DNA from: an uncultured virus (IMG/VR IMGVR_UViG_3300021400_004415)
Taxonomy: Duplodnaviria; Heunggongvirae; Uroviricota; Caudoviricetes
IMG/VR virus record: IMGVR_UViG_3300021400_004415
DNA length: 64,000 nucleotides
Reading direction: 5' to 3' (one strand)
The notes beneath the pieces were generated by a model. That model did no database searches. It was not told the DNA's origin and worked only from the letters and a program-made list of their open reading frames with translations. The position numbers and the translations under genes were made by a program. Positions 1 to 64,000 of this stretch are shown one piece after another (the first letter of the stretch is position 1; the number at the start of each line of letters is the position of its first letter).

Positions 1-670
1 TCTCCATTCCGATACAGGCAAGATCGGCGGCCGTCTCAAGGTGCTTTGCCGGACGGTGTGCGGCGTGCCCTATGACGGCTCCTTCACGAAGAAGCTTGTC
101 CGTGGGGTGTTGGATGCAGGTAAGGGATTTGGTTGGATAGTAGTCTTTGTCGTGGATGTGAAGGAGGTTGGCCTTTACGGCTTCCTTCACGGGCTCCGAC
201 AGGAGGTTTTCATCCACGTAGGTCTTTGTGGTTTCCGAGGCGAACTTCATCATCATCCCCGCCGGGGTGTCGGCGTTCATGTTGGCGTTCTCACGGGTGA
301 TGTCGTTGGCTTGGGCCAACATGATGGATTTGAAGATGGCGTTGCTGTCCGCCTTGCGGGCTATGGTCCTTTCTACGCGGTAGCGGACATACTGGCGTGC
401 CACGTCCGGATGGGACTCACGCATGAGGACGGTTTCCACCATGTCGTGTACTTTCGTGACGGGGAGACAGTCGGTTTCCTCGTTACGGCAGATATCATCA
501 AGGCACTCGGTGATGGTCCCGACAAGCTTGTTTACCTCAGAGAGACTGGTCCCCGTCTCCGGGTCGGCGCTCTCCATGGCCTTGATGATGGCGTTCTTGA
601 TTCGCTCCGGGTCGAATGGCATCATCCGCCCGTCACGTTTCTTGACTGATTTAATGTAACGTTGTTCCAT
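1..670 (-). CDS. nrdD: Anaerobic (class III) ribonucleoside-triphosphate reductase, N-terminal part (runs off window edge)
   Basis: Manual minus-strand translation from ATG at 670: MEQRYIKSVKKRDGRMMPFDPERIKNAIIKAM (ATP-cone), then RENANMNADTPAGMMMKFASE and HIHDKDYYPTKSLTCIQHP, typical NrdD motifs. Not in ORF track because truncated. Confidence 0.93.
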   Translation of the reverse strand, partial: MEQRYIKSVKKRDGRMMPFDPERIKNAIIKAMESADPETGTSLSEVNKLVGTITECLDDICRNEETDCLPVTKVHDMVETVLMRESHPDVARQYVRYRVERTIARKADSNAIFKSIMLAQANDITRENANMNADTPAGMMMKFASETTKTYVDENLLSEPVKEAVKANLLHIHDKDYYPTKSLTCIQHPTDKLLREGAVIGHAAHRPAKHLETAADLACIGME

Positions 671-675
671 GGTAA

Positions 676-2109
676 CTAATATTTTTTCTTATAAATGGTT
701 CTTCTCTTATTTGTCCGTCCGGATTTCAAAATGTCATTCAGGATATCTATCCAGGACACGTGGGCAAGTTTTTGTTCTTCTGTCGTGACTGTCCTGTCGA
801 TTGTTTTAAGGAATTCATCACGGCTTGCCTGGTCGCGTAGTTTCTGCCTGTTGGCCCGGATCTCTTTTTCGGTCATCCATTTCTCTGCCTTTTCCTTTAC
901 TTCCTTCATATCGAGGGATGGAAGCAGGTCTGAGGCTTTGAAGGCATTCTTTGTCTTGGCGTCAACGAGTGTTATGCCGAAGAGCTCATTCATCACGTTG
1001 AACGAGAAGCCTACATAAATTCCTTTTTTCTCAAGGATTTTTTCAAAGTGTCTTTGTGATTTAGATATCCTGAGAGCAAAGGCCGCCATTCTTCCGACGC
1101 GGGCACGGTCGTGCTTGCTGGAGGACTTCATGGCGGCTATCTGCTCCTTCGTGGAGTTCTGCTGAAGCCTTGTCTCCACTTCTTTGTAGAAGTCCTTCCC
1201 AAGTTCCTTCTCATTGAAAGGGGTCTTTATGATGTCCCCGTTTTCATCGATTCCTTGGAAGCTCAGGCGGATTCCGGTTGCATCGTTATATGTAGATACT
1301 GTTACGCCAAGGCTTTCGCATACCGCCTTGAATTGGTTAAGTGTGGCGAACTGATAGGTCATTGCCTCTTCCAAGACCCGCAGGTATTGTTCCTTGACAT
1401 TCTTTCCCTTGGGGTCGAACCTTATTGAAGGTGCAATTGTCTCCGGTTCCTCCTGAGGTCCGTTCTCTGTTATGGAAGGTACGGTCCCTATGGGTGATAT
1501 TTCACTCATATCGAAGAGAGCGTCTTCCTGAATTCTTTCTGCAGGAACAGGTTCCATTCCGAGCGGGATTGGTTCGATTTCTGTTATATTGTTATATAAC
1601 AGCGGTTGTTCTTCGACGATTTTTTCCTTCTTGGTTTTCTTCTTGGGGTTTCCGACAGTATAGTGATACTTATCCGCAAGGCGGAGGATAAGTTTCTCCA
1701 TACGCTTCTTCTCAAACTTATCGTTGATTTTTTTCCCATGAAGGTCTACGCGACATGAGACGACATGGTAGTGTGTCCTGTCGATATCGAAATGCTTATA
1801 TATGATATACGGTTGTGAACCATAGCCGAGGGACTTCATAATATCCTTGGCGTAGTCGCAAGCCTCCTCGTCGGCGAGGACTTCCGATGGTTCCTCTGGA
1901 TTTGGATTGATGGACATTTGGAAACTGACATTCTCTGTACGTATGTTCCTTCTTTCCAGTCTTCCGAAAGTCATCCTTGCGAATGCCGGTTCAGGTGACG
2001 GCATCCCTCCGAACCCAATGACGGTCGCAATCCCCTTGCGTACCTTGCTTTCGTTGTACGTAAGGGTTCCGTTCATGCTTCCGCGGCTTTTATGAATCTT
2101 TACGACCAT
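676..2109 (-). CDS. Relaxase/mobilization nuclease (Bacteroidetes MobB-like)
   Basis: N-terminal TLTYNESKV (candidate catalytic Tyr), QPYIIYKHFDIDRTHYHVVS HUH motif, C-terminal FGITLVD..FKASDL; downstream of a MobC-like gene. Confidence 0.9.
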   Translation of the reverse strand: MVVKIHKSRGSMNGTLTYNESKVRKGIATVIGFGGMPSPEPAFARMTFGRLERRNIRTENVSFQMSINPNPEEPSEVLADEEACDYAKDIMKSLGYGSQPYIIYKHFDIDRTHYHVVSCRVDLHGKKINDKFEKKRMEKLILRLADKYHYTVGNPKKKTKKEKIVEEQPLLYNNITEIEPIPLGMEPVPAERIQEDALFDMSEISPIGTVPSITENGPQEEPETIAPSIRFDPKGKNVKEQYLRVLEEAMTYQFATLNQFKAVCESLGVTVSTYNDATGIRLSFQGIDENGDIIKTPFNEKELGKDFYKEVETRLQQNSTKEQIAAMKSSSKHDRARVGRMAAFALRISKSQRHFEKILEKKGIYVGFSFNVMNELFGITLVDAKTKNAFKASDLLPSLDMKEVKEKAEKWMTEKEIRANRQKLRDQASRDEFLKTIDRTVTTEEQKLAHVSWIDILNDILKSGRTNKRRTIYKKKY

Positions 2110-2167
2110 GTTCCTTTTATTGCTCTAAGAGTCTGGGAAAGGAGAATGCGATGGTTTTGAGTGGCAG

Positions 2168-2509
2168 TCACCACTCCCCGGGCTGGGCCTGAGGTTCCTG
2201 CCCTTTCTTACCAGCCAACTCCACGCGGAAGGCGGAGAGGTTGTTGTGTTGGAATGCCTTTCCCTCTTGGTTCCTTGATTCACTCTGACGGAACGAGCCG
2301 ACCACGCTCACGGGCTGCCCTTTCTTGAGGTAAGGGAAGATCCCGGACTTGGAGGCGGTTACGTTGAAGTAGGTCGTTTCACGCGTCTCGCCAATCGTTT
2401 CATTGCAGGCTATGGTGAAACTGATGAACTCCACCTTTTGCCCGTTGCGGGTCGTAACCTGGGTGGTTGCGTCTTTTGTCAGGTTCCCTGTTGCGAATGT
2501 AATTATCAT
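2168..2509 (-). CDS. ssb: Single-stranded DNA-binding protein (short, no acidic tail)
   Basis: GNLTKDA..ISFTIACNE..TTYFNV..YLKKGQPVSVVG OB-fold signature. Confidence 0.88.
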   Translation of the reverse strand: MIITFATGNLTKDATTQVTTRNGQKVEFISFTIACNETIGETRETTYFNVTASKSGIFPYLKKGQPVSVVGSFRQSESRNQEGKAFQHNNLSAFRVELAGKKGQEPQAQPGEW

Positions 2510-2511
2510 AT

Positions 2512-2916
2512 CTATTCTGATTTTTTCTCTGTTGCAAATTCATCAATCTGCTTGATGACGTCAAGCTGGATGTTATACACTGCCCTGGTGAGGTCTTCCA
2601 GTTTTTGAATGTGTTCATCCACGATGGGAATAGTCAGCGCACGTGCCTGGTGAAGTGTATTGTAACTTTTGATAAGTTGGTTGTAATTGTGACCGATTTT
2701 CTCTACTTGTTGAGACAGCTTGTCAATACGACCAAGGATCTCGCGGTCTTTGACTTTCCCTCGGCTTTTGTATTTTGTTTTGTGAAGGACAGTGTCACGG
2801 ACGTATTTCGAAAAGGACAGGTACTCGAAAGCATCCATATCACTTTTGATGCTTTCAAGCTCTTTCTTTGTAAAACGGATAGTTTTGTTTTGTCTTTTAT
2901 CTTCTTCTTTTTTCAT
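2512..2916 (-). CDS. Relaxosome accessory protein (MobC/MobA, ribbon-helix-helix)
   Basis: TIRFTKKE..SFSKYVRD RHH motif and KIGHNYNQL MobC motif; upstream of relaxase. Confidence 0.85.
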   Translation of the reverse strand: MKKEEDKRQNKTIRFTKKELESIKSDMDAFEYLSFSKYVRDTVLHKTKYKSRGKVKDREILGRIDKLSQQVEKIGHNYNQLIKSYNTLHQARALTIPIVDEHIQKLEDLTRAVYNIQLDVIKQIDEFATEKKSE

Positions 2917-2984
2917 TTCCGTTTTATACGTTTTACTAGATATTAAATGGTCTTTTGTTTTTAATTAAAGTATTAATTGTCCGT

Positions 2985-3125
2985 TTAAGGAGAGTGCGAC
3001 TCCGGAGCGCTCTCCCCCGACCTCCCTGGGGGCGGGCCGGATGAGCACCACTGTGGGGTGCGTTGTTTTTGCCATGCAAAAGCACATCTGGCTAAAACAT
3101 AACGACCTGCTAGAAGTGGCCCAGT
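2985..3125. other. Probable origin of transfer (oriT) region
   Basis: Intergenic region upstream of mobC/relaxase with inverted repeats GGAGAGTGC..GCGCTCTCC and TTTTGC-CAT-GCAAAA; position typical of Bacteroidetes mob modules. nic site not pinpointed. Confidence 0.55.
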
Positions 3126-3127
3126 GT

Positions 3128-3197
3128 TACAAAGGTAATGTTTTTATTTTAAAACGCAAATATTTTTGTTTGAAAAGAAATGTTTTCTTATATTTGT
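3128..3197. promoter_or_regulatory. Divergent Bacteroidetes -7 promoter boxes for the mob and par operons
   Basis: TACCTTTG on minus strand (~3130-3137) and TATATTTG on plus strand (~3189-3196) match the TAnnTTTG consensus. Confidence 0.55.
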
Positions 3198-3202
3198 ATG
3201 CG

Positions 3203-3237
3203 GTTATAATTTTATAATTTTATAAATGTATAAATAG
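3203..3237. repeat. AT-rich ~8-bp direct repeats (TTATAA(A)T/GTATAAAT), putative centromere/operator
   Basis: ttataat-tttataat-tttataaat-gtataaat immediately before the small par gene. Confidence 0.5.
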
Positions 3238-3242
3238 AATTT

Positions 3243-3644
3243 ATGGCTAACAGATTCGTTAAAAGAAATCAAATAGGTGAAGAGAAGAAAGAGGTTGTCG
3301 CGGTTCCGCCTGTCGAGTCTTCTGCTCCGGTTGAAGTTCACGAAGCACCGGTGTCCAGTCCTGTTGAGCCGGAAGTTGCTTCTTCCCCCGGGGTTGTTGT
3401 GGAAGAGATGCCTCCCGTTGTTGTCAATCGTCCTGTACGCGGCCGTAAACCGAAGGTTAGGAAGCCGGATAACCCTTCTCTCAGTAAGGAAGATAGGACG
3501 AGTATGGGTTTGTCGGTCGTTGTGATGGAGAAGTTTATGGATTATAAACTTGCTTATCGGAAGAAGACCAAACGGCGTTCTATATCCAATCAGGAGTTTC
3601 TTGAAGTTCTTATGGACGTTTTTAAAACACAGTTTCGTTTATAA
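3243..3644 (+). CDS. Putative centromere-binding partition partner
   Basis: Low-complexity N-terminus and basic helical C-terminal domain; directly upstream of parA and flanked by repeat arrays. Confidence 0.5.
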   Translation: MANRFVKRNQIGEEKKEVVAVPPVESSAPVEVHEAPVSSPVEPEVASSPGVVVEEMPPVVVNRPVRGRKPKVRKPDNPSLSKEDRTSMGLSVVVMEKFMDYKLAYRKKTKRRSISNQEFLEVLMDVFKTQFRL

Positions 3645-3690
3645 ATGTATAAAAGTATATTTTTATAAATTTATAAATCGTTTTTATAAT
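3639..3690. repeat. Second AT-rich TATAAA(T) repeat array, putative centromere/operator
   Basis: ttataaat-gtataaaa-gtatatt-tttataaa-tttataaat; same unit as at 3203-3237. Confidence 0.5.
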
Positions 3691-3722
3691 TGTTTTATTA
3701 TCAATAGATTACATTTTACAAT

Positions 3723-4511
3723 ATGGCTATTATCTCTTTTTTCAATTCAAAGGGTGGCTCCGGCAAGAGCTTGCATAGTATTTTGTTCGGTAGTTATCTT
3801 GCTTATGCTGAGCAGAAGCGTGTCTGCATCTTGGATTTCGATTACGGGCTCCGTCTCGAGAGGTTCCGTAAGGAAGAGGAGGAGTTGTTAAAGAAGGAGG
3901 ATTCCGCTCTTTCCCGTTACACTGCCGCGCATCCTGATGATTCCGTAACGGGCAGCGAGGGTGTATTGGATATCATCACGGTTCCCCGGGAGGTCAAGGA
4001 GCGTGGCGAAAGGGAGCGCGATGAATTCAGTGCCAGTCTTGGCGAATACATTGAGGGGGTGTCCAAAGAGGGTTACGATTATATCATCCTGGACCTCCCT
4101 TGTGAGTTCTCTGCCGAGGCGCTTTCCTTTATCGTGCTTTTGGGTGCGGCCGACCTTGTTGCCGTTCCGTTCGACTACACTCCGACGGTCCGTAACTGCG
4201 CCCTCCATACGGCGGAGGTATTGCGTGATAACGGCGTCCCGTTGGTGATGTTTTGGAACAAGGTGTCGGTCAGTGATTTGAAGAAGGACGGTTTTCTGGA
4301 CCGGATTGAGAGTTTCCTGACCGACCGTGGCTACGATGTCCTGCCCCACCGTGTGAAGTTCTTCCAAAAGGCGACGCGTGAGTACGAGGGTGGAAAGGGC
4401 TTCGTGGTGTCGACTCTGTGCTGGCCCCGCCGTTACGTGGAGCTCAACTGCCCGGTGCTTGAGATTCTTTATGCTTGCTTGAAGGGACGTCTTGATGAGA
4501 TTGTAGAATAG
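3723..4511 (+). CDS. parA: ParA family partition ATPase
   Basis: Deviant Walker A KGGSGKS, CILDFD, YDYIILDLP Walker B, ADLVAVP. Confidence 0.9.
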   Translation: MAIISFFNSKGGSGKSLHSILFGSYLAYAEQKRVCILDFDYGLRLERFRKEEEELLKKEDSALSRYTAAHPDDSVTGSEGVLDIITVPREVKERGERERDEFSASLGEYIEGVSKEGYDYIILDLPCEFSAEALSFIVLLGAADLVAVPFDYTPTVRNCALHTAEVLRDNGVPLVMFWNKVSVSDLKKDGFLDRIESFLTDRGYDVLPHRVKFFQKATREYEGGKGFVVSTLCWPRRYVELNCPVLEILYACLKGRLDEIVE

Positions 4512-4538
4512 AGACGAGACAACCAAACAACAGGGCTG

Positions 4539-4931
4539 ATGTTCCATATTGACGAAAGGGGCTTTTTCACGACCTCGATGTATTATGAGGACCGTCGGAT
4601 GTCCACTATATCCGGGCGGTTCGACCGCATCGAGGTACAGACGAGGGAATACCTTGGGAAACGGGTATGCGGCGTTTGTGTAACGGTCTTCCGCACCAAC
4701 GGAGGGAGAACGAGTGTTTTCTTCAATGTGGAATTTCCCTGGGTCAAGTGTGCGCTCCGGAGTGTTTTCATATTTCGGAAGCGACCTGTCGAGAGTGGGG
4801 ATTTGGTCTCTTTTATCGTCAGGAAAGGTTCCGACGGTCTGCCCGTTTTAATGGTAGTTTCAGGAAATGGGTCCTTTTCCCGTGTGTTAATAAACTTGTT
4901 GATTGATATAGGTTATGGCCGGAAAGAATAA
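4539..4931 (+). CDS. Hypothetical protein
   Basis: ORF packed between parA and next gene; start uncertain. Confidence 0.45.
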   Translation: MFHIDERGFFTTSMYYEDRRMSTISGRFDRIEVQTREYLGKRVCGVCVTVFRTNGGRTSVFFNVEFPWVKCALRSVFIFRKRPVESGDLVSFIVRKGSDGLPVLMVVSGNGSFSRVLINLLIDIGYGRKE

Positions 4932-5316
4932 AACCGTGATTCCGGAGCCTTCTCAGGAGGTGCATTGTGAATGCGGCGACTGCGAGAAGGCTTACGGGTA
5001 TTGCTGGCCCGTCTTGGGTGGTGCCCCTTACTTTTGTCGCTGTCCCCTTCACCCTTTTACCCTCCTGAGGGTAAACCGTAAGGCCTGCGAGGATTTCGCC
5101 CGTCGGTCGGAGCCGCGCCCCGTCAGGACGGATGTCCACCTCTCCGCTATCGACCTTGAGGAGATGAAGCCGGAGAGGGTGGTCCCTCTTTTCCGCGTTG
5201 GCGAGCGGCATCCGTGGAAGTCCGTTCCCGTGTCGGAGGTCCCCCTTGGGGGGCTCAGCTGGGACGGCAGTCCGGCGGTACGGAAGGAAGACGCGCAGGA
5301 GGACTTGGAGTGGTAA
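4915..5316 (+). CDS. Hypothetical protein with Cys-rich N-terminal motif
   Basis: HCECGDC..FCRCP..ACEDF; operon packing. Confidence 0.65.
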   Translation: MAGKNKTVIPEPSQEVHCECGDCEKAYGYCWPVLGGAPYFCRCPLHPFTLLRVNRKACEDFARRSEPRPVRTDVHLSAIDLEEMKPERVVPLFRVGERHPWKSVPVSEVPLGGLSWDGSPAVRKEDAQEDLEW

Positions 5317-5342
5317 GTATGCACAGATAATGTAGAATAGAT

Positions 5343-5981
5343 ATGGCAAAGAATGTTATGGGGAACGGCGGTTTCGATTCCGCCTTTAAGTTATGGAACG
5401 CCTGTTCGGACGATAACCCGAACGACGCGCTGGCTTATGTGCATTTCTCAGGGGGTTACGCTTATGCTTCCAACGCCCATATCCTTGTGCGCGTCCCCTT
5501 GACACGCTGTACAGGGTTCACCGCCGAGGAGCGCTCCCTTCTCGCGGGTAAGGCGTTGCACATGGATTTGTTGAAGTACCTTGCGAAGTTTGATAACCTG
5601 ACCGTCACGGAACTGTCTTACATTGACGGAAACGGCAACGCGGTGGATACGGCCTGCATTGAGGGCTGGGTGGAGAAATGCCGTGTGAGCGTGTCGCTTG
5701 CTACGCAGGATAGTGTTCGTCGTCCGGATTTCGAAAAGGTGCTTACTGCACCTGGTGGGGTGCGTAAGAGGATTGAGGATATCGGCGTCAATGCCGGCCT
5801 CTTGTCGAAGTTGGTTTCGGCCATGGGGGCCGAGAATATCAAGATGCAGTTCACGAAGGCTGACGGCAAGATTTTCATCGAGCCTGTGAGTGATGCGGAT
5901 TTCTCGGAAGGCATTCTTGGTCTTATTATGCCGATAGCCGTTACCGGCACGCTTGAAGGGTTTGATGAAGACTCTGATTAA
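5343..5981 (+). CDS. Putative DNA polymerase III beta-clamp-like protein (truncated fold)
   Basis: AYASNAHIL, RPDFEKVL, IGVNAGLLSKL and GLIMPI resemble clamp motifs (ATDGHRL, YPDY, IGFN, LIMP); only 212 aa. Confidence 0.5.
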   Translation: MAKNVMGNGGFDSAFKLWNACSDDNPNDALAYVHFSGGYAYASNAHILVRVPLTRCTGFTAEERSLLAGKALHMDLLKYLAKFDNLTVTELSYIDGNGNAVDTACIEGWVEKCRVSVSLATQDSVRRPDFEKVLTAPGGVRKRIEDIGVNAGLLSKLVSAMGAENIKMQFTKADGKIFIEPVSDADFSEGILGLIMPIAVTGTLEGFDEDSD

Positions 5982-6038
5982 GAAACATACCTATTTTTTG
6001 TTAGGTTTTTTGGTTTTTTCATAGTTGGTTATGTTCTG

Positions 6039-6071
6039 CTTGCCTGCCTGTGAGGGTCGGCAAGTTTTTTT
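6039..6071 (+). terminator. Rho-independent terminator of the par operon
   Basis: CTTGCC..GGCAAG stem followed by a T7 tract. Confidence 0.7.
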
Positions 6072-7135
6072 ATTTCGTTCACGTCAGGGGTGACAAGTGA
6101 GCTCTAGGCGAACGCAGTCGTTAGCCCTGACAGTGTTATTCTTTTTTATTTCTCCGTATGTTATTTCTTTCTCGTGTGTTTGGTTTGTATGGGTGGTTTG
6201 GGGAATTGAAAGCTGGGCCGCCCCTCTAATGCTCAGGCGGCCCGAATGCTGTTTCAGGCATCATTGTCTTTTCTCTCCGGAGTGCGCCTTGGCGTATGGA
6301 GGAGAGGGTGTCACTCCCTCTCGTTCGGGAAGGGTCCCGAAAAGAAAGGGAGTGTTATAGTGTGTCCGGTTTATTTGGTCTCGTTGATTTATTATTCTGC
6401 GCGTGGAGGTTTCCGGAGGCTGTTACCGTCGCGTTGTTCCATGCAGCAACCAGAGCCAGAACCTAAGCGGCCGTAAAGGGCCGTGGTGGTTCTGGTGACG
6501 GGGGCTGCATAGAACAGGGAAAGCCGCTTTGCGGCTGAGGGAGGAAGAAGTAACGCCCGACGGATATCGTTCGGTGTCCCTTAACCCGCGTGTGTTGGGA
6601 AGGGAACACCTGGGGCCCACCGAAGCATTTTTCTTGTTGCACAAAAAAAATGTGGGAGGCGGGAGAGGTGTTCCGTGCGTGGGCGGGTGCTTTGTAGCGG
6701 AGGGAAAGGGTCCCGTGGCGGTTAGTGCGCTGTGCGGCAGAGCTTAGCAAGCTCGAGAGTACAGCACACGTGGAAATGTGCGGACAGGATCGCGTCTTCC
6801 TGCTTCAGCAGGTGGACGCGATCGTGGCAAGGAAACACGGGAAAGAAGAGAGGAAGAGTTTTATATTTGAAGTGTATGTGTTTTTATCGGTTTTCTTGTA
6901 ATTGGTTTGTAAGGGTGGTGAGGGGTGTTGACATGAAGTCTGTTTTGAAGTAAGGTTACTGTTATCATGTTGTTTAAACCTCGTCCAAAATTCCAACAAC
7001 TTCCTATAAGCCTATATGGGGGTATGTTCGTATGAATCCACCCACAAATCCTATGTTATTCATATTTGTCAGTGTCTAATCTGTTGTAATGTGTTAATAT
7101 AAAGTTCATTATGAGCTCTACTACCTGCTATTAAA

Positions 7136-7205
7136 GCGAGAGTCAGGCACCTATATTGCGAGAGCCAGGCACTTTGTTTTTGCTAATAATGCGAGAGTCA
7201 GGCAC
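7136..7205 (+). repeat. Three copies of GCGAGAGYCAGGCAC (iteron-like)
   Basis: Copies at 7136, 7158, 7191; spacings 22 and 33 bp; AT-rich flanks. Confidence 0.85.
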
Positions 7206-8117
7206 TTTTTGAATTATTGCGAAAATTATTTTACCCTTGTTCTCGTAATAATATGTTGAATGGAATGAACGTTTGTTGGATTCGTTGAAATTCGGGAAAA
7301 ATTTGGTCTTTTGAGATATGCTTGTTTCCTTAGGAGATTTTAGGTGAAAAGAGAGGGATGGTGTTGTCTTGCCTCTCCCAGTGATGTTCGTGAATATACG
7401 CTTTCCCTGCCATTTGTCCGATACCGGCTTTTCGAAGGTGTCGTTATTCTGTTATACTTGTTATTCTGTTACTTGATATATGGGGGACGCGCCGATTCTT
7501 CACGCGAAGAAAAACCGTGATGCCCGCGTCCGCCGCGGGCTTCACGGGGTAGTGTTCAAAGGTCGCGTTGAAACAGTCCGTAAGATTTTTCTATTGTCCT
7601 GTATTGCCGTCGCGTGACGAACGCGACACTGCGACCAGAGAACGAAGGGAGGGGCGTGTATGGGAGGCGCATTGTGGGAGGGGCTTTCCTGAACGCTTAT
7701 TCTGAAATCCTTTTCCCGCCGTTACTCGTAACTTGTTACTGAGTATTCGGCATTGAGACCGGAAGAAGGAGGTGAAGGCGTTTCAGGCCTTCTCCTCTCT
7801 GGAGGTCGTTCAAACGTGTGGGATTGAAGAAGGGCGTAAAGGAAAGGAAACGGGTAGGAAAGGGACCCGGTAGTGTAGTACAGGAGGCGTCCTGTACGTA
7901 CGGACGGGAAATGCGTGGCCTTTCCTGGGCCCCTTTTGAAGGGCCTCTTGCGGGGTACATCCGGCGGTCAGCGTAGCTGACAGGATGTTTGCCGCAAGTA
8001 GCCTTGAGCGCAAAACCTCATAACCCCGTTTTGAGGTTTTTGGAAAAAGGGAAAGGAATATTAATGAGGCTCTCCGTGGATTCCCGCTTGCGGGAATCAT
8101 TATCTTTTTTAAAAAAG

Positions 8118-8202
8118 GTGACCGTTTAGTAGACAACGCCCGGTGTAATTGTGACCGTTTTGTGGACACCGTTCCCCGAAGGTGACCGTTTAGTAGACAA
8201 CG
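8118..8202 (+). repeat. Three copies of GTGACCGTTTWGTRGACAMCG (iteron-like)
   Basis: Copies at 8118, 8151, 8182; spacings 33 and 31 bp. Confidence 0.85.
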
Positions 8203-9755
8203 TTATCTGTCGGTTAATGGGAAGGAAGAAGCGCAGGGCCCCTTTCGGAGCGTGTGCCGCCTTCAGGGATTGCATCCCTGAAGGAAATAAAGGCCAGGAA
8301 AAGCGGTACGGTATCCGGGTCGAAGCCTGCGTTGGCCCAGATACCGTTAAGCTGTGTGGATGGGAAAGGGAAAGCGCTGCGGGAGGGTTTTTGCACCCGG
8401 CTCCGCAGTGCGTGATATACCGACTGGGACGACGTGCTTTGGGCTCTAATAAGAGCCGGGAGAACGGACGGCAAGCCTGTTAACCCCGGTTGTTTTAACA
8501 ACCTCGGTTGGCAGGCGACAGTCGGGATATGGGATTGAGGGGTGGAAGTGGAGAGGGTTGCCGCGAAGCCGTGGTTCATTGATGGATGAAAGGTCCGTAT
8601 TTTGGGGAGGAAGGGACCCTTTTGCGGATTATGCAGAGGTGCGGAACACGGGCGCACCCGAAGAGGTGCCCGTGATTGGTGAAATCGAAAACAAGGCTTG
8701 CCTTGGAAAGAGTTCACCAATGAAAGCAAGAGCGTACAAAAGGGAACGGAAAAGAGATTAAAATTTTTTTGGGTATCGGTGTCTTATTTATATGTAATCA
8801 GAAAGGTTATCCTTGTTTATTGTTCGGCAAATGTCGATAACAAGAACGGCAATAGCAGTGGTACGGTACCATTACAGGTTTGTCGATGTTGAAGATTCGG
8901 ATGGCAATTGTCCGGCAAATGCCGGATAGTATGGTTGGAGATGCCTTTTGTGACATAAGAATGTCCGTGATAGTGGAGGATGAACGCCGGGCCCCTTTTA
9001 GAAGGGTATGCACCACTTCCTGGAAGGGACGTCCGTCTGACGAAACTTCCAGGAACTGGTGCGGAAAGCATTGACGGTAGCCGGCTACACCGCTGGGGTT
9101 CGCCCGCGGTGAGTCCGGATACAATGCGTGCGGAGGGAAAAAGGGAAAGCGTTCAGGGTGGGTGGCTTTTCCGTGCCAGGCTCCGCACAGAGGGGAAGTG
9201 CCGCTGAGGACGTTGCTCAACGTCATAGGCTTGAGATGTGCCTTTCGTCCAGCGAAAGCGTAGACGAAGGCAGAAAACAAGCCGGCAGGTAGGCACGGGC
9301 CCTGAGCGTGGCGTGTGGAGGAAGCAAGGGTAAGGCTGGTGTCCGGGAAGTATTCTTGTGTCCCGGAGTGGGAAGGAGGGACCCTTTTGGCTTGTGGGTA
9401 GGTTGCGAATCATGCGGGATACCTCCTCCTCGCTAAGCGACGTGGAGGTATCCCAGCATGGCGGTCGTGACCTAATGCGGGAGGCTTGCTTGCAGGCCAC
9501 CGGCTATGGTCAACCGACCGCAAAGCAACGAGCGTGCGTAAAAGGGATGTGGGTTGGGATTTAGAAAAGGGCACCGCGGCACTGGCTCCTTTAGTGTATC
9601 GTCCGGAAGGTTGGGCCGTGTTTATACGCCCAAGCTCTCCGTGACAGCCCTCAGTTTTCGCCGTGGGAAAGTGTAAGGATATATCTAATTGGGTTGTTTT
9701 TGAATAATTTTAATTATCTTTGGGTGGATAATGTTGTCTTTAAAGGGCTTGTTAT

Positions 9756-10169
9756 ATGTGGTTTGTATCTTCAAAAGGTTTTCATGACGGAAGCAAGGGA
9801 AAATATGATGGTGAATTTCATAAGTCCCTTTGTGGTAAAATGTACGGTGCCAACTGGCGTGATTTCAAGGGTCCATATCATTCTTACGGGATGGTTTTGG
9901 ATATCTTGATGGACAATGATGAAATCATTTCAGTCTTCTTTCATTATAAGAGAAAGTATTTGAGTGAGGTCGTACAGCTTTTATATGAGAACATGGATGC
10001 TTTACATTGGAAGTGTGTGATTGAAATGTCTGTTGAAGGTTATGGAAATAGTGGTTTGCATATAGATGTGTTTGTTGACGGGAAAAAGCTTGTCGGATCT
10101 GGAAAGACTGTGCCTCAAGGGTATTTTTCGACATATTGTAACGCAATAAAGTCTTCGATATTACCATAA
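9756..10169 (+). CDS. Hypothetical protein, isolated low-GC gene
   Basis: Only protein-like ORF in the 6-11.7 kb region; AT-rich relative to flanks; start uncertain. Confidence 0.55.
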   Translation: MWFVSSKGFHDGSKGKYDGEFHKSLCGKMYGANWRDFKGPYHSYGMVLDILMDNDEIISVFFHYKRKYLSEVVQLLYENMDALHWKCVIEMSVEGYGNSGLHIDVFVDGKKLVGSGKTVPQGYFSTYCNAIKSSILP

Positions 10170-11679
10170 TTTGTCTGTACTTGTCTGGGCGGGGCATGTG
10201 AGCGTGATGTTCACTTGCCCCGCCCGTGTTTTCCGTATGAGTGAACGTATAGGGCCCGCGTGGGTGGTGTCGGGATGTCCGCCCGCAGAGCAAGGACATA
10301 ACGACGCCGGAAAGGCGCAAGACACGGCGTAGCGATGCGAGACGGAAGCCATGTATGGCGACGTCTGCATCGCTTTGCCGTGTAGAGGATGCGGGTGGAC
10401 GGAACGTGATGCGGAAAACCCGTCACCCCGACGTACTCCTTTAGAGGAGGAGAGGTGACGGTAATCCGTCCCCTTGGTGTCTCGTGGATGACGGGGCGAC
10501 CAGGCTTAGAGACTGGTCGCACGTCATACTGCATCAAGGGGAACGGGCGATAGCCGTAGTCCCTTGTATCCTTTCTCCGCGAGCCGGGACCCGGCGCGAA
10601 AGGAAAAGCCCTTCAGGGCTGGGCGTATATATATGAAGAAACGATGAAAAACGGGTGGCGAGAGGAGGAAAGGTGTCATCAGTATCCTTTGTATGGGGTT
10701 GAAAGGGTGGTTTGGGGAGTTGTGATGGTCTTGATGTCTTCCGTGGTTCTTTTTCCTTGTCTGCCGCAGGCGTTCCGAAGCCCGTCCCTGTGGGATAGGA
10801 GGCGTAGCGGTTCGTAAGTACCGGCGAAGCGTGCGTGTCGGACGCCATCATCGAGGAAAGGGCCTGTAACGGCCCTGACGCAAGAGGATGGCAAGGGAGA
10901 CGGTAAAGGGATAGGCTTTATTGGAGAGTCCGTTTCATAAGGCCCGGAAAAGGGGCCCGGCGGGTCGGACAGCAGGCTGGGACATCGTTCAGCCTGCTGA
11001 GCGTCCCCAAGGGGTTCCAGCCTCATCGATTGTTAAATGGATGAGCGCTGGAACCGAGGATGAGTAGCTCGGTTGAGAGCGACACTCATCCGAGCCTGCC
11101 CTTGTGGGTCTTGGGTTCCGGCGCTGGAGACAAGCGGGCGCCAATCTTGTTGGCGAGAAGCTTGCAGCGCAGGTTCCCAAGAAGCGGTGCCGGGGGTTTA
11201 GCGTGGATAGACGGGAAAAGAGGGCCCACAGGAGGGAGAAGGCTCCTGTTCCAGGGGAAGGGGGAAACCAATGATTGCTCCGAGAACGTTCTCGGAACAA
11301 TCATTGTAGAGGGACGGTGACCGGCACGCGTCTCTCTGTAAGAAGACGCGTGCCTTTCACCGGATGGCATTGCGCGTGTGTTGTAGGAGGGAACGGAGAC
11401 TGTGCGGAAGGGAAAAGGAAGCGTGGACGTGACAGGGGCCCCGGTGGGATATTGAGATGAGACTCTGGCGAAGGGATACCGAAGCCAGAACCTCATCTAT
11501 GGGAGTATGTGCGGCTGACGGGGAAAGGGAACGGAAGGGTTAGCCGAAGAAAGCCTTAGGGAAGGAAAAGTGTGACCTGCGGAGCCTGTGTCCGTTTCTT
11601 TATCATGGTTTGAGGGGTGGTTGCATGGGGTTTTGGTGTAGGGGGATTGCCGGTCTTCAAGTGGACGTAATTATACAAG

Positions 11680-11712
11680 AAAGGGGAGAAGGCGTGAGCC
11701 CCCTCCCCTTTT
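11680..11712. terminator. Terminator-like hairpin at the end of the minus-strand gene block
   Basis: AAAGGGGAG..CTCCCCTTTT stem with A/T tails. Confidence 0.65.
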
Positions 11713-11797
11713 GATAATTTTTAGTTGTAAGAAAAGTCCTAATTTCTTAGCCAAACCACGGGGTTTGCTTTAAGGATTAGGATTTTCCCGACCATGG

Positions 11798-12331
11798 TTA
11801 TTTATTTGCCATTTCTTCTACTTCGAACTCTTCCATAAAGCCGTGGAACCAGGTAAGGAACTTTTTATCCGCGCTGCCCCGGTTCACTTCCATTCCGCAC
11901 CACTCGTCGAGGGTGAGCCACCTCTCCCAGGCTTTCCCAAGTCCCTGTTCATGTTTTTCATCCTCTGGGCCAAGGAGGAAGCCTATCTTGTAGTTGTCGT
12001 ACTGGAGGGCGTTTTCTGATTCCTTGATGAAGAGGACCATGGCGCCGTTATTATTGTCTACGGCCAGTTTGCCGAAATACTGTGGCGTCAGTTCGGCCTC
12101 GCTTCCCAGGATCAGGAAGTGTTCGCTTTTCATCACGTCCTCCGGCACGTCGATTCCTATACGGGATACGTGGGTTTTCCAGTTATAGCTCCTTATGAAG
12201 GAGTTGATGATGCACTTCATTGCTACGAGCGGCATCAGGCGCCCGCTGCCGTCATGGCAGTAATAGGAGCGGAGCCACTTGTTCCCGTCGCGGTCTTCTG
12301 CGACGGTGTAAAACATTGTTCTTTGTCCCAT
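11798..12331 (-). CDS. Hypothetical protein
   Basis: 177 aa ORF, co-oriented and tightly packed. Confidence 0.75.
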   Translation of the reverse strand: MGQRTMFYTVAEDRDGNKWLRSYYCHDGSGRLMPLVAMKCIINSFIRSYNWKTHVSRIGIDVPEDVMKSEHFLILGSEAELTPQYFGKLAVDNNNGAMVLFIKESENALQYDNYKIGFLLGPEDEKHEQGLGKAWERWLTLDEWCGMEVNRGSADKKFLTWFHGFMEEFEVEEMANK

Positions 12332-12335
12332 TGTG

Positions 12336-12590
12336 TCAGTTTTTTGTCACTTCTATGAATTTTCCCATACCCTTGTATCTTACCGAGCCCTTGACCTGTA
12401 ACCCCTCGTTTTTCCTGAGAATGGAGCAGGCCGCCTTGACGGTGTTCTTTTCCCAGAAAGGGAAGAGGACGGCGTTGCCGGCCTTCATCTCCCGTATGAA
12501 CGGCTTTACGCCGCCGAAGGTGGTGGCCCTCCGGTAAGGTTCGTTCTCGTTATCCCTGACATAGATTGGGATGGGTTTATTCTTTTTCAT
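12336..12590 (-). CDS. Hypothetical protein (small, basic)
   Basis: 84 aa, co-oriented. Confidence 0.65.
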   Translation of the reverse strand: MKKNKPIPIYVRDNENEPYRRATTFGGVKPFIREMKAGNAVLFPFWEKNTVKAACSILRKNEGLQVKGSVRYKGMGKFIEVTKN

Positions 12591-12867
12591 AATCGTTAGG
12601 GTGTTAGATCCGTTTCAGTTTCTTGTTTTTAAGTCCGAAAGCCTTTCTATATCTCTTTTCGGCTTCTCGCTTGCTCAAAAAGAAATAACTCTTTACTCCG
12701 TATTCAGAGGATATTACTATCGCTCCGCTCGGAAAATCTCGTTTGATATTTATCCAGTTCATAGTGCAATCAGTTTTCAAAAAGTCCTTTGCGGTATTCA
12801 GTTTATCTGTACAAACAATATCCCATATAAATCCAGTTGCCTTTTTCGTTAATTGTTCTTGAAGTGT

Positions 12868-13623
12868 TTAAAACAGGATTTTCTCGGTGCCGTTGAAGAA
12901 GGTCACCTCATCGTTCTCATCCACGCGGAGGATGAGTTTCTTCTTATCGTTCCCGATGACGTGGTCATTCTCCATGTAGAATGGTCCTTGGACCCGGAGG
13001 AGGGCGACGTAGAGGGCTGTCTGACGCAGTTCCCGCATAGACGTGAAACGTGTGGTGCGGGATCCGACCTCGTACATGTCCCAGTCGACGGATCTGTCGG
13101 AAATATCTTCCTGCGTCACAATACGGGCAAGTTCTACTTCCCAGATGGAATGGGCATTGACGATTTCAGGGTATTCCTTGACGAAATCTTTGAAGAAGAT
13201 TCCTCCGGAAGAGTAACCGGTATCGGTCTTCGTGATAAACTCTACACCGTCAATCTCAAGCGTCCCGTACCGGTGGGGGTTGCTCGGGTAGTTCATGTAG
13301 GAGAAAACGACCTTTCTGTCCGTAAACTTACCCTTTTGGCGCTTCCACTCAAGAAGAGTTGGAAAGGTTTCATAGCGCATCGTAACGCCTTCTTTACCGT
13401 CATTACGCTTGAGCTTGATGCCTTCAAGGTAGTGCTCGGGTATGACCTCCGGGAGATTGAGGCCGTAGTGGTCTATATAGAGCCAGCCCGTCTCGCCGTA
13501 AAAGTCCTTGTCGATGAATTCCCGACGAAAAGAGGGAATGAGTTCCTTTAGGCGTTCGAGTACGCCCTGTCTTGTCATGGTTGTCATTTGAATTTCACGT
13601 TGGTTATTTCTATCCCGTCGCAC
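12868..13623 (-). CDS. Hypothetical protein
   Basis: 251 aa ORF; true start may be the internal MTTMTRQ. Confidence 0.75.
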   Translation of the reverse strand: MRRDRNNQREIQMTTMTRQGVLERLKELIPSFRREFIDKDFYGETGWLYIDHYGLNLPEVIPEHYLEGIKLKRNDGKEGVTMRYETFPTLLEWKRQKGKFTDRKVVFSYMNYPSNPHRYGTLEIDGVEFITKTDTGYSSGGIFFKDFVKEYPEIVNAHSIWEVELARIVTQEDISDRSVDWDMYEVGSRTTRFTSMRELRQTALYVALLRVQGPFYMENDHVIGNDKKKLILRVDENDEVTFFNGTEKILF

Positions 13624-13825
13624 TTACCCAGTTAATCATATCATTCAGAGTCTCATTCAATACGGAACTATCGGAATCCGCAAAGAAGTCATACTCATAA
13701 TCAGAGCGCCCGTTCGGACTCACTACACGAACTCCAATAAACCCAGGCTTCTCCCGCGTGCTCACTGAATACCCGTTCCGCTTTGCTATCTTGATAGCGG
13801 ATTTCAATGCTTCTCGTATCTTCAT
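13610..13825 (-). CDS. Hypothetical protein
   Basis: 71 aa, tight packing. Confidence 0.65.
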   Translation of the reverse strand: MKIREALKSAIKIAKRNGYSVSTREKPGFIGVRVVSPNGRSDYEYDFFADSDSSVLNETLNDMINWVSATG

Positions 13826-13828
13826 GTG

Positions 13829-14152
13829 TTATCTGAATTTAACGTTAATGATTTTCACCCCATCGCAAACAGGACCAAGAAGCTTGTTAAAAGTCTCCTG
13901 GGACATCACGTTTTTAGCGGTGGTATTGTAGTTTTGCGTTTCGGCATCGAATTCGACACTGAGAGTCAAGGATACAAATTGAGTAAACCGCTTGGTTTTC
14001 TGTTTTCGGGGCTTACGGATGAAAGCCTTGGCCTCGCTCATACTGAAGCAGGTTTTTTCCTGGATCTCTCCGTCAACCATTTTGGTTGAGAGGAAGGAAC
14101 CATCGTGGAATTCAAGGATCTTGTTTCCGTAATAGATGTGCTCTTTTGCCAT
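13829..14152 (-). CDS. Hypothetical protein
   Basis: Start placed at MAKEHIY, which removes overlap with the upstream gene. Confidence 0.65.
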   Translation of the reverse strand: MAKEHIYYGNKILEFHDGSFLSTKMVDGEIQEKTCFSMSEAKAFIRKPRKQKTKRFTQFVSLTLSVEFDAETQNYNTTAKNVMSQETFNKLLGPVCDGVKIINVKFR

Positions 14153-14156
14153 GGCG

Positions 14157-14591
14157 TTACTTGTATTCAGGGATGAACATCTGTTCGTCTTTGTCATACT
14201 TCATGACGACTCGTCCGTGTTGGATGTCTTCCTTCAGTTCCTGCAGGAAGAAGATCGTATCCATGATGCTGTTGTCTGACAGAGGTGACATCTGACCGTC
14301 ATGCTCGCTTATCTTGAGGTTGTGCGGATTCCCGCCGATATCCTCCACGCTGATTGTCCCCGTGTAGTCGAAACTCGTCACGAGGCATTTTTCGTAACGG
14401 GTTTCCACGTGCAACTGCGGGCCGAAATCGTTCAGTTTTCTGATATCCACACAAAAGGCCTTGTCTCCCGTCATTTCGGTCAGGAGGGAGATGAGATACC
14501 TTTGTGCCACTTGACTGAAAGTGACTTTCATCTGGTTCAACACGTTACGTGTGGACTCGTAGATTTCCTTATCGAGGTCTCTTTTTTTCAT
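14157..14591 (-). CDS. Hypothetical protein
   Basis: 144 aa, co-oriented. Confidence 0.7.
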   Translation of the reverse strand: MKKRDLDKEIYESTRNVLNQMKVTFSQVAQRYLISLLTEMTGDKAFCVDIRKLNDFGPQLHVETRYEKCLVTSFDYTGTISVEDIGGNPHNLKISEHDGQMSPLSDNSIMDTIFFLQELKEDIQHGRVVMKYDKDEQMFIPEYK

Positions 14592-14624
14592 ATTATACTT
14601 GATTTTTTGTCGGTGAGGGCGAGC

Positions 14625-14789
14625 CTAAAAGTCGGCTACGAGTCGGTAGGTCCGTCCGCTCGCGTTTTTCAGGACTTCACGGAGTTCCGAGTCCGTGTAT
14701 TTCTCGGCTATCTCCCGGCTGACGCCGTTATGGTTCATGGTAATCTGGATAGCCCTCTCGCGGGTGACTTTGATGTTTTTACGTTTCAT
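14625..14789 (-). CDS. Small hypothetical protein (54 aa)
   Basis: Manual translation MKRKNIKVTRERAIQITMNHNGVSREIAEKYTDSELREVLK..; fills the gap; below ORF-track cutoff. Confidence 0.6.
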   Translation of the reverse strand: MKRKNIKVTRERAIQITMNHNGVSREIAEKYTDSELREVLKNASGRTYRLVADF

Positions 14790-14796
14790 GGTGCGG

Positions 14797-15210
14797 TTAT
14801 TCTGATATATGTTTCTTGATTCTCTCGTAGAGTGGCGGGGAATTGCGCTCTATGAGCTGGAGGTCTTCGCTCATCCCTTCCGAGGGAAGGAGGGTGTAGT
14901 CGATGTCCAGCCTTTCGAACAGTCTCAGCCACCTCCACCCGCTGTCGTAGAACTTGTTTGATGGAGTTCCTTCGAATGTCGGGTGGATGATACGGAAAAG
15001 ACGCTTCACCTTTATTTGCAGGCCGGATTCCCGGAGGCGCCTTTCAAACTCCTTCTGGCAGTATTCTATCGTCATGTCCGGGAGTTTGTCCTGGTGTCTT
15101 TTGATGTCCTGATGGATGTCAAGTGAATCCGTCCATTCGAGAGCGTTCAGGATGGTGTTTTTTGTCAGCGCGTGTTCCGCGAGGGAACAGAGCGTTATAG
15201 TGTTTTTCAT
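14797..15210 (-). CDS. Hypothetical protein
   Basis: 137 aa, co-oriented. Confidence 0.7.
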   Translation of the reverse strand: MKNTITLCSLAEHALTKNTILNALEWTDSLDIHQDIKRHQDKLPDMTIEYCQKEFERRLRESGLQIKVKRLFRIIHPTFEGTPSNKFYDSGWRWLRLFERLDIDYTLLPSEGMSEDLQLIERNSPPLYERIKKHISE

Positions 15211-15254
15211 TTTGTCTGAATGTTACCGTTGAATGCGCTTTAGGTTAAGAGGAA

Positions 15255-15279
15255 AGGGACGGCCGTTATGGCCGTCCCC
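15255..15279. terminator. GC hairpin, probable terminator
   Basis: GGGACGGCC-GTTAT-GGCCGTCCC. Confidence 0.6.
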
Positions 15280-15331
15280 TCCTTTCCGTTCCCGGTTTTT
15301 GCGGTGCAGGATTGCCGTGATGAGAGCGTTT

Positions 15332-15838
15332 TTACTCAGGGAACGGGGTTCCGTTAAGGTATTTGATGAGGTCTTCGTCAGTGACCTGTTCTGTTCGAAT
15401 TCGTGACTGACAGACTCCGTTCTTATTGAAGATGAAGAGGACCGGGTATGATATCTGCGTGAATCGTCGTGTCAGGTCTTGCGGAGCCGGGGCGACTACG
15501 GGGAAGGTAATGCCGTATTCTTCGAATTCCGCCATGGTCTCCTCTTTTTCACCTATGGATAGTACGAGTATCGGGTAGTTCTCCGGTGCGATGTTCTTCA
15601 CCTGCAGGAGGCGCTGCTTGCAGTGGCCGCATCCGGGCTTGGTTACCATGATGGCGAAGGGAGTCCCGCTATTCATGAGGGTTTCCGGGGTGTACTCGAC
15701 TCCGTCCGTGGTCGTGAGAGTAAAGTCCGGGACTTTCTCTCCGACCTGGACGAGAAGGGCTGGGTTGACGTTCCCGAAGCAGGAACTGAGGAGCATGATG
15801 CCAATGATGGCAAGCAGGAATGTTTTTAATGTTTTCAT
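15332..15838 (-). CDS. TlpA/peroxiredoxin-like thioredoxin-fold lipoprotein
   Basis: Lipobox LLSSC, VGEKVPDFTL, CGHC active site, YPVLFIFNKNG. Confidence 0.85.
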   Translation of the reverse strand: MKTLKTFLLAIIGIMLLSSCFGNVNPALLVQVGEKVPDFTLTTTDGVEYTPETLMNSGTPFAIMVTKPGCGHCKQRLLQVKNIAPENYPILVLSIGEKEETMAEFEEYGITFPVVAPAPQDLTRRFTQISYPVLFIFNKNGVCQSRIRTEQVTDEDLIKYLNGTPFPE

Positions 15839-15914
15839 GATTTTTAAGAATTTTGGGTTATGTTGTTGATTTGTTTAGTTTTTTGTAGTAACAGAACTTT
15901 ATGGTTTTATGGTT

Positions 15915-16181
15915 TTAGATAACAACTACTTTCATGTGTGTTATGAGGAACTCAAGTGCCTCATTTTTACTCTCGAGTTCATCAAAGTAGAAATTGACTT
16001 CGTAACCTTCCCCTTTTTGACAATACTCCGGATCCGGAGCATTGAAGAGGACTGCAATGAAATAATCTCCCAGATTCCTATCTTCGTAATCGATTACTCG
16101 GACAATATTATCCGTGTTAAAGAATTCGTTACCCGAAAGATTTGATTTAATGGGGTTTATTTTTGAAAATTGGAATAACAT
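15915..16181 (-). CDS. Hypothetical protein
   Basis: Low-GC ORF; start placed at MLFQFSK. Confidence 0.55.
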   Translation of the reverse strand: MLFQFSKINPIKSNLSGNEFFNTDNIVRVIDYEDRNLGDYFIAVLFNAPDPEYCQKGEGYEVNFYFDELESKNEALEFLITHMKVVVI

Positions 16182-16185
16182 AGTA

Positions 16186-16710
16186 TTACTTTTTCGTTTC
16201 GTATGGTTGAAATTCATAGAAGGACTTGAGCTTGCCTATCTGTCTTCCTCTTGGTATGGCTTCGAGCCTTGTGGCCCGGTGGGTTTGAGGGGTGAAGAAG
16301 GCGATTTTTCGGTCCTCGTCAAGGATATACCCGCGCTGTCGGAGGTAATAGGCCTGTTCGGTCTTCTTCTTACTCCATTTCTTGACACGGATTTTCGTTT
16401 TCTGGGGAAGCCCGAAAGCCACTCGCGCCTTCTCTGTCTGCCAGGTCTTCTTGAATGAGGCAGCCCGTTTTTCAAGCACCTCCGGCGTGAGTTCTATCTT
16501 TCCCCACGAGGACGCCGATGCAAGTCCCGACAACCTATGCATGGCTTTTTCGTGCTCCGGTGATTTCGTAAGGTGGTATCTCTTCTGGACATTGCTTACG
16601 GAAGATAGGGAGATGCCGAGCGCCTTGGCGATTTCCTTGTTAGGTGTATCGGCGAAATGCTTCCTGATGAAGTCTATTTGCTCTTGTGTCAGATAGTGTC
16701 CTGTCGGCAT
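16186..16710 (-). CDS. Helix-turn-helix DNA-binding protein
   Basis: LTQEQIDFIRKHF..NKEIAKALGISLSSVSN. Confidence 0.75.
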   Translation of the reverse strand: MPTGHYLTQEQIDFIRKHFADTPNKEIAKALGISLSSVSNVQKRYHLTKSPEHEKAMHRLSGLASASSWGKIELTPEVLEKRAASFKKTWQTEKARVAFGLPQKTKIRVKKWSKKKTEQAYYLRQRGYILDEDRKIAFFTPQTHRATRLEAIPRGRQIGKLKSFYEFQPYETKK

Positions 16711-16713
16711 ATC

Positions 16714-17517
16714 TTAGTCTTTGCAAATGATTTTTCCCCATTCTCCAGCATCTCCCATGATTTCCATTTCGGAGATTTGCTCGCCCACGTCGCCGTTCCT
16801 AAGTACGTTCACCCCAAACCGGGGCTGGTGAAGCAGGGTTCCGTCCTTGAGCATGGTAAGACCTCTCAGTCTGGGATTGTCGAAAGCATCCTGTGTGCCC
16901 CATATTTCAAAGGTGATACGAGTCCCTTTGGTATCGAGACTGTAATTGTAGATATAGAACCACGAGTCGCGGTCTTGCTTGAGGTCAAGGTCCTTGACCG
17001 GGATGTCCACCACGATTTCCTCCGGGGTGTCGTAATCCTTCCCGAGCATTGCCACGAAGCGTACCTTGATGAAGTCTCCAGTACCGAATTCCCGGATATT
17101 GTATATCTCCTTCGGCGGCCGTGACGACTCTTCAAGTTTTCTGATAGCCATCTTGATCCTCCAGTAGGCCATCGTCTGGTATTTTTCTCCGTAGGTTGCG
17201 TATTCGAACACTCCCGGCAGAAGTGATGCACTTTTGTTTGTCTGTGCAAGTAACAACGGAGTTGCCGAACCGATTTTATTAAAGAAGATTTTGTCTGAGA
17301 GTTCTTCCCACGAGTTGATGGCGTCAAGCTGCTTTTGATTAGAGGTGAAATCCACTTTGTAGATTTCAATGACGCAGTCTTCTTTCGTGAACTCTTTCAG
17401 AGCAAATTGTTTCGTATCTTCGATAGTCGGCATCACCCAGATTGTAAACGCTCCTTCTGATTCAATAAAGATGAAGAAACAGGGCTTTTGTGATTGTTTC
17501 CAGGAATTGTAATCCAT
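16714..17517 (-). CDS. Hypothetical protein
   Basis: 267 aa, co-oriented. Confidence 0.75.
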   Translation of the reverse strand: MDYNSWKQSQKPCFFIFIESEGAFTIWVMPTIEDTKQFALKEFTKEDCVIEIYKVDFTSNQKQLDAINSWEELSDKIFFNKIGSATPLLLAQTNKSASLLPGVFEYATYGEKYQTMAYWRIKMAIRKLEESSRPPKEIYNIREFGTGDFIKVRFVAMLGKDYDTPEEIVVDIPVKDLDLKQDRDSWFYIYNYSLDTKGTRITFEIWGTQDAFDNPRLRGLTMLKDGTLLHQPRFGVNVLRNGDVGEQISEMEIMGDAGEWGKIICKD

Positions 17518-17552
17518 TTTTTGTTTTGTTTGTTATTGACAGAATCCTATCG

Positions 17553-17762
17553 TCACACTTTCTTAAAGTGTGTGAGCTGGTGTCCGTGGTTGAACAGTTC
17601 GCAGGGTTGATGATTGGGGTAGCCCATAGGCTGCATACATTTTCTTTTCATGCCGATGTCGCACAGTGAGCACGGATCCGGGGAGAGGCCGGGGACATGG
17701 TTTTTCTTTACGGCTCTGTAAATGATGCCGTTGATGATGATAGCGTTTTTCGGGATTTCCAT
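17553..17762 (-). CDS. Small Cys-containing hypothetical protein
   Basis: IIINGIIYRAV..CSLCD..C..C, phage-like small protein. Confidence 0.65.
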   Translation of the reverse strand: MEIPKNAIIINGIIYRAVKKNHVPGLSPDPCSLCDIGMKRKCMQPMGYPNHQPCELFNHGHQLTHFKKV

Positions 17763-17773
17763 AGCGTATTTTT

Positions 17774-18187
17774 TTAGAATAATTTTGATTCAAATGTATC
17801 GGGGTTTACATACTCCTCAACCTCTTCTCCGGCCTTCTCCTTTATCCATTCCGCAAGGATATGCCGGTGACAGAAACGGCCGGGTTTTTCGTAGCACAGC
17901 AGGATGATGTCTTGAAGACCAAGGGCTGCGGTCCTCTCCTTGATATCTTCCAGCATGATGCGTATCGTGAATTCCCGTGAGTCAAGCATCTTTTTGTACC
18001 TGATTGTGTAATCGGTCTCTGAGAGCAACCCTTTCTTGTAGGGTTCCACTATGTCTTTCCAGGAAGGAATGACTTCCTTCAGGATATAATTGACGGGGAA
18101 CCCTGCCGGGGCTGAGTTTGAGACCTGTACAAAGAAGACCTTATCCAGGTCGAAATGCTGGTTGCCGTAATAGGATGTGTAGAACAT
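17774..18187 (-). CDS. DUF488-family protein
   Basis: MFYTSYY..LLCYEKPGRFCHRHILAEW signature. Confidence 0.8.
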   Translation of the reverse strand: MFYTSYYGNQHFDLDKVFFVQVSNSAPAGFPVNYILKEVIPSWKDIVEPYKKGLLSETDYTIRYKKMLDSREFTIRIMLEDIKERTAALGLQDIILLCYEKPGRFCHRHILAEWIKEKAGEEVEEYVNPDTFESKLF

Positions 18188-18206
18188 GTGTCTGTCCGGG
18201 ATTTCC

Positions 18207-18716
18207 TTATATCTTTCGGGGTTTCATTTTTGTTTTCCTGATGACATCATTGATGATATCGGAGTCTATAATATCGAAGCTGAAGGCGCACGAGAACTCA
18301 TTTAGGTTCCCGTGGAACCGTGCCGTACCGTCCTCTTTGAAATATACTTCCGTCATTTCCTTGTCGAAGGTGTATTTCTTTTCTTCGGTCCAATGGATGA
18401 ACTCGATGGGGCTCATGCCTCTGACCTCCTTCGGTTGCCAGAACCATGTTCTGTACCTGTCGAACCACTTGCCTTCGTTCTTTTCTAACTGGCGCATAAA
18501 GTCGGTGCATGTTTCTTCGTCATGCTTCACGTCGCAGGTGATTTCCTTCTTCTTTCGGGCATCCTCTACGATGTCGTTGAGTTTGTTAAGAAGAAATACT
18601 TCCTTGCCGGAGGGCAGTACGGCGTAGGTAGGGGTGCGGACTACGTCCGTGCCGTACCACGCGCTGAACTCCGGAGGCAAGGGGTTCTTTTCTATCATCG
18701 TGTATTTCTTTGACAT
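18207..18716 (-). CDS. Hypothetical protein
   Basis: 169 aa, co-oriented. Confidence 0.7.
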   Translation of the reverse strand: MSKKYTMIEKNPLPPEFSAWYGTDVVRTPTYAVLPSGKEVFLLNKLNDIVEDARKKKEITCDVKHDEETCTDFMRQLEKNEGKWFDRYRTWFWQPKEVRGMSPIEFIHWTEEKKYTFDKEMTEVYFKEDGTARFHGNLNEFSCAFSFDIIDSDIINDVIRKTKMKPRKI

Positions 18717-18731
18717 AGCTTTTTATAAAAG

Positions 18732-18893
18732 TTAGGCTTTTTCATTTGTCTTTACCGATATGGTAATGTCGGTGTCGGTATCATCCATATCATCGTAGCA
18801 TCCAAGCATAATGTCTAATGCGTTTATCGCATCTTCGGTTGATTGGATTTCATTGCCACTTACATAAATGTTTGCAAGGATTTTGTATTTCAT
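18732..18893 (-). CDS. Small acidic hypothetical protein (53 aa)
   Basis: Manual translation MKYKILANIYVSGNEIQSTEDAINALDIMLGCYDDMDDTDTDITISVKTNEKA. Confidence 0.55.
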   Translation of the reverse strand: MKYKILANIYVSGNEIQSTEDAINALDIMLGCYDDMDDTDTDITISVKTNEKA

Positions 18894-18920
18894 GTTAGAA
18901 TCACGGGAAATTATTTGTAA

Positions 18921-19232
18921 TCACGCGGTGAAAAAAGACCAGTTGGTAATCCTGAGGCTTGTTTCCTCTATGGGGTATCGTGTAATGAAATAACCGAAGA
19001 AACGGTCGATTTTCTCAGGGTCGTTGTCGTTGTCATGACGGTAATCCCTGAGGATGCAGGGGACGTAAGGAAGCCCTTCCTTGTGACGGATGACGTGTAT
19101 CTTATACGGCGCTGGTACGGCTCCGTCGTCAACGGGAGTCTTGGTGAAGCGCCCGATGACATTCGCTTTTTCCCCGGTATCGGGAAGGACGAGTTCCAGG
19201 TGCAGGCATTCAAGGGCTGAAAGGTCTATCAT
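18921..19232 (-). CDS. Hypothetical protein
   Basis: 103 aa, co-oriented. Confidence 0.65.
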   Translation of the reverse strand: MIDLSALECLHLELVLPDTGEKANVIGRFTKTPVDDGAVPAPYKIHVIRHKEGLPYVPCILRDYRHDNDNDPEKIDRFFGYFITRYPIEETSLRITNWSFFTA

Positions 19233-19241
19233 ATTTTCAGA

Positions 19242-19598
19242 TTAATGTAAACGTGCTCGCAGGAGCTCATACAGGTTACGGATGACCGTTGAGAGTATGT
19301 TCAATTCTTTTGCAATCGGCTCATTTTCTTTCAGGAGGGTCGCTTTTATCTTTTCGCCCTGTTCCTTTGAAACGAGGATATCGTCATGGTAATCATCTGA
19401 GACCCTTAGGCGATAGTAGGACATGCTGCCGTCTGCAGATGTTTCTTTTCTCAGCTGGCGTATCGTGTCAAGACGTATAGTTAGCGGTTCACCTTCATGA
19501 TAGTATTCGGAGTCTTTCTTGCCACTTGACAAACCAGCATGTACGTCGTTCATCATGGCAGCACTGTCGAGGTAGATGGTCTGTATTTCTTTGTGCAT
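19242..19598 (-). CDS. Hypothetical protein
   Basis: 118 aa, co-oriented. Confidence 0.7.
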   Translation of the reverse strand: MHKEIQTIYLDSAAMMNDVHAGLSSGKKDSEYYHEGEPLTIRLDTIRQLRKETSADGSMSYYRLRVSDDYHDDILVSKEQGEKIKATLLKENEPIAKELNILSTVIRNLYELLRARLH

Positions 19599-19607
19599 GG
19601 TAATATT

Positions 19608-20069
19608 TTATTTCCAGATTTTTTGTTCCATTCTGTTGCGTTTATCCTCGTTTTCTTTTCGGAAGATGTCGTTTTCGGGCTGTCTCAGTTCATGGATGAG
19701 GATATCTGCAACTTCCTTCATCATCTCCTCCGTTTCGAGGGATATGTTCATGCCTCTTGAGCCCAGCAGCGGCGTTTTTTCTTCCGCCCCGTCGGAGGTT
19801 ACCCGTATGAGGTAACCGTTTTTACCGTCCCGGACGGCGAGGTAAAGGCCCCGGCTGCACCTGATTTCAATGATTACCTCCTCGTGGAAGTAGAGTCTTG
19901 TTTGCAGGTACATCGGGTGGTAGGGTCTCTGCATCCCTTTCAGCCACCTTATTATCGGCAATGTCTGGATATAGGTCTCCAGTCTTTTCTGGTACCGTTC
20001 GTAGATCTTGCCGTACTCCTTGAGGGTGGTTCTTATCTGTCCGGTTGTTATGTCGGTATTGATTGCCAT
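19608..20069 (-). CDS. Hypothetical protein
   Basis: 153 aa, co-oriented. Confidence 0.7.
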   Translation of the reverse strand: MAINTDITTGQIRTTLKEYGKIYERYQKRLETYIQTLPIIRWLKGMQRPYHPMYLQTRLYFHEEVIIEIRCSRGLYLAVRDGKNGYLIRVTSDGAEEKTPLLGSRGMNISLETEEMMKEVADILIHELRQPENDIFRKENEDKRNRMEQKIWK

Positions 20070-20095
20070 GGTAAGTGGTTGTTTACTGGTTGTCG

Positions 20096-20632
20096 TTAGC
20101 CCTGGTATGTATCTCGTATCTGTTTCTTGATGCGGAGCATCTCGTTGACGAGGCTTTTGAAGGTGGCGTTGGTGTCGTCCTTGGTGATATATGTCATGTT
20201 CTGGTCGTGGATGGGCGCTACCGGGTAATTGACTGCCGGATTGTATTTATGTGCCACTGAGATTGAGTCGAAGTAAAGGACCACGGTATCGGAAGTAAGG
20301 GTTACGGTTATATTTTTTCCCTGTCTTTTGATATCTACGTTTACGAGTCCTCTGGATTCAGTGTAGTCTTTTGATATATTCAGGCCGGGGAGCGTCATGT
20401 CCGTGTATTGCCTGTTGGCGGTGCAGTAGACGGTTCCCGTCATGCTGGCGCTGTTGTCCTGGTAGAAACGGATGAAGGCCTTTTCTGCGCTGGTATTGTC
20501 ATCCACGGTGAAGGTCTCCTGCATGACTATTTTATCGTCTATGACTTGATAGATGACCTGTGCACTGGTGTTGAAGAGGGAGATGAAGAGAACTGCTACG
20601 GTTACGAAGATGGAAAGGATGTAGTTTTTCAT
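20096..20632 (-). CDS. Secreted hypothetical protein
   Basis: Signal peptide ending TSA-Q. Confidence 0.75.
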   Translation of the reverse strand: MKNYILSIFVTVAVLFISLFNTSAQVIYQVIDDKIVMQETFTVDDNTSAEKAFIRFYQDNSASMTGTVYCTANRQYTDMTLPGLNISKDYTESRGLVNVDIKRQGKNITVTLTSDTVVLYFDSISVAHKYNPAVNYPVAPIHDQNMTYITKDDTNATFKSLVNEMLRIKKQIRDTYQG

Positions 20633-20654
20633 GGTGATTGTTGTTTGTTTTATA

Positions 20655-20895
20655 CCTTAACTTTGCTTGGATTTTCACCTGCTATGGGACCTTCGGGCCC
20701 ATGGTCTGGGGAAAATCTGAGCGAAGTGGCAAAGGGATAAAACCCTTCCCCGCAAGGGTTCTCCGCGAAAATACAACCGCAAGGCCCCGTCAAGGGGCCG
20801 CAGCCGAGCGCAGCGAAGGGGCTACCGCACGGTGGAGATTTTCGCGGGGAACAGCTCCGTCAGCTCTACTGACGAAGCCCCTTGCAGGGGAAGGG
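20655..20895. promoter_or_regulatory. Structured repeat element A, putative ssDNA promoter / ssi
   Basis: TAACTTTG at 20658 in hairpin 1; second long hairpin with AAAATAC..GGTGGAGATTTT core; closely related to elements at 37807 and 47628. Confidence 0.7.
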
Positions 20896-20911
20896 CCCAT
20901 ACCCGTAGGGA

Positions 20912-21277
20912 TTAAAACCAAGCGAGCCTGACGTAATTGCTGTCGTCCGGTGTTTCCTTGAGCCAGGTACGGAAGAGTTTCAGTACGTTTTCTTTGGTGT
21001 ACTCGTTGTCTCTTCTTTTGCTGGTACTCCAGTCGTTTTTCATTTTTTCGTCGAACTCCTTTTCGGATAAGTTTTCTATTTCGGAAACCATTTCGGCGAA
21101 TTCTGTTTTGTTGATTTCCCAGATAACGTCCGTATCGGCGCAACCGTCGCTACCGCAGTAGAAGTCGTCGCAGTAATCGTCGATGATGTTTTCAAGTCGC
21201 CAGGCGTCGTAGTTGAATCCTGAAGCGTCACCGTATTCGATGACGTATTTCTTGATTGCTGTTGCTCTGAGTCCCAT
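20912..21277 (-). CDS. Acidic hypothetical protein
   Basis: 121 aa, D/E-rich, follows dprA. Confidence 0.75.
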   Translation of the reverse strand: MGLRATAIKKYVIEYGDASGFNYDAWRLENIIDDYCDDFYCGSDGCADTDVIWEINKTEFAEMVSEIENLSEKEFDEKMKNDWSTSKRRDNEYTKENVLKLFRTWLKETPDDSNYVRLAWF

Positions 21278-21288
21278 GTTTTGTAGTT

Positions 21289-21987
21289 TTAAAGGTTGAT
21301 TGTTGTGAGTGTTTTAGGGTCATACAGTATTTCGGCTATCCCCTCCTTTATCAGCTGGTTGCATCCTTCGCTCCTGAGGTCTCCCATTAGTCCGGGAACG
21401 GCGAAGACAGGAATGTCTTTTTCTTGGGCTAATCGGGCTATTACCATGGATCCTCCCTTCGCTTTTGATTCGACGATTATGACGGCATCTGCGAGGTGTG
21501 TGATGAGGTGGTTCCGCCAGATGAAGTTAATAGCAATGGGTGCTGTTTTATCTGGAAATTGTGTCACAAGACAGCATCCTTCGGTAGAAGCGATATCCGC
21601 AGCGAGATTTTCATGCTGCAGGGGGTAGATTTTATCCAGCCCTGTTGGCAGTACCGCCACCGTGGGAAGTCCTATCTGAAGGGCGAAACGGTGTGCGTAC
21701 TGGTCAACGCCGAAGGCAAGACCCGATACGATTATCGGTTTGTCTTCTCGTTTGGAAAGAGCCGTGATTATTTCGCAGACCGCCTGACGCCCGTAAGAGT
21801 CGATATCCCTTGTTCCTATGACGGCGACCCGTGGACGTCTTGCGGTTTCGGGAGCAAGGAGGAGCGAGGGGTCTCCCTTGATGTAGATGGTATCTGTCTC
21901 TTTCCCGTCAGCTCCTTTCGGACCAGGATAATTACTGTTGATGAGTTTAGCCCACTCGAGAGTATTTTTCTTTATTGTTGTTATCAT
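21289..21987 (-). CDS. dprA: DNA-processing protein DprA (SLOG/Rossmann core only)
   Basis: VAVIGTR, IVSGLAFGVD, TVAVLPTGLDKIYP, IVESKAKGGS, VFAVPG, SEGCNQLIKEG. Confidence 0.93.
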   Translation of the reverse strand: MITTIKKNTLEWAKLINSNYPGPKGADGKETDTIYIKGDPSLLLAPETARRPRVAVIGTRDIDSYGRQAVCEIITALSKREDKPIIVSGLAFGVDQYAHRFALQIGLPTVAVLPTGLDKIYPLQHENLAADIASTEGCCLVTQFPDKTAPIAINFIWRNHLITHLADAVIIVESKAKGGSMVIARLAQEKDIPVFAVPGLMGDLRSEGCNQLIKEGIAEILYDPKTLTTINL

Positions 21988-22000
21988 GATTATTCTGTTA

Positions 22001-23515
22001 TTAAACAGTTGTTGTTATCCTGTCAAGGTATCGGAACGAGGATGCTTCGGCCACGTGCACGGGCATCACCTTCTCGGTTCCGTCCATGTCAGCTATGGTG
22101 CGTGCCAGCCGGAGGATGCGCGTGTACGAGCGTGCGGAGAGGCCGAGGCGTGTGATGATCTTGTCAAGGATAACCTTCGTTTCAGGCTCGTCCCCGACGA
22201 CCTCCTCAAGCTTCTGTGCTGTCAGTTCGTCGTTAAGGCATCCCTGGCGTGCAAGCTGCTTCTCCCTTGTGGCTTGGACTCTCTTTCGGACATCCTCGAT
22301 GTCCTCGTGGCAGGTGTCCTCGACGGCGTTTGTCTGGTTGAGCCACACCTGCATCGCTATGTGGTCCATTACCGGCCCGCTGAGGTGTGACAGGTAAGCG
22401 GCTCTCTGCGCGGGTGTGCAGGTGCAACGGTCACCGACGCCGTAATAACCGCAGGGGCACGGATTGGTGGCGGCTACGAGTTGGAAGTTTGCCGGGTACT
22501 CAATCACGGTCCTGAGTCTTGTTATCTTTACCTCCTTGTCTTCGAGAGGCCCTCGTAGGGCCTCGGTGACGGCCTTTGGTATTTCAGCGAATTCGTCAAG
22601 GAAGAGCACCCCGTTATGTGCCAGGGATATCTCTCCGGGACGGATGTCGTCTGATGCGCCGCCGCCGAGAAGAGCGGGGAACGATATCGAGCAGTGGTGA
22701 GGAGCTCTGAAAGGAGGTCTTTTCTCGTCACGGTTTTTTATGTTCCCGGCTAGGGAGTATATGCCTGCCGTGACGGCGCTTTGCATGAAGCCCAGAGGGG
22801 GAAGGAGTTCCGCAAGGGCCTTTGCGCATGTGCTTTTCCCCGACCCCGGGGCGCCCACGAAGATGATGTTGTGTCCGCCTGAGGCTGCTATTTCGAGAGC
22901 CCTTCTTGCTGCTACGTTCCCCGCGTGTATGAGGTCCCATGCAAGGGGTTTTTTCTCCTTTTCCTGAGGGAACGTGAGGTCGTGCAGCTCTTTCACCTCG
23001 TCGGTCTTCCCTGTCAGCACTTTGACGGCTTCTCCGAGGGTATCGACCGGATAGACCTCTACTCCGCCTGCGAAAGGAAGGAGCTCTTCGGCGTTCGCCT
23101 TCGGCACTATGAGGGATAGTCCTTCCCTTTTTGCGAGAAAGAGGGCCGGGACGCATCCGGGTACGCTCCGGACGGAGCCGTCAAGGCCGAGTTCGCCTGC
23201 GATGAGGTACTTTTCGTGGGATAGGAACTGTGCCTGCTCGCTTGCCCCGATGACCGCAAGGGCTATGGGGAGGTCGAAGCCGCATCCACTCTTGCGGAGG
23301 TCTGCCGGTGCGAGGTTGATGACAATTTTCTTTCCGGGGATATTATACCCGTTAGCCTGTAAGGCTGTCACCGTCCTAAGGAGGCTCTCCCTCGCGGCGG
23401 TATCGGCCAGGCCCACAAGATGGATTCCGATATTTGAGGTGGCGATTTCTGTTTCAACGGTGACCGGGACAGCCTGGATGCCGACTGTCTTGAATGACTT
23501 GAGTGTGGTTATCAT
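22001..23515 (-). CDS. comM: ComM/YifB family AAA+ helicase
   Basis: VINLAPADLRKSG, GELGLDG, GAPGSGKS, PFRAPHH, GEISLAHNGVLFLDE, NPCPCG, LSAR..RLARTIAD. Confidence 0.95.
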   Translation of the reverse strand: MITTLKSFKTVGIQAVPVTVETEIATSNIGIHLVGLADTAARESLLRTVTALQANGYNIPGKKIVINLAPADLRKSGCGFDLPIALAVIGASEQAQFLSHEKYLIAGELGLDGSVRSVPGCVPALFLAKREGLSLIVPKANAEELLPFAGGVEVYPVDTLGEAVKVLTGKTDEVKELHDLTFPQEKEKKPLAWDLIHAGNVAARRALEIAASGGHNIIFVGAPGSGKSTCAKALAELLPPLGFMQSAVTAGIYSLAGNIKNRDEKRPPFRAPHHCSISFPALLGGGASDDIRPGEISLAHNGVLFLDEFAEIPKAVTEALRGPLEDKEVKITRLRTVIEYPANFQLVAATNPCPCGYYGVGDRCTCTPAQRAAYLSHLSGPVMDHIAMQVWLNQTNAVEDTCHEDIEDVRKRVQATREKQLARQGCLNDELTAQKLEEVVGDEPETKVILDKIITRLGLSARSYTRILRLARTIADMDGTEKVMPVHVAEASSFRYLDRITTTV

Positions 23516-23961
23516 AGGTAATCGTATATTTTTTCTGTATTGAATGAAAACAAGTCCTTATCTCCGATGATAAGGAAGTCCACGAGCTTGATTTGGAGTG
23601 TGTTGAGCGCCTTTTTGATTTCCTTGGCGGTGTTTATATCGTTTAAAGATGGTTCAGATTCACCTGTAGGGTGGTTGTGTACGATGATGACGCCGTCTGC
23701 GAGGATATCGATAGCCGTGCGGCATATCACTTTTACGTCAAGGTTGCATTTGTGCTGTGTCCCGACGCTTATGGTCTCGAAGCCGATGATGCGGCTTGCG
23801 TTGTTCGTGAAGACCGCGACGGCGGTCTCCCTCCAGCTGTTCTCTTCCTTGAAGATTTTCTCTTTGAGCCACTGCAGCAGTTTTTCCGGTTCTTGTATGC
23901 AGGGACCGAGTTCGCCTATGCGTTTTACGCTAGTACTGTACTGATAGGAATATTCTTTCAT
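23512..23961 (-). CDS. radC: RadC-like JAB domain protein
   Basis: IIVHNHPTGESEPSLND..LVDFLIIG; start placed at MKEYSYQY. Confidence 0.88.
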   Translation of the reverse strand: MKEYSYQYSTSVKRIGELGPCIQEPEKLLQWLKEKIFKEENSWRETAVAVFTNNASRIIGFETISVGTQHKCNLDVKVICRTAIDILADGVIIVHNHPTGESEPSLNDINTAKEIKKALNTLQIKLVDFLIIGDKDLFSFNTEKIYDYL

Positions 23962-24439
23962 TTTGATTGTCGTTTTTGATGATTTTGTCATCTTCGTTTG
24001 TGATATAGGAAAGGATTTCCGAGGCGGCGTCACCGCGTTTGAAGTAATGGCAGTAGGTCGGAACGACGAGGTATCCGTCGATGTAGTTGTTCTGCGTGTC
24101 GGTGACGACCCAGTAGAAGGGCTCAAGGTGTTTTTCCCTGTTTATGGTAAAGAACATATAAAGGATAACTTCTTCTTGGCGTTCTTTGTCAAGCAGTATT
24201 TCCTTGATCCGGGTGGGGATGTTATGCCGTGTAAACGGTTTCATGTCGAACTGCATGAGTTGTCCTTTCGGGAATGCCAGCTCAGCGCATTCCGTCTCTT
24301 TCCAGGGACGGATGTAACTGCTTACCTGGGTATTACAGAAGGCGTTCCCGGTTGTGATGCAGTTCGTCTGTTTATCAAACCGTTTCCAGCCGGAGGCGAT
24401 GATTTGTCGCCCTTTGTTGTTGTAGGTCGCTTTTTTCAT
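23930..24439 (-). CDS. Hypothetical protein, first gene of the radC-comM-dprA unit
   Basis: Start placed at MKKATYNN directly below element B. Confidence 0.7.
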   Translation of the reverse strand: MKKATYNNKGRQIIASGWKRFDKQTNCITTGNAFCNTQVSSYIRPWKETECAELAFPKGQLMQFDMKPFTRHNIPTRIKEILLDKERQEEVILYMFFTINREKHLEPFYWVVTDTQNNYIDGYLVVPTYCHYFKRGDAASEILSYITNEDDKIIKNDNQNERIFLSVQY

Positions 24440-24457
24440 GGCGTTTGAGGGAGTTGT

Positions 24458-24625
24458 ATTAACCTTTGTGGAGCCTTTCAGTCCGCCACGGGGTCTCCGA
24501 CACCGTAGGCGGGCTTGAAAGGACGGAACTGGTAAATACAACGGAAAACGGGCGAGTGAGCACCGGAGGAAAAATACTACCCTTCACGGGTGGAGATTTT
24601 TCCTCCGGGCGCAGCCGCCGCGACT
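24458..24625. promoter_or_regulatory. Structured repeat element B, putative ssDNA promoter / ssi
   Basis: CCGGAGGAAAAATACTACCC..GGGTGGAGATTTTTCCTCCGG core hairpin plus an upstream hairpin with a degenerate AACCTTTG box. Confidence 0.65.
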
Positions 24626-24688
24626 GGGACATGAAAATGAAACGGACTCTTTATGGGAGCCCGTTTCATCATTTGTCTGTTATCGTTG

Positions 24689-25027
24689 TTATTCATTTTC
24701 CGTGAAATAGGGTAGTCCTTCGGCTAGGATTCCCCTGACGAGGTAGTAAGCTTCATAGAGTCCGCTGGGGCATGAGGCTTCACAGAGGAAGTAACCGTCC
24801 TGTTCCTTGATGATTCGGTCTCCGTGTTCACGGTCGTCAAGGATAGTGTTCCGTATGGTTCCGTTAGCCCTTGCCGTGTCGATGTTCTCATGTCCGTAAT
24901 CCCATTCCGCAAGGTGTTCAAGGGCCTTCCTTGTCCATCCTCTCTTCACCCATTTCTTCACTTGTTCGAAGGAATCCTTATCAGAGGGCTGGTTGGTATC
25001 CAGCCTTACAATTTCATAATAAAACAT
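24689..25027 (-). CDS. Hypothetical protein
   Basis: Start placed at MFYYEIV; contains LEHLAEWDYG. Confidence 0.7.
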   Translation of the reverse strand: MFYYEIVRLDTNQPSDKDSFEQVKKWVKRGWTRKALEHLAEWDYGHENIDTARANGTIRNTILDDREHGDRIIKEQDGYFLCEASCPSGLYEAYYLVRGILAEGLPYFTENE

Positions 25028-25034
25028 ATAGGTA

Positions 25035-25313
25035 TCAGTTTTCGTAAATAATGTCAATTTCAGGGCTTTCGTGTATCTCTGGATTATAAAGCACGTCGGC
25101 TCCTTTGCGGATGGCTTCTTCACGTGAGGCGCAGGGGTAGTCGCAACCGTCTACGTGACAGTTCCACTTCTCGTCCCAGTACCACGCACCGGGCTCGTCG
25201 ACGGAGAAGTAATGCTCCTCACACTCTTTCCCCTTGTATGTGTATCGACGCATTACGGGGTGGCAACCTTTTCGGCAACCCTCGTCACTCTTGTATATAA
25301 GTGTTCTGCACAT
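25035..25313 (-). CDS. Hypothetical protein
   Basis: 92 aa, co-oriented. Confidence 0.65.
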   Translation of the reverse strand: MCRTLIYKSDEGCRKGCHPVMRRYTYKGKECEEHYFSVDEPGAWYWDEKWNCHVDGCDYPCASREEAIRKGADVLYNPEIHESPEIDIIYEN

Positions 25314-25328
25314 GAGAGGAAAAATTTT

Positions 25329-25826
25329 TTATAGTTGGTATGCTATTATCAATAGTTCCTCGGCTTGTTCTTTCAACAGGTTTTTCTCCTTTTCCGTGAG
25401 GACATCTATATTCTTGAAGCCTCCGTTGGCTGTCAGTTTGTTGATAGACTTAACCAGGAGCGCTTCGAAGGGCGTCAGGGACTGCTTGTCCCTTTCTCCC
25501 GGAATAAGGATTTTGGTGAAAGGAGGAGTGACGGTGACTGCCCGCACGATTTCTTTTTCCCCGTTTTTAACCCTGATGGTCCAGTTGTCATCCCTTTCTT
25601 CGCCCTCGACGTCCATTTCAATGACAGTCTCGGGGAATTCTTTCGAGACTTCCATAAGGTCATCGTCCGAGTCATACCACTTGGCGTCAAAGACGATTCC
25701 ACTGTCGGGTGAATCGTCTTTCTCTATGTTGTACCCGGAGCGGTCTTCTATTGCCTTGAAAATTTCTTTTGCTTTTTTCTCATCATCCGTATTTACAGTG
25801 ATGAAGTAGTTTGAACAGTATCCCAT
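25329..25826 (-). CDS. Phage/plasmid-type hypothetical protein
   Basis: MGYCSNY..KWYDSDDDLMEVSKEFP..GEERDDNW. Confidence 0.75.
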   Translation of the reverse strand: MGYCSNYFITVNTDDEKKAKEIFKAIEDRSGYNIEKDDSPDSGIVFDAKWYDSDDDLMEVSKEFPETVIEMDVEGEERDDNWTIRVKNGEKEIVRAVTVTPPFTKILIPGERDKQSLTPFEALLVKSINKLTANGGFKNIDVLTEKEKNLLKEQAEELLIIAYQL

Positions 25827-25830
25827 GGTG

Positions 25831-26682
25831 TTATTTGTTAGATAAGTAATCTGCCATTCCAAAGATGATATCGAGGAATAATGGATTTAGTTCATTTGTC
25901 AGGTCGCACAAAGGAACGTCTTCTTTGTACATGTCTCGTTTGTCACGCAGGAAGGAACCTTCCTTGTTGATGATTACCCACGATTCGTCAAGGTCGACGG
26001 CTTTTTCTCCCGACGGGAGGGTGATGAGTTTGTCTCCGGAGTAGTTATTGATTATTCCGAGGGCTTGTTTTAGCAGTTCCCTGGTCTGGGATGCGTATGC
26101 ATTTGCGAATGAATCGCAGTCCGGGTACGGGTAAATCGGCCTTGGCCATTCGAGCGGTTTTTCGTTATTTCCCGTTTTGTTCAGGGCGACGTGAGTCATT
26201 TGCATGTCTTCGATGTTATCTTTGATTTTTTCGACTGCTTCGTCGACAATCCGGGCGAATTCCTTTTCCGACGGATTACAGGGGTCGGTGACACTGATTG
26301 TAACCGTGGCTTCGGGAGAGAAGGAAACCGTGTAGGTTGATATCTTGGCTCCGAATGCCTCAGCTTTCCAGATATCCAGGAGTTCTTTCATCATGCTCTT
26401 GCAGGCTTTCATGTCGGCAAGGACATCCTCAGGGTCTTCCGGGGCTCCGTTCTGTCCCTTGCCGTCCCGGATCCAGAGCTGTGCTTCATCCCATGGATCA
26501 TAGCCGTCAATGTAATCCTCAAGGGCGCTGATAAGCTCCTGCGGTTTATTGGTCTTAGGAAGGGTAACGAAGAAATCCTGGCCTTCTGGAGAGTATTTCT
26601 GTATCTCGATTTCGTCCGAATATTTTCTTACGTCCCAGTCGTTTTCCTCTGCTATGGAGAGGAGTTTTTTGATTGTTGTCAT
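25831..26682 (-). CDS. Hypothetical protein
   Basis: Start placed at MTTIKKLL; KYSPEGQDF..GQNGAP. Confidence 0.75.
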   Translation of the reverse strand: MTTIKKLLSIAEENDWDVRKYSDEIEIQKYSPEGQDFFVTLPKTNKPQELISALEDYIDGYDPWDEAQLWIRDGKGQNGAPEDPEDVLADMKACKSMMKELLDIWKAEAFGAKISTYTVSFSPEATVTISVTDPCNPSEKEFARIVDEAVEKIKDNIEDMQMTHVALNKTGNNEKPLEWPRPIYPYPDCDSFANAYASQTRELLKQALGIINNYSGDKLITLPSGEKAVDLDESWVIINKEGSFLRDKRDMYKEDVPLCDLTNELNPLFLDIIFGMADYLSNK

Positions 26683-26695
26683 GGTTGTGTTGTTT

Positions 26696-26953
26696 TCAGT
26701 TTTCGATTTTCCAGAGCCAGACTTTGCCAGAGTATTTTGTTTCGACACAGGCGTCAGGTTCCGCCATGTGCGGCATTGATTCTTTCCAGTCCTCGGCATA
26801 GAGGTAGAAGTAACTCCCGTGTTCGATTTTCGGGGCGTCCTCTTTTGCTCCTATGAGTTCCTGGAGAGTGACAACGTCGGTGTAGTTCACGGTTCCTCCG
26901 TCAACGAGCAGTCCGGCGTCGTCGGCGGCTTTGAGTATGTCTATTGCTTTCAT
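26696..26953 (-). CDS. Hypothetical protein
   Basis: 85 aa, co-oriented. Confidence 0.65.
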   Translation of the reverse strand: MKAIDILKAADDAGLLVDGGTVNYTDVVTLQELIGAKEDAPKIEHGSYFYLYAEDWKESMPHMAEPDACVETKYSGKVWLWKIEN

Positions 26954-26967
26954 GGTTTTTGTCTTGT

Positions 26968-27245
26968 TTATTTGCGCTTTTTAGTGGCTTTGGTGATGAG
27001 CTCTTTCCCTGTGTCGATGACGATGGAATCAGGCATGGGGCCTCCGTTCTTGATGAAGAATTTGGCACGGCAGGCGTCCTCGAAGTACTTCATCGGGAAT
27101 TCTTTTCCCGGGAAGGAATCGGGATCGAATTCTCCTCTAAGCCAGAAGAGCCAGCGTTTTTCGTCTTTTCTCCATTCGAACTGGAAGAGTTCAAGTGGAG
27201 CGTAGAAACTGAGGCCGGTGTAGTTGTTTAGGGTGGTAGCTATTT
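26968..27245 (-). pseudogene. Protein-like open frame without a canonical start (fragment or frameshift extension)
   Basis: Frame reads IATTLNNYTGLSFYAPLELFQFEWRKDEKRWLFWLRGEF..TKKRK*; lies in the -1 frame relative to the upstream ORF end. Confidence 0.45.
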
Positions 27246-28088
27246 TCTTTCGAGTTTGCAGATTTCTTCTGGAAAGCAGAACACTTCATCGTCATTTCCT
27301 TCTATCTTTACCACCCACATAGGCATGGATTCTATGTCACATTCCTCTGCTGTGGCGCGACGGATGACCTTGAACGGTCTGCCGTTGTAGTCGGACATGT
27401 CGGAGTAGGGAGAGCGGAAAGTATCGGCGAAACCGGTTGTCTCGTAGAGGGTGAAACAGTCTTCTATGAAGACTGTGAGCTGCTCATCGGTCATGTCTTC
27501 ACGGTCGATTCCGTCCCATTTGGCCTTGAAGGCCTTTTCACGGTCCTTGGAGCTTCTGGTGACGGTAAGGATTCCATATTTTTTTTCTTCAATTACGCTT
27601 TTCATGCAGGTCATAGGGTCGCGTTTGGTCTTACCGAACATCTCCTCGTGGCAAACTAGAGCCAGTGAGAGGTCGTCTATGGCACGGTCGATGTTCTTTT
27701 TGATTTTGACTTCCGTCGAGCATGGCGCCGGTGAACGGTACGGCCAGTAGCCGCTCTTGGTGATACCTTTCAATGTTTCGAGGTTGTCCGATAGCAGCGT
27801 ACCGATATCTTTCTTGTCTTCGCCGGAGAGCTGCTGACGAATCATCAAGATGTTGTAGTGCTCACCGGCCCGGTTTTCCGGGTTGGAGGAAACGAAGGTG
27901 AGGTCTTCGACACTTTCGGAGATATCATAGTTCATCTCCTGTGCGAGTGACCTCGCCTTTTCCACATTCTCCTTAAAGGTAGCCAAGGCGTCATTGAAGT
28001 CAGTGGATGCTTTGAGTACTTTGACTTGGCTTTCGAAATTGCTTGCGGTGTCCCTGAGGACGATGAAAATTTCTTTTGACTTTGACAT
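27240..28088 (-). CDS. Hypothetical protein (apparently multi-module)
   Basis: 282 aa, co-oriented. Confidence 0.75.
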   Translation of the reverse strand: MSKSKEIFIVLRDTASNFESQVKVLKASTDFNDALATFKENVEKARSLAQEMNYDISESVEDLTFVSSNPENRAGEHYNILMIRQQLSGEDKKDIGTLLSDNLETLKGITKSGYWPYRSPAPCSTEVKIKKNIDRAIDDLSLALVCHEEMFGKTKRDPMTCMKSVIEEKKYGILTVTRSSKDREKAFKAKWDGIDREDMTDEQLTVFIEDCFTLYETTGFADTFRSPYSDMSDYNGRPFKVIRRATAEECDIESMPMWVVKIEGNDDEVFCFPEEICKLERK

Positions 28089-28103
28089 GGCGTTTTTTCG
28101 TTT

Positions 28104-28535
28104 TCATTTGTTGAACATCCCGGTATTATACCATTCTTCCGACACCCAGATGTTGTCGGGGATTGGTCCGGCATCAATGAACATGCGAATCATCTCGATT
28201 CCGGTATAGCCGTTAAGGGAACGGTTGTAGGTGTTCCTGTAGGCTATCATGAAACGTTTGTCAGGGTGCTGTCTTGCGACCGAGTACATCTTCTTGATGG
28301 ATTCGGTTATCTCCTTGGATGGGATGGAACGGAACCCGTTGTTAATCCGTACTCGCAGGTCCTTGGTCGGAATGGCGTAGGAGTGGCCTTTTAGGCCCTC
28401 CCCGCATCCGTAAACTGCACCGAAATTGAGCCGCGCCACCTTGGCGGCCCCGGCGCCGTGGCGTCCTTCGGGGTTCGAGCCGAAGACGAAGATGGTATCG
28501 TCAGCCGGGGTGATGTTTCCTGTGTAATGATTCAT
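28104..28535 (-). CDS. A1S_2505-family phage protein (macro-domain-like)
   Basis: IFVFGSNPEGRHGAGAAKVA..FGAVYG.GEGL.G.SYAIPTK signature. Confidence 0.8.
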   Translation of the reverse strand: MNHYTGNITPADDTIFVFGSNPEGRHGAGAAKVARLNFGAVYGCGEGLKGHSYAIPTKDLRVRINNGFRSIPSKEITESIKKMYSVARQHPDKRFMIAYRNTYNRSLNGYTGIEMIRMFIDAGPIPDNIWVSEEWYNTGMFNK

Positions 28536-28548
28536 AATGAAATAAGTT

Positions 28549-28722
28549 TTAGTCGTGACAGACAGTCTTTCCGTGGCGGAGCTGTGACAGGATTGCGAAG
28601 TAGCGCTCCTGTTCGGAGCCCTCGGAGTTTTCGGCGCAGTCCCAGAAGTAGTCTTCTGCGGCCTCGCGGCTTGCGAAAGTCATTTTACTGCCGTAGCAGG
28701 TGACGGTAATCTTTGTTTTCAT
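28549..28722 (-). CDS. Small hypothetical protein (57 aa)
   Basis: Manual translation MKTKITVTCYGSKMTFASREAAEDYFWDCAENSEGSEQERYFAIL... Confidence 0.65.
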   Translation of the reverse strand: MKTKITVTCYGSKMTFASREAAEDYFWDCAENSEGSEQERYFAILSQLRHGKTVCHD

Positions 28723-28734
28723 GTTGTGATTGAT

Positions 28735-28947
28735 TTATGATAGTACGAGGTCTTGTGGATCCGGGAGGCCGTCGGGACGTATTTGTCCTTTTGTGTTCCA
28801 CATCTCTACGATTCCACCTTCAATCCTTCCCACGATGGTCGTTTCTCCGTAGAAGTTCCTTGCGAAGTCGTCGATGATGACGCTGAGTCCGCTGCGCGTC
28901 GTGACCGATGCCCCGGTTCGCGCTTGTTCAATGTCAAACGGTTTCAT
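28735..28947 (-). CDS. Small phage-type hypothetical protein
   Basis: MKPFDIEQARTGASVTTRSG..DLVL. Confidence 0.7.
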   Translation of the reverse strand: MKPFDIEQARTGASVTTRSGLSVIIDDFARNFYGETTIVGRIEGGIVEMWNTKGQIRPDGLPDPQDLVLS

Positions 28948-29422
28948 TTTCGTTCTCCTTTTCATAGACATAATCCACGTAAGCGGGGTCCTTGCAGGCC
29001 TTGACAGCAAGGCGGTCGGCCTGTTCGTTGTACTTGACGTTGTGGTGTGCTTGTACCTTGAGAAAATAGAGGTTTACGCCCTGGCCGCGAAGCGATTCTA
29101 CGATTCCGTCCATTTTCTGCCAGAGGTCGTTGTTTTTCTTGCGCTTCCAGCCGTTGTTCATCGTTCCCACGATGATCTGGCTGTCACTGAGGATAGTGAC
29201 GGTAAATTCATTCTCGCCGCGCTTCCTTGCGTTCGAGATGAGTGTTTCGGCGAATTCGAGTCCCTTGATAACGGCCGTTATCTCCATGCGGTTATTGGTC
29301 GTGAGGCGGTAACCTCCGAAGGCCTCATATACCTGGTTGTCATCGGTGATGGCTATCATGGCCGCGCCGCCGGGGCCGGGGTTGCCGGAGCAGGCTCCGT
29401 CTGTGAATATCTTGATTTTCAT
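28934..29422 (-). CDS. rnhA: Ribonuclease HI
   Basis: IFTDGACSGNPGPGG, TTNNRMEI, SDSQ, NNDLW, NEQADRLA. Confidence 0.95.
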   Translation of the reverse strand: MKIKIFTDGACSGNPGPGGAAMIAITDDNQVYEAFGGYRLTTNNRMEITAVIKGLEFAETLISNARKRGENEFTVTILSDSQIIVGTMNNGWKRKKNNDLWQKMDGIVESLRGQGVNLYFLKVQAHHNVKYNEQADRLAVKACKDPAYVDYVYEKENENETV

Positions 29423-29436
29423 AAGGCGTGTGTGTT

Positions 29437-29793
29437 TTACTCTGATATTTCCTCAATGAAACGGTCATGGATGGGAATTGGTACGTTGCAGCGTGTGTAA
29501 CCGAAGTTGTATCCGAATGCGTTGCTGGTGTAGAGGAAATTTCCTCCGAAGGTCTGCATCATACCTTGTGGCTTGATGAGGGGTTCAGCGTAGGAGTGGT
29601 TTTCTTCCCAGATTTCCCTTTTCACGAGGTAGAACTGTTTTTCGGGGTCTTTGCCGTTGGCATTGCACCAGGCAATAGCCTCTTCTTTTGTGCAGTCCCA
29701 GAAGAGATAGGCGCTGTCAACGCGGTTGGAAAGTCCGTTGTTGGAGTAGTCTCCGGCTTTGCAGACGTAGACGGAGTGGAGTACGTGTTTCAT
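29437..29793 (-). CDS. Phage/plasmid-type hypothetical protein
   Basis: DYSNNGLS..FGGNFLYTS..PIPIHDRF. Confidence 0.75.
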   Translation of the reverse strand: MKHVLHSVYVCKAGDYSNNGLSNRVDSAYLFWDCTKEEAIAWCNANGKDPEKQFYLVKREIWEENHSYAEPLIKPQGMMQTFGGNFLYTSNAFGYNFGYTRCNVPIPIHDRFIEEISE

Positions 29794-29805
29794 GGCTTGT
29801 GCGTT

Positions 29806-30024
29806 TTATTTCCAGAAGTCGTCTTCGGTGAATTCTGTGCTTTCGTACTCGTTGAAGATGACGTCGTCCGGTACGAGTTCGTCAGCATTTATCATGTCGT
29901 GGTATGAAGGGGAGTCGTAGTCTACGTTCATCACCTGGGCGAAGGTTCCTTCGTTTGCCAGCTCGATGAGGTAACGTTCTTTGAGTTGGACCAGATGTTC
30001 CCTGGTTAAGTCATGTACGTTCAT
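29806..30024 (-). CDS. Small acidic hypothetical protein
   Basis: 72 aa ending FTEDDFWK; first gene below element C. Confidence 0.7.
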   Translation of the reverse strand: MNVHDLTREHLVQLKERYLIELANEGTFAQVMNVDYDSPSYHDMINADELVPDDVIFNEYESTEFTEDDFWK

Positions 30025-30055
30025 AGTCCGTTTTTTTAGTCGTTGTGTTTCGTTT

Positions 30056-30235
30056 GTAGCTTTGCAAGGATTTTATCCCGGCGTGGGAGTATTCCCACGC
30101 AGAAGGGGAAAAATCTGTGCAAGCGATATCAAACGAAACTTCCTTTCCGTAGGGTTTTCCAGAAAATACTACCCGTAGGGTGGAGATTTTCGGGAAAAAC
30201 GAGCGTCAGCGAGGGCCCGTGCGGAAAGGAAGTCG
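30056..30235. promoter_or_regulatory. Structured repeat element C, putative ssDNA promoter / ssi
   Basis: TAGCTTTG box in hairpin 1; AAAATACTACCC-GTA-GGGTGGAGATTTT core in hairpin 2. Confidence 0.7.
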
Positions 30236-30265
30236 TGATACAGGTGAAACTAATTAAGGAGGTAT

Positions 30266-30526
30266 TCAGGAGCATTCCTGCCAGAAGGCGCCGTAGGCGA
30301 TTGCCTTACCGATGTTCGTCAGTGATTCGTCCAGTATCTGTTCACGGGTGAGGATCTGGCGCGTGCCGTCGATGTGGTTTGTGATGGCGAGGGTTCCTTT
30401 GGTCTTCCCACGGGAGATGTGCTTGCTGCTTCTTGCGCCGAAATTCAGTTGAATGAAGTATTTCTTATTTCCTTTTTTGACCTCGTCGAAGAGCATGTCA
30501 ACCGATGTGATTTTCTTGAATTGCAT
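30266..30526 (-). CDS. Hypothetical protein
   Basis: 86 aa, co-oriented. Confidence 0.7.
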   Translation of the reverse strand: MQFKKITSVDMLFDEVKKGNKKYFIQLNFGARSSKHISRGKTKGTLAITNHIDGTRQILTREQILDESLTNIGKAIAYGAFWQECS

Positions 30527-30581
30527 AATGTGTTTATTTTTAGCGGAATCTGCCTTTATTCTGCGATTCCGCTGGTTATAC

Positions 30582-30938
30582 TTAGAATTTAAAGATAAAG
30601 ACTTCTTTCTCTTGCGCCCTTGCGATGTCTATGGAATGCTTGGTCCCCTTGGAGTAACCGTCCCAGAAGGCTGCTACTTTGTCGCATTCATTTATGATGA
30701 GGACATTCCTCTTGTATCCGGCGGAGCGTCCGAACCTGTTCCAGTCCGGAAGGAAAATCTTCGTGGGAATCTTGTTTTCCTTGGCGTAGCGCTCACCGAG
30801 CGAATCGGCGCCGGCGGCACCCCCCGACACTATTTCCGTCACGGTGTACTGCGACCTCAGGTCGTTGATGGAGTTGCGGAGGTATTCGTAGTCATTGAAG
30901 TTACGTCCTCCGACGATGGCGAGTTTGATGCTGTTCAT
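30582..30938 (-). CDS. DUF2493 / YspA-like SLOG family protein
   Basis: LAIVGGRNFNDY, IVSGGAAGADSLGERYA, GRSAGYKRN, AFWDGYSKGT. Confidence 0.88.
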   Translation of the reverse strand: MNSIKLAIVGGRNFNDYEYLRNSINDLRSQYTVTEIVSGGAAGADSLGERYAKENKIPTKIFLPDWNRFGRSAGYKRNVLIINECDKVAAFWDGYSKGTKHSIDIARAQEKEVFIFKF

Positions 30939-30957
30939 GTCTTTGTGTGTTGTGTGA

Positions 30958-31755
30958 TTATTTTGCGTAGCAGTATTTACAATCATGTTTGCAGGTATGG
31001 TAGGAACCTATGTCGGTGTTCACCGCGCACAGGCATCTGCGGAACGAGTTAGGTTTCTTTACCTGTTCCGGAAGTACCACTCCGAAGGTCTTCTCAATAA
31101 AGCCTGCTTCTACGCAAGGGGCTTCCTTGATGTTGTATTCCGTAAGGTCGTATTTTCCCTCACTGCATGTCTGTACCGTCATCCCGTGCCGTGCCGCTTC
31201 GGCGGACATGTACTTTGCCAGTTCGAGGATTTCCTTGGTGGTGGGCGCCCTCATGACGCCTTGTTTTACCAGGTATTCAATCTTGCCGTACTCGTCCAGG
31301 AAGGAAATTGTGCAGCGCTTGGTGTATCCTTCCAGTTCGGAGCACAGCTTGCTGAAGGCGGCCTTGTGGTATTCGACGGAATACTTTCCTGAGATGAATA
31401 TCGGGTCATAGCGCCACATCGTTCTTTCAGGGCCTATCAAGCTGCTTACGTATTTGAAGTTCTGCAGGACGATATGTTTTGCCGGGACATTGGGTTCTAT
31501 CTCGTTTTCGTATCCCGTGATGGTCCATTGGATATACCAGGGGCTCTGGATGGAACGCATGTTTTTCAGGAAGTGTTCTGACGTGTTCTTGGTCCAGAAT
31601 ACCATACAGTACACGTCTTCCGGTTTCAGACTGATGCGTGTTTTGCCAAACCGCGTGATGGTCTCTACGTAACCTTTCTTAAGGTTCTGGAAGAACTCTT
31701 CGCTGCCGAAGGCAGGAATGTCGTTCTTGTAGGAGGCGCTGATGATTCTTTTCAT
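30958..31755 (-). CDS. DUF1848 family protein (radical-SAM-like, C-terminal Cys cluster)
   Basis: IISASYKNDIPAF, VFWTKN, WRYDPI, CLC..DIGSY.TC.HDCKYCYA. Confidence 0.9.
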   Translation of the reverse strand: MKRIISASYKNDIPAFGSEEFFQNLKKGYVETITRFGKTRISLKPEDVYCMVFWTKNTSEHFLKNMRSIQSPWYIQWTITGYENEIEPNVPAKHIVLQNFKYVSSLIGPERTMWRYDPIFISGKYSVEYHKAAFSKLCSELEGYTKRCTISFLDEYGKIEYLVKQGVMRAPTTKEILELAKYMSAEAARHGMTVQTCSEGKYDLTEYNIKEAPCVEAGFIEKTFGVVLPEQVKKPNSFRRCLCAVNTDIGSYHTCKHDCKYCYAK

Positions 31756-31778
31756 TTCTTGTGTGTTTTTGGTTCTGT

Positions 31779-31995
31779 TTAACTTTGCGGAAGGGTCCCA
31801 AGGAAGGAATGCGCCTTGGCGCGTTCCGACGCCGGGACTCGACGCAACAGTAAACAGAAAGGGAGCGCCAACGGCAAGGCTTTGCAGCGCTTCTTATCGC
31901 AAGGCCCTTCGGGGCCGCCGCCCCGGTGGAAGCGGGGTGCAACGCACGAAAGAAGTGACGGCAAAAGCCCTACGGGCGTGCCTTGACGAAGGAAA
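31779..31995. promoter_or_regulatory. Structured repeat element D, putative ssDNA promoter / ssi
   Basis: TAACTTTG box; shares the CGCAAGGCCC..GGGGCCGC hairpin with elements A and F; CAAGGC..GCCTTG closing stem. Confidence 0.6.
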
Positions 31996-32394
31996 AGAAA
32001 TGATGGAACATGAAAAGTTATCATGTGTATTCTTGTCTTGAAGGACACCTTTTCTGCTTTTCTTTGTGGAACCAACCAGCGGACGCAGTAGAGAACGGCC
32101 GTCGAAGACAACGGGCGTCACGAGGACTGCTGGTTGGTGCGTTGGGATGGTGGGAAGGTGAAAAGAGAAAAAGTGCTTTTTGGATGAGGCCCTGTCCGTG
32201 CTCTCAGGGCACGCTTGAAAAGCGTTGCACGAGAAAGGACGGGCCGTGCGGTGGGGAAAAGAAGGGTTGGCGAAAAAGCCTACAGGAGGGTCCCCCGTGG
32301 AGCATGGACCGGCGGAAGTTCTTCCGCCGTTCTATGCTCAGGGGGTGGAATGGAGGCTTTGTTGGCGAGGGAGGAATCGTTATAGGGCATAAGA

Positions 32395-32432
32395 AAAGCG
32401 GAGGCCGGGGTTTTCGCCCTGGTCTCCGCTTT
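32395..32432. terminator. Terminator-like hairpin below the OMP gene
   Basis: AAAGCGGAG..CTCCGCTTT. Confidence 0.65.
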
Positions 32433-32450
32433 ATTATATTGTTATGTTTG

Positions 32451-33113
32451 TTATAAGTAGTATCGCAATGTCAGGTTTGTCGGTTGGATTGTAAAATTTC
32501 CAAGCCAGCGTGTCTGGGTATTCTTGACGCCCGTGTCGTTGTATTCGTTCTGGATGCTCATTATATTGTTGTTGAATGTGAACACATCGAGGGCGACAGT
32601 TAGTGAATTGGTGACAGCGAGTTCAAAGCCGATTAATGACAGGTTCGCGTTGAAATTCCATAGCCCAACGGTTTTGGATGTTGTATTGTTTACTTTGTTG
32701 GTAGTGTATATCCGTCCGGCTTCGAGAGTAAGGTTTGGAGTGTAGTGAATTTTGTCTGTAAGCTTCAATAGGTATGTCAACTGTGGCCCGAGGGAGATGG
32801 TGTTGCCCGTCATTCCGCTTACTCCGAGGAAGTTGGACTGATGCTCGTATCCGGCGAGGAGTTCCAACCTGAGGTTGTTTTCAAACAGGTAACCTGCCCG
32901 GAGATCCAGCCCGATAGTGAAGGGCATCACTCCCTTGCTTGTCTCGGTGGCTGTTACGCCGCCGCTGTTCGCGGTGGTGTACATGTTACTGAAGCCTCCG
33001 TCAAGGGAGATATCCCCGCCGATGAGGAATCCGTTCTTCTGGGCGGATGCAAGTGCAGGGAAGAGAAGGGTTGCAATCAGGATGACTGCGAGGGTTTTGA
33101 TGTGATTTTTCAT
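32451..33113 (-). CDS. Outer-membrane beta-barrel protein
   Basis: Signal peptide ASA-Q, alternating beta strands, C-terminal LTLRYYL. Confidence 0.8.
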   Translation of the reverse strand: MKNHIKTLAVILIATLLFPALASAQKNGFLIGGDISLDGGFSNMYTTANSGGVTATETSKGVMPFTIGLDLRAGYLFENNLRLELLAGYEHQSNFLGVSGMTGNTISLGPQLTYLLKLTDKIHYTPNLTLEAGRIYTTNKVNNTTSKTVGLWNFNANLSLIGFELAVTNSLTVALDVFTFNNNIMSIQNEYNDTGVKNTQTRWLGNFTIQPTNLTLRYYL

Positions 33114-33143
33114 GATTTTGATGGTTTTAGAGGGTTATTGTAT

Positions 33144-33944
33144 TTATTGTGTTTGAGTTACGAGTATTACTTTCCCGTCCGCGTCAATGAAGGTGGGTTC
33201 TTCGATTTCATCTCCGGAATAGGAGAGTATTCTGTAAGGGGTCAGGATATAGCCGTTGGCGTTCATCCATTTCTTAACGTCCTCCTTTGAGGTGAAGACC
33301 TCGAAGGAAGCCAGTTCGTCAGGGACGTCGCCCGTCGATTCGAGTTCCGGCTGGAAATACAGCTGGCTGTATTTGACGAATTCCAGCTTGTCTTTTATAC
33401 CGACCAGTATATCGACGAGGTCGTTGGTCGGTATGTTGTATGCGGAACATGAACCGTATTCAATTTCGATAAGCAGTTCCTCTTTTTCAATTGATAGTTT
33501 TTCCAGATGGGACACATCGTCTCTGAACCAGCCGTCAACGTATATTCCCAGGGCGCCGACCAGGAGAGTAGGATTTCCGTCTCCATTGTCCTTGCCGTAG
33601 GTTTTTACGATTCCTTCCAGTTCGGTTATTATTTCCCGTGCATCTTCGACGAGGTATCCGGGTATTTCTTTCTCTGTTATCTCCCAGGTCACCTGGTTCC
33701 ATGAGCAGCCGCTGCCAGGCTTACCTTGCTGGTATAGAGCCCCGTTTTCGGAAATCTCCGTGCTGAAATCCTCGTAGCCTTGTGCCTTCGCTTCTTCTGC
33801 TTCCGTTTCCAGTTCAACTTCCATCTTGGCATGGGCTTTAGCCTGTGAAAGGAAAACCTGTGTATTAACGGAAGGTGTATCCAGTGAATCAAGGTCGCCG
33901 TATTCTGCGAAGAGGGCGACCGAAGTTAGTATGTATATTTTCAT
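33144..33944 (-). CDS. Acidic hypothetical protein
   Basis: 266 aa, D/E-rich. Confidence 0.75.
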   Translation of the reverse strand: MKIYILTSVALFAEYGDLDSLDTPSVNTQVFLSQAKAHAKMEVELETEAEEAKAQGYEDFSTEISENGALYQQGKPGSGCSWNQVTWEITEKEIPGYLVEDAREIITELEGIVKTYGKDNGDGNPTLLVGALGIYVDGWFRDDVSHLEKLSIEKEELLIEIEYGSCSAYNIPTNDLVDILVGIKDKLEFVKYSQLYFQPELESTGDVPDELASFEVFTSKEDVKKWMNANGYILTPYRILSYSGDEIEEPTFIDADGKVILVTQTQ

Positions 33945-33947
33945 AAG

Positions 33948-34277
33948 CTATTTCTTTTTCCAGCCTCCTTGTCGGGCTGCGTATTTGTGTTGCTGTTTCT
34001 GGAATTGTCGTTCTTTTCGTTGGATTTCCTTGAAAGAAGGTAAAAATGTATCTTCGATTTCCGGAAGCGGTGTGAGTTCCTTCGGTGGTGCCAGAGCCTC
34101 AGACATGGTTATCGGTTTGGCGTTTTTCAAGAGTTCAGGATCCGGAGGGATTTCCTTTACGTCATATTCATTTTTGAGTATCTGGATGATTTTCTCGTTT
34201 TCCGGACTCGTGATGATTGTTATGGTTGGACCTCCGTTTTTGGAGGTTAATTTCCAGTATTTATGGTTATCTTCCAT
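33948..34277 (-). CDS. Hypothetical protein
   Basis: 109 aa, co-oriented. Confidence 0.65.
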   Translation of the reverse strand: MEDNHKYWKLTSKNGGPTITIITSPENEKIIQILKNEYDVKEIPPDPELLKNAKPITMSEALAPPKELTPLPEIEDTFLPSFKEIQRKERQFQKQQHKYAARQGGWKKK

Positions 34278-34289
34278 GGCGTAATGTTT

Positions 34290-34481
34290 TTACACGGCTT
34301 CACCGCAGTTGACGACGTCGGTGATTTCAAGCCCCCCGTTGTCGCCTTCGAATTCAGCGGTGGACTGAGCTTCGGCGATGACACGGTTGACAGCGGTCTC
34401 GACGGCTTTCTCCACGTCGATTCTGGAGGGGTCGTACTGTCCGTCTATGCGGACAGTGATGTAAGTGGTGAATGGCTTCAT
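34290..34481 (-). CDS. Small hypothetical protein
   Basis: Start placed at MKPFTTY. Confidence 0.6.
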   Translation of the reverse strand: MKPFTTYITVRIDGQYDPSRIDVEKAVETAVNRVIAEAQSTAEFEGDNGGLEITDVVNCGEAV

Positions 34482-34494
34482 AAGAGTCTGTTTA

Positions 34495-34857
34495 TTAATT
34501 GTTTTGGTATTCCAGCATAATGTCTTTGCTGTACATTCCAAGGTGTCTTACTTTTTGTGCGATGACCTCCCAGGATATGACATCGTCTCCGAATGCGTTT
34601 GTGTATTTAACCGGGCGGACCCTTCCGGTTATTTCGACGACGGAGGTTTTCTGTATCTCTTTCAGGTCTTCGCATCCAGACAGATGTTCCCAGCCGGTTA
34701 TTCGGAACCAAGTTGTTTCACAGGTTTGAGTTCCGTCATTCTGTTTATGTATTGTTTGTGTGACTACGGAAAAATCCACGGCAGTCTTGTCATGGATGAC
34801 AGTGCGCTGTACCCTTCCGACGATACCGCGGATAATGATTTTGTTAAGGAATTCCAT
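34495..34857 (-). CDS. ssb: Single-stranded DNA-binding protein (no acidic tail)
   Basis: LNKIIIRGIVG..FSVVT..ETTWFRITGW..VEITGRVR. Confidence 0.85.
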   Translation of the reverse strand: MEFLNKIIIRGIVGRVQRTVIHDKTAVDFSVVTQTIHKQNDGTQTCETTWFRITGWEHLSGCEDLKEIQKTSVVEITGRVRPVKYTNAFGDDVISWEVIAQKVRHLGMYSKDIMLEYQNN

Positions 34858-34862
34858 AATTA

Positions 34863-35543
34863 CTAAGCGAAAATGTTTATTTTTATTCTGTTTTCAGGGT
34901 TTGCCCTGTTGTATCTCTTCACGAGTTGTATGATAGTGTTGAACTCCAGCCGTTCGGCCTCCTTTTCCATTTTGGGTGTAACGGGGACTTTGATGATATT
35001 GGCGATGTTTTCCAGGAACTGCTTTTCTTGTCCTTTGTTGTAGTAGTACGAGTTTTCGTAAATAATCTCGTAGATGTCTCCGACCAGGTCTCCGCGTCTG
35101 CATATATGGAAGGTTTCATATACGTCGGTCGCCCTGTAGTCGAAGGTGAACCTTCCGGGGTTCTTGTCCTCCATTTTCCTGAAGTAATCCACGAGCCATA
35201 TCGGGGTATCCCATTCCGAGATGGTGGCGAAGCGCATGACGTGCTTTTCCTTTTGGATCTCGGTTACGAAATAGATTCCGCTCAGGTCGTCTCCCGGCAT
35301 TATCCTGTAAGGGCACAAACCGAATAACGGGGTAATAAAGCCGTTTGTCTCAAAGAACTTTTCGTTTTTGGGCTTTGGTATCCCCAGGATTTCCGCAAGG
35401 TTTTTCAGCCACCCTTTGCCGAACCAGATACCCTGCTTCACTTTCGGATACTTATGCAGTTCGTTCAGTTTGTCACAGAGGTCCTGCAGGAGCTTTTTAT
35501 CGTCCGACTGGAGCACCCAGTCGGTAGCGCAGTTGTTAGACAT
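34863..35543 (-). CDS. Hypothetical protein
   Basis: 226 aa, co-oriented. Confidence 0.75.
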   Translation of the reverse strand: MSNNCATDWVLQSDDKKLLQDLCDKLNELHKYPKVKQGIWFGKGWLKNLAEILGIPKPKNEKFFETNGFITPLFGLCPYRIMPGDDLSGIYFVTEIQKEKHVMRFATISEWDTPIWLVDYFRKMEDKNPGRFTFDYRATDVYETFHICRRGDLVGDIYEIIYENSYYYNKGQEKQFLENIANIIKVPVTPKMEKEAERLEFNTIIQLVKRYNRANPENRIKINIFA

Positions 35544-36312
35544 TATCGGGGTTGATTTTCAGTTTGTTTTTCTCTTTCTCGGATTGTAGTATGTTCATCA
35601 CGAGGTTGCTCGGCATGTTCCCTTTCTGAGCGTCCTTGAGGAACTGCGATTTGGAGAAGTACTGTGTCATCTCCTTTATAGCCCCCTGCATGGTGTACAT
35701 TTCGTTTTCCCCGATGAAGGTCTTGTTCTCGTGTATTTCGACTACAAGCCCGTTGGTTGTCACTTGTTGCACACGCCTGAAGACGATGCCTTCGGGACAG
35801 GGGCACGCATACTCGTCCTTATCCTCTATTGCTGGATTTACAAGCTTCGCAGGGATATTGGCCGTAGGCTTCATTTCCATGTTCTTTATCAGGAACGTGG
35901 AAATAAGCTCCTCGCTGGAGAGTGTTTTGTATCCGCCCCTTTCGCGGTAACGGGACAGGAAATGTCCGGTAAAGATGTCGAGGACCCAGTCACTGTCTTT
36001 CTTGTCGGAATTGGATTTGATTTTGAAATTCCTGGCAATCTGGTAGATTTTTTTCTTGCCTTTTTCACCGTTCACGACGAGGATGACAAGCCGGAGCATA
36101 TTCCCCTTTTTATCCATTTTGCTGTATACCGTGTAGGTGTTTTTGGAGGTGGGGATGGTGAACTGCTCGACGTAGGGTTTGAAAAAACCGTTTTCCTTCA
36201 AGATTCTCTTGAACATCTGCTTGTCTGTTTTTTGAAGATGATAGAGGGTTTTGTCATATTCCTGCATCATCACCTTTGCTACCTGTTCGTATGGTGTGTC
36301 GTAGAGAATCAT
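35536..36312 (-). CDS. Hypothetical protein
   Basis: 258 aa; FTGHFLSRYRER motif. Confidence 0.75.
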   Translation of the reverse strand: MILYDTPYEQVAKVMMQEYDKTLYHLQKTDKQMFKRILKENGFFKPYVEQFTIPTSKNTYTVYSKMDKKGNMLRLVILVVNGEKGKKKIYQIARNFKIKSNSDKKDSDWVLDIFTGHFLSRYRERGGYKTLSSEELISTFLIKNMEMKPTANIPAKLVNPAIEDKDEYACPCPEGIVFRRVQQVTTNGLVVEIHENKTFIGENEMYTMQGAIKEMTQYFSKSQFLKDAQKGNMPSNLVMNILQSEKEKNKLKINPDNV

Positions 36313-36836
36313 AGTACCTTGCCGTTTTTGATTGTGTGAGGGAAACGCCTTTCGAGGTTGTCTATAACAACGCTAATGTCAGTAACTTCCTCTGTTATAT
36401 AATGAAGTCTGTTTATCTCGGCTATGGAGCCGGGAATAACGCTTGAAGGGTTGACTTTCCCGGAGTCTATATAGAGTCTTTCGTCCTCGAATGTGAAAAT
36501 GAGCGACATTTCATTTTCCGTACCATATTCGTGTGTGACGGGAACTTCACAGCGCAGACCGAAGCACCTGAGGTCGGTGGTGTCAAAGCGAGCGCCAGTT
36601 ATTTTGTTCAGTTCCTTGAGGAAGGGAACGAGGACGGTTTGACGCCAGTCGGGGAATCTGTATGAGTTTTCCTCTTTGTGGCATTTGTCGGCCCGCTGCA
36701 TCATACGTGCGGCTACGCCTACATAGTGTTCCGCTCTTTTCCGGAAGTGTTTCTCGCGTGCATTGCAAGCCATTCGGCTTTTCTGACATTCATCCGTCTT
36801 TGCCTTGTGGGCGGACAGCAGTTCATTTATATTCAT
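36309..36836 (-). CDS. Hypothetical protein
   Basis: Start placed at MNINELL; ATGA overlap coupling. Confidence 0.7.
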   Translation of the reverse strand: MNINELLSAHKAKTDECQKSRMACNAREKHFRKRAEHYVGVAARMMQRADKCHKEENSYRFPDWRQTVLVPFLKELNKITGARFDTTDLRCFGLRCEVPVTHEYGTENEMSLIFTFEDERLYIDSGKVNPSSVIPGSIAEINRLHYITEEVTDISVVIDNLERRFPHTIKNGKVL

Positions 36837-37021
36837 AGTACTTTGTCTCCTTTGTCGTCGGTTACGCAAATTGTTTTCGAGTTGACATACTCGATGCCGT
36901 TACGCTCAGTTTCTTCCGTATGCAGGAACCGGAGAGCCGCGTAGGGGGCATCGTCCTCTTTTGCACCGTCTTTGATTTCGACGGTGATTTCACTCATTAT
37001 GTAGAAAGTCTTCTTTTTCAT
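36833..37021 (-). CDS. Small hypothetical protein
   Basis: Start placed at MKKKTFY. Confidence 0.6.
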   Translation of the reverse strand: MKKKTFYIMSEITVEIKDGAKEDDAPYAALRFLHTEETERNGIEYVNSKTICVTDDKGDKVL

Positions 37022-37053
37022 TATGGAGAGATTAAGGTGAAAGAGAGAGGGGT

Positions 37054-37284
37054 TTAGCCCCTCTCTATGATTTCGTACTTGTCTTCGGGGAGTACAGACA
37101 TCCCGTACCAGGTGCCCCACAGGTTTCCGGCGCTGTCTATATGCGTCACTACTCCCGTGCAGCCTATCATAGCCTTCGCCTGATGGTCTATGCCGTCAGG
37201 GAAAAGATTGGAGTGGTACTGTACCTCCGTTATCCTGATTGTATCACCAATTTCGGCTTGAGTTTTTTTGAATTTTGTTGGCAT
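37054..37284 (-). CDS. DUF4314-like small protein
   Basis: GDTIRI..GCTGVVTHIDSAGNLWGTW..LPEDKYEII. Confidence 0.7.
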   Translation of the reverse strand: MPTKFKKTQAEIGDTIRITEVQYHSNLFPDGIDHQAKAMIGCTGVVTHIDSAGNLWGTWYGMSVLPEDKYEIIERG

Positions 37285-37391
37285 CTTGTGTTATAATTAG
37301 AATGGAAGCGAGTTCACCGTTGTCGTAAGCGCTTTCAATAGCTTCAAGGAAGAGTCTTTTTTCATTTTCTTCGAGCCATTTTCGCGCATTT

Positions 37392-37640
37392 TCAATCTTG
37401 GAAACATTCTTCTGCAAGAAACAGGGTGAAGTCTTCTCCTTTGCTTGTCTTGCCTTTTACGTCGTATTCGTAGAATCCCTTAGCCTCGTTGAACCTGTCT
37501 CGTCGGTTGGTGACCGTCCAACCTTTTTTAATCATTTCCGCAAGTTCGGAATCAAGTTCTTTCTTTGCGTTGTCCCATTTTTTGTAATAGCGTTCGAAGT
37601 GTCGTCCGCCCACTTCTTTGATGTAAACTGTGAAATCCAT
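37392..37640 (-). CDS. Hypothetical protein
   Basis: 82 aa, below element E. Confidence 0.7.
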   Translation of the reverse strand: MDFTVYIKEVGGRHFERYYKKWDNAKKELDSELAEMIKKGWTVTNRRDRFNEAKGFYEYDVKGKTSKGEDFTLFLAEECFQD

Positions 37641-37806
37641 TTTTATATTTTTTTTGGTTGTTACTTAGAAAGGGTACAGCCTCACCGTCTTTGACCGTAC
37701 CCTGAGATGTTGTGCTGAAATGCACTGAAAGAAACAATATGAGATGACGGATTTTCTTGCTTGTTGGATTTAGCGTTTTTGTCTTGGATTCTTCATTCGT
37801 TTTATC

Positions 37807-37992
37807 CCTTAACTTTGCTTGGATTTTCACCTGCTATGGGACCTCTGGGCCCGTAGTCTGGGGAAAATCTGAGCGAAGTGGTAAAGGGATAAAATCCTTT
37901 CCCGTATGGGTGAGGGCTAAAATACTACCCTTTCAGGGTGGAGATTTTAGCCCGAATAAGCGGAGCGAGCGAAGCCCATTCGTGGAAAGGAC
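37807..37992. promoter_or_regulatory. Structured repeat element E, putative ssDNA promoter / ssi
   Basis: First ~85 nt near-identical to element A; AAAATACTACCC..GGGTGGAGATTTT core. Confidence 0.7.
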
Positions 37993-38090
37993 CACTACCT
38001 GTTAAGATTATTACACTATAGCGGGCGATTTATGTTGTTTTTTAAATGTATTTCGCCCGGATTAGTGTAATTTTTAGTGGTTTAGAAATG

Positions 38091-39842
38091 TCAGGCTACT
38101 TTTGTTTTTGTCTTTTTGTCAAGTGTCGGCGCGATAGCCTCACACCAGACCTTCGCCATTATAGTCACAACCGCGTTGCCGAGGTATTTCTTCTGTTCTT
38201 CCTGTGAACCCACGAGGACGTAGTCTTTTGGGAAACCCTGTATAAGCTTCAGCTCATCTATGCGGAGCATACGCATGGAGATATCCACTATGCCGTAGAC
38301 GAACATGAACTGTTTGATTTCCCTGAGGACGGGGCTGTCGGTGTCATAGGAGATGTAGATCAGCGTGTCACCTTCCCTTCTGATGAAGGAAGGCAGATGC
38401 GCCTCGTTTGTCAGGGCTGACGCTATCTGTAGAGGCAGTTTGTCCTGGCGGGCTATGACCGTCGGGCATGGGGCGTCCACGCTGTTTCCCGGGCAGGAAA
38501 ACTGCGGGTTGACGAGATACTGCCATTTGCGGTTGACCGTTACGATCTGTGTCGGGGTGTCGATTGAGGATTTAACCTTCACGATTTTCTGTTTCGGGTT
38601 ATTGGTGATGGTCCCGCAGGGCTTCTCTATGGAGGTGGGAGCTCCGTTTCCGTACTGGTTGTCAAGGAAGACCATGGCGAGGCGGTCCTTGGTGGTGACC
38701 GTCGGAGCGGGCCCTTCGACCGAGTGAACGCCTCCCTTGCCGTAGTAGGCGGCAAGGAACTGCTGGTCTTCGGAGCCTTTCTCTGAAAGGAAACGGGCCT
38801 TGCCGACACCGATGCGGTTCTGTGTCGTCACCGTGGGACAGGGGGTCTCCATGTCCGGGGCGAGGTAAGTGCCGTTCTTCATGCCGTTCCACTTTATTAG
38901 AAAGTTCTGTTTTCCGCCGGCCACGAACTTAACGAGTCCGGCGTATATCCTCTTGAGCGTCGCGTCCACAAGGGGTCTCTTCCTTCCGAAGATGGACGCG
39001 CCCTCGTCGTCGAGGTCCAGGACGTCACGGACGGGCAGCCAAGGCTTGAGGTGGTTCCCGAAGAGGTCCTCCCCGCCGTCCCTTGCGTGTGTGGGTTCCG
39101 GAAAGACGATGTCGATGCCTCGTTTAGCAAACATGCCGAAGAAGCGTCTGCGGGACGTGTAGGCTCCGTAGTCGGCGCTGTTAAGGATGCGGCTCTCGAA
39201 GCGGTATCCGTAGGAGCACATCTCGGCGACCCAGCGGTGGTAGTATTCCCCCTTGTGCTCGGGATCCGGCAGCATGGCCGGCTCTTCCCAGGTCTTGCGT
39301 TCCTTGCCCTTCCCGGAGGATTTCTTCGTCATGACGACGGTCCCGTCGCCGCGGCGTTTCTCCACCAGCGGGCCCCAGGTCTGGAACTCATCGACGTTCT
39401 CTATCTGGATGATATCAGGGTCGATGGCCTCCACGTAGCGGAACAGGTGCTCTGCGAGTGTCCTGGAGTCCGCGTCGCGTGACATACCTCCCTTGGCGCG
39501 GGAGAAGTTGGTACACTCAAGGGAGGCCCAGAGGACGACCTTCGCCTTGGGATGCGCTTTCCGGGCCAGGTTGATATGCTTCACCATGGGCCCCAGCTCC
39601 AGCGTACGGATATCCTCGGTGTAGTGGACCGCGTCGGGGTGGTTGGCCTTGTGGGAGGCAATCGCGTTTTTGTCGTGGTTCACGCAGGCGACGACCTTGG
39701 CAATCTTCTTGCCGTTGACGACGGCGTTCTCAACGCCCGTCGACGTGCCGCCGGCACCGCAGAAGAGGTCTATGTAGAGGAGTTGGATATTTTCGTTCAT
39801 GGGTTGTTCAATAGTTGAGATTGAATTCAAAGTTTCCTTCAC
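38091..39842 (-). CDS. Orphan DNA (cytosine-5) methyltransferase
   Basis: DLFCGAGG (motif I), SLECTNFS (IV), IENV (VI), TSRRRFF (VIII), LIQGFP..LGNAV (IX/X); no cognate endonuclease nearby. Confidence 0.93.
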   Translation of the reverse strand: MKETLNSISTIEQPMNENIQLLYIDLFCGAGGTSTGVENAVVNGKKIAKVVACVNHDKNAIASHKANHPDAVHYTEDIRTLELGPMVKHINLARKAHPKAKVVLWASLECTNFSRAKGGMSRDADSRTLAEHLFRYVEAIDPDIIQIENVDEFQTWGPLVEKRRGDGTVVMTKKSSGKGKERKTWEEPAMLPDPEHKGEYYHRWVAEMCSYGYRFESRILNSADYGAYTSRRRFFGMFAKRGIDIVFPEPTHARDGGEDLFGNHLKPWLPVRDVLDLDDEGASIFGRKRPLVDATLKRIYAGLVKFVAGGKQNFLIKWNGMKNGTYLAPDMETPCPTVTTQNRIGVGKARFLSEKGSEDQQFLAAYYGKGGVHSVEGPAPTVTTKDRLAMVFLDNQYGNGAPTSIEKPCGTITNNPKQKIVKVKSSIDTPTQIVTVNRKWQYLVNPQFSCPGNSVDAPCPTVIARQDKLPLQIASALTNEAHLPSFIRREGDTLIYISYDTDSPVLREIKQFMFVYGIVDISMRMLRIDELKLIQGFPKDYVLVGSQEEQKKYLGNAVVTIMAKVWCEAIAPTLDKKTKTKVA

Positions 39843-40500
39843 GGCGGCCTCCCCTGAGCCAGTAGGCGCTTTTGTTATTGTTTTTGAAAACCGTGGCGGC
39901 GATGCCTTTCAGTTCTTCGAGATCCTTGTAAAGAAGCTCGGGTTTCTTTTCCAACAGTTCCTGTACGGACATGCGTCCGTTCCAGAAGGCTTCGTCCTTG
40001 GTTTTCTGAAGGGTATCCACATAATCGAAGACCTTGCTGGTCAGTTCGGCTTTTCTTTCCGCCTCTTTCCTTGCGTTGATGGCCTCAGGGGCGAGGTACT
40101 TCGCAACGGCCCGGATAGCCTCGGCGAACTCTTCGGCGCTTATCCTCAGGTCGCTATGTCTGCAGTAGGTACGGTCTCCTATCCACTCGTGCTCTGCGGG
40201 GATGACGTGACCGTTTACCAGGCGGCTCACATCAACGGCCGTAGTGCCGTCGGTGGAGTCTCCCTGCCAGTAGATGCTGGCGAAGCATACGCCTTTGTCG
40301 TCGACACAGAGCCTCTCTATCCGGTGGTTCCAGTGAAACTCCGTAATATGACGGATATAGATATTATCGTTATATTTGCTTCCGGACCAGCGCTTGGTCC
40401 CGTACTCGCGTATCACCTCCGGGAGGAGGGAAACGCATTCGCGGATGCTGCCGCTGGAGAAGACTGTCCGGTAGTATTTTGCAGTTTTTCTTATATTCAT
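39808..40500 (-). CDS. Hypothetical protein
   Basis: Start placed at MNIRKTA, 11 nt from the shared leader motif. Confidence 0.75.
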   Translation of the reverse strand: MNIRKTAKYYRTVFSSGSIRECVSLLPEVIREYGTKRWSGSKYNDNIYIRHITEFHWNHRIERLCVDDKGVCFASIYWQGDSTDGTTAVDVSRLVNGHVIPAEHEWIGDRTYCRHSDLRISAEEFAEAIRAVAKYLAPEAINARKEAERKAELTSKVFDYVDTLQKTKDEAFWNGRMSVQELLEKKPELLYKDLEELKGIAATVFKNNNKSAYWLRGGRREGNFEFNLNY

Positions 40501-40565
40501 GGTATAAGTGTATTTGATTGGTTTGTTTGGCAATCTATAGCCCGTTCAAGAGCCGTAAACAGTGA

Positions 40566-40970
40566 TTACTTGTCCCAGAGTTCCCTGTCTGCAAACATTG
40601 CCTCGATGCTTTCATCGTAGGTAAGTTCGTAGAGGTAGGTTGAAGGCTCCTGCCAGTCACAGGCTTCAAGAGCGGCGGCGGCAAGGAACTCTACAAACTT
40701 CTCGTTGGAATACATTTCTTCCGGATACTCCTGTTCAAGCGTTTCACGCGTCTCATTGAGAAGCATTTCGCGGGTCCACAATTTAGCATCCCCATTATTT
40801 TCGTCCAAGTCTTGCAAGGAGTATTCTCCGATGTAGATAATGCCCTCTCCTTTTTTGAAGGCATCTATATCTTTGTAACACCACCCGTTAAAAGTGGAGT
40901 CACCATGGTAACGAACTTCTCCGTTTTCAAATTCCTCGCGGTACCCGCAAGTAACTTCGATTTTTTTCAT
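40566..40970 (-). CDS. Acidic hypothetical protein
   Basis: 134 aa, D/E-rich. Confidence 0.75.
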   Translation of the reverse strand: MKKIEVTCGYREEFENGEVRYHGDSTFNGWCYKDIDAFKKGEGIIYIGEYSLQDLDENNGDAKLWTREMLLNETRETLEQEYPEEMYSNEKFVEFLAAAALEACDWQEPSTYLYELTYDESIEAMFADRELWDK

Positions 40971-41030
40971 GTTAGTGTGATATTTGATTGGTTTGTTGCG
41001 GATATGGAAGCAGTCGCGTCCCCCATACCC

Positions 41031-41333
41031 TTAGCGGTTCACGAATTTGTAATACGGAACGTATGTTTTATTCACGGCGCTCATTATTTCGTTCCAGGTG
41101 GATTCCTTCGTTTTACTAACATAGAAATCAACTCTCACTTGGTCGGGGCTTGTGTTAGCAAGTTCAACCGTGTCACCTAAATAGTAAGGATTGCCGTGAT
41201 GTGCACAAACACCAGGTAGCATACCAAGGTTGATATTAACTTCCTTCATCATTTCTGCAATTCTTTCCGTCATTTTGTTTTTGCTCATTTTGTTGGGATA
41301 ACCCGCAACAAGGCTAAATGTAAGATGTCGCAT
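41031..41333 (-). CDS. Hypothetical protein
   Basis: 100 aa, co-oriented. Confidence 0.7.
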   Translation of the reverse strand: MRHLTFSLVAGYPNKMSKNKMTERIAEMMKEVNINLGMLPGVCAHHGNPYYLGDTVELANTSPDQVRVDFYVSKTKESTWNEIMSAVNKTYVPYYKFVNR

Positions 41334-41441
41334 AATGATTTCGATTTGATTGGTTTGTAGTGAATAGCCACCTTGTCAGAAGTGGCGCCATGAGAGAGGA
41401 ATAGGCGGGGCGACGGAGCGCCCTCGCCCAAGGAAGAAGGC

Positions 41442-41969
41442 TTAAGCTTCGTTTACCGCCACTGGCACAACGACGAAGGTGTTGTACAAGATGTAGTTTT
41501 CGATGATAAAGAAACCGTTGTAGTCACCCGCAACCCAAGCGGTGTTGGCGTCGTTACGAAGGCAAGACCAAAGGACAGAATCGGCGGGCAGAAGGTCTGC
41601 GCCCTCTATCTGTTTCGCAAGGGCATTGATTTCTTTCTCGTATTTCTTGATGGTTCCGGTGGTAAGTAGAGAAGCAATGTTAAACTTCTCTGCGATGCCA
41701 CGTACGAACTTCGCTGCCGGGCTGTCCAGCTTTAGTAGTTCATCGGTGCGCTCTTTGCAGAGGTCGGTGTCTTCGAAAAGGGCATTTAGTTTCGAGTGGC
41801 CCGGCTCCTTCCAGTCGTCAAAGCGACTGACTTCAAGAAGTTTACACTCCTTGTATTTAGGGTACACGAGGACGGCTTTGCCGTCAATTCTCGGAATAGA
41901 GATTCCTTTAATGGCATCCAGTTTCATTTCGCCCTCACGGCCTTCTTTGAAAATGATTTGAGGTTTCAT
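41442..41969 (-). CDS. Probable DGR target protein with C-terminal C-type-lectin-like variable region
   Basis: C-terminus LWSCLRNDANTAWVAGDYNGFFIIENYILYNTFVVVPVA; 19 of 28 codons in this stretch are NNC; GC hairpin just after the stop. Confidence 0.7.
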   Translation of the reverse strand: MKPQIIFKEGREGEMKLDAIKGISIPRIDGKAVLVYPKYKECKLLEVSRFDDWKEPGHSKLNALFEDTDLCKERTDELLKLDSPAAKFVRGIAEKFNIASLLTTGTIKKYEKEINALAKQIEGADLLPADSVLWSCLRNDANTAWVAGDYNGFFIIENYILYNTFVVVPVAVNEA

Positions 41970-41997
41970 TACTATTATTATTTGGTTATGTTGTTTC

Positions 41998-42642
41998 TTA
42001 TCCTTTATATCTGGTTCCGTCTTCCGTGAACTCGTAAGTGTTACCAAGGATGGTTTCTTCGATGTTTTCATCATCGTAGTTATATTCCTGGTCGCGTTCC
42101 CACTGTTTAAAGAAATCGTGGAGCATATCGTCTATGAAATCCTTAATCGTGCGGTGCTTGCGCACGTATTCATAGCGTTTCTCCATGTAGTCGTCTACAA
42201 CGGCGCTCGTCCAGCTTCCGGTAAGGCAGTAGTTTCGCTCAAACAGCACCTTAGAATTACGCTTGGTGTAATCAAGGCCCGCAGGATGCTCTTTGTCAAC
42301 CGGAACTTTGCGGAATGAGGAAGAATAGAATCTTCCCTTTCGGCAGTACTGCTCCACCGCGTCCAGATAACGCACGAGGAATTTTGGTTCATTGCTTATA
42401 GTGGAGAATCTTGAGTTCTCATTGAAACGCCAAAGGGAATAGGTGCCGGGATAGCCCACGCACCAATCGTACACTTGGATTTCAAAGATTTTCTGAATCT
42501 TCTCCAGTGCGGAACGGTAATCGTCCGCATCGAAGTCGCAGAGCATGGAACCGATAGTTTCACGCATATTCTCCACGGCATTCTTTTTTGCCGTATCGGA
42601 GAGCTCGTCGTATTGGTAGATGTTAAGTGTGATTGTTCTCAT
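41998..42642 (-). CDS. Phage/plasmid-type hypothetical protein
   Basis: MRTITLNIYQYDELSDTAK..DENIEETILGNTYEFTEDG. Confidence 0.75.
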   Translation of the reverse strand: MRTITLNIYQYDELSDTAKKNAVENMRETIGSMLCDFDADDYRSALEKIQKIFEIQVYDWCVGYPGTYSLWRFNENSRFSTISNEPKFLVRYLDAVEQYCRKGRFYSSSFRKVPVDKEHPAGLDYTKRNSKVLFERNYCLTGSWTSAVVDDYMEKRYEYVRKHRTIKDFIDDMLHDFFKQWERDQEYNYDDENIEETILGNTYEFTEDGTRYKG

Positions 42643-42679
42643 GGTGATTTGATTTTATTTCAATTTTCTTTTTCACGGT

Positions 42680-43078
42680 TCACCAGATTTCTACGAGTTC
42701 ATCTTCATGTACGGAGAGGAAGTCGTCGATGCCGTCGTATTTCCTGACAGGCATCATCTCGATATCCTCCTTGGAGAAGTACTCCGGATAGGTACGGAAG
42801 GTCTTCTCGAGGTAATCCCTCGTGAGTTTTTCCGCTTTTACTGGGATTCCGTCTTTCTCTACGAGGAGGTGGCGTCCGTTGGATCCTGGTGTCTTGTTGC
42901 AGATGGCCGTGTTGAATCCTTCCTGGTTCTCCGTCGCCTGGATGTAACCGACGTGCTTCTCGTCGGAGAAGTAACCGTAGGACTCGGACGGGTCTTTCGA
43001 CAGGAAGACGCGGAGGTCCATGTTGCGCATCTTCTCGGCTATTTCTTCGAGCTGCTGCCGTTTGGTGCTTTTCTCCAT
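42680..43078 (-). CDS. Hypothetical protein (paralog of 43086-43478)
   Basis: LRVFLS..YGYFSDEKHVGYIQ..YLEKTF..KYDGIDDFL. Confidence 0.75.
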   Translation of the reverse strand: MEKSTKRQQLEEIAEKMRNMDLRVFLSKDPSESYGYFSDEKHVGYIQATENQEGFNTAICNKTPGSNGRHLLVEKDGIPVKAEKLTRDYLEKTFRTYPEYFSKEDIEMMPVRKYDGIDDFLSVHEDELVEIW

Positions 43079-43085
43079 GACCGTA

Positions 43086-43478
43086 TCAGATTTCCACGAG
43101 GTTCTCCTTATCCCAGTAGTTGTCAAGGAAGTCTTTCAGGTCGTGGTATTTCACGATTTTCTGATAGGGCTTGAGCTTGTATCCTGTCGGGACATCTACG
43201 AAGGTCTTCTGCAGGAGTTCCGGTGTAATGTCTTCGAGGTGATATCCCTGCTGTTCTTTGGGGTTGATATACAACCCTGTCGGGGAGTAGGGGATATACC
43301 TGTTGCACGTGGAGAAGTCCACGCCGCTCCAGGTGCTTGTCTGGAAGTATCCTATGTTGGTACCGTCGGAGAAGTAACCGAAGTAGCCGCTCTTGCCGTT
43401 AATGAACACCCTGAATCCAAGGGATTTGATTTTGAGTGCTATGGCAAGGAATTCTTCTTTCTGGGGAGTCATTTTCAT
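43086..43478 (-). CDS. Hypothetical protein (paralog of 42680-43078)
   Basis: FRVFIN..FGYFSDGTNIGYFQ..LLQKTF..KYHDLKDFL. Confidence 0.75.
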   Translation of the reverse strand: MKMTPQKEEFLAIALKIKSLGFRVFINGKSGYFGYFSDGTNIGYFQTSTWSGVDFSTCNRYIPYSPTGLYINPKEQQGYHLEDITPELLQKTFVDVPTGYKLKPYQKIVKYHDLKDFLDNYWDKENLVEI

Positions 43479-43491
43479 GGTGTGACGGTTT

Positions 43492-43977
43492 TTAGATTTT
43501 CACGTCGAGTATAGCTCCGACATAGAGTGTCTTCGGGGTGTAGCCCGCGAGGTAGTCGGCGGCGACGGTGGAGAAGTTCTGGCAGTATGAGCCGTAGAAG
43601 AGGTCTTGCACTCCGATGGTCCTGGTGTCGAGTCTCAGCTGGTATTCGGCCATGCTGACCTCGTCATTCTGGAAATGTTTCTTGAAAGACTGGAACGCCT
43701 GTTCGATTTTCTCCAGTATGCTTTCCTTGACTGTCTTGGTGTCGCGGAACTGGATGATCCCGGTATTGACGTCGACGAGGGCGTAGGGTTCCATTGCCTT
43801 CTTGAGCTGTTCCAGCGCGTTTTTCCTTTTCTCTCCCACGACGGGGTCGCCGTAGTATTCCGTATCGGCCAGAAGGGGATCCACGCTGCCGAAGGAGTCG
43901 TAAAGGTCGGTTTCGTCGATGTAGTTTTCCTTCTCGACGGGGTATCCGCTCACTTGGATGATATTGATGTGTGCCAT
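43492..43977 (-). CDS. Hypothetical protein
   Basis: 161 aa, co-oriented. Confidence 0.75.
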   Translation of the reverse strand: MAHINIIQVSGYPVEKENYIDETDLYDSFGSVDPLLADTEYYGDPVVGEKRKNALEQLKKAMEPYALVDVNTGIIQFRDTKTVKESILEKIEQAFQSFKKHFQNDEVSMAEYQLRLDTRTIGVQDLFYGSYCQNFSTVAADYLAGYTPKTLYVGAILDVKI

Positions 43978-44105
43978 GTTTGTTATGTGTGTTATTCTGT
44001 TATAAAACTAAAGTCAGTTATTATTTTCGGGCAGGAAGTCGATGACTACCAGCAGGCCCAGGATAAAGAGAAGCAGCGCTGTCATGGTAAAGGGTTTTCA
44101 GCGTG

Positions 44106-44393
44106 CTATCTGTCGGAATACACCTTCGAGTGGAAGGTGATCTTCTCGCCTCTTTCACCATAACGCGTAGCGTCGATATAGAACGTGCTCCTTGACAGTC
44201 CGGACAGCCAGGTGTCATGTCCGAGGATGTCTTCAGCTTCCTTGCGGGTGATTTCGACGGTTTTTTTGCTGTCAAGGTGCAGGGTATAGGTGGTACGCGT
44301 GTAGGCGTAGTCAATCTCCTGCACGTCATTTACAGAGTAGCCCTTCTCTAAAAGTTGCTCTCTGTCACTGTGGGATAATCTGTATTTAGACAT
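44106..44393 (-). CDS. Hypothetical protein
   Basis: 95 aa; LGHDTWLSGLSRSTF. Confidence 0.7.
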   Translation of the reverse strand: MSKYRLSHSDREQLLEKGYSVNDVQEIDYAYTRTTYTLHLDSKKTVEITRKEAEDILGHDTWLSGLSRSTFYIDATRYGERGEKITFHSKVYSDR

Positions 44394-44448
44394 GGTTGAA
44401 AATGTTAATGGGTTTCTTGAATACTGTTTGAAAGGCGGGAGAGGTGTC

Positions 44449-44472
44449 GGGCCCGGCCGTATGGCCGGGCCC
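44449..44472. terminator. GC hairpin after the VWA gene
   Basis: GGGCCCGGCC-GTAT-GGCCGGGCCC perfect stem. Confidence 0.6.
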
Positions 44473-44488
44473 TCATCCCAACGGTCTC

Positions 44489-46348
44489 TTAGGCGGCGTA
44501 GGTCCTGGTCTGCGTCTTCAGGACGATTTTCTTTACCACTGTCGATATGCCTTTTACGAGGTTCTGCATGTTGGACATGTCAATCCATTGGTCGTACATG
44601 GCTTTGAGTTCCGTCTGTGGTAGGCCGCTTGATATGGAGATTCCGATAATCTCGAAATTCTTCTTTTTGGCTTCCTCCACCGCGTTTCTTACGCTTATGG
44701 CTCCGCCGTTGGCCCCTCCGTCCGAGATGACGAGAAGCACGCTCTTTGTCTTTGACTTCTCGCGTATGCGCTTGACACTCTCGCGTATGGCCTCTGCGGT
44801 CGGGGTGCCGGAATGACTGGATATGCTTCCGAGGGTTTCCTTGTTGTAAGGCTTGCCCCATTCCCTGTAAGGGAAGAGAATGTTGTATTGGTAATCGTTC
44901 GTGTAGCCGTAAATGTTCAGTTCCACATTCGGGACATTGCCTACAGCCTCGTTGATAAGGACGGCTGTCTGCCGTGCAAGTTCTTCGCGTATGCCGTCCA
45001 TCGAGCCGCTTTCATCAATCAGGAGGCTGATATTTACCCTGTCGGGGCGTATTATCTCCTGCCTGCAGAAGACATTCTTGCTTCCCTGGATCGCTTCGGC
45101 GATTTTATTTCCGTCAAGCACTCCGCGTTTGAGGCCCGTCTGGTAGGTGTTCCTTTCGTGCCCGTGGATTGCAAGGGCCTTCGTTACGGCGGGGATATAT
45201 TTTTTTACGGCGTTGAGCGTCTTGCGGTATTTGTTTTTGTCGGGCTCCTTGCTTACCACTACGGCGTTGTCTCCGATTTCGAGTTCTCCTTCGGCGTCCT
45301 TGGCAATAAGGTGTCCGTCTATTTTCGCGGCTTGGGACATGTCCTCCTCCTCGATTTTCTGTCCGTTTTGACGGAGGTTGTCTTCAATGGCTTCGAGGAT
45401 TTTTTCAAGGATTTTTTCTATTTCTTCGTCGGTGAGGGGCTTCTTGCTTTTGGCGTTTTTGCCGGAGCCATTTCCGCCCTTGCCGCATCCACCCTCTTCG
45501 CCGTCCTCGCCGGATTCTCCGCCGGACTCTCCGTCGGACTCATTTTCATCCTCGTCGTCCTGGTCTTCAATGAATTCTTTTATGAGTTCATAGACTTCCT
45601 CGGCGGCGGTTATCGCTTCTGCGGTGTTCTCCGGATAGGGGGTAAGTATCTCGCGGGTCTTAATGAGTATGTCCACGAATTCTTCCACTTCTTCAATGCT
45701 CATTGCTGCCGGATAGCGAATGAGTTTCAGGATTGCGTTGAAGCATCTTGCGATTTTCTGAGTCACGGGTCCCTCTTCCTTTTCTTTCTTGCCGAAGTAG
45801 TAGTACTTGGTGGCCTTGAGGAAGTTTGCGAGTCCAGGACAGTCTTCGCCGAGGCGTCTTTCAATCATCTCGTCCTCTATCACATTTTGGATTGAGTGCA
45901 ACACCCTGTTGTTTGGCATCTTCTTGAACAGTTCGAAGTCCGAGTAGAGGAGGTGGCTTCCCTCATGCACGGCTTCGCCGATGAACACATCGAGTTTCTT
46001 TCCGAGCGAGAGTTCCTTGTCGTCGAAGACCTTCGTGGCTACCCACACTGTCTTGGAGTTCGTGCAGTTGTTGTCGCTGTTAATTTTCACCGTCACTTTA
46101 TAGGGGTGTCCCATAGAGGCAATCATATTCCTTGCAATGCTCATAGCGTTGCGGTAGAGGTCCTTGACTGTCTTGGGGTGCAGTATCGCCTCGGAGTAGG
46201 CGGAGTCCTTAGGGAGCGTGTCTTCCCAGCCGAGTCGGTCGGTGGTGCGGATACGCACATAGGTCTTTCCGTCTCTTTCGAGGAAGTCCTTTTCGAGGAG
46301 TTCAATCTTCTCCTGAAGGGACAGTGTGTTTATGTCTTGGTTCTGCAT
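44489..46348 (-). CDS. CobT-like protein: HExxH peptidase-like domain, acidic linker, C-terminal VWA domain
   Basis: AVHEGSHLL..NVIEDEMIE; D/E/G linker; LLIDESGSM MIDAS, GTPT, ISDGG. Confidence 0.88.
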   Translation of the reverse strand: MQNQDINTLSLQEKIELLEKDFLERDGKTYVRIRTTDRLGWEDTLPKDSAYSEAILHPKTVKDLYRNAMSIARNMIASMGHPYKVTVKINSDNNCTNSKTVWVATKVFDDKELSLGKKLDVFIGEAVHEGSHLLYSDFELFKKMPNNRVLHSIQNVIEDEMIERRLGEDCPGLANFLKATKYYYFGKKEKEEGPVTQKIARCFNAILKLIRYPAAMSIEEVEEFVDILIKTREILTPYPENTAEAITAAEEVYELIKEFIEDQDDEDENESDGESGGESGEDGEEGGCGKGGNGSGKNAKSKKPLTDEEIEKILEKILEAIEDNLRQNGQKIEEEDMSQAAKIDGHLIAKDAEGELEIGDNAVVVSKEPDKNKYRKTLNAVKKYIPAVTKALAIHGHERNTYQTGLKRGVLDGNKIAEAIQGSKNVFCRQEIIRPDRVNISLLIDESGSMDGIREELARQTAVLINEAVGNVPNVELNIYGYTNDYQYNILFPYREWGKPYNKETLGSISSHSGTPTAEAIRESVKRIREKSKTKSVLLVISDGGANGGAISVRNAVEEAKKKNFEIIGISISSGLPQTELKAMYDQWIDMSNMQNLVKGISTVVKKIVLKTQTRTYAA

Positions 46349-46359
46349 GGTCGTCTGAT

Positions 46360-47565
46360 TTATCTTGCCAGAATCATGTTCTTAACTATGGCCTTTTCGC
46401 CTTCTACTTCGGTTCCCTCGAAGAGTTCAAGGAAAATGCTCTCAAGCGCGTACTGTGTCGAGCGTCCCGCTTCTACATAGCGTGCTGCGTACATCACATC
46501 GCGGGTGGTAACCGTGTTGGAGAGGTCACCGGCAATGTACTTGTTCCTGACCTGTTCCGCCACCTTGGTTATGTTCACTGCGTCCGCCTGGTTGATTTTG
46601 TATTTCTCAAGTAGCCATGCTGCCTCTTTGTCGCGGGGCATGTATTTCAGCGTCTTTTCCCTGAAGCGGCTGCGGAGCGCCTTGTCAAGGGGATTGGTGT
46701 TATACTCGGGGCCCTCGTTGATTGTTGCCACGAAGCGACATTTAGGGTTTACCTTTATCTCCCTTGCGCTCTTGCTGTCCGCGAGTTCAATGAACATCGT
46801 CTGTCGGAAGTCAAGGATACTCATAAGGCTCGTGGAAGCCTCGTTGCGTGCCCTGTTGAGTTCGTCCAGAACGATTATGCATTCTGTCTGTATCTCCTGT
46901 GAGAAACGGGCGTAGTCAAAGACTGAACGGCCCCCTTCTATCCTGTGTACGCCCTGCATCTGGGCCACAGGGTCGAACATCGTTGACATGTCGTAGATGT
47001 GTACCGGTACACCGAACACCTTCCCGAGGAGGACTGCTATGGAGGTCTTGCCTGTTCCGGCAGGGCCTTTGAAGAGAATGTTCCTGCCGTCAATCATATC
47101 GAGAATGATATCCTGCCAGGTCTCGTCATTGATGTAGAAGCCCTCTTTCTGGATAGTCGGGGTGGCGTACATCGGATTGTTGACAATCTTGTCAATCATC
47201 TTCATCGGCCCGTTGTTGACGATCCTGGTCTTCTGTTCCACCTCGCCGTTGGCGAGTTGGTAGGCTACCCATTCATCCTTGGCCTGCTGGGGGGCCTCGT
47301 CGGCGGCGTCAATGACCCTGTCGCTCTTGATTACATAGAGTTTGTCTGCGGCAGCGTAGAAAGGAGTCTGTAAGGATGTCCGGAGTTCGCAAGCCGTGGA
47401 GGCGAAGATTGTCCCGTAGGGATACTTTCTTCTGACATTCGTGTCGCCCTGGCAGTTCAGGTTGGGGTTAATGTCTACGCCTGATTCATGGATTTGTTTT
47501 GCAAGCGGACGGAGTTTGTTGTCTTTACCGACTTGGACTGTGGTGAAGAAGTAGAATTTTTTCAT
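46360..47565 (-). CDS. MoxR-type (CbbQ/NirQ/CobS-like) AAA+ ATPase
   Basis: GPAGTGKT Walker A, IVLDELNRA Walker B, FVATIN, LDKALRSRF, TTRDV. Confidence 0.9.
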   Translation of the reverse strand: MKKFYFFTTVQVGKDNKLRPLAKQIHESGVDINPNLNCQGDTNVRRKYPYGTIFASTACELRTSLQTPFYAAADKLYVIKSDRVIDAADEAPQQAKDEWVAYQLANGEVEQKTRIVNNGPMKMIDKIVNNPMYATPTIQKEGFYINDETWQDIILDMIDGRNILFKGPAGTGKTSIAVLLGKVFGVPVHIYDMSTMFDPVAQMQGVHRIEGGRSVFDYARFSQEIQTECIIVLDELNRARNEASTSLMSILDFRQTMFIELADSKSAREIKVNPKCRFVATINEGPEYNTNPLDKALRSRFREKTLKYMPRDKEAAWLLEKYKINQADAVNITKVAEQVRNKYIAGDLSNTVTTRDVMYAARYVEAGRSTQYALESIFLELFEGTEVEGEKAIVKNMILAR

Positions 47566-47627
47566 TTTCTTTAGATTTGTTCTCTGACCTTTGTCAGGCG
47601 AGAGAGGTTAATGTATCTTGTTTTGTT

Positions 47628-47872
47628 CCTTACCTTTGCGAGAGATTTTTACCCGACCTATGGGACCTTTGGGCCCATGGGGATGGGAAAAATCTAAGCG
47701 AGGTAAAGGGAACAAAATCCTTCCGGTCAAGGGTTCCCCGCGAAAACACGACCGCAAGGCCCCGTACGGGGCCGCAGCCGAGCGCAGCGAAGGGGCTACT
47801 GCACGGTGGAGGTTTTCGCAGGGGAAGCAATGGAACGAGCTCCGCGAGTGGAATCCCTTGACTGGAAGGACC
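47628..47872. promoter_or_regulatory. Structured repeat element F, putative ssDNA promoter / ssi
   Basis: TACCTTTG box; shares ACCGCAAGGCCCCGT..GGGGCCGCAGCCGAGCGCAGCGAAGGGGCTAC with element A. Confidence 0.7.
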
Positions 47873-47908
47873 ATTACTTGATACATTGGTACGGTTGCCC
47901 GGTTTCTT

Positions 47909-48589
47909 TTAATCCTCGAAGCGGATACTTGACAGGACGGACTGGTAGTCGATATCGTCGCCCTTTTTGCTTGCCTTGTCAAGCGCGTCAATGAGCATCT
48001 TGTCATTCTTGTCGTTCCAGTTGTACGCTACGAGGAACGAGTCTTCATCGAAGTCCATGGAGGAAAATACCTTGCATCTGCTCCAGTTACCCTTATTGTC
48101 TGTCCCGACGGCATAGTAAAGCGCCTTGCCCGTGTTGTCCTGGATAATACCCATTATGTTGGCCCACTGGGAATTGGGGAACTCCTGGTCGGGGCCGAAG
48201 TGCCAGCGGCGCGAGGCCTCTTCTGCATCTTCTATGAAGGTCTTGTCGACTCGCAGTACGATAATGTCGTCTTTCTTGTCCTCATCAATGGGGACGAAGG
48301 TAACCTGTGCGTCTTCTATGTTGGAACCGATGCAATTTTTGATTTCATCCTCGAAGACATCCCAGGCGAACGCATAATCCTCTTCATCATCGGCGGGGCT
48401 CGTGATAGTCTCGTTGGTGATTAGATTCTTCCAAACCTCCTTGTACTTGATATCCGATTCGTTGTGAATCTCATATGTGAGTTTGCCGCAAAGGAGTTCC
48501 CTGATATTATTGCTGTCGTAGGTGCAGGCGATTATTATGCTTCCTTTTATGTCGGTACGGGTAACGGTGTAGATAGCGTTTGTTAACAT
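47909..48589 (-). CDS. Acidic hypothetical protein
   Basis: 226 aa, D/E-rich. Confidence 0.75.
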   Translation of the reverse strand: MLTNAIYTVTRTDIKGSIIIACTYDSNNIRELLCGKLTYEIHNESDIKYKEVWKNLITNETITSPADDEEDYAFAWDVFEDEIKNCIGSNIEDAQVTFVPIDEDKKDDIIVLRVDKTFIEDAEEASRRWHFGPDQEFPNSQWANIMGIIQDNTGKALYYAVGTDNKGNWSRCKVFSSMDFDEDSFLVAYNWNDKNDKMLIDALDKASKKGDDIDYQSVLSSIRFED

Positions 48590-48616
48590 AGTTATGTTTG
48601 TTAGTTTGTTATTCTG

Positions 48617-49864
48617 TTAAAAAGGGTAATCTAAGTTTTCTTCTGTTTCGGCCTCTGGGGTCGAACAGGTCGGCACGATGGCCGTTTTGCTTTGAAGCAT
48701 CTCGATGAGTTGTTTCGAGTTCTTCTTTATCTGTTTTTCAATTATTTCGTGAATGTCTTTTCCACTGGTTTCGATGAAATTGTTTTTGTAATATGTATAG
48801 TTGAATTTTAGTCCGTTTTCTGAATTGTTGCGGGTCATTATGAGGATTCCTTCGTTTTTGTCGTCCCTGTAGTGGAAAGTCATAGTTTCGGGGCTGTCGA
48901 GAGGCTGGTTACAGTCTATGATGGCATTCGTAAGGTTCATCGAAGTGCAGATTTTATATCCCTGGGCCGTGCTTGTGATAGGCTCCATATTCTTCAGGTA
49001 TGCGGGATGATTGTATTTTATTATGCAATTCCTGAACGCATTGTATTCCACGAGGATGTCGTAGTATCTGCCAATCAATTTCCTGGCTGTTTCGAGCATC
49101 TGGGGTAAGTTCCCGTGCGGGTCTATGGTGCAACCGACCTCTCTTGCGTATTTTGTGACCATATTGAATGCGCGGTACTCGTGTTGGGTCTTGCTTATTC
49201 TGCAGGCCTTCTTTATTGCATAGTCGAGGTGTTCGGGCGCCACGGCCGCCTTGATGGTGCTTATGCCGTTTATGTTACCGTCATATATGGACATTTGGAA
49301 CCATTTTTCAATGGTCTCAGGTGATGCCGTCGTTATGCCGTACTTTGATTTGAAGCTCTCAATCAGGAGGTCTTCGCGTGTCCTTATCTTCCCTGCAACC
49401 AGTTTCTTGATTACGGTTTTATTGATAAGTTCGGGTTGCACTTTCTCATATGTTTGTACGCTTGCTCCCGTCGGGAGGTCTATGATGGGCTCGCTGATGT
49501 TCTGTGCTCCCAGTTCCTCTGCAAGGATTGTGAACATAACGGAGTCTCTGTAGTTCTCTCCGCGGAACTTGCCGTTTATAATCGAGAACTTGGATACCCA
49601 TTCTCCTTTTACGGCATAGTTCGCTCCTAATTTCTTGAGCCCTATATGCCTGCGTCCTACGAATACATTTTTTCTGTCGTTGTCTATGCGGCAGAGGATA
49701 TAGTTTTCTACCAGGTCACCCCTGTTGTAGTAATGGGCTAGCACGGCTTTCGGGAGTTTCTTCAGTTCGTCGAAGGCGATTGGGCTTTTATCGATGTTGT
49801 AACGGGTCGTCGTTGTGCCGTTCTCGTCGGTGCCGTAATTGATTTTTTCGGTGTAGATAGCCAT
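48617..49864 (-). CDS. Hypothetical protein with acidic-PF C-terminal tail
   Basis: 415 aa ending EAETEENLDYPF. Confidence 0.75.
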   Translation of the reverse strand: MAIYTEKINYGTDENGTTTTRYNIDKSPIAFDELKKLPKAVLAHYYNRGDLVENYILCRIDNDRKNVFVGRRHIGLKKLGANYAVKGEWVSKFSIINGKFRGENYRDSVMFTILAEELGAQNISEPIIDLPTGASVQTYEKVQPELINKTVIKKLVAGKIRTREDLLIESFKSKYGITTASPETIEKWFQMSIYDGNINGISTIKAAVAPEHLDYAIKKACRISKTQHEYRAFNMVTKYAREVGCTIDPHGNLPQMLETARKLIGRYYDILVEYNAFRNCIIKYNHPAYLKNMEPITSTAQGYKICTSMNLTNAIIDCNQPLDSPETMTFHYRDDKNEGILIMTRNNSENGLKFNYTYYKNNFIETSGKDIHEIIEKQIKKNSKQLIEMLQSKTAIVPTCSTPEAETEENLDYPF

Positions 49865-49882
49865 ATTTTTTCTTTTTTTTAT

Positions 49883-49908
49883 CCCCGGCCTCCGTATGGG
49901 GGCCGGGG
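49883..49908. terminator. GC hairpin between genes
   Basis: CCCCGGCCTCC-GTAT-GGGGGCCGGGG. Confidence 0.55.
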
Positions 49909-49918
49909 TTGTTTCTTT

Positions 49919-50722
49919 TTAGAATGGGAGGTCTGCTTCATCATCTTCGAAGTCGGGGGTGTCTTCGATTTCCTTTTCCTTTTCCTTTTCCTTTTCCTTG
50001 TCAAGCCGTTCGAGTCTGTCGCAGAGGTCCTGGTCCAACTGCTTCGTCAGGCTGAACAGGAACCATTTCTGAGTAAGGTTTTCGTTCAGTTTCTTGAAAA
50101 GGATTACAAGGTCCGCATAGTCGTTGAAATTCTCCCAGCAATCTTCCGCCATTGTCCCGGCGTCTTTTACTTCAATCATCTCCATGAATACCTCTTCCCT
50201 GCTGTTTCTTGAGGAAATTGTACCACAGATAGGAATGTTGTAACAGTCGCCGGAGAATCCCATTGTCTCGACCGTGTCGATAATCTTGTTGACTGTTTCG
50301 GTAATGCACTTGTGGGCTGTTTCCTGGATTTCATCGTAGATTGTGCGGGCGTCTTTCCCTTCTACGCTTATCTCTTTTGTCTGCCTGTCAAAGGACTGCT
50401 TTGTCTCTGCCTGTATCTTTTTGAACTTTTCTATAAGTTCATCGACGCTTTCGGGCTGGTCGTTCCTGGCGTAGAAAATCCTTTCGGTCTGGTAGTATTT
50501 CGGCATCATCGAGGTGCCGGGGTCTTCGGTCGCCGTTTCCATTTCCTCCCTTGTGTCGAATTCAAGGATTTCTATGGGGTTGTAGTCTCCGGGCTTGTAT
50601 CCGAGTTCCTCGGAGTAGATTTTCACCCATGTCTCGGCGTCCCAGCGCTCGTCTTCGTGGTTTGTCATCGCCTCGTAGGCCTCGTCTCCGTAGAGTACGA
50701 TTGCTTTGAATTTAGTGCTCAT
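49919..50722 (-). CDS. Acidic hypothetical protein with SSB-like C-terminal tip
   Basis: 267 aa ending DFEDDEADLPF. Confidence 0.75.
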   Translation of the reverse strand: MSTKFKAIVLYGDEAYEAMTNHEDERWDAETWVKIYSEELGYKPGDYNPIEILEFDTREEMETATEDPGTSMMPKYYQTERIFYARNDQPESVDELIEKFKKIQAETKQSFDRQTKEISVEGKDARTIYDEIQETAHKCITETVNKIIDTVETMGFSGDCYNIPICGTISSRNSREEVFMEMIEVKDAGTMAEDCWENFNDYADLVILFKKLNENLTQKWFLFSLTKQLDQDLCDRLERLDKEKEKEKEKEIEDTPDFEDDEADLPF

Positions 50723-50752
50723 TTTAAAAGAGTTTAAAAGTGTGTTCAGGTG

Positions 50753-50940
50753 CTAACTTGCGTTAATTTCATCACCCCTGGCGGGGGCTTGTCCCCCAGA
50801 GGGGGTGGGAAATTTGCGCAAAGGAAAGCACCGGAACTTCTTGCCGGCAAGGGTTCCACAAGAAAATACTACCCCCTTGCGGGGTGGAGATTTTCTTGTG
50901 GAAGGAGCCGGAGGCGACCAGCGCCCTTGCAGGCGAGAAT
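50753..50940. promoter_or_regulatory. Structured repeat element G, putative ssDNA promoter / ssi
   Basis: TAACTTG box; TTCCACAAGAAAATACTACCCC..GGGGTGGAGATTTTCTTGTGGAA core; CAAGGG..CCCTTG stem. Confidence 0.7.
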
Positions 50941-51142
50941 CCCTTACCTGTCTTGCCGGAGGCTGTATGACTGTTCGTCCGTTTTCTGTTCGGCGTTGCT
51001 GTTTTCTGCGCTTGCAGGGTGGGTGTGGGGCTTGCCGGTCACCCTGTTTGTGTCGGTGTCCTTTGTCCTTCCCCTTTCCTGAACATAAGGAAAGCCCCTC
51101 AGTCTCCTGAAGGGCTCAGTGTCTGTGGAGAGAGGGGTCCCG

Positions 51143-51520
51143 CTATTCGGCGGGTACCTCCTCGTTGGCCTCGGCCTCTTCGGAGCTGGGCTCCTCTGCC
51201 TCAGGGGTGGGGAACTCGATGTCGAGGACGTGGAGGTCCACCTGGCTGAACTTCTTGCCGTCGGGGGCGGTCCAGTTGTTGGGCTTGTCAAAGCCGCTAA
51301 CGTGAACGAGGGTGCCCTTGGTGAGCTTGTCGAGCGGGAGCTCGCGTTCGTTCTTGCGTCCGAGGTTGGCGCTCATCACGCAGTTGACAAAGAGGGCTTC
51401 CTTGCCGATGTGGCGGATGATGGTGAAGCGTACCATTGCGGTCTTGCCGTCTTTGGTGAAGGTCTTGGCGTCAGCGATGAGGCGTCCGGTCTTGATGTTG
51501 CGATTGTTGGTCTGTTCCAT
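51143..51520 (-). CDS. ssb: Single-stranded DNA-binding protein
   Basis: TGRLIADA..RFTI..FVNC..LTKGTLVHVSG; acidic tail ends EEVPAE with no terminal Phe. Confidence 0.85.
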   Translation of the reverse strand: MEQTNNRNIKTGRLIADAKTFTKDGKTAMVRFTIIRHIGKEALFVNCVMSANLGRKNERELPLDKLTKGTLVHVSGFDKPNNWTAPDGKKFSQVDLHVLDIEFPTPEAEEPSSEEAEANEEVPAE

Positions 51521-51548
51521 AATGATTTATTTTTTAGGGTTTAACTTA

Positions 51549-51743
51549 TTTTCCGGGTGCAATACAGGGGACGCACTCCCGCTCCGTCAAGGATTCACGA
51601 CGGAAAATTACCGGAGCTGCAGGGAACCGAAGCGAGGATGAATTTTACCGTGAACCCAAGGTCGTGAAGACGCGGGCCGTTGGATCCGCGTCGAGCAGTC
51701 CTTGACGGGCGAAGGAGAAGGGAACTAAATTTGTACCCGAAAA
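51549..51743. promoter_or_regulatory. Structured element H, Frpo-like ssDNA hairpin promoter upstream of ssb
   Basis: TTTTCCGGGTGCAA pairs with TTGTACCCGAAAA and CCGTCAAGGA with TCCTTGACGG; right arm carries TTG-21 nt-TAAATTTG. Confidence 0.75.
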
Positions 51744-52522
51744 TACAGTGACAAACCCGCCCGAAAAAGAAATCTGGGACAGGCCGACGCGCATCAAGGT
51801 TCCGTCGGGCGCCTGCCGACGCTAAGAGTGTAACAGGGCGGTGTCAAGACCATTGGACATACGTTTCACCTCCGCCGCATCTTGGCGGGGAGTCATAGGC
51901 CCTTTGTCGCGTGATGGGTGCTGACAAGGATAATGCAAGGAGGGCCGTGCCCGGAACGATAGATGCTCACAGGGCTTCATCCCTCGTGTGCAGCGGCGGG
52001 ACATGGAAGCCCGCGCTGTCCCGCCCCGGCAAGGGTCTGCCTTTATGAGGTGGGCCTGTCTCCCGATAGGGGATTCCCCGCCTGCGGGGCGGACGTGTCA
52101 CACGGTGGAGGCCGTGGCCCGGGGCAGGGTTCTCCTGCCCTGCGGGGGTTTCTCTCCGGACGGGAGGCCTGGGGACTGGGATGTATTGAAGAAGGTGAAG
52201 GGAAAGGGGAGGGGCTTTGCCGTCGCTATCCTTGAGCATATTCGGGGCGGAGGGACGGGAGGTGTGAGCGAGGGGGCGGAGTTCCCCGGTCGCCCTCCCT
52301 CCCGACTGTTCCCGGGTGCTCATGGTGCGGCGGATCATGCCCGGGGGCTTGTCGGAATGTCCGTGTGTATCTGAATGTCCCTTTCTCTTTTCACCTTTTT
52401 CGCAGAGCAAAGGTGTTTTTCTGTGTCCGGGTGTGGGGTATGGGGCCGGGCGTCGAGGTGTACGCCTGTCTCCCGGCCCCCGGAGATACTTGGTGAATTT
52501 TTGTTTTTGTCCTCTTTCGTCA

Positions 52523-52583
52523 GTGGTACCGTACCCCTGTTCTCTGGTGGTACCGTACCTCTTTCCTTGGGTGGTACCGTACC
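52523..52583 (+). repeat. Three copies of GTGGTACCGTACC, 24-bp period
   Basis: Copies at 52523, 52547, 52571. Confidence 0.85.
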
Positions 52584-52698
52584 CCTTTTCCGTGACCTTG
52601 CGGCACGGCCGTCCTCGCGCACGTATATATGCGCACGTACGCATTACTACGCTTGAAGCGTGTAACTATTTATTTTCTGTTTTATCTATTTAATAATG

Positions 52699-52994
52699 GT
52701 TACCACTTACTACTGACCGCTTTTTTGCGGATTTCGCTGCCAGAGTTGTCCCGGTGGGCGTTTTGCCCTTTTCCCGTTGGTTACCACTTACTACTGACCG
52801 CTTGCATAAAGTTACCACTTACTACTGACCGTTTTCGTTAAAGTTACCACTTACTACTGACCGCTGAGGGGTAAAGTTACCACTTACTACTGACCGATTC
52901 GTCCAAAGTAACCACTTACTACTGACCGCTCGGCCCAAAGTTACCACTTACTACTGACCGCCGGAGGGTTAAAGTTACCACTTACTACTGACCG
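52699..52994 (+). repeat. Iteron array, 8 x GTTACCACTTACTACTGACCG; probable replication origin
   Basis: Copies at 52699, 52780, 52811, 52843, 52876, 52908 (one mismatch), 52940, 52974; 31-34 bp period; AT-rich tract ~52660-52697; adjacent to Rep-like gene. Confidence 0.88.
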
Positions 52995-53014
52995 CTCGCG
53001 GTCTGACTGTAACA

Positions 53015-53043
53015 ACAAACCCCGCTTGGAGGCGGGGCTTGTT
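53015..53043 (-). terminator. Terminator-like hairpin after rep
   Basis: AACAAACCCCGC..GCGGGGCTTGTT. Confidence 0.6.
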
Positions 53044-53044
53044 G

Positions 53045-54331
53045 TCATTCTTCTGTTTTCTTGAAGTGTTCCCAGAATTTGAACTTGTCCGATAGTAGTG
53101 TTTTCTGGATCCAGCGGTCGTAATCTTTCTTGTCTTTGTACTTGGCGCACGATATGAGGAAATCAACCCTTTTTTCGATGTCGTTGGGGATTGTGGTGGC
53201 CGCGATGTTGATGAAGGTGTTGATTATGGCGGCCGTAAGGGTTTTCCTCAGGTTGTCGTTGTCATCGGCCAGCCATTCGAAGAAATACTTGTCAGCGTTC
53301 TTCATCTGTTCGTAGGAGCGGTAAGGACAGGCCAGGGCGAGTCCTATCTTGAGTTCGGTTACGGCGACGTCGAGCTTTTCTTCTCGTTTTATGGCCTGTA
53401 CGGCGTATCCGTCCTTCCCGATGACTTCTCCCACGGCTGGATTGAAGTGGAAAAGGGGAGTGTACTTCTCCTTTTCTCCATTGGATATCCACTCTACTTC
53501 AAAATCAAGCTCGGTCTCTTTGAAGATTTTTTGAAGTTTTGCATTGAGTTTGCTTTTCAAGAATTTCGGTTCCAGATTACCGCCCACCTTGGCAAGGGAA
53601 CACAGATAGGCGAAGTTGGGGGTGTCGTCAGGCGTCGTGCTTGTGAGTCCCTTTGCAAAGAGGGCTTCGCGGAGCCGGAGCAGGTGATGGTACAACGGAC
53701 CGAGGCCGCTCTTGCGGAGGTTGATGAGGCTCTGTGTGCTGGTCGTGAGGTAATAGGTCGAAAGGTTGCGGCGGAAGTCTTCTTCAAGCTGGTAGCCGTA
53801 GATTGTCTTCCCGGTGATGCGGTCCTGCTCGATGAAGAAGTTCTTGAGGATTCGCAGGGGCTGGATTTTCCTTACGAGCCTTTTTGTCGAGTTCTCGACC
53901 ATGGTGTTCATGACGTAGAGCGGCATGTACGATAGGGTGAATAGCGCGTTTTCTATATTGTTGGTGTAGACGGGCTTGTTTGTGTCGGTTGTACGGCGGC
54001 GCCTGTTGGTCTTTTCGTTGTTCCGGAAGTTCAGGACTTTCTGTTGATACGGCTTCTCGTTCTGTTTCTGGAGGAAATCGGGACGGAAACCGTATTTCTT
54101 CCCGAAGTCTTCCGGGTCGATAATCCCGAAGCCGAATTCATTGTACTGATGCTCGTAGCAGATGTCGTAGACAATGGATTCCGCGATGTGGTTCCCTGTT
54201 ACCTGGTAGAGCGCATCAAGGTTTTCCTTGGTGATAACGCTGCGGTCCATTCTGAAGAAGTCGGGGCTGTTGAAACTTTCGGTCATATCGAAATGCAATT
54301 TGTTTTCGGCAAAGATAATTGTTTCCGACAC
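53045..54331 (-). CDS. Probable plasmid replication initiator
   Basis: 428 aa, directly adjacent to iterons; call rests mainly on context, family not recognised with certainty. Confidence 0.6.
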   Translation of the reverse strand: MSETIIFAENKLHFDMTESFNSPDFFRMDRSVITKENLDALYQVTGNHIAESIVYDICYEHQYNEFGFGIIDPEDFGKKYGFRPDFLQKQNEKPYQQKVLNFRNNEKTNRRRRTTDTNKPVYTNNIENALFTLSYMPLYVMNTMVENSTKRLVRKIQPLRILKNFFIEQDRITGKTIYGYQLEEDFRRNLSTYYLTTSTQSLINLRKSGLGPLYHHLLRLREALFAKGLTSTTPDDTPNFAYLCSLAKVGGNLEPKFLKSKLNAKLQKIFKETELDFEVEWISNGEKEKYTPLFHFNPAVGEVIGKDGYAVQAIKREEKLDVAVTELKIGLALACPYRSYEQMKNADKYFFEWLADDNDNLRKTLTAAIINTFINIAATTIPNDIEKRVDFLISCAKYKDKKDYDRWIQKTLLSDKFKFWEHFKKTEE

Positions 54332-54357
54332 GAATACAAAAACTTTTATTAAAAATC

Positions 54358-54388
54358 TTTTGTGTTTAAAAGAATTTGCTTATCTTTG
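54358..54388 (+). promoter_or_regulatory. Bacteroidetes -33/-7 promoter for the tra/pilus operon
   Basis: TTTG about 18 nt before TATCTTTG (54381-54388), 32 nt ahead of the ATG at 54421. Confidence 0.65.
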
Positions 54389-54420
54389 CACCGTGCCGGA
54401 AAGACCGGTGCATAGTGCTT

Positions 54421-55017
54421 ATGCTGAAAAAGATTTGTAATGTTCTGATTGTTTGCGCTTTGGTGTTCGGCCTTTCTGAAAGGGCGTTCGCCCAGCGTAC
54501 CATGGACGGACAGATGTTCGCTTCTGTTTCTTACGTCAACGGACTTTTCCCCGAAAGGGCCCTTACACAGATTGGCGGTGAAGCCAACCTGGGTCAATAT
54601 ATCCTTTCTTCCTGTTATTGGGAGGCCGGCGTACGCTACAACCCTCTGACAAAGATGCAGACGGTAGGAAGCCTGACCGCTTTCGGCGGCTTCAATTACC
54701 GTATCGCAAACACCCGTAACCGTGCGTTTAATCTTTATGCCGGCGGCAGGCTCTTCCTCGGTGTGGATTACACCGAAGGGTCCAATCCCGTGGAGGAGAT
54801 TGTCATCGGTACAGGCTCGTCTGTTCAGGTGACCGATATAGAGGTCGAGCCCGGGAAGACGCGTTTTATGATTGGTATCGACCCTGCCATTGAGATGGAA
54901 TGGTTCTTTGTCAAGAAGATTGCCCTGGTAGTCCGTGTCTCGGCCCCTGTTAAGTTTATGACTCAGCAGCAGTTCTTCTCCGGTAGGGCCGGGGCGGGAC
55001 TGCGCTTTAATTTTTAA
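54421..55017 (+). CDS. Outer-membrane beta-barrel, TraO-like
   Basis: Signal peptide AFA-QRTMDGQ resembles Bacteroides TraO N-terminus; ends GLRFNF. Confidence 0.55.
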   Translation: MLKKICNVLIVCALVFGLSERAFAQRTMDGQMFASVSYVNGLFPERALTQIGGEANLGQYILSSCYWEAGVRYNPLTKMQTVGSLTAFGGFNYRIANTRNRAFNLYAGGRLFLGVDYTEGSNPVEEIVIGTGSSVQVTDIEVEPGKTRFMIGIDPAIEMEWFFVKKIALVVRVSAPVKFMTQQQFFSGRAGAGLRFNF

Positions 55018-55026
55018 TCGCGTGAT

Positions 55027-57336
55027 ATGAAAACACTTCGATATACTTTAATAGCCTTGATGGCTCTTGTCGCTTCCTCCTGTGACTTTGTGTCAAAGGA
55101 GGGCGCTTCGTATCCGTTCGATGTAACGGTTGATGTCCGTGATGGCTTGCTTAATGCAGACGGCACTCTGGTACAGCATCCAGAGGTGGCGTTTAAGATT
55201 ACGAGTGAGGATCCAGGCGCTGTATATACGATGGTTTATTCCATTGATAACGGTGAGACCGTTACACGTGAAAATCTTGTCGGAAGTGATGTCAGCGTTA
55301 TCCTGAATAGCGACTTTGATGAATTCAAGGATTACGGAAGTCATGTCTTGAAGGGTAAGATTACCCTTGATAAGGATACTAATCGTGCAAAGGCGTTCAC
55401 TGCTACAGTCTGGATGAAATATGTTCCGATTGTTGTTTCTGAAATGTATTTCAACGGTTATGACGGCAGGAAGACATTTAAGGATAAATGCGTCCTTAAT
55501 TCTGAATCGTCCGGCGATTTCGTGATTGTATACACGCCTGTGGAATCTTATTCCAATATCGATATCAAGTGTGCTCCTGAGGGAGTTCTTGAGTTTGACA
55601 TGAGCGAGATGAAGCACGAAGCTGGTAAGTTTACGATTCCGTATACCGTCAATGGCGTTGGCGAGCCGAAGGTGTCTTTGACTTTCACCAACGGACCGGA
55701 TGTGAACGCCTATACGCATGAGGTGGATTGCCGTGAGGATGATGCGAGCAATTATTTCGTCCCTTACTGGGAGGCGCCCGCAGTCATTCTTTCTGGTGCT
55801 GAATACTCGGTCTCCGTCGGTCTCTCCTCCGGCAATATTGAAAAGCCGTATAACGTTTCTTTCATGCTGGACGGACAGGAGATATCGTCGTATTCCGACG
55901 TGATGTTCAATCGCCCTGTTGCTTATACTCTTAGTGCCGATGGATTGCAGCCGGGTGAGCATAGTCTTGTTTGCGAGGTGTCTATCCAGAACGGTAATTC
56001 GGTTGAGTTGTCTCAGACGGTTTTCGTTGTGCCTCAGGAATTGAGTTTCTCTGGAAGCGACGGAACGTTGATAAGTTCTTTCCCCGGCCAGGTTTCAATC
56101 TTGGCAATAGGGGAGAGTTATTCCCTGAGATATAACGATGTCCCGGCTGATGTGTTGTCTTCTCTGGAGTTTGTTTCTAACTCTGAAAGTACCATTGAGG
56201 GGATGATGTACCATGCGTCTGCTCGTGGTGAGAACACTCTCACTGTGAGTGCCTGTGACGGACAGGGTGGAACACTTGATTATTCTCTTGTTCATAAGGA
56301 TAAGATTGTGCTTGAATGCACAATTCCCGATCTTGTCTTTACCGATGAGGGTATAAAAATTTCGATGAAGCTCTTGAAAGGAGATGCATCGAAAAATTAT
56401 AAAGCTGAGATTTCTTTTGATGGTAGTCCTGATACTGCGTTCGCGTTTAATTTCTCCAACGGGAGTTTCGAGTATGAGTTGAATGACGACCATAGGGAAG
56501 GGGAACATATTGTCGGCGTAAAGGTTTATTCCGAGGATGGTTTTTCTACTGTCTGGGAGAAGTCGTCCGATGTTTTCATTTTCCATTTGATGTTTACGGC
56601 ATGGAACGATAACGAGTCTTTCACTTTTGATGCACTGGCAGGTCATGAACTGGAGTATTCGCATCAGTATAAGCTTGCTTTCCCAAATATGCCCGTGCGG
56701 TTCGTTGACCGTTTCAGTGTAGTTGCGATGACCGAGGGTATCACTTGTGACAAGAGAAACCTGGGCGAAGGAAGTGTTTACTGGGATGTCCAAGCAAACA
56801 AATTTGGCGTAGAATCACTTTGGGTTTTGTACACCAATGCAAGTGATGTACAAAGCAAGTACATAGTAAAATTCCCGGTGAATGATAATTTCTCCTTGTC
56901 ATTCACCACTGACGGGAAATATCTTTACGCACAGGTTTCTGGCGTTGATAGTTTTTCTACTATGGGCGTACAGGGCTCTTATACCGTGAGTGGTTATGCA
57001 TGGGGGTCTCAGTCTGGCGACTTGGAGCATATTCAGTCAGAAACTACCACATTGTGTGATCCGATGTATTGTGAGATTGTTTGCTCAAATAACTCCAAGC
57101 AACAGCTTCATACTTATGTTTCTATTGATGCCCCCGCGAACTCTGTTCAGGGTTCTTGGAAATCTTTTGAATATGAGGCTTTACGTTTGGTTATTTACAT
57201 AAGGACAGAGAAAGATAATATGAACAAGAACCAATCGTTCACGCAATATCACAAGTGTAAATTGGATTTCTCAGGACTTGAGGAACATTCTCCTTTTAAC
57301 CGGGATACTTATTTCAATATTGTACTGAAACGCTGA
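55027..57336 (+). CDS. Large multi-Ig-domain lipoprotein, N-terminus TraQ-like
   Basis: Lipobox ASSC, SYPFDVTV; recurring G(S/E)H beta modules. Confidence 0.55.
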   Translation: MKTLRYTLIALMALVASSCDFVSKEGASYPFDVTVDVRDGLLNADGTLVQHPEVAFKITSEDPGAVYTMVYSIDNGETVTRENLVGSDVSVILNSDFDEFKDYGSHVLKGKITLDKDTNRAKAFTATVWMKYVPIVVSEMYFNGYDGRKTFKDKCVLNSESSGDFVIVYTPVESYSNIDIKCAPEGVLEFDMSEMKHEAGKFTIPYTVNGVGEPKVSLTFTNGPDVNAYTHEVDCREDDASNYFVPYWEAPAVILSGAEYSVSVGLSSGNIEKPYNVSFMLDGQEISSYSDVMFNRPVAYTLSADGLQPGEHSLVCEVSIQNGNSVELSQTVFVVPQELSFSGSDGTLISSFPGQVSILAIGESYSLRYNDVPADVLSSLEFVSNSESTIEGMMYHASARGENTLTVSACDGQGGTLDYSLVHKDKIVLECTIPDLVFTDEGIKISMKLLKGDASKNYKAEISFDGSPDTAFAFNFSNGSFEYELNDDHREGEHIVGVKVYSEDGFSTVWEKSSDVFIFHLMFTAWNDNESFTFDALAGHELEYSHQYKLAFPNMPVRFVDRFSVVAMTEGITCDKRNLGEGSVYWDVQANKFGVESLWVLYTNASDVQSKYIVKFPVNDNFSLSFTTDGKYLYAQVSGVDSFSTMGVQGSYTVSGYAWGSQSGDLEHIQSETTTLCDPMYCEIVCSNNSKQQLHTYVSIDAPANSVQGSWKSFEYEALRLVIYIRTEKDNMNKNQSFTQYHKCKLDFSGLEEHSPFNRDTYFNIVLKR

Positions 57337-57341
57337 CAGAT

Positions 57342-57596
57342 ATGACGGACCGTAAGAAGGAGTATATGCTTGTCATTTTAGGGATATGTGTTATAGGTTA
57401 TCTTTTGATATCGACACTCAGTTATGCCGTCAGGTATTTGTCAGGTGAAAGGGAAGAGGACAGGACTGCCGAGTATGCGGATTCCCTGGTAAGTAAAGCA
57501 ATGGGCTTTTTCTATCCCGATAACAGGGATTCTGAGGTTGAAGCGGACAGTCTTTCTTCGGCGGTAGACACATTGAATTTAATTTTTGTTGAGTGA
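57342..57596 (+). CDS. Small membrane-anchored hypothetical protein
   Basis: Single N-terminal transmembrane segment; operon packing. Confidence 0.65.
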   Translation: MTDRKKEYMLVILGICVIGYLLISTLSYAVRYLSGEREEDRTAEYADSLVSKAMGFFYPDNRDSEVEADSLSSAVDTLNLIFVE

Positions 57597-57597
57597 T

Positions 57598-58155
57598 ATG
57601 TTTAAGAAAATTTTTGTTATGGTCTTCTGCGCTTGCGTCCTTGCCTTTTCGGCAAGCGCACAGCGGTTCTCGGTTGGAACCAACGCCGTTGACCTTCTTT
57701 CTCTCGGAACGCTTGAGGCTGAGGCGTCTATTGCCGTTTCCCAGCACTGGTCTTTCCATGTAGGCGCTGAACTTAACCCGTGGACATGGAACGCAGGGGA
57801 CCAGAAGACACAGCTCCAGAGTCGCCAGAACTCTTACTGGGGCGGAGCCCGTTACTGGCCGTGGCACGTCTATTCCGGTTGGTGGTGGGGTGCCGACGCA
57901 CGTTATTCCGTTTATAACGTGGGTGGCATCATCAAGCGCGACACCCAGGAGGGCGACGCTTATGGCGTCGGTGCCTACGGCGGTTATTCTATCATGCTGA
58001 GCACTTATTGGAACCTCGATCTTGGTGTCGGCCTTTGGGGTGGTTGGACCAACTACACCCGTTACGCCTGCCCTGTGTGCGGAACGAGGGTGGAGGAAGG
58101 GACGAAACCGTTCATCCTCCCGGATGCCCGTATAGCTATCCAGCTGATTTTCTAA
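57598..58155 (+). CDS. DUF3575 family outer-membrane protein
   Basis: VGTNAVDLL, LNPWTW, GARYWPW, WNLDLGVGLWGG, YACPVCG. Confidence 0.85.
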   Translation: MFKKIFVMVFCACVLAFSASAQRFSVGTNAVDLLSLGTLEAEASIAVSQHWSFHVGAELNPWTWNAGDQKTQLQSRQNSYWGGARYWPWHVYSGWWWGADARYSVYNVGGIIKRDTQEGDAYGVGAYGGYSIMLSTYWNLDLGVGLWGGWTNYTRYACPVCGTRVEEGTKPFILPDARIAIQLIF

Positions 58156-58171
58156 ACTTAGATGTTAGACG

Positions 58172-60151
58172 ATGAAGAAGCAAACTTGGATATTTACTCT
58201 CGTTCTGTTCGTCTTGCTTTCCGCGGTCCTTTCCTGCGGAACGTCAAAGAAGATACAGACCGTGCAGACTAAGCAGTTGTCTGCTTATCTGGCTCTTTCC
58301 CGCAACGAGCTTGCGGAGGAACGTAAGGTCATCAACTCCGGTGACCGCGATACCCTCGTCATCAAGGACGATGAAGGAAAGGAGTTCATTCTTATGAAGG
58401 CTATCCGTGACGAGGAGACTGGCGAGATGGTCGCCAACGAGGTTATCGACGCGGCTGTTATTACGGCGAAGTTCCGCAACGTGGCCGAGCGTCACGGTAA
58501 GGTGGATCTCCGCTTTGAGGTCATCGTCCCCCAGGAGATGATTGACACGAAGTGGCAGCTTGTCTTCAATCCGGATATGTTCATCCTTGAAGACAGCATC
58601 CGCCTGGAGCCTGTTATCATCACGGGTGAGGATTTCCGCAAGAAACAGGTGCGTGGTTATGAGGCTTATGACAGGTATCTTAAGAGTATTATTACAGACT
58701 CGACGGCGTTTGTTGACTGGAGAAACGTAAATGTCTGGATATCAAGGAATTTGCCTGATTTGTACCGTTATAAGAACGATACCTCTTTCGTGGATCTTGA
58801 CGAATTCCACTCCCGTTTCGGCCCGACTGAACGGGATGCCATTCTGCACTATACTTTGTGGTCCAAGAAACGTCATCACGAGAAGATGTGGTACGAGCGC
58901 GGTCATAAGTTCGAGGAACTGGTTAAGGTTCCTATCCGCAAGACCGGAATCAAGCTCGATACCGTCCTCCGTGACGTGCAGGGTAACTTCGTTTTCCAGT
59001 ACACCCAGACTATCAAGACCCGTCCTAAGCTTCGTAAGGTGGACGTGGTGCTTTCCGGCGATATCTATGAGCAAGACCAGCACCTGTACAGTATGCCCCG
59101 GAGCGAACCTTTGACTTTCTATATTTCTTCCCTGTCTTCCTTCGTGGATAACACGGAGCGTTATATGACAAAGATTATCGAGCGTAGGGCTTCGGCCAAT
59201 ACCGCTTGCTATGTGGATTTTGCTCAGGGTAAGTCCGATATTGACATGTCCCTCGGTCATAACGAGGAGGAGATGGGCCGTATCAGGGGCAATATCCGGG
59301 AGTTGCTTAACAATACCACCTTTGATATTGACTCAATTGTGATTGCGGCCTCCGCATCGCCCGAAGGAACTACCAAGGCTAACGGCCTGCTTGCCGAGAA
59401 GCGTGCTGCATCTGTTGCTAATTATTTCCAGGATTATATCAGGCATTATCGTGACTCGGTTCGTAAGAATTCCTTCGCCCTTGAAGTGGACGAGAACGGA
59501 CGCGAAAGGGTGGTTCACACGGAGGTGCCTAACATTTCCTTTAGTTCTCATTCTGCTGGAGAGAACTGGCCTTATCTGACTGTTCTTGTGGATGAAGATA
59601 GCGTGCTGACTCAGGCTGACAAGTTCAACTTTATGAAGAAGCTTGAGATTGCTGATGTGGATGCTCGTGAGAAGGAGATGCAGTCCGAGCCTTACTATAA
59701 GTACATGAGAGAAAACCTTTATCCGAGGCTCAGGACTACGAAATTTAGCTTTTTCTTAAGTCGCCGTAACATGCAAAAGGACACGATTCATACTACTGTC
59801 CTTGATAGTACTTACATGCAGGGTGTCCAGTATCTGCGTGACCGTGAGTACGAGAAAGCCCTGACTCTCCTGCGTGATTACCGGGATTACAACACGGCTA
59901 TCGCATACGTGTCCTTGGATTACAATGCTTCCGCAATGGCTATCCTCCAGGAACTTAAGAAAACCCCTCAGGTGAACTATATGCTTGCTCTCCTGTATGC
60001 TCGTAACAACGACGATCAGAAAGCCGTCCAGCATTATATGGATGCCTGTAAACAGGAGCATTCCTATGTCTTCCGAGGAAACCTTGACCCTGAGATTTAT
60101 GTCCTTATTCAGCGTTACGGCTTGAATAAGCAGGAAGATGAAGAATTCTAA
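58172..60151 (+). CDS. DUF3868/OmpA-like lipoprotein with C-terminal TPR-like region, pilus-locus associated
   Basis: Lipobox LSC, VDFAQGKSDID, ASASPEG..N..LA.KRA, GENW, LYPRLR. Confidence 0.75.
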   Translation: MKKQTWIFTLVLFVLLSAVLSCGTSKKIQTVQTKQLSAYLALSRNELAEERKVINSGDRDTLVIKDDEGKEFILMKAIRDEETGEMVANEVIDAAVITAKFRNVAERHGKVDLRFEVIVPQEMIDTKWQLVFNPDMFILEDSIRLEPVIITGEDFRKKQVRGYEAYDRYLKSIITDSTAFVDWRNVNVWISRNLPDLYRYKNDTSFVDLDEFHSRFGPTERDAILHYTLWSKKRHHEKMWYERGHKFEELVKVPIRKTGIKLDTVLRDVQGNFVFQYTQTIKTRPKLRKVDVVLSGDIYEQDQHLYSMPRSEPLTFYISSLSSFVDNTERYMTKIIERRASANTACYVDFAQGKSDIDMSLGHNEEEMGRIRGNIRELLNNTTFDIDSIVIAASASPEGTTKANGLLAEKRAASVANYFQDYIRHYRDSVRKNSFALEVDENGRERVVHTEVPNISFSSHSAGENWPYLTVLVDEDSVLTQADKFNFMKKLEIADVDAREKEMQSEPYYKYMRENLYPRLRTTKFSFFLSRRNMQKDTIHTTVLDSTYMQGVQYLRDREYEKALTLLRDYRDYNTAIAYVSLDYNASAMAILQELKKTPQVNYMLALLYARNNDDQKAVQHYMDACKQEHSYVFRGNLDPEIYVLIQRYGLNKQEDEEF

Positions 60152-60210
60152 CAGACAATTATAAATACTTTTTATCAACCATTTTATAAACCTTTTTTAA
60201 CAAAAGTATC

Positions 60211-61356
60211 ATGAAAAAAATTTCTATTCTTTCCCTGACTGTCGCCGCCCTGTTCGGCGCTTTCTCCTGCAACAAGAACGTTGTTACTCCCGAGGAGCAG
60301 GTTCTTGGTGACCTCCCTAACGGTTCCCTTACCGTCAACATCGGCGCCGTCGATGAGACCAAGGCAGACCTTTCCGCCATGAAGGATTTCCGCATCAACA
60401 GTGTCCAGGTCTTCGTCTTTGACGCCAACAACCGTCTTGAGACCGACGTTTACAAGGACGGTATCAGCGCTGACAACAGCACTCAGGTTACTATCAACAC
60501 CAAGACCGGCGCCAAGACCGTTTACGCTCTCCTTAACCACAGCCGTCTGAGTTTCACTACCGGTTCTGCCGGACAGCTTCTGGCTGACTACGAGGCTAAG
60601 CTCACCGACCTCAGCGAGAACACCAGTGAGACCGACCTTGTGATGACCGGTAAGAACACCGTGAACGTTACCGATTACAACAACCAGGGCGCCGGTGGCA
60701 CTCCTCAGGCTGTTAACATCTTCGTGAAGCGTCTTGTTTCCCGCATCCAGCTTGACGGTGTAACCGTTGACTTCCGCGGTACTTCCCTCGAAGGTGCAGA
60801 CTTCACCGTTCAGAAGATTTATCTGAAGAACGTTGTTGGTAAGAGCCCTATCGGCATGCAGGGTCTGACTGGCGTTTCTGACGTTACTTCCACTATCCTT
60901 CCTAAGCTTCTTCCCGACGATCAGTATGATGTTGCTGCCAACTGGTACAACAAGATGAAGGAAGAGGCCGGCGCACCTGCCGTTATTTCGGATTCTTATT
61001 CCAAGGCTTGCAACGTGGCCGGCACCATGACCGACCTCAAGCGCGTTCTGTTTGCATTCCCCAACGCTACCAGCGGTGACAGCAATAACGCCACCTGGGG
61101 CAAGCGTCACACCCGTATCGCTATCAAGGCTCACGTTACCAAGTCTGCCGTAGGCATTGACAAGGACACCTACTATGTTCTTGACCTGCCCGTCCTCGTA
61201 GCTAACACTATCTACGAAATCGACAACATCAACATCACCCAGCTTGGTAAGGATGACGACAGCTCCGACGAGGGTATCAAGGTTGGTAAGGAGACCTACA
61301 CTATCACCGTGGATCCTTGGAACCCTACAATCACTCACCTGAACTACGAGTTCTAA
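60211..61356 (+). CDS. Type V pilus subunit, probable major fimbrillin (FimA/Mfa1-like)
   Basis: Lipobox FSC, TKA processing site, VQVFVFD, YALLN, VKRLVSRI, C-terminal ITVDPW strand; strongly biased codon usage. Confidence 0.85.
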   Translation: MKKISILSLTVAALFGAFSCNKNVVTPEEQVLGDLPNGSLTVNIGAVDETKADLSAMKDFRINSVQVFVFDANNRLETDVYKDGISADNSTQVTINTKTGAKTVYALLNHSRLSFTTGSAGQLLADYEAKLTDLSENTSETDLVMTGKNTVNVTDYNNQGAGGTPQAVNIFVKRLVSRIQLDGVTVDFRGTSLEGADFTVQKIYLKNVVGKSPIGMQGLTGVSDVTSTILPKLLPDDQYDVAANWYNKMKEEAGAPAVISDSYSKACNVAGTMTDLKRVLFAFPNATSGDSNNATWGKRHTRIAIKAHVTKSAVGIDKDTYYVLDLPVLVANTIYEIDNINITQLGKDDDSSDEGIKVGKETYTITVDPWNPTITHLNYEF

Positions 61357-61461
61357 TTTCTTCTGAGGGAATTGTCTGCGTCAGTCGCACTGCCATGACG
61401 GCTTGACGTAGCGGGCGGGAACAGATTCATAGGCTTTTGGTCTTCCCGCCCTCCCTTTCTC

Positions 61462-61555
61462 GGGGGACTGCCTGGCGCACTGGTCGCCGTATGACTTTCC
61501 GGACACAAAAATTCATTACGGCATCCTGGGGGTTCGACACCCTTGTCCTCCACAA
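61462..61555 (+). ncRNA. tRNA-like element with G3-U70/A73 acceptor stem and T-arm
   Basis: GGGGGAC pairs with GTCCTCC, then A-CAA; T-arm GGGGG-TTCGACA-CCCTT; central GCCGTATGA/TCATTACGGC helix; no canonical anticodon arm. Confidence 0.55.
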
Positions 61556-61569
61556 TTTTAAATTAAACC

Positions 61570-62415
61570 ATGAAGAAGTTTTTTATCATACTTTCCGCTG
61601 CCTTGGGCATCGTATCATGCAGGAGCCTCGTTCTTGAGAACAGGGTGGACTGCCCCAGTTTCCTTTATTTCGACATTGAGAACAGTGAGCGTTTCGAGGA
61701 CTGGGACAGCCTCTATGTCAACGTCTATGCGCATCCGAATGGTTCGCTTATCGACGAGGCCAAGACTATTATCTCTACCGTCCAAACTGAGGACAGGTCG
61801 AAGAAGTTCTACTTCGTCGTCAAAGGAACCGAAGCCGTCAAGGGCTACGGTCTCCTTGGGCAGGACGGGCTTATCCAGGACGGGACGTCATGGGTGACCC
61901 CTCTCGGAAGTGAGTATGCTCCGCTGTTCCGTTTCTCTTATATCGAGAATGTGCAGGAAGAATCGTTCACCGTCCCCGTGGAGTTCGTGAAGGATTACTG
62001 TCACGTAAAGGTTCAATTCGTGGGCTATGAGACCTTTGCAGCCGCTATGGGGCGTTTCCCTTTCGATGTCCTTATCCGCAGCAATACGAGCGGAATAGAC
62101 GCCCTTACGGGCATCCCCGTGCGTTCTCCGTTCGAGTTCCGCCCCGAGGAGAAGAAGGTCGGCTTCTTTGAGTTTAATTTGCCGCGTCTCGGCGACCAGA
62201 ACCTCACCATGGAACTCTACGGCCGTGAGGGCCTTGCCGAGAGGACGGGCCACACTGCGACGTTCGATCTGTACGCCGACCTGCTCAACCAGGGCGGCCT
62301 GACATGGACCGAGAAGAACCTTCCTGATGTGGATATCATCATCGACTACCAGGAGCACACCGTGAATATCAACGTCTGCGCCTGGTCGCATAACGATATC
62401 TCCTACGAGTATTAA
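61570..62415 (+). CDS. Type V pilus anchor subunit (FimB/Mfa2-like)
   Basis: Lipobox VSC followed by LENRVDCP; C-terminal INVCAW strand. Confidence 0.75.
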   Translation: MKKFFIILSAALGIVSCRSLVLENRVDCPSFLYFDIENSERFEDWDSLYVNVYAHPNGSLIDEAKTIISTVQTEDRSKKFYFVVKGTEAVKGYGLLGQDGLIQDGTSWVTPLGSEYAPLFRFSYIENVQEESFTVPVEFVKDYCHVKVQFVGYETFAAAMGRFPFDVLIRSNTSGIDALTGIPVRSPFEFRPEEKKVGFFEFNLPRLGDQNLTMELYGREGLAERTGHTATFDLYADLLNQGGLTWTEKNLPDVDIIIDYQEHTVNINVCAWSHNDISYEY

Positions 62416-62435
62416 ACCGTAAACCAGTGTCAGTC

Positions 62436-63197
62436 ATGAGTAAGAGATATATCATAGCAGCAGCCTTTTTGGGCGTAGTCCTTTTCGGTGGCCTGTCTTG
62501 CAAGAAAGCCCCTGTGGAAGAGAAGGACGCCTTCACCGTGGCACTTTCCTTCAAGGCTTCTCCGACTCTCTCCCAGAGTATCCCTTCGCGTTTCCGCGTG
62601 AGTTTCTTCACTGACGGCGTGCAGACAGCCGTAAGGGATATCGAGAGTGTCAAGATTATGAATGAAGGATTCCTTTTCGACGTGGTCCGTGGCACCGAAT
62701 TCGAGTTGTCCGCCGTTTACGGCTGGCCTTATGGCACGGAGTGGTACCAGAACGGTTCCATTTCCATTCCGTATGGTTGGATGATGCCCTCCGCCGGAGG
62801 CGCTTATATCAAGGAGGCTTTTCCCTCTGACAAAGAGGCTCATATACCCTTCGGGCTGGAGTTCAGGAAACTCTATTACGAGTTCCCTGTCATCATTGAA
62901 GGTGAAGAGGGAGTGAAGTACACCGTCTCGTTTGACTGCAAGGTGGCGGGCTTCTCCTGGCCCGAACTGGAGCCCCTTCCGGGACACTATCACTACGAGA
63001 TAGAGATTGACGGCAAGGGACACGACACCGTGCGTATCCCCGTCATTGATGACAATGCGGTGATGGACCTGTCCGTTACCGGACGCGACGCGGACGGGGT
63101 TGTGGTCTACGGGCCGGAGAAGGAGATGTGCCTTGGTTCCGTCGTAAGCGGCAAGGATGGAGAGGTGTTCTCCGTGATTAAGAGGATTGGAAAATAA
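62436..63197 (+). CDS. Pilus-locus lipoprotein (FimB-like paralog)
   Basis: Lipobox LSC; partial similarity to the preceding gene. Confidence 0.55.
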   Translation: MSKRYIIAAAFLGVVLFGGLSCKKAPVEEKDAFTVALSFKASPTLSQSIPSRFRVSFFTDGVQTAVRDIESVKIMNEGFLFDVVRGTEFELSAVYGWPYGTEWYQNGSISIPYGWMMPSAGGAYIKEAFPSDKEAHIPFGLEFRKLYYEFPVIIEGEEGVKYTVSFDCKVAGFSWPELEPLPGHYHYEIEIDGKGHDTVRIPVIDDNAVMDLSVTGRDADGVVVYGPEKEMCLGSVVSGKDGEVFSVIKRIGK

Positions 63198-63215
63198 AAA
63201 AAATAAAACTACGAT

Positions 63216-64000
63216 ATGAAAAGTTATATTAGAACTGTTTTGCTTGCAGCGGCCTTGGTAGCTGCCGCATCGTGTGCGAAACCTCTTTCATCGGTTCCGA
63301 CTCACCGCACCGTGGTCGAGGGTGAGCGTGTCACGCTCTCTTTCTCGGCCTTGGACGGGCTTCGGGCAACCAAGTTGACGGGGGTCTCGGAGGCCAACGA
63401 AACGAATATCGCCAGGTGGGCGGTCTTCGCTTTCGAGGATGCTACCGGCCTGGTGTCGTACGGCACGTCTTCTTCTTCCGCTCCAATCAACATGACTCTT
63501 ATTGCGGAGCATGATTACACTATCTACGCAGTGGTGAATTACCCCACGAGCGGGATCGGGGCTCTTGACCCTTCCGCTATCAGCACTGCTTCCGATCTGA
63601 CGAACAAGGTGTCTTATCTGACCGATAACACTTACAATCGTCTTCTTATGTTCGGCAGCACCACCCTTACCCCTGCCCGGCTTGACTATGATCCGGAGGA
63701 TGCCCCCGGCACTTATACTCCGGAGTCCGTCACTATTAATGTGCAGAGGATGGTCTCGCGTGTCGACGTGGTTAAAGTGGCGGTGGATTTCAGCGCCAAG
63801 CCGCATCTGGCGGCGAAGACATTCACCCTTAAGGGGCTTTATCTGACTAATGTGTATCGTACTGCCCGTTACGGTTCCGATTACGCTTTCTCGGAGCTCA
63901 GTGCCACCAGGACGGCTTGGTATAACACTGGCGGCTGGCATCGCGGCGAGTCCGCCGATGCGGGCATCGACGCACTTGCAAGCAACACCGGCATCAACGT
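63216..64000 (+). CDS. Type V pilus minor subunit (DUF4906-like), runs off window edge
   Basis: Manual translation MKSYIRTVLLAAALVAAASC..ATKL..WAVFAF..YTIYAVVN..VQRMVSRVDV; open to the edge. Confidence 0.8.
   Translation, partial: MKSYIRTVLLAAALVAAASCAKPLSSVPTHRTVVEGERVTLSFSALDGLRATKLTGVSEANETNIARWAVFAFEDATGLVSYGTSSSSAPINMTLIAEHDYTIYAVVNYPTSGIGALDPSAISTASDLTNKVSYLTDNTYNRLLMFGSTTLTPARLDYDPEDAPGTYTPESVTINVQRMVSRVDVVKVAVDFSAKPHLAAKTFTLKGLYLTNVYRTARYGSDYAFSELSATRTAWYNTGGWHRGESADAGIDALASNTGIN

Follow-up and report, generated by a model that had tools for sequence, protein, structure and literature searches.

The window, that is, the whole stretch of DNA analysed here, is 64,000 nt long. Genes for MobC and a relaxase lie at its left end and are followed by 45 kb of minus-strand genes (Pfam; Table 1). 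In brief, this block encodes DprA-like and ComM-like proteins, RadC, RNase H, two SSB proteins, a C5 methylase and an AAA/VWA pair, together with many genes without a family (Pfam). The oriT probably lies in the region indicated in Table 1, which also carries conventional divergent -7 boxes, with TAnnTTTG at 3137 (-), 3161 (+) and 3189 (+). The preliminary description had placed the locus in a conjugative setting and had taken the plus strand for the template. The relaxase and the co-oriented minus-strand genes support this: we regard the locus as a conjugative leading region in a Bacteroidales ICE. If the relaxase gene is the last to enter, as is the rule, the plus strand would be the one transferred. 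The layout is as in the window in all seven genomes where a relaxase was found 14-29 kb away on the same contig, five of these seven belonging to one genus. Across the minus-strand block there are 19 consensus -7 boxes on the plus strand versus 2 on the coding minus strand, a count that is inflated because the plus strand is T/G-rich.

Table 1. Features of the window
Feature	Position	Strand	Details
Relaxase gene	676..2109	-	Pfam PF03432, E 2.1e-21; sets predicted transfer direction
Putative oriT region	2917..3242		between MobC/NikA-relaxase operon (-) and ParA-like operon (+); from gene layout
Co-oriented leading-region-like genes	8214..53045	-	about 45 kb; Pfam
Element A, permuted	20650..20925	+	hairpin 1 20650-20740, box TAACTTTG 20658-20665
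Element A, hairpin 2	20743-20895	+	core 20779-20842; TTG 20882-20884; ATG of next gene 20632
Element B, permuted	24450..24660	+	degenerate box TAACCTTTG at 24461; core 24571-24600; ATG 24439
Element C, permuted	30048..30250	+	box TAGCTTTG 30057-30064; core 30163-30190; ATG 30024
Element D, permuted, core replaced	31770..32000	+	box TAACTTTG 31780-31787; ATG 31755
Element E, permuted	37800..38010	+	box TAACTTTG 37810-37817; core 37919-37948; ATG 37640
Element F, permuted	47620..47885	+	box TACCTTTG 47631-47638; ATG 47565
Element G, permuted	50745..50945	+	degenerate box TAACTTGC at 50754; core 50863-50894; ATG 50722
Element H, canonical, one long hairpin	51541..51760	+	TTG 51702-51704, N21, TAAATTTG 51726-51733 on 3' arm

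The preliminary description had listed seven related elements, A to G, each ahead of minus-strand genes. All were found where it had placed them, with a minus-strand ATG ORF next to each. The ATG lies 17 (A), 13 (B), 24 (C), 17 (D), 159 (E), 55 (F) and 22 nt (G) from the base of hairpin 1, that is, within 13-24 nt in five of the seven; the distance is 23 nt in locus L221, a B-like copy from another sample. The motifs had also been read correctly. The left arm of hairpin 1 carries a -7 box that is exact in A, C, D, E and F and degenerate in B and G. The GGTGGAGATTTT part of the AAAATAC..GGTGGAGATTTT core is exact in five elements (A, B, C, E, G); F departs from it at one position (AAAACAC..GGTGGAGGTTTT), and D has no such core. 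In hairpin 2, elements A, D, F and G carry a TTG within the right arm. Element C is also present in the metagenome locus L196, and element E contains an exact GCGAAGC mini-hairpin at 37970.

Each of the seven elements folds into two adjacent long hairpins with both DNA and RNA parameters. Hairpin 1 has z-scores of -4.6 to -8.5, and not one of 200 shuffles folded equally well; the four stretches of hairpin 2 that were tested gave -5.5 to -7.5. The gap between the hairpins is 0 nt in C, E and F, 1 nt in G and 2 nt in A, and linkers of 6-8 nt are found in D, in L221 and in B (6 nt), where hairpin 2 is short. The lower stem of hairpin 1 takes in the box and the bases preceding it, and varies among the copies with matching changes.

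The fold had been assigned to the plus strand, and this strand does fold better than the minus strand in all seven cases, both for whole elements and for hairpin 1 alone. The reverse complement folds too, and the elements occupy the spaces that separate co-oriented genes, the upstream stop codon lying 17 nt from hairpin 2 of element A, as might be expected of intergenic hairpins that stabilise or process a polycistronic minus-strand mRNA. We consider such a role highly improbable. Besides the better plus-strand fold in 7/7, isolated G·T pairs outnumber A·C (93 versus 38, with 53% expected from composition; p 3e-5), and the mini-hairpin motif C-GNA-G occurs 61 times on the hairpin strand versus 7 times on its complement, a skew also seen in the flanks (45 versus 24). 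An mRNA structure would also leave no role for the conserved promoter boxes.

The core motif of A-G forms the tip of the canonical form, a single long hairpin that occurs across Bacteroidota. An exact-pattern scan gave at least 124 loci across Bacteroidota and at least 74 unique ones with ACC/GGT context; the conservation of the core in this set is a consequence of the search pattern and is no finding. On the canonical 3' arm a TTG is followed, after about 19-23 nt, by TAnnTTTG. A plus-strand TAnnTTTG lies downstream of the core in 53 of the 72 listed loci, 51 of these at +40 to +69. The exact box is found on the outward-facing 3' arm in 49/69 listed loci and on the gene-facing 5' arm in 1/69 (controls, 3 and 2/69), and a TTG precedes the box by 18-23 nt in 40/58 listed loci. 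Element H, described earlier as non-permuted, is of this form: its TTG and box lie on the right arm, its core is degenerate (GGAAAATTACC..GGATGAATTTTACC), and an SSB gene (51143-51520, minus strand) begins 20 nt from its left base. A literature search found no published description of the canonical or the permuted hairpin form, in agreement with the preliminary description, which knew of none for the permuted one.

Elements A-G are circular permutations of the canonical hairpin. As had been proposed, the -7 box and its partner sit on a separate hairpin that abuts hairpin 2, and the canonical -7 position holds only remnants (TAGGGATT, TACATTGG, TACCTGTC). A covariance model (R1), for which most sequences came from other genomes, recovers six cores in the window (E 5e-15 to 2e-6), every one of them on the plus strand; it does not detect D or H. 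Among the matches listed, the permuted form is restricted to this ICE lineage, namely the window, its near copy L196 and L221. Both this restriction and the mere remnants at the canonical position would suit decayed elements that have lost their -7 box, each lying beside an unrelated palindromic repeat and without present function. Decay is nevertheless very unlikely in our view. The exact box is kept in hairpin 1 of five of the seven elements while the stem diverges with matching changes, the strong folds, tight junctions and position before a start codon are retained in all seven, and L221, although from another sample, keeps an exact TAACTTTG.

The genes adjoining the canonical hairpins were examined on the 5' side, on the opposite strand. 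Among 20 tested, nine encode DUF6943, six SSB, one an N6 methylase, one DUF6266 and one a weak DnaJ match, and two have no family. Less favourably, an ATG ORF of at least 70 codons within 200 nt is present on the predicted side in only 18 of 38 canonical representatives versus 8 of 38 on the other side. Judged by sequence, the canonical promoter in duplex DNA faces away from the SSB, DUF6943 and methylase genes, and in the folded strand it would drive them. Such a geometry makes sense only for a single-strand promoter.

Covariation of the stems had been suggested as a check on the fold, and the family alignment (33 sequences, 27 pairs) supports it. Paired positions amount to 92.9% versus 77.6% in shuffles, and the covariation score is 0.388 versus 0.120 in shuffles, with 0 of 500 shuffles reaching it and slid controls at 0.105 or below. 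In the lower stem, with the box masked, complementarity to the own arm has a median of 12 versus 6 between elements (p 6e-25, n=52). Pairing drops to 0.33-0.50 within TAnnTT, a bubble at the -7 box, and is 0.88-0.90 directly after it. The covariation, the G·T excess, the mini-hairpins, the bubble and the orientation towards relaxase genes point to a folded transferred strand, as in Frpo of plasmid F.

The plus-strand consensus box would read rightward in duplex DNA and the plus-strand RNA fold is also strong, so an ordinary duplex promoter might produce a structured small or antisense RNA comprising upper hairpin 1 and all of hairpin 2; small RNAs are numerous in Bacteroides (PMC7366714, PMC11697453). 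We find this quite unlikely. The stem of hairpin 1 extends over the box and the 7-10 nt preceding it and shows matching changes from copy to copy; this pairing would be impossible in the RNA because the RNA would start after the box. The RNA of a canonical element would leave out the whole hairpin. In linear DNA only two of eight copies have a TTG 18-23 nt ahead of the box, and reading the sequences of A-G by eye revealed no T run directly after a hairpin downstream of hairpin 2. Neither the window elements nor the 20 family loci tested have a match in Rfam. The FopS small RNAs, 65-70 nt long, regulate glycan uptake and are not linked to conjugative elements in the account of PMC11697453. Conventional sigma-ABfr promoters of Bacteroides and Flavobacterium, with -7 TAnnTTTG and TTTG near -33 (PMC7366714), share the -7 consensus with the elements, whose boxes differ in lying on the strand opposite the adjoining genes and inside a hairpin that covaries and opens into a bubble at the box.

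The nearest known systems are the 'class 1' single-strand DNA promoters, Frpo1 and Frpo2 of F and ssi1-3 of ColIb-P9/pESBL. According to PMC9849209, PMC12672017 and PMC11541004, these are likewise stem-loops of the transferred strand, present in several copies per element in the leading region before ssb and early genes, which rebuild promoter boxes in duplex form and act only as long as the complementary strand has not been made. The boxes found here are those of the primary sigma factor of Bacteroidota (-33 TTG, -7 TAnnTTTG), not -35/-10. Frpo2 shows only short, chance-level sequence matches and no counterpart of the conserved tip motif; a consensus scan did not place its boxes, and the comparison with Frpo2 covers sequence and tip motif.

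A likeness is also seen in the antirestriction (KlcA-like) operon of F, which is described in PMC12672017 as induced early and as having a newly found class of single-strand promoter. One long transferred-strand hairpin precedes the antirestriction gene, as in the canonical form, and its 3'-arm boxes (CTTGCA, 16 nt, TAAGAT) point to the base. On that arm GGCGAAGCGTACCCTTGCA, which contains a GCGAAGC mini-hairpin, is 18/19 identical to the canonical Bacteroidota motif and occupies the same place. The F hairpin differs in its sigma-70-type -10 box and lacks the AAAATAC..GGTGGAGATTTT tip. Model R1 finds no match in plasmid F, so kinship would rest on this 19-nt motif, and one short motif cannot separate common descent from convergence.

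Eight elements over 31 kb of predicted transferred strand could also be single-strand initiation signals, the folded strand recruiting RNA polymerase or primase for synthesis of the complementary strand and gene expression being incidental. C-GNA-G mini-hairpins, enriched here on the predicted transferred strand, are known from such signals and occur in the phage G4 origin, RSF1010 ssiA and the hairpin promoters of the phage N4 virion RNA polymerase, where polymerase or primase likewise reads folded ssDNA (PMC13037366); those are short hairpins served by dedicated enzymes, and the elements here are 200-280 nt long with boxes for a host sigma factor. Frpo is itself described as a source of primer RNA, both in PMC12672017 and in the title of a 1997 paper by Masai and Arai that PMC9849209 cites. 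Priming as the main role is unlikely, however. A primase signal needs no sigma-factor boxes, and yet TAnnTTTG is exact in most of the listed loci with TTG at promoter spacing; moreover, the elements lie tightly before start codons and show no random spread on the strand. As proposed for Frpo, priming is compatible with a promoter, and the transcripts of A-G may prime complementary-strand synthesis too.

Based on the structures, folding strand, covariation, motif positions and gene contexts described above, we infer that the elements act as promoters on a single strand, a reading that is well supported at the level of sequence. In the canonical form the transferred strand would fold as one long, imperfect hairpin in which the 3' arm serves as non-template and the 5' arm as template; RNA polymerase would therefore exit via the hairpin base and enter the gene lying 5' of it. 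In duplex DNA these boxes point the opposite way and, since consensus boxes should still fire there, an outward-facing RNA may also be made. In A-G, by comparison, the break in the duplex falls between the -33 and -7 regions, and a new loop caps it past the predicted start site. This puts the -7 box on the 5' arm of hairpin 1, with its partner strand continuous into the 5' arm of hairpin 2. Transcription would start on the 3' arm of hairpin 1, pass round its loop, copy the 5' arm and continue into the gene block. Hairpin 2 would contribute the conserved tip and the duplex upstream of the box; stacked on hairpin 1, it would in some copies also bring in a -33 TTG.

The coaxially stacked split promoter of the preliminary description is suggested by some of the copies. 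Counted across the junction, three of eight copies have a TTG at 19-20 nt from the box, namely A, F (TTG-N20) and G (TTG-N19). At N20 element E has TTC and element C has GTG, nothing is present in B and L221, and with DNA folding parameters D does not match the arrangement. A split -33/-7 promoter is plausible but only suggested by these spacings. The -33 box may be dispensable altogether; according to PMC7366714, none could be made out in Flavobacterium johnsoniae. With or without it, we consider it fairly probable that the elements are promoters on the folded single strand of an ICE entering its recipient, and that they would be the Bacteroidota counterpart of Frpo and ssi.

The seven elements A-G, which the preliminary description had reported on the plus strand of the window, were all found in place, each with two adjacent long hairpins that are seen with DNA as well as with RNA folding parameters. 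The z-scores of hairpin 1 range from -4.6 to -8.5 (0 of 200 shuffles fold equally well), and the fold belongs to the plus strand, which is more stable than the minus strand in all seven. The left arm of hairpin 1 carries a -7 box matching the sigma-ABfr consensus TAnnTTTG, exact in A, C, D, E and F and degenerate in B and G. Hairpin 2 carries the core AAAATAC..GGTGGAGATTTT in five elements (A, B, C, E and G) and a variant of it in F; D has lost it. All seven adjoin minus-strand genes. The ATG lies 13-24 nt from the base of hairpin 1 in five elements (A, B, C, D and G) and farther away in F (55 nt) and E (159 nt). Element H is non-permuted, with TTG-N21-TAAATTTG on the 3' arm of its single hairpin and a degenerate tip; its -7 box is exact, and an SSB gene starts 20 nt from its left base. 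What had been observed on A-G and H is thus confirmed.

The layout of the window is summarized in the table. By Pfam, the co-oriented tract encodes DprA-like and ComM-like proteins, RadC, RNase H, two SSB, a C5 methylase and an AAA/VWA pair, next to many genes without a family, and these gene families are those of a conjugative leading region. In conjugative elements the relaxase gene, as a rule, enters the recipient last. By this rule, the plus strand would be the transferred strand and also the template of the tract genes. Consensus -7 boxes in the tract number 19 on the plus strand versus 2 on the minus strand, an excess that is inflated by the T/G-rich composition.

Positions of features in the window
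Feature	Position	Strand	Remarks
Anaerobic ribonucleotide reductase, N-terminal part	2-670	minus	ATP-cone and NRDD; directly downstream of relaxase gene
Relaxase gene	676-2109	minus	PF03432; left end of window
SSB gene	left end of window		with relaxase and MobC/NikA-like genes
MobC/NikA-like gene	2512-2916	minus	
Spacer, 326 nt	between MobC/NikA-like gene and ParA-like operon		divergent conventional -7 boxes
ParA-like operon	right of 326-nt spacer	plus	
Stretch of about 2.2 kb without long ORF	5990-8210		near putative oriT
Co-oriented tract, about 45 kb	8214 to about 53045	minus for nearly all long ORFs	
Strong GC hairpin	32400-32445		T-runs on both strands; follows outer-membrane beta-barrel gene, just right of element D
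Element H	51541-51760		non-permuted
Eight direct repeats of about 32 nt	52689-52994		AAAGTTACCACTTACTACTGACCG common to them; between last leading-region gene and gene 53045-54331
TraO-like and fimbrial genes	right of about 53045	plus	

Some features of the window lie apart from the elements. The anaerobic ribonucleotide reductase fragment belongs either to the cargo of the integrative conjugative element (ICE) or to its chromosomal flank. The stretch near the putative oriT is rich in GC-rich hairpins and short repeats, e.g. GGTTTGTAnGGGTGGT at 6182, 6904 and 10696. The direct repeats look like candidate iterons or a partition/regulator binding array. The strong GC hairpin looks like a candidate two-way terminator; its Rfam match to BSnc120 is weak and at chance level (26.5 bits versus a gathering score of 114).

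An exact-pattern scan for the core, using one genome per species, gave at least 124 loci, with at least 74 unique loci in ACC..GGT context. The hosts belong to Flavobacterium, Chryseobacterium, Aequorivita, Tenacibaculum, Marivirga, Fontibacter, Paludibacter, Segatella, Cryptobacteroides and others. The search pattern fixed the core, so its conservation among these loci is not a finding; the surrounding architecture was left free. In a phylum sample, 11 of 401 genomes contain the core, and a reversed control pattern was found in none. The core forms the tip of a single long hairpin in the collected loci, the canonical form of the element, to which window element H belongs. Among the matches listed, a same-strand TAnnTTTG follows the core in 53 of 72 loci (51 of these at +40 to +69), and in 40 of 58 canonical representatives a TTG precedes the box by 18-23 nt (21 nt in H). 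An exact, outward-facing box is found on the 3' arm in 49 of the 69 loci among the matches listed, versus 1 of 69 for a box on the 5' arm pointing outward on the other strand, with inward-facing controls at 3/69 and 2/69. This indicates that the promoter is on one arm only.

In duplex form, the canonical promoter faces away from the hairpin's 5' side. In the folded single strand, the 3' arm would act as non-template and the 5' arm as template, so that the polymerase would exit via the hairpin base along the 5' flank. The genes on the 5' side of canonical hairpins are on the opposite strand. Twenty of these were tested among the matches listed, giving nine DUF6943, six SSB, one N6 methylase, one DUF6266, one weak DnaJ match and two without family. 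A count of neighboring ORFs is less clean than these examples suggest. Among the matches listed, 38 representatives have 700 nt on both sides; when ORFs that begin with ATG, span 70 codons or more and lie within 200 nt are counted, 18 have one on the predicted side (distances cluster at 33-79 nt) versus 8 on the other side (80-188 nt). An earlier, crude call of neighbor strands among the matches listed was ambiguous (left 20 minus versus 12 plus, right 13 versus 13).

DUF6943 (about 140 aa, motif PHFFILSKGNNAGKP) is the most frequent gene directly behind canonical elements among the matches listed (L001, L014, L020, L032, L041, L046, L068, L076 and L079). A metagenome-assembled Dysgonomonadaceae genome (locus L072) has a full Bacteroidales-1 (6S-like) RNA at 537-715 on the plus strand, 161 bits, approximately 290 nt upstream of its canonical element.

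In seven genomes a PF03432 relaxase gene is located 14-29 kb from the core on the same contig (G405, G452, G499, G640, G742, G663 and G597). All seven have a layout like that of the window, with the hairpin strand running 5' to 3' away from a relaxase gene on the other strand; five of the seven are from one genus, and they thus represent few independent lineages. Genome G406, whose relaxases lie at distances of 100 and 240 kb, is ambiguous, and the remaining core loci have no relaxase on the same contig.

Covariation, which the preliminary description wanted tested on the window elements, supports the hairpin in the canonical family. In 33 diverse canonical sequences among the matches listed, the 27 consensus pairs of the upper part of the hairpin are 92.9% paired versus 77.6% in shuffles, cells changed on both sides number 128 versus 40, and the covariation score is 0.388 versus 0.120. 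Not one of the 500 shuffles comes up to these values, and controls with slid arms stay at or below 0.105. An invariant CAAGG:CCTTG duplex, containing the -33 TTG, sits between freely covarying pairs. The lower stem was not alignable by MAFFT, and we therefore compared the arms of each element with those of other elements, with the box masked; complementarity was higher between own than foreign arms among the matches listed (median 12 versus 6, n=52, p 6e-25).

As to which strand folds, isolated oppositions within helices comprise 93 G·T and 38 A·C, where composition predicts 53% (p 3e-5). The pattern x-C-GNA-G-x' occurs on the arms 61 times on the hairpin strand versus 7 times on the complement (p 7e-12), with a milder skew in the flanks (45 versus 24) and 25 versus 9 in the window elements. 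GCGNAGC mini-hairpins are described in PMC13037366 as unusually stable DNA structures, with examples from the origin of phage G4, from ssiA and from the hairpin promoters of phage N4. Pairing of the box region with the 5' arm, in the 58 of 90 representatives among the matches listed that have a box, is 0.6-0.8 before the box, 0.33-0.50 inside TAnnTT, 0.88-0.90 at the two bases after it and then 0.7-0.85 for about 15 nt. The low pairing at TAnnTT is a pre-opened -7 element within the duplex.

The enterobacterial single-strand promoters Frpo and ssi are similar in several respects. The window elements lie in a leading region and on the inferred transferred strand, which is the template of the adjacent genes, and H and the canonical family have both promoter boxes in the hairpin duplex. 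A blastn search (word size 7) against three leading-region spacers of plasmid F gave only matches of 10-21 nt. R1, a covariance model of the core built mainly from genomes other than the window, gave no matches on the F leading region, and the boxes of F Frpo2 were not placeable by consensus scan. The best F match, with E 0.005 in a database of 15 kb, is a 19-nt motif located in front of the antirestriction gene. The spacer at this gene (4343-4755, minus, in plasmid F, L250) forms one long hairpin on the transferred strand, and its 3' arm reads GGCGAAGCGTACCCTTGCA, then TAAGAT 15-16 nt on. The 19-mer is 18/19 identical to GGCGAAGCGAACCCTTGCA, which has the same place in one canonical Bacteroidota subtype, and the shared motif includes a GCGAAGC mini-hairpin adjoining the -35-like box. 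PMC12672017 reports that the F antirestriction operon is early-induced, under a single-strand promoter that belongs to a newly recognised class. Based on the shared hairpin form and motif place, the canonical geometry is the same as that of a plasmid element with experimental backing. The shared motif could be due to common descent or to convergence on a DNA folding nucleus, and we do not claim descent.

A search of Rfam 15 gave no family at gathering score in the window or in 20 related loci, and at the elements nothing up to E 5 (window) or E 1 (related loci). Single-strand origins of the ssoA type, found in rolling-circle plasmids and ICEBs1, have RSB and CS-6 motifs and a primer RNA made by RNA polymerase. 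Identity with the FopS small RNAs of Bacteroides was rejected on grounds of size and biology; PMC11697453 describes these as glycan-uptake regulators of 65-70 nt, and they target susC mRNAs through an R1 seed.

Hairpin 2 is homologous across A-G. It has a CAAGG-like left arm, and its right arm reads CCCTTGCAG in A and G, CCCTTGACT in F, CCCATTCGTG in E and CCCGTGCGG in C. The helix stops approximately 10-13 nt past this motif, and the expected box site holds mere remnants, e.g. TAGGGATT, TACATTGG and TACCTGTC. Instead, hairpin 1, 5' of hairpin 2, is made up of the box with its imperfect partner, and the partner strand continues directly into the 5' arm of hairpin 2. By DNA folding, the two hairpins abut (0 nt) in C, E and F, whereas linkers of 1, 2, 6 and 8 nt separate them in G, A, B and D, respectively (0 in D by RNA folding). 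Judged from sequence, this arrangement is the one expected if the canonical hairpin were circularly permuted. MAFFT gave a weak consensus for the eight hairpin 1 sequences (19 pairs, 9 changed on both sides, energy -2.6), and conclusions on hairpin 1 rest on the per-copy folds. A long-range helix around both hairpins was dropped, as only 6-bp matches were seen by eye, in A and E.

Among the genome and metagenome matches listed, the permuted layout is found only in this ICE lineage, namely in the window and in two loci outside it, L196, a copy of C, and the B-like L221, in which TAACTTTG is still exact and an ORF lies at a distance of 23 nt. None of 74 genome loci among the matches listed has a box at the permuted position. 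The metagenome scan for the layout brought up mostly canonical elements, L196 and L221 being the only permuted ones. In the canonical loci the TTTGC anchor had matched the start-codon region of the neighboring gene, 100-120 nt left of the core, where gene starts read …TTTGCCAT, the reverse of ATGGCAAA. When element E was compared by BLAST with 401 genomes of the order, short core matches were the only result. Canonical elements frequently occur in tandem pairs (L001, L041, L054 and L076) with cores 363 nt apart (720 nt in L054), as two subtypes, the 'CTTGACCTTG' type first and then the 'GGCGAAGCGAACCCTTGCA' type. Pairing of the first element's box with the second's partner strand would resemble hairpin 1 and is a possible origin of the permuted form.

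The preliminary description held that the boxes of A-G stand in permuted order and meet only on folding. The layout stands, as a circular permutation of the canonical hairpin; the composite TTG holds in three of eight copies only. Read from the right arm of hairpin 2 into the left arm of hairpin 1, the composite is TTG-N19-box in A and G, TTG-N20-box in F, TTC-N20-box in E and GTG-N20-box in C, and B and L221 have nothing at the -33 position. These spacings are inside the canonical range, whose mode is 23. On a continuous strand, TTG is found 18-23 nt before the box in only two (D and E) of the eight copies, A-G and L221. The duplexed box of A-G is the -7 in hairpin 1, and a -33 TTG exists only across the junction of the hairpins, in three of the eight copies.

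A split, stacked promoter is a reasonable reading of the permuted copies. In brief, the two hairpins of the entering strand would stack end to end, so that the template runs on without a gap and the non-template strand is interrupted. RNA polymerase would start inside hairpin 1, on its 3' arm, and the leader of the transcript would round the loop and re-read the arm earlier used as non-template strand. Initiation on a single-stranded template always heads to its 5' end, and the gene-ward direction is thus independent of these details. A -33 element was not identifiable in Flavobacterium johnsoniae, according to PMC7366714, and may be dispensable; if so, stacking of hairpin 2 may matter for the upstream duplex and not for the box.

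For the family as a whole, the reading as single-strand promoters is well supported by sequence comparison. The consensus boxes should be active in duplex too, firing antisense. We put forward, as a tentative joint proposal, that the promoter is circularly permutable as a three-dimensional object, as in A-G, and that the wider family is a phylum-wide two-direction switch. To our knowledge, experimental proof of single-strand promoters is limited to enterobacterial plasmids. Literature searches of main texts gave no description of single-strand promoters in Bacteroidota or of a permuted one, in line with the earlier supposition that the architecture is undescribed. The main text of PMC11541004, the principal leading-region survey, does not contain the term Bacteroid*. 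A remark in PMC12672017 holds that single-strand promoters are probably tuned to the host sigma factor.

If the proposal is true, establishment genes would be transcribed from these boxes as long as the strand is single and folded; in the duplex state the boxes would fire antisense into the upstream gene, helping to silence the region. The Bacteroidota are a dominant phylum in gut and environment, and their ICEs move resistance and fitness genes. A Bacteroidota version of the single-strand promoter would provide a sequence signature by which three parts of these elements could be recognised: leading region, transferred strand and early genes, the last probably with anti-defence roles. DUF6943 and like families that recur behind the hairpins are candidates for a role in establishment or anti-defence. 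From the permuted copies it would follow that single-strand promoters are defined by folded shape and not by linear order.

Follow-up and report, generated by a model that had tools for sequence, protein, structure and literature searches.

The gene for P0001, encoded in the window (the whole 64,000-nt stretch of DNA analysed here), belongs to an unannotated, mostly phage-borne family of variable proteins of diversity-generating retroelements (DGRs). Members of this family are genuine non-adjacent DGR targets in three phage lineages, where they form the second target of DGRs whose first target lies in the tail module. The window copy, on a conjugative element of Bacteroidales, is probably an orphan DGR target that is static at present. 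The initial annotation had proposed a gene for a DGR-type variable protein, diversified in trans; the first part of this proposal was borne out by the phage relatives, and the second was not supported for the window copy.

P0001 is 175 aa long, with its ATG at 41969 and its stop codon at 41442-41444 on the minus strand, as given by the ORF and its translation (features are collected in Table 1). A longer ORF starting at 42074 was ruled out as the gene because the homologs share the start methionine of P0001. The protein begins with MKPQIIFKEGREGE and ends in the motif LWSCLRNDANTAWVAGDYNGFFIIENYILYNTFVVVPVAVNEA, and in its last ~45 residues fixed positions alternate with NNC-coded ones. This motif reads as the initial annotation had claimed, and its count of 19 NNC codons out of 28 was about right on recount; between W134 and V170, 20 of the 37 codons end in C. 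Composition alone is nevertheless insufficient for a DGR claim, since the excess of NNC in the last 45 codons (22/45 versus 45/130 elsewhere in the gene) gave a Fisher p of 0.11 and third-position C reaches 26-53% in the neighbouring genes. The enrichment became significant once the variable positions were taken from the family alignment: at the 18 family-defined hypervariable columns the window copy has NNC at 15, five of them AAC, versus 52/157 elsewhere (p=5e-5). With its ORF, variable repeat (VR) scaffold and hairpin intact and five AAC codons left at variable positions, the gene has the appearance of a still-targetable VR.

Table 1. Features of the window discussed in the text (positions of the window; strand where given)
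Feature	Position	Strand	Basis or remarks
P0001 gene, predicted standalone C-type-lectin-fold protein without signal peptide	41442..41969	-	ORF, homologs, AF2, fold matches
VR region, ~codons 131-172, homologous to TR-matched VRs of relatives	41455..41579	-	Hypervariable alignment columns, codon entropies, NNC, alignment to G003/L151 TRs
GC-rich stem-loop, 14 nt past stop; putative homing element	41404..41428	-	9 bp, one bulge, 6-nt loop; dG -11.3 kcal/mol, z -1.9
Upstream gene, 214 aa, phrog_10310 (function unknown)	41998..42642	-	28 nt from P0001; PHROG E 5.6e-30
Relaxase	676-2109		Left part of window, as is MobC
Eight direct repeats (iterons), ~31-32 nt, core GTTACCACTTACTACTGACCG	52689-52994		Beside 428-aa ORF
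428-aa ORF, no Pfam match	53045-54331	-	Adjoins iterons
TraO	54376-55017
FimA-like (P_gingi_FimA) gene and further lipoprotein-signal ORFs	60211-63998		After DUF3575 and OmpA-like genes

P0001 matched no family in Pfam (0 families at E<=0.1), NCBIfam or PHROG, and no meaningful match to PDB sequences came from a profile search (best E 0.51). A large protein collection contained 68 relatives at E<=0.001, nearly all of 165-190 aa, and the ESM Atlas placed P0001 near mostly viral clusters of ~180 aa, some of them auto-named DUF1566. No match was obtained by tblastn of P0001, P0055 and P0062 against 50,697 GenBank phage records, or of P0001 against PLSDB plasmids. In an alignment of 52 of the 68 relatives (A2), residues 1-131 are well conserved and are followed by the C-terminal pattern LWSCxR-xx-A-xx-AW-x-A-x-G-xx-GFF-x(8-10)-VVPV, in which the x positions vary even among proteins ~80% identical elsewhere. 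The residues found at x are almost exclusively NNC-encodable (Y, S, G, N, D, H, C, F, I, L, V, A, R and T).

Codon variation was analysed in 55 distinct family genes, with DNA taken from the relatives' loci. Under ordinary coding evolution the third codon position is less conserved than the first two, and this is how the 32 hypervariable N-terminal columns behave, with entropies of 1.41, 1.32 and 1.65 bits at codon positions 1, 2 and 3. The 21 hypervariable C-terminal columns gave mean entropies of 1.58, 1.42 and 0.97 bits, and C was retained at the third position in 40-51 of the 55 genes. The variation at codon positions 1 and 2 to which the initial annotation had pointed is therefore present among homologs, and a conserved third position beside variable first and second ones reads as the trace of AAC-to-NNC mutagenesis. 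In the mechanism that we propose, an error-prone RT would copy the TR RNA and randomise its adenines, turning AAC into NNC, and the cDNA would then replace the VR, guided by the 3' end of the VR and the downstream hairpin (mutagenic retrohoming); the C-terminal beta-hairpins of P0001 (residues ~133-172) would have been written by a DGR in this way.

Direct evidence for DGR targeting came from three sets of phage sequences. The first is G003, a 68,152-bp IMG/VR record of a temperate tailed phage with large terminase, tape measure, integrase, Erf and SSB genes, the TerL of which is nearest to that of Bacteroides phage LoVEphage (62.6% identity). Its DGR cassette (15.6-18.8 kb) is on one strand: the tail module ends with a 425-aa cis target, after which come, in order, a 151-aa accessory ORF, a 118-nt TR and a 392-aa RT (phrog_1423, E 5.8e-25; RVT_1, E 1.2e-6, below Pfam's cut-off). 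All 17 mismatches between the TR and the cis VR lie at TR adenines, and so do all 18 between the TR and the VR of the P0001 homolog. The homolog occupies 52.0-52.7 kb, at a distance of 36 kb; small ORFs without a structural role surround it, the integrase is close by, and the tail genes are on the other strand. The second is G020, a 31-kb provirus record in which only TR adenines distinguish the TR from two VRs, the cis VR (14/14) and that of a family member 22 kb away (14/14). The third is L151, found in IMG/VR with a degenerate scaffold pattern, which has a cassette of a 388-aa target, a 151-aa accessory ORF, a TR and a 392-aa RT; its TR shows 18 adenine and no non-adenine mismatches to the family VR of another record (L014), and 16 adenine and one non-adenine mismatch to that of L015. 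The family VR is homologous to the VRs of the tail-module cis targets. On the strength of these three independent TR/VR sets, the family is a genuine non-adjacent DGR target, and at the level of the family a TR with its RT, adenine-specific variation and a predicted lectin fold were all found. The family resides mainly in temperate Bacteroidales phages, as a second, non-structural DGR target.

Two side observations concern these phage loci. L019, a metagenome contig sister to G003, carries another VR on the shared scaffold. Compared with the G003 TR this VR has lost one base, which shifts the frame and lengthens the ORF (…STSICIAAIPLCPCRILKN…); the same frameshifted protein recurs as P0029 (6 member sequences). 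Either a DGR made this indel, or it arose when a mixed VR population was assembled. In G020 (L139/L140) the RT match is split and contains two in-frame TGA codons, yet the TR fits two VRs by adenine-only differences. This split RT recalls the RT in overlapping frames of Quimbyvirus, as described in the accessible part of PMC8008677.

Orphan copies of the gene are common, as concluded from three kinds of observation. G021 has a complete DGR (cis VR 19/19), but its TR is unlike the VR of its own family member, and the RTs of G006, G026 and G027 go with no match to any family VR. Seven phage-like records rated 100% complete (G004, G005, G009, G016, G017, G019 and G023), three of them with terminal repeats, carry a family member and no TR or RT. 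Finally, no convincing TR was found within +-10 kb of the loci of 78 relatives (best, 57 nt at 74% and 30 nt at 83%), flanks that do not reach the 22-36 kb at which the known TRs sit from family members. A literature search on orphan DGRs and template repeats gave no account of VR genes without a DGR.

The gene content of the window identifies it as part of a Bacteroidales conjugative element. Besides the relaxase and TraO, it encodes MobC, two SSBs and ParA, and no virion genes were found among the Pfam-scanned ORFs. The eight direct repeats and the adjoining 428-aa ORF look like an iteron-type replication origin with its initiator, and the FimA-like gene with its lipoprotein-signal neighbours reads as a type V pilus-like cluster on the conjugative element, in which no VR-like sequence was found. 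About 38 kb separate the P0001 gene from the relaxase. The gene is part of a 45-kb block (~7.8-52.6 kb) in which all genes have one orientation, which includes SSB, DprA, a ComM-like ATPase, RadC, RNase H, DUF1848 and a C5 methylase, and which resembles a leading or accessory region. The genes that the window has in common with the relatives' loci are an HTH protein (8 loci), the phrog_10310 gene (5) and a C5 methylase (3), and none of its conjugation genes is shared with other family-bearing loci. The phrog_10310 copy in G003 is 69% identical to that of the window.

Several further features of the element were noted. An anaerobic ribonucleotide reductase, NrdD (795 aa, Pfam E 7e-189), is encoded between the relaxase and the type IV coupling protein (L150, G001:C105), an unusual cargo position, with its first ~223 codons inside the window at 1-670 on the minus strand. 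A MoxR/VWA-type pair, made up of a VWA-domain protein (619 aa) and an AAA_5/CbbQ-like ATPase (401 aa), occupies 44489-47565 on the minus strand, a few kb upstream of the P0001 gene. An intergenic element of 60-116 nt and 83-95% identity is scattered through the minus-strand gene block (20644-20850, 24571-24600, 37796-37948, 47658-47823 and 50826-50894); folded as minus-strand ssDNA, the copy at 37790-37950 forms a long hairpin (dG -28.1, z -4.95, 0/200 shuffles as good). Candidate roles for the repeat are those of single-strand promoter, terminator and small RNA, and Rfam gave 0 matches in the whole window. A variant contig from one sequencing run (X4) equals the window over 41824 to ~42108 and differs from it in the upstream gene at 53 of 872 bases with seven gaps, which suggests a recombination boundary within 41998-42642.

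The window and its surroundings were searched for a TR and an RT. As the initial annotation had stated, neither is present in the window: blastn and an adenine-blind sliding scan returned only the VR itself, no RVT Pfam match (RVT_1) was found among the 88 ORFs, tblastn of the G003 RT gave nothing better than E=0.24, and no homolog of the G003 accessory protein was detected. The near-copy of the VR beside an RT that was expected in the rest of the replicon or in the host was found neither in the 4 kb to the left of the window nor in the nearest genome compared (G001, 65% complete, containing 79% of the window's words), where Pfam families and protein queries revealed no RT and no TR was seen. 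When IMG/VR was scanned with a degenerate pattern of the window's VR scaffold, 0 matches to a TR or VR were obtained. Aligned without gaps, the three known TRs show 22-28 non-adenine mismatches to the window VR, and the L151 TR, aligned by eye, shows ~8 together with a 6-nt insertion. The replicon exceeds the window at both ends: G001 contig C105 extends 4 kb to the left (NrdD, T4 coupling protein), and the L013 contig, identical to the window over 20.5 kb, runs ~24 kb past its right end. A ~66-kb circle with 2 kb outside the window, as the 65,959-bp L013 contig might imply, was ruled out by C105, which runs 4,012 nt past the left end without wrapping round. Because the replicon is larger than the window and G001 is 65% complete, a TR and an RT elsewhere in the element or host are possible.

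The VR also appears to be static. It is identical in the window, L013 and G001, the last of which differs only by a 3-nt deletion upstream of the VR. It is identical again in contigs of three sequencing runs (X1-X3) and carries one synonymous change in the contig of a fourth (X4; 41466, V168), in which the neighbouring upstream gene is the divergent one described above; since these four runs derive from one sample, possibly the source of the window itself, and contigs drop rare variants, this comparison is neither independent nor sensitive, and low-level diversification would be invisible in it. The closest relative, P0003, is 85% identical to P0001 N-terminally and has 11 of the 18 variable residues in common with it, with small indels in the VR. 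P0006 is equally close N-terminally and has 3 of the 18 in common, and the median fraction in common over 139 pairs with >=80% N-terminal identity is 0.28. The 11 residues common to the window copy and P0003 look like ordinary descent and not like re-randomisation. Among the substitutions that separate the two at variable positions are N>Y, N>S and I>V; such adenine-site changes are compatible with partial re-diversification. On our reading, a DGR of an ancestral or donor phage wrote the window VR a single time, and the VR has since been inherited as ordinary sequence. The window copy keeps an intact ORF, VR scaffold and hairpin, with no cognate TR or RT found nearby.

The alternative that survives best is that the window copy is an active remote target, with a DGR in the same element, the host chromosome or a co-resident prophage diversifying its VR in trans, as the initial annotation had it. 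The family is targeted non-adjacently over 22 and 36 kb in phages, the ORF, VR scaffold, five AAC codons and hairpin are intact, the replicon reaches beyond the window on both sides, and plasmid-borne DGR components acting in trans are reported in the accessible part of Wu et al. (PMC5758913). Against this stand the absence of a TR or RT from the window, the 4-kb left flank and G001 (65% complete), the empty IMG/VR scan, the distance of the known TRs from the window VR (>=22 non-adenine mismatches, ungapped), a VR that stays the same across the assemblies and, apart from the synonymous change in X4, across contigs from a single sample's four runs, and the 11 variable residues in common with the closest relative. 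We consider active targeting in trans rather unlikely, and keep to the orphan, static target as the reading of the window copy.

The hairpin that the initial annotation had noted after the stop codon is present. In a 56-nt stretch folded as ssDNA, 8 of 200 shuffles were as stable as the native sequence, and by itself the window hairpin is weak evidence. Of 55 distinct sequences downstream of family genes, however, at least 26 have a GC-rich stem-loop 7-20 nt past the stop, with stems that vary by subfamily (GGCGGGGCG/CCCTGCC, GGCAGGAGCGCG/..., GGGCGAGGGCG/...), and in G003 a hairpin also follows the cis VR and none follows the TR. The target-site hairpin of phage BPP-1 is likewise GC-rich and just downstream of the VR, with a loop of 4 nt compared with 6 nt in the window. 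The family stem-loops fit the hairpin described for BPP-1 by Guo et al. 2011 (PMC3240598). The position is that at which DGR targets carry their homing hairpin, and the window hairpin is a putative homing element. It may also be a terminator; no T-run was found after the family hairpins.

To characterise the protein, its structure was predicted with AlphaFold (AF2, alignment A2; mean pLDDT 94.1, pTM 0.89) and compared with 48,161 chains using VIA-align. The top match, with Z 13.5 over 169 aligned residues, was a fimbrial protein of Bacteroides ovatus (4eps_A, residues 293-534). The C-terminal domains of Legionella Lcl (8q4e, Z 11.2) and Bdellovibrio Bd2740 (8oks, Z 9.5) were also matched, and dozens of C-type lectin domains scored Z 5-7, with 6.2 for the DGR protein TvpA and 5.6 for Mtd (1yu0). 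Foldseek gave E 6e-4 for 4eps and 0.01 for 8q4e. The lectin fold expected by the initial annotation is accordingly predicted with high model confidence; in the model a single lectin-like domain, of the type seen in Lcl_C/DUF1566 proteins and Bacteroides pilus tips, makes up the whole of P0001, and the VR forms the C-terminal end of the predicted C-type-lectin fold. P0001 has no match to Pfam Lcl_C (PF07603, formerly DUF1566), and 2 of the 52 family members match it (best E 0.06); given a fold match of Z 11.2 in the absence of a Pfam score, P0001 would work like Lcl_C without scoring as a member. The lack of a signal peptide claimed in the initial annotation held: by inspection, P0001 has neither signal peptide nor lipobox, its N-terminus MKPQIIFKEGRE contains no hydrophobic signal, and residues 4-7 are a strand of the modelled fold.

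These features bear on where P0001 acts. One possibility is an accessory adhesin on the virion or at a surface, such as a receptor-binding tip that can detach; the copy on the conjugative element would in that case be a stray phage gene with no role there. Structurally P0001 comes closest to the C-terminal binding domain of a pilus-tip protein of Bacteroides (4eps, Z 13.5), homology links the family VR to those of tail-module targets, and FimA-like pilus genes are present in the same window. However, P0001 is without the lipoprotein signal and N-terminal pilin domains that mark type V pilus tip adhesins, and its N-terminus is taken up by a strand of the fold; the G003 copy sits apart from the tail module, on the other strand; and an intact, conserved ORF is maintained on an element that has no virion genes. 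An adhesin is improbable on this evidence. P0001 is best read as a small cytoplasmic binding module. Tentatively, and at somewhat less than an even chance, it may serve as a specific intracellular binder when mobile elements and hosts come into conflict. Expression early on entry and a role in counter-defence, both part of the initial annotation, are hypotheses for which the setting of the gene is suggestive and Quimbyvirus offers a published precedent (PMC8008677).

A bolder proposal joins such a function to diversification, and we regard it as very improbable. The element would borrow the DGRs of co-resident prophages and rewrite its VR across replicons, prophage tail-fibre VRs offering the same scaffold, 3' end and hairpin, and P0001 would be an early-made, adaptable intracellular binder that neutralises variable host defence proteins. 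Weakest of all, and close to refuted, is the view that the C-terminus has no link to DGRs and is a fast-evolving surface loop under diversifying selection with NNC as local codon usage, for which the p of 0.11, neighbours with up to 53% third-position C and the lack of a TR for the window copy can be cited, but which is opposed by three TR/VR pairs whose 14-18 mismatches are confined to TR adenines (the sole exception being the one in L015), by the conserved third position beside hypervariable first and second ones, by a predicted fold that is the CLec fold of known DGR targets, and by a window VR that aligns codon for codon with the TRs of relatives. We therefore return to an orphan DGR target, at present static, as the most probable description of the window copy.

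DGR targets are usually surface or virion proteins adjacent to their retroelement. Mtd of Bordetella phage BPP-1 and P0001 both have a C-terminal VR in a CLec fold; Mtd, however, is reportedly a trimeric tail-fibre tip adjoining its DGR, whereas P0001 is a small, non-structural protein whose gene has no DGR found with it in the window. Further likenesses are described in the accessible part of Wu et al. 2018 (PMC5758913), which covers non-adjacent phage targets within 50 kb and short targets consisting of DUF1566 only. The proteins of its target category 'd'/CLec2 (DUF1566, DUF823, Fib_succ_major; for example Legionella LdtA) have, like P0001, little beyond the lectin domain, and their VRs show the same C-terminal pattern, W-S-x...A-W...G...V-x-P-V (PMC5758913). 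Proteins of the LdtA type are surface lipoproteins according to the same source, whereas P0001 has no signal. Similarly, the accessible text of Macadangdang et al. (10.1101/2024.11.15.621889) describes a Bacteroides DGR 'domain group 1' of type V pilus-like folds (4EPS/4QB7/5NF4), 70% of them prophage-encoded, which has the same best structural template as P0001, 4eps; these proteins are exported and have pilin or other N-terminal domains, whereas P0001 is the binding domain alone, at 175 aa.

A published precedent is that of the 'Quimbyviridae' phages of Bacteroides. As set out in the accessible part of Benler et al. 2021 (PMC8008677), these phages, like G003, have one DGR target in the tail module and a distant second one of C-type-lectin type. 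The second, non-structural target sits among methyltransferases and other defence and counter-defence genes, and a role in phage-host conflict was proposed for it in Quimbyvirus (PMC8008677). No sequence link between Quimbyvirus and the P0001 family was seen by tblastn against the 50,697 GenBank phage records, among which the presence of Quimbyvirus is unconfirmed, and the window copy differs in being on a conjugative element with no DGR found with it. The ~175-aa, signal-less lectin-fold family stands as a distant second DGR target in temperate Bacteroidales phages, and a family that is blank in Pfam, NCBIfam and PHROGs can now be named as a DGR target family. It bears on what non-structural hypervariable phage proteins bind, and on whether VR genes such as the window copy are frozen fossils or borrow a DGR from another replicon. 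Set beside these systems, the kind is known already, namely a non-structural, non-adjacent, lectin-fold DGR target; what is added is an unannotated family of that kind, three TR/VR links for it, its frequent occurrence in records in which no DGR was found, and its presence on a conjugative element.

Follow-up and report, generated by a model that had tools for sequence, protein, structure and literature searches.

Toward the end of the window, by which the whole 64,000-nt stretch of analysed DNA is meant, a FimA-like pilin gene and an anchor-like pilin gene are separated by a gap holding a double hairpin and a tRNA-like element (Table 1). The identity of the two genes had been proposed in a sequence-only reading of this DNA, and both proposals were borne out, that of the upstream gene by a Pfam match and that of the downstream gene by the fold of its product. 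The AlphaFold (AF2) model of the 281-aa product shows a type V pilin fold (pLDDT 88, pTM 0.82). Foldseek matches it best to 3gf8, 4qdg and 3pay; Mfa2 (5nfi), the anchor of P. gingivalis, comes at rank 6 (E 8.5e-10, TM 0.56). No sequence-family match was obtained for this protein in Pfam, NCBIfam or PDB, either with the single sequence or with a 24-sequence profile. The lipobox S16-C17 is invariant across 24 homologues. As in the anchors of the Mfa2/FimB class, a lipoprotein of the type V pilin fold is encoded directly after the stalk pilin gene, and from fold and gene order "anchor pilin" is a reasonable label for the modelled product. In P. gingivalis, the shaft-to-anchor ratio governs fimbrial length. 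To our knowledge, it is unsettled how type V pilus operons balance the shaft subunit against the anchor. No TANNTTTG promoter box is present within the gap.

Table 1. Genes, hairpins and parts of the tRNA-like element at the pilin-anchor junction (positions in the window)
Feature	Position	Strand	Basis and remarks
FimA-like major (stalk) pilin gene	60211..61356	+	381 aa; Pfam P_gingi_FimA 3.5e-8, above the family cut-off
Intergenic gap with hairpins and tRNA-like element	61357-61569	+	213 nt between two plus-strand genes
Y-shaped double hairpin after the pilin stop	61365..61457	+	MFE fold of the gap
Closing helix of the double hairpin	61365-61370 / 61452-61457	+	Followed by a pyrimidine run
Hairpin 1	61374-61412	+	MFE fold of the gap
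Hairpin 2, GGGCGGGAA...TTCCCGCCC	61413-61451	+	MFE fold of the gap
Acceptor-stem 5' strand GGGGGAC	61462..61468	+	Sequence, fold and strict scan; RNase P site predicted at 61461/61462 from tRNA geometry
Lineage-specific 59-nt insert replacing the D and anticodon arms	61469..61527	+	RNAfold
D-like hairpin, 3 bp	61469-61479	+	Within the 59-nt insert
Long central arm	61482-61526	+	Within the 59-nt insert
T arm, stem GGGGG/CCCTT, loop TTCGACA	61528..61544	+	Stem 61528-61532 / 61540-61544, loop 61533-61539
Acceptor-stem 3' strand GTCCTCC	61545-61551	+	Pairs with 61462-61468, G3:U70 included
Discriminator A73 and trailer CAA	61552 and 61553-61555	+	Part of 61545..61555
A/T-rich 14-nt leader before the anchor ATG at 61570	61556..61569	+	Sequence
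Anchor-like type V pilin lipoprotein gene	61570..62415	+	281 aa; lipobox, AlphaFold model, Foldseek

The acceptor stem with its G3-U70 pair and A73, the T arm with the TTCGACA loop and the long central helix that the sequence-only reading had described were all recovered in the sequence and in the RNAfold structure. The A-CAA end was likewise found where it had been placed, 14 nt before the next ATG, and the two further hairpins said to lie directly upstream appear in the MFE fold of the gap. The MFE structure of the element is a four-way junction with an energy of -33.0 kcal/mol (z -1.83), which was equalled by 7 of 200 shuffles. Folding the whole gap as the sense strand gave -76.4 kcal/mol (z -3.02; one of 200 shuffles as good) versus a z of -1.31 for the opposite strand. 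A strict scan of both strands of the window, demanding 7/7 acceptor pairs, 5/5 T-stem pairs and an NTCRANN loop, returned the 61462-61552 element as its single site. For the central arm of this element only identical copies were found (G001:C129 and L115), with no diverged relative.

A tRNA gene with a full cloverleaf was considered for this family of sequences and rejected, since ARAGORN calls none of the elements and Rfam RF00005 gives no match. In the 64-kb window ARAGORN reports no tRNA or tmRNA genes, and Rfam 15 has no match at E<=10 in positions 60900-62000, with neither RF00005 nor tmRNA among the hits. On the element-bearing related loci that were searched, RF00005 gave no match at E<=1. 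The 61462-61552 element is not a tRNA gene, and it is not a tmRNA gene either.

Homologous junctions were gathered with the anchor protein within the same genus of Bacteroidales; this protein had matches in 94 of 151 genomes at E<=1e-5 and, at E<=1e-20, in 35 of 401. Of 57 distinct anchor-like genes, eight are preceded by a perfect minihelix (7/7 acceptor and 5/5 T-stem pairs) that ends no more than 60 nt before the start codon. These are the gene of the window and those of L117, L122, L013, L017, L072, L032 and L044, L072 being a second operon in the nearest genome (G001). Apparently random matches occurred in the uniform scan at about 9 per 1.51 Mb, which corresponds to about 0.02 expected in 57 upstream stretches. 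It had been suggested from the sequence that the element be sought at the same position in homologous pilus operons, and its acceptor/T-arm core is indeed present there in these eight cases; none of the eight is called by ARAGORN. The other 49 homologous operons have no element. At most pilin-anchor junctions the two genes overlap or are separated by 0-20 nt, and several of the longer gaps carry the minihelix. In the 185-nt gap of L035, a degenerate T-arm-like stretch was seen that cannot be scored as an element. The nearest genome carries one identical copy of the window element and no second copy. When metagenomes were scanned with the anchor protein, the only matches were one identical locus and one of 48% identity, which lacks the element.

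Thirteen distinct elements, from pilin-anchor junctions and from the further contexts considered below, were compared. Each of them shows what is expected of this part of a tRNA gene: a 7-bp acceptor stem, a 5-bp T stem, a 7-nt T loop starting with TTCGA and a discriminator. The stem cells are paired in 155 of 156 cases, of which eight are G:U wobbles that are mismatched on the other strand. The two loop-proximal T-stem pairs are G:C and the base after the discriminator is C (C74) in all 13 elements. The T-arm motif GGTTCRANYCC is exact in 12 of them, the window element having one mismatch (A at the Y position). The discriminator base and the base before the acceptor stem are not conserved. 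Nine elements have a linker of 12-18 nt between the acceptor 5' strand and the T arm, one has a linker of 27 nt and three have linkers of 59-68 nt; the linker is neither conserved nor coding. All 12 elements with known upstream DNA are located between same-strand ORFs; L109 is at a contig start.

Covariation was counted on the six short forms only; the covariance model R2 mis-registered three long forms, and MAFFT misplaced the 5' acceptor strands. In the model-fitted alignment of these six, 98.6% of the cells are paired and 8 of the 12 pairs vary on both sides. None of 500 shuffles reached the observed pairing and covariation, and sliding the partners lowered the pairing to 47-67%. The stems stay paired by compensatory changes although the flanking proteins drop to 24% identity. 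Judged by this comparison, the 61462-61552 element is a selected tRNA top half, in which the acceptor stem would be stacked on the T arm and followed by a discriminator and C74. It is, on the same grounds, a member of a small family of intercistronic tRNA-like minihelices, found at pilin-anchor junctions and in front of a transposase-like gene in presumably Mu-like prophage regions.

These data also bear on whether the repeats matter as DNA. The acceptor strands form 7-bp inverted repeats, and pilus loci in this group are often phase-variable, so that a recombinase or a regulator might be imagined to bind short inverted repeats at this place. The eight G:T wobble cells, however, pair only in the sense RNA, and the fold is strand-asymmetric. 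In addition, the repeats are just 30-80 bp apart and enclose the T-arm motif. A site acting at the DNA level is hardly credible.

The sequence-only reading had given weight to the G3-U70 pair and had allowed for a released minimal tmRNA-like RNA. Pair 3 of the acceptor stem is G:U in only two of the 13 elements (the window and L164), G:C in eight and A:U in three. Neither the long central helix nor G3:U70 is conserved in the sequences compared, and the helix is confined to the window lineage. Both facts argue against a tmRNA-like or alanine-accepting role, which also finds no tag frame and no match in ARAGORN or Rfam; this part of the reading is not supported. The likeness to the tRNA-like domain of tmRNA is limited to the acceptor stem and T arm, the reduced D region and, in the window copy, G3:U70. 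Unlike tmRNA, the elements have no mRNA-like domain, tag frame or pseudoknots, and the insert is 12-27 nt long in most of them.

More generally, the element might be excised as an RNA of about 91 nt (43-58 nt elsewhere) that acts in trans as a stable CCA-ended small RNA resembling mascRNA, a minimal tmRNA-like or aminoacylated RNA being one form of this. The encoded CCA or C74 would fit such a product, as would the G3:U70 pair of the window and L164 elements. Among Rfam families, mascRNA-menRNA alone is approached, by the L117 element and below threshold. In the case of mascRNA (MALAT1), RNase P cleavage makes the 3' end of the upstream RNA. The mascRNA and MEN-beta RNAs resemble the present elements in that a tRNA-like fold directly follows a stabilising 3' structure. 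The mascRNA is, however, a vertebrate nuclear RNA, and the L117 element scores 26.6 bits (E 0.21) versus a gathering threshold of 42.5 for RF01684, which makes this an analogy and not a membership. The two-in-13 occurrence of G3:U70, the linker that is neither kept nor coding, and the lack of a tmRNA call by ARAGORN or of a match at E<=10 in Rfam all weigh against a product acting in trans, and the strict placement before a start codon points to a role in cis. Such a small RNA is quite improbable.

The 3' ends of the elements were compared with those of real tRNA genes. In 92 distinct tRNA genes sampled from the same fetched loci, C follows the discriminator in every case, the commonest trailers being CAA (39) and CCA (19). 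The trailers of the 13 elements are CCA in eight, CAA in four and CAG in one. An encoded CCA is therefore found in 8/13 elements versus 19/92 tRNA genes (Fisher p 0.004, or 0.013 with near-copies collapsed). The C/CCA signature suggests that the 3' ends of the elements and of tRNA precursors are exposed to the same machinery. The RNase P RNA was found in four of five element-bearing genomes, the fifth genome being 65% complete. A full-length RNase Z homologue is present in all five, at 255-269 bits, which is below the curated cut-off of 293. RNase Z is inhibited by an encoded CCA. Since CCA is encoded in 8/13 elements, the 3' cut may not occur at these, in which case the minihelix might remain attached to the anchor mRNA. 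The acceptor stem with the T stem-loop alone is described in PMC11143913 as an efficient bacterial RNase P substrate. An encoded CCA would suit the recognition of a minimal substrate by RNase P.

It is quite possible, though somewhat short of probable, that the 61462-61552 element is a bacterial t-element, a signal acting in cis in the operon RNA and addressed to RNase P and the tRNA 3'-end enzymes. This is favoured by the recurrence at the same junction, the compensatory changes, the invariant T loop and the C74 signature. Counting against it are the 49 homologous operons that do without an element, the variable base before the acceptor stem and the absence of a protective hairpin upstream of the minihelix in L013 and L122. 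RNase P would cut the operon transcript at 61461/61462, and the enzymes that process tRNA 3' ends would act at A61552/C61553 or just past it. The pilin mRNA would then carry the upstream terminator-like hairpins at its 3' end, and the anchor mRNA would start with the minihelix or just after it, with a short A-rich leader lacking a Shine-Dalgarno sequence. By uncoupling the cistrons, the cut would give the two mRNAs separate stabilities, and the shaft-to-anchor ratio could be set in this way. A tRNA-mimic processing signal had been one of the possibilities offered by the sequence-only reading. Of that proposal, the mimicry and its placement stand on the 8/57 junctions, the covarying stems, the T loop and C74, while the cleavage itself is what we infer from them.

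An alternative is that the minihelix stays on the mRNA. There it could protect the 5' end of the anchor or transposase mRNA in the manner of a cap, or aid initiation by binding to a tRNA site of the ribosome, and the 5' end could arise from RNase P or from a promoter. The distance to the ATG is short and fixed in accordance with this, being 14-28 nt from the acceptor end in 12 of 13 elements (it is ambiguous in L017) and 17 nt in four prophage copies. The enrichment of encoded CCA relative to real tRNA genes speaks against removal by RNase Z, given the inhibition of this enzyme mentioned above. The leaders are A-rich and have no Shine-Dalgarno sequence, and Bacteroidales do not use Shine-Dalgarno sequences. 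Against protection stands the fact that any stable hairpin would shield a 5' end, for which an invariant T loop is needless; for recruitment of bacterial ribosomes by a tRNA top half, no precedent was found in the literature searched. Retention of the minihelix is accordingly rated as rather unlikely. A broader statement covering either mode of action would be that bare tRNA top halves of 43-91 nt, located 14-28 nt ahead of a start codon, have been domesticated in some bacteria as operon punctuation, recruiting RNase P and the 3'-end machinery or else the ribosome for the downstream cistron; we give this not quite an even chance of being correct.

Processing of mRNAs at tRNA-like sequences is known from other systems. 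Plant mitochondrial t-elements of wheat and Arabidopsis, as presented in the relevant sections of PMC1920247, are tRNA-like without a canonical cloverleaf, carry GGTTCRANYCC and provide mRNA ends through RNase P and RNase Z. The t-element idea has been used as a processing tag in Haloferax, according to the portion of PMC6546412 devoted to it. As far as these sections go, the Bacteroidales elements are similar in having a non-canonical tRNA-like fold with the T-arm motif, embedded between same-strand ORFs. They differ in being located in bacterial protein-coding operons, whereas t-elements are organellar or archaeal and their cleavage is demonstrated, that of the present elements being predicted. 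They are also much shorter than the t-elements of those accounts, the common form measuring 43-58 nt; many of them encode CCA, and they end 14-28 nt before a start codon.

In bacteria, RNase P separates polycistronic mRNA-tRNA co-transcripts such as secG-leuU, as stated in the corresponding part of PMC2241853, and E. coli his operon mRNA is processed by RNase P, as cited in a passage of PMC11143913. In the form given there, these cases concern real tRNAs or else sites with no obvious tRNA shape, unlike the dedicated top half, lacking any decoding part, between two protein genes considered here. Pilus operons offer a comparison of another kind. In papBA-type chaperone-usher operons of Proteobacteria, an RNase E cut at an unstructured intercistronic site sets the subunit ratios. 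The cut proposed here would similarly give the major pilin mRNA a separate fate, but by means of a tRNA mimic and in Bacteroidales, for a pilus of type V. Full-text searches of the literature turned up no description of tRNA-like elements in Bacteroidales operons, and Rfam has no family for the present one.

If the t-element reading is true, the tRNA punctuation of mRNAs, known from organelles and archaea, would be extended to bacterial operons and prophages, and bacteria would have their own equivalent of plant t-elements and of the tRNA punctuation of mitochondria. A tRNA mimic between the pilin and anchor genes would be a concrete and testable mechanism for the ratio of their products, and in pilus operons the shaft-to-anchor ratio would translate into pilus length. 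The elements would also supply a compact natural part, down to 43 nt, for separating cistrons in Bacteroidales. As Rfam 15 holds no match, they would form a new class for RNA-family databases.

The hairpins upstream of the element allow for another explanation. Hairpin 2 of the window is a strong hairpin followed by TCCCTTTCTC; a simple terminator scan did not call it, its loop being above the limit of the scan. L117, the closest non-identical operon, has a counterpart of hairpin 2 in which the stem is changed yet paired, the loop core ATAGGCTTT is common to both and a T6 run follows. The order of hairpin or hairpins, minihelix, A-rich leader and ATG is common to the window, L117, L072 and L017. 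The gap could thus be viewed as merely a terminator or attenuator and 3' stabiliser after a highly expressed pilin gene, with the tRNA likeness incidental or historical. The hairpin kept between the window and L117, the T6 in L117 and the end of an RNA contig shortly past the hairpins (X1, see below) agree with this view. On the other hand, L013 and L122 have the minihelix without any upstream hairpin, the minihelix itself has no U tract, and no terminator is called in the gap by the scan. The TTCGA loop, the G53:C61-type pairs and C74 would moreover be superfluous for a terminator. This explanation is considered improbable.

The locus is represented in RNA data. Contigs covering the pilin gene were present in all four animal-gut metatranscriptomes, and in three of them they start at 60191-60201. 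The whole 1278-nt contig of X1 corresponds to 60201-61478 with no mismatches. In X5, from another study, a contig ends at 61474; it is 151 nt long with a depth of 2.6 and represents about one read. Neither of these contig ends has loose ends, and the DNA assemblies continue across 61474-61478. The two ends are 13-17 nt inside the element and off the predicted cut at 61461/61462. They hint weakly at an RNA boundary within the element, assembled contigs being unable to show RNA ends. The anchor gene has no contig in X1, X2 and X5, and 61479-61577 is unbridged in the four runs, although such gaps cannot show RNA ends either. In X3, the depth is 15.2 for the pilin contig and 4.6 for the anchor contig (61578-62232), contig depths not being suited to ranking genes.

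The presence of the element is scattered on the tree of 24 anchor proteins. At least five gains or losses are needed to explain it, and no more are required by 298 of 500 label shuffles. Sister loci differ, L116 being without the element and L117 with it, and likewise L118 without and L122 with. Because the upstream hairpin of the window has a homologue in L117, changed yet paired, the whole module was lost in L116 and not gained twice. The patchy presence and the differing sister loci indicate that the element is dispensable and modulatory, or else occasionally mobile.

Such patchiness, together with related minihelices in prophage regions, might also be expected of a decaying tRNA pseudogene, a mobile-element footprint or an integrase att remnant without present function, which the sequence-only reading had listed as possible. 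In global alignment the highest score of the window element is with tRNA-Ser(UGA) genes (74 versus 50 +/- 3.6 for shuffles), and a real tRNA-Leu gene is situated after the anchor-like gene in nine distant loci. The first 62 nt of the element, however, taken without the T arm, reach a best tRNA score of 25 versus 22 +/- 3.1 for shuffles, so the 5' part resembles no real tRNA, and the nearest genome has no further copy. Origin from tRNA-Ser was dropped, as this 5' part alone does no better than shuffles. Covariation of the stems argues against decay, being maintained down to 24% identity of the flanking proteins, and position and distance to the ATG are kept. As a description of the present state, decay is quite improbable; descent of the element from a tRNA gene is possible.

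The family was found only within one animal-gut Bacteroidales genus among the genomes searched. Outside this genus, models R2 and R3 were applied to a further 142 genomes from the family and 149 from the order, and all matches that were checked are real tRNAs; the remaining out-of-genus matches, obtained under strict filters, were judged solely by tRNA-typical length. The exact pattern of the short pilus form gave three matches in 185,579 species genomes, none beyond the elements of the genus set.

Inside the genus, covariance-model searches of 151 genomes revealed minihelices of 43-44 nt with encoded CCA in L142, L159, L160/L162 and L164. These four prophage-type minihelices end exactly 17 nt before an ORF of 496-669 aa. 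The ORF of L162 matches the integrase core weakly (rve, 24.4 bits, under the Pfam cut-off), and it is followed by an AAA_22 ATPase and then a DUF3164 protein, both above the cut-off. From the neighbourhood of L162, regions of this type are presumably Mu-like transposable prophages in which the 496-669-aa ORF would be transposase-like. Should the elements act there as processing signals, it is the dosage of transposase that would be affected in Mu-like prophages. A longer form of the minihelix precedes the DUF3164 gene, and the gene behind the L109 element encodes a phage gp5 C-terminal-like repeat.

In the window, RNA contigs assembled from animal-gut metatranscriptomes and matching the pilin gene start at 60191-60201 in three studies, within 10 nt of one another. 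These starts lie 10-20 nt upstream of the pilin ATG and after the preceding gene, which ends at 60151. Judging from these assembled contig starts, transcripts of the pilin gene seem to begin at a separate 5' end. No TANNTTTG box was found near the starts on the plus strand of the 60191-60201 region.

In the fetched loci of the window's family, C immediately follows the discriminator in 92 of 92 real tRNA genes, the trailer being CAA in 39 of them and CCA in 19. Because the C is invariant and CAA is more frequent than CCA, the trailer sequences suggest that tRNA 3' maturation in this family retains C74 and adds CA.

A real tRNA-Leu(CAG) gene is located immediately 3' of the anchor-like gene and on the same strand in nine distantly related pilin-anchor loci. 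This synteny is conserved across the nine, and the anchor-like gene and the tRNA may form an mRNA-tRNA co-transcript.

Positions of tRNA genes and tRNA-like features in the fetched loci (L-numbers) from related genomes
Feature	Locus and position	Strand
tRNA-Leu(CAG) beside pilin-anchor genes	L024, L026, L028, L029, L030, L031, L037, L040, L041	
tRNA-Leu(CAG), example	L024:2285-2369	same as anchor-like gene
Minihelix	L142:1505-1548	
Minihelix	L159 and L160, 1505-1547 (reverse-complement numbering)	minus
Minihelix	L164:1943-1985	
Minihelices, two elements	L162	
Truncated tRNA-Ser-like gene, stand-alone, 61-73 nt	L143, about 1501-1573	minus

The tRNA-like minihelices of the table are 43-44 nt long, encode CCA and are found 17 nt upstream of a transposase-like gene. 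The single neighbourhood examined, that of L162, contains a weak rve match, AAA_22 and DUF3164, with a longer form of the minihelix 5' of the DUF3164 gene; the region looks Mu-like. In another related locus, L109, the minihelix is followed by an ORF (214-960) with many near-identical 'TSTV..' repeats, which matches the C-terminal trimerisation domain of phage T4 gp5 weakly (28 bits, short of the 30.9-bit cut-off).

The truncated tRNA-Ser-like gene consists of an acceptor stem, a variable-arm-like hairpin and a T arm and lacks the D arm. A TAAATTTG box lies upstream of this gene, and a hairpin with a T run lies downstream. ARAGORN made no call there, and the gene's score of 25.1 bits against the Rfam tRNA model does not reach that model's gathering score, 29.

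In locus L035, the 185-nt gap upstream of the anchor-like gene terminates in a T-arm-like stretch with the loop AGCGACA, followed by TCCA; this stretch could represent a degenerate relic of the tRNA-like element. An acceptor/T-arm match ending in CCA and followed by a terminator hairpin (L168:1961-2019) looks like the putative 3' terminus of that genome's tmRNA gene.
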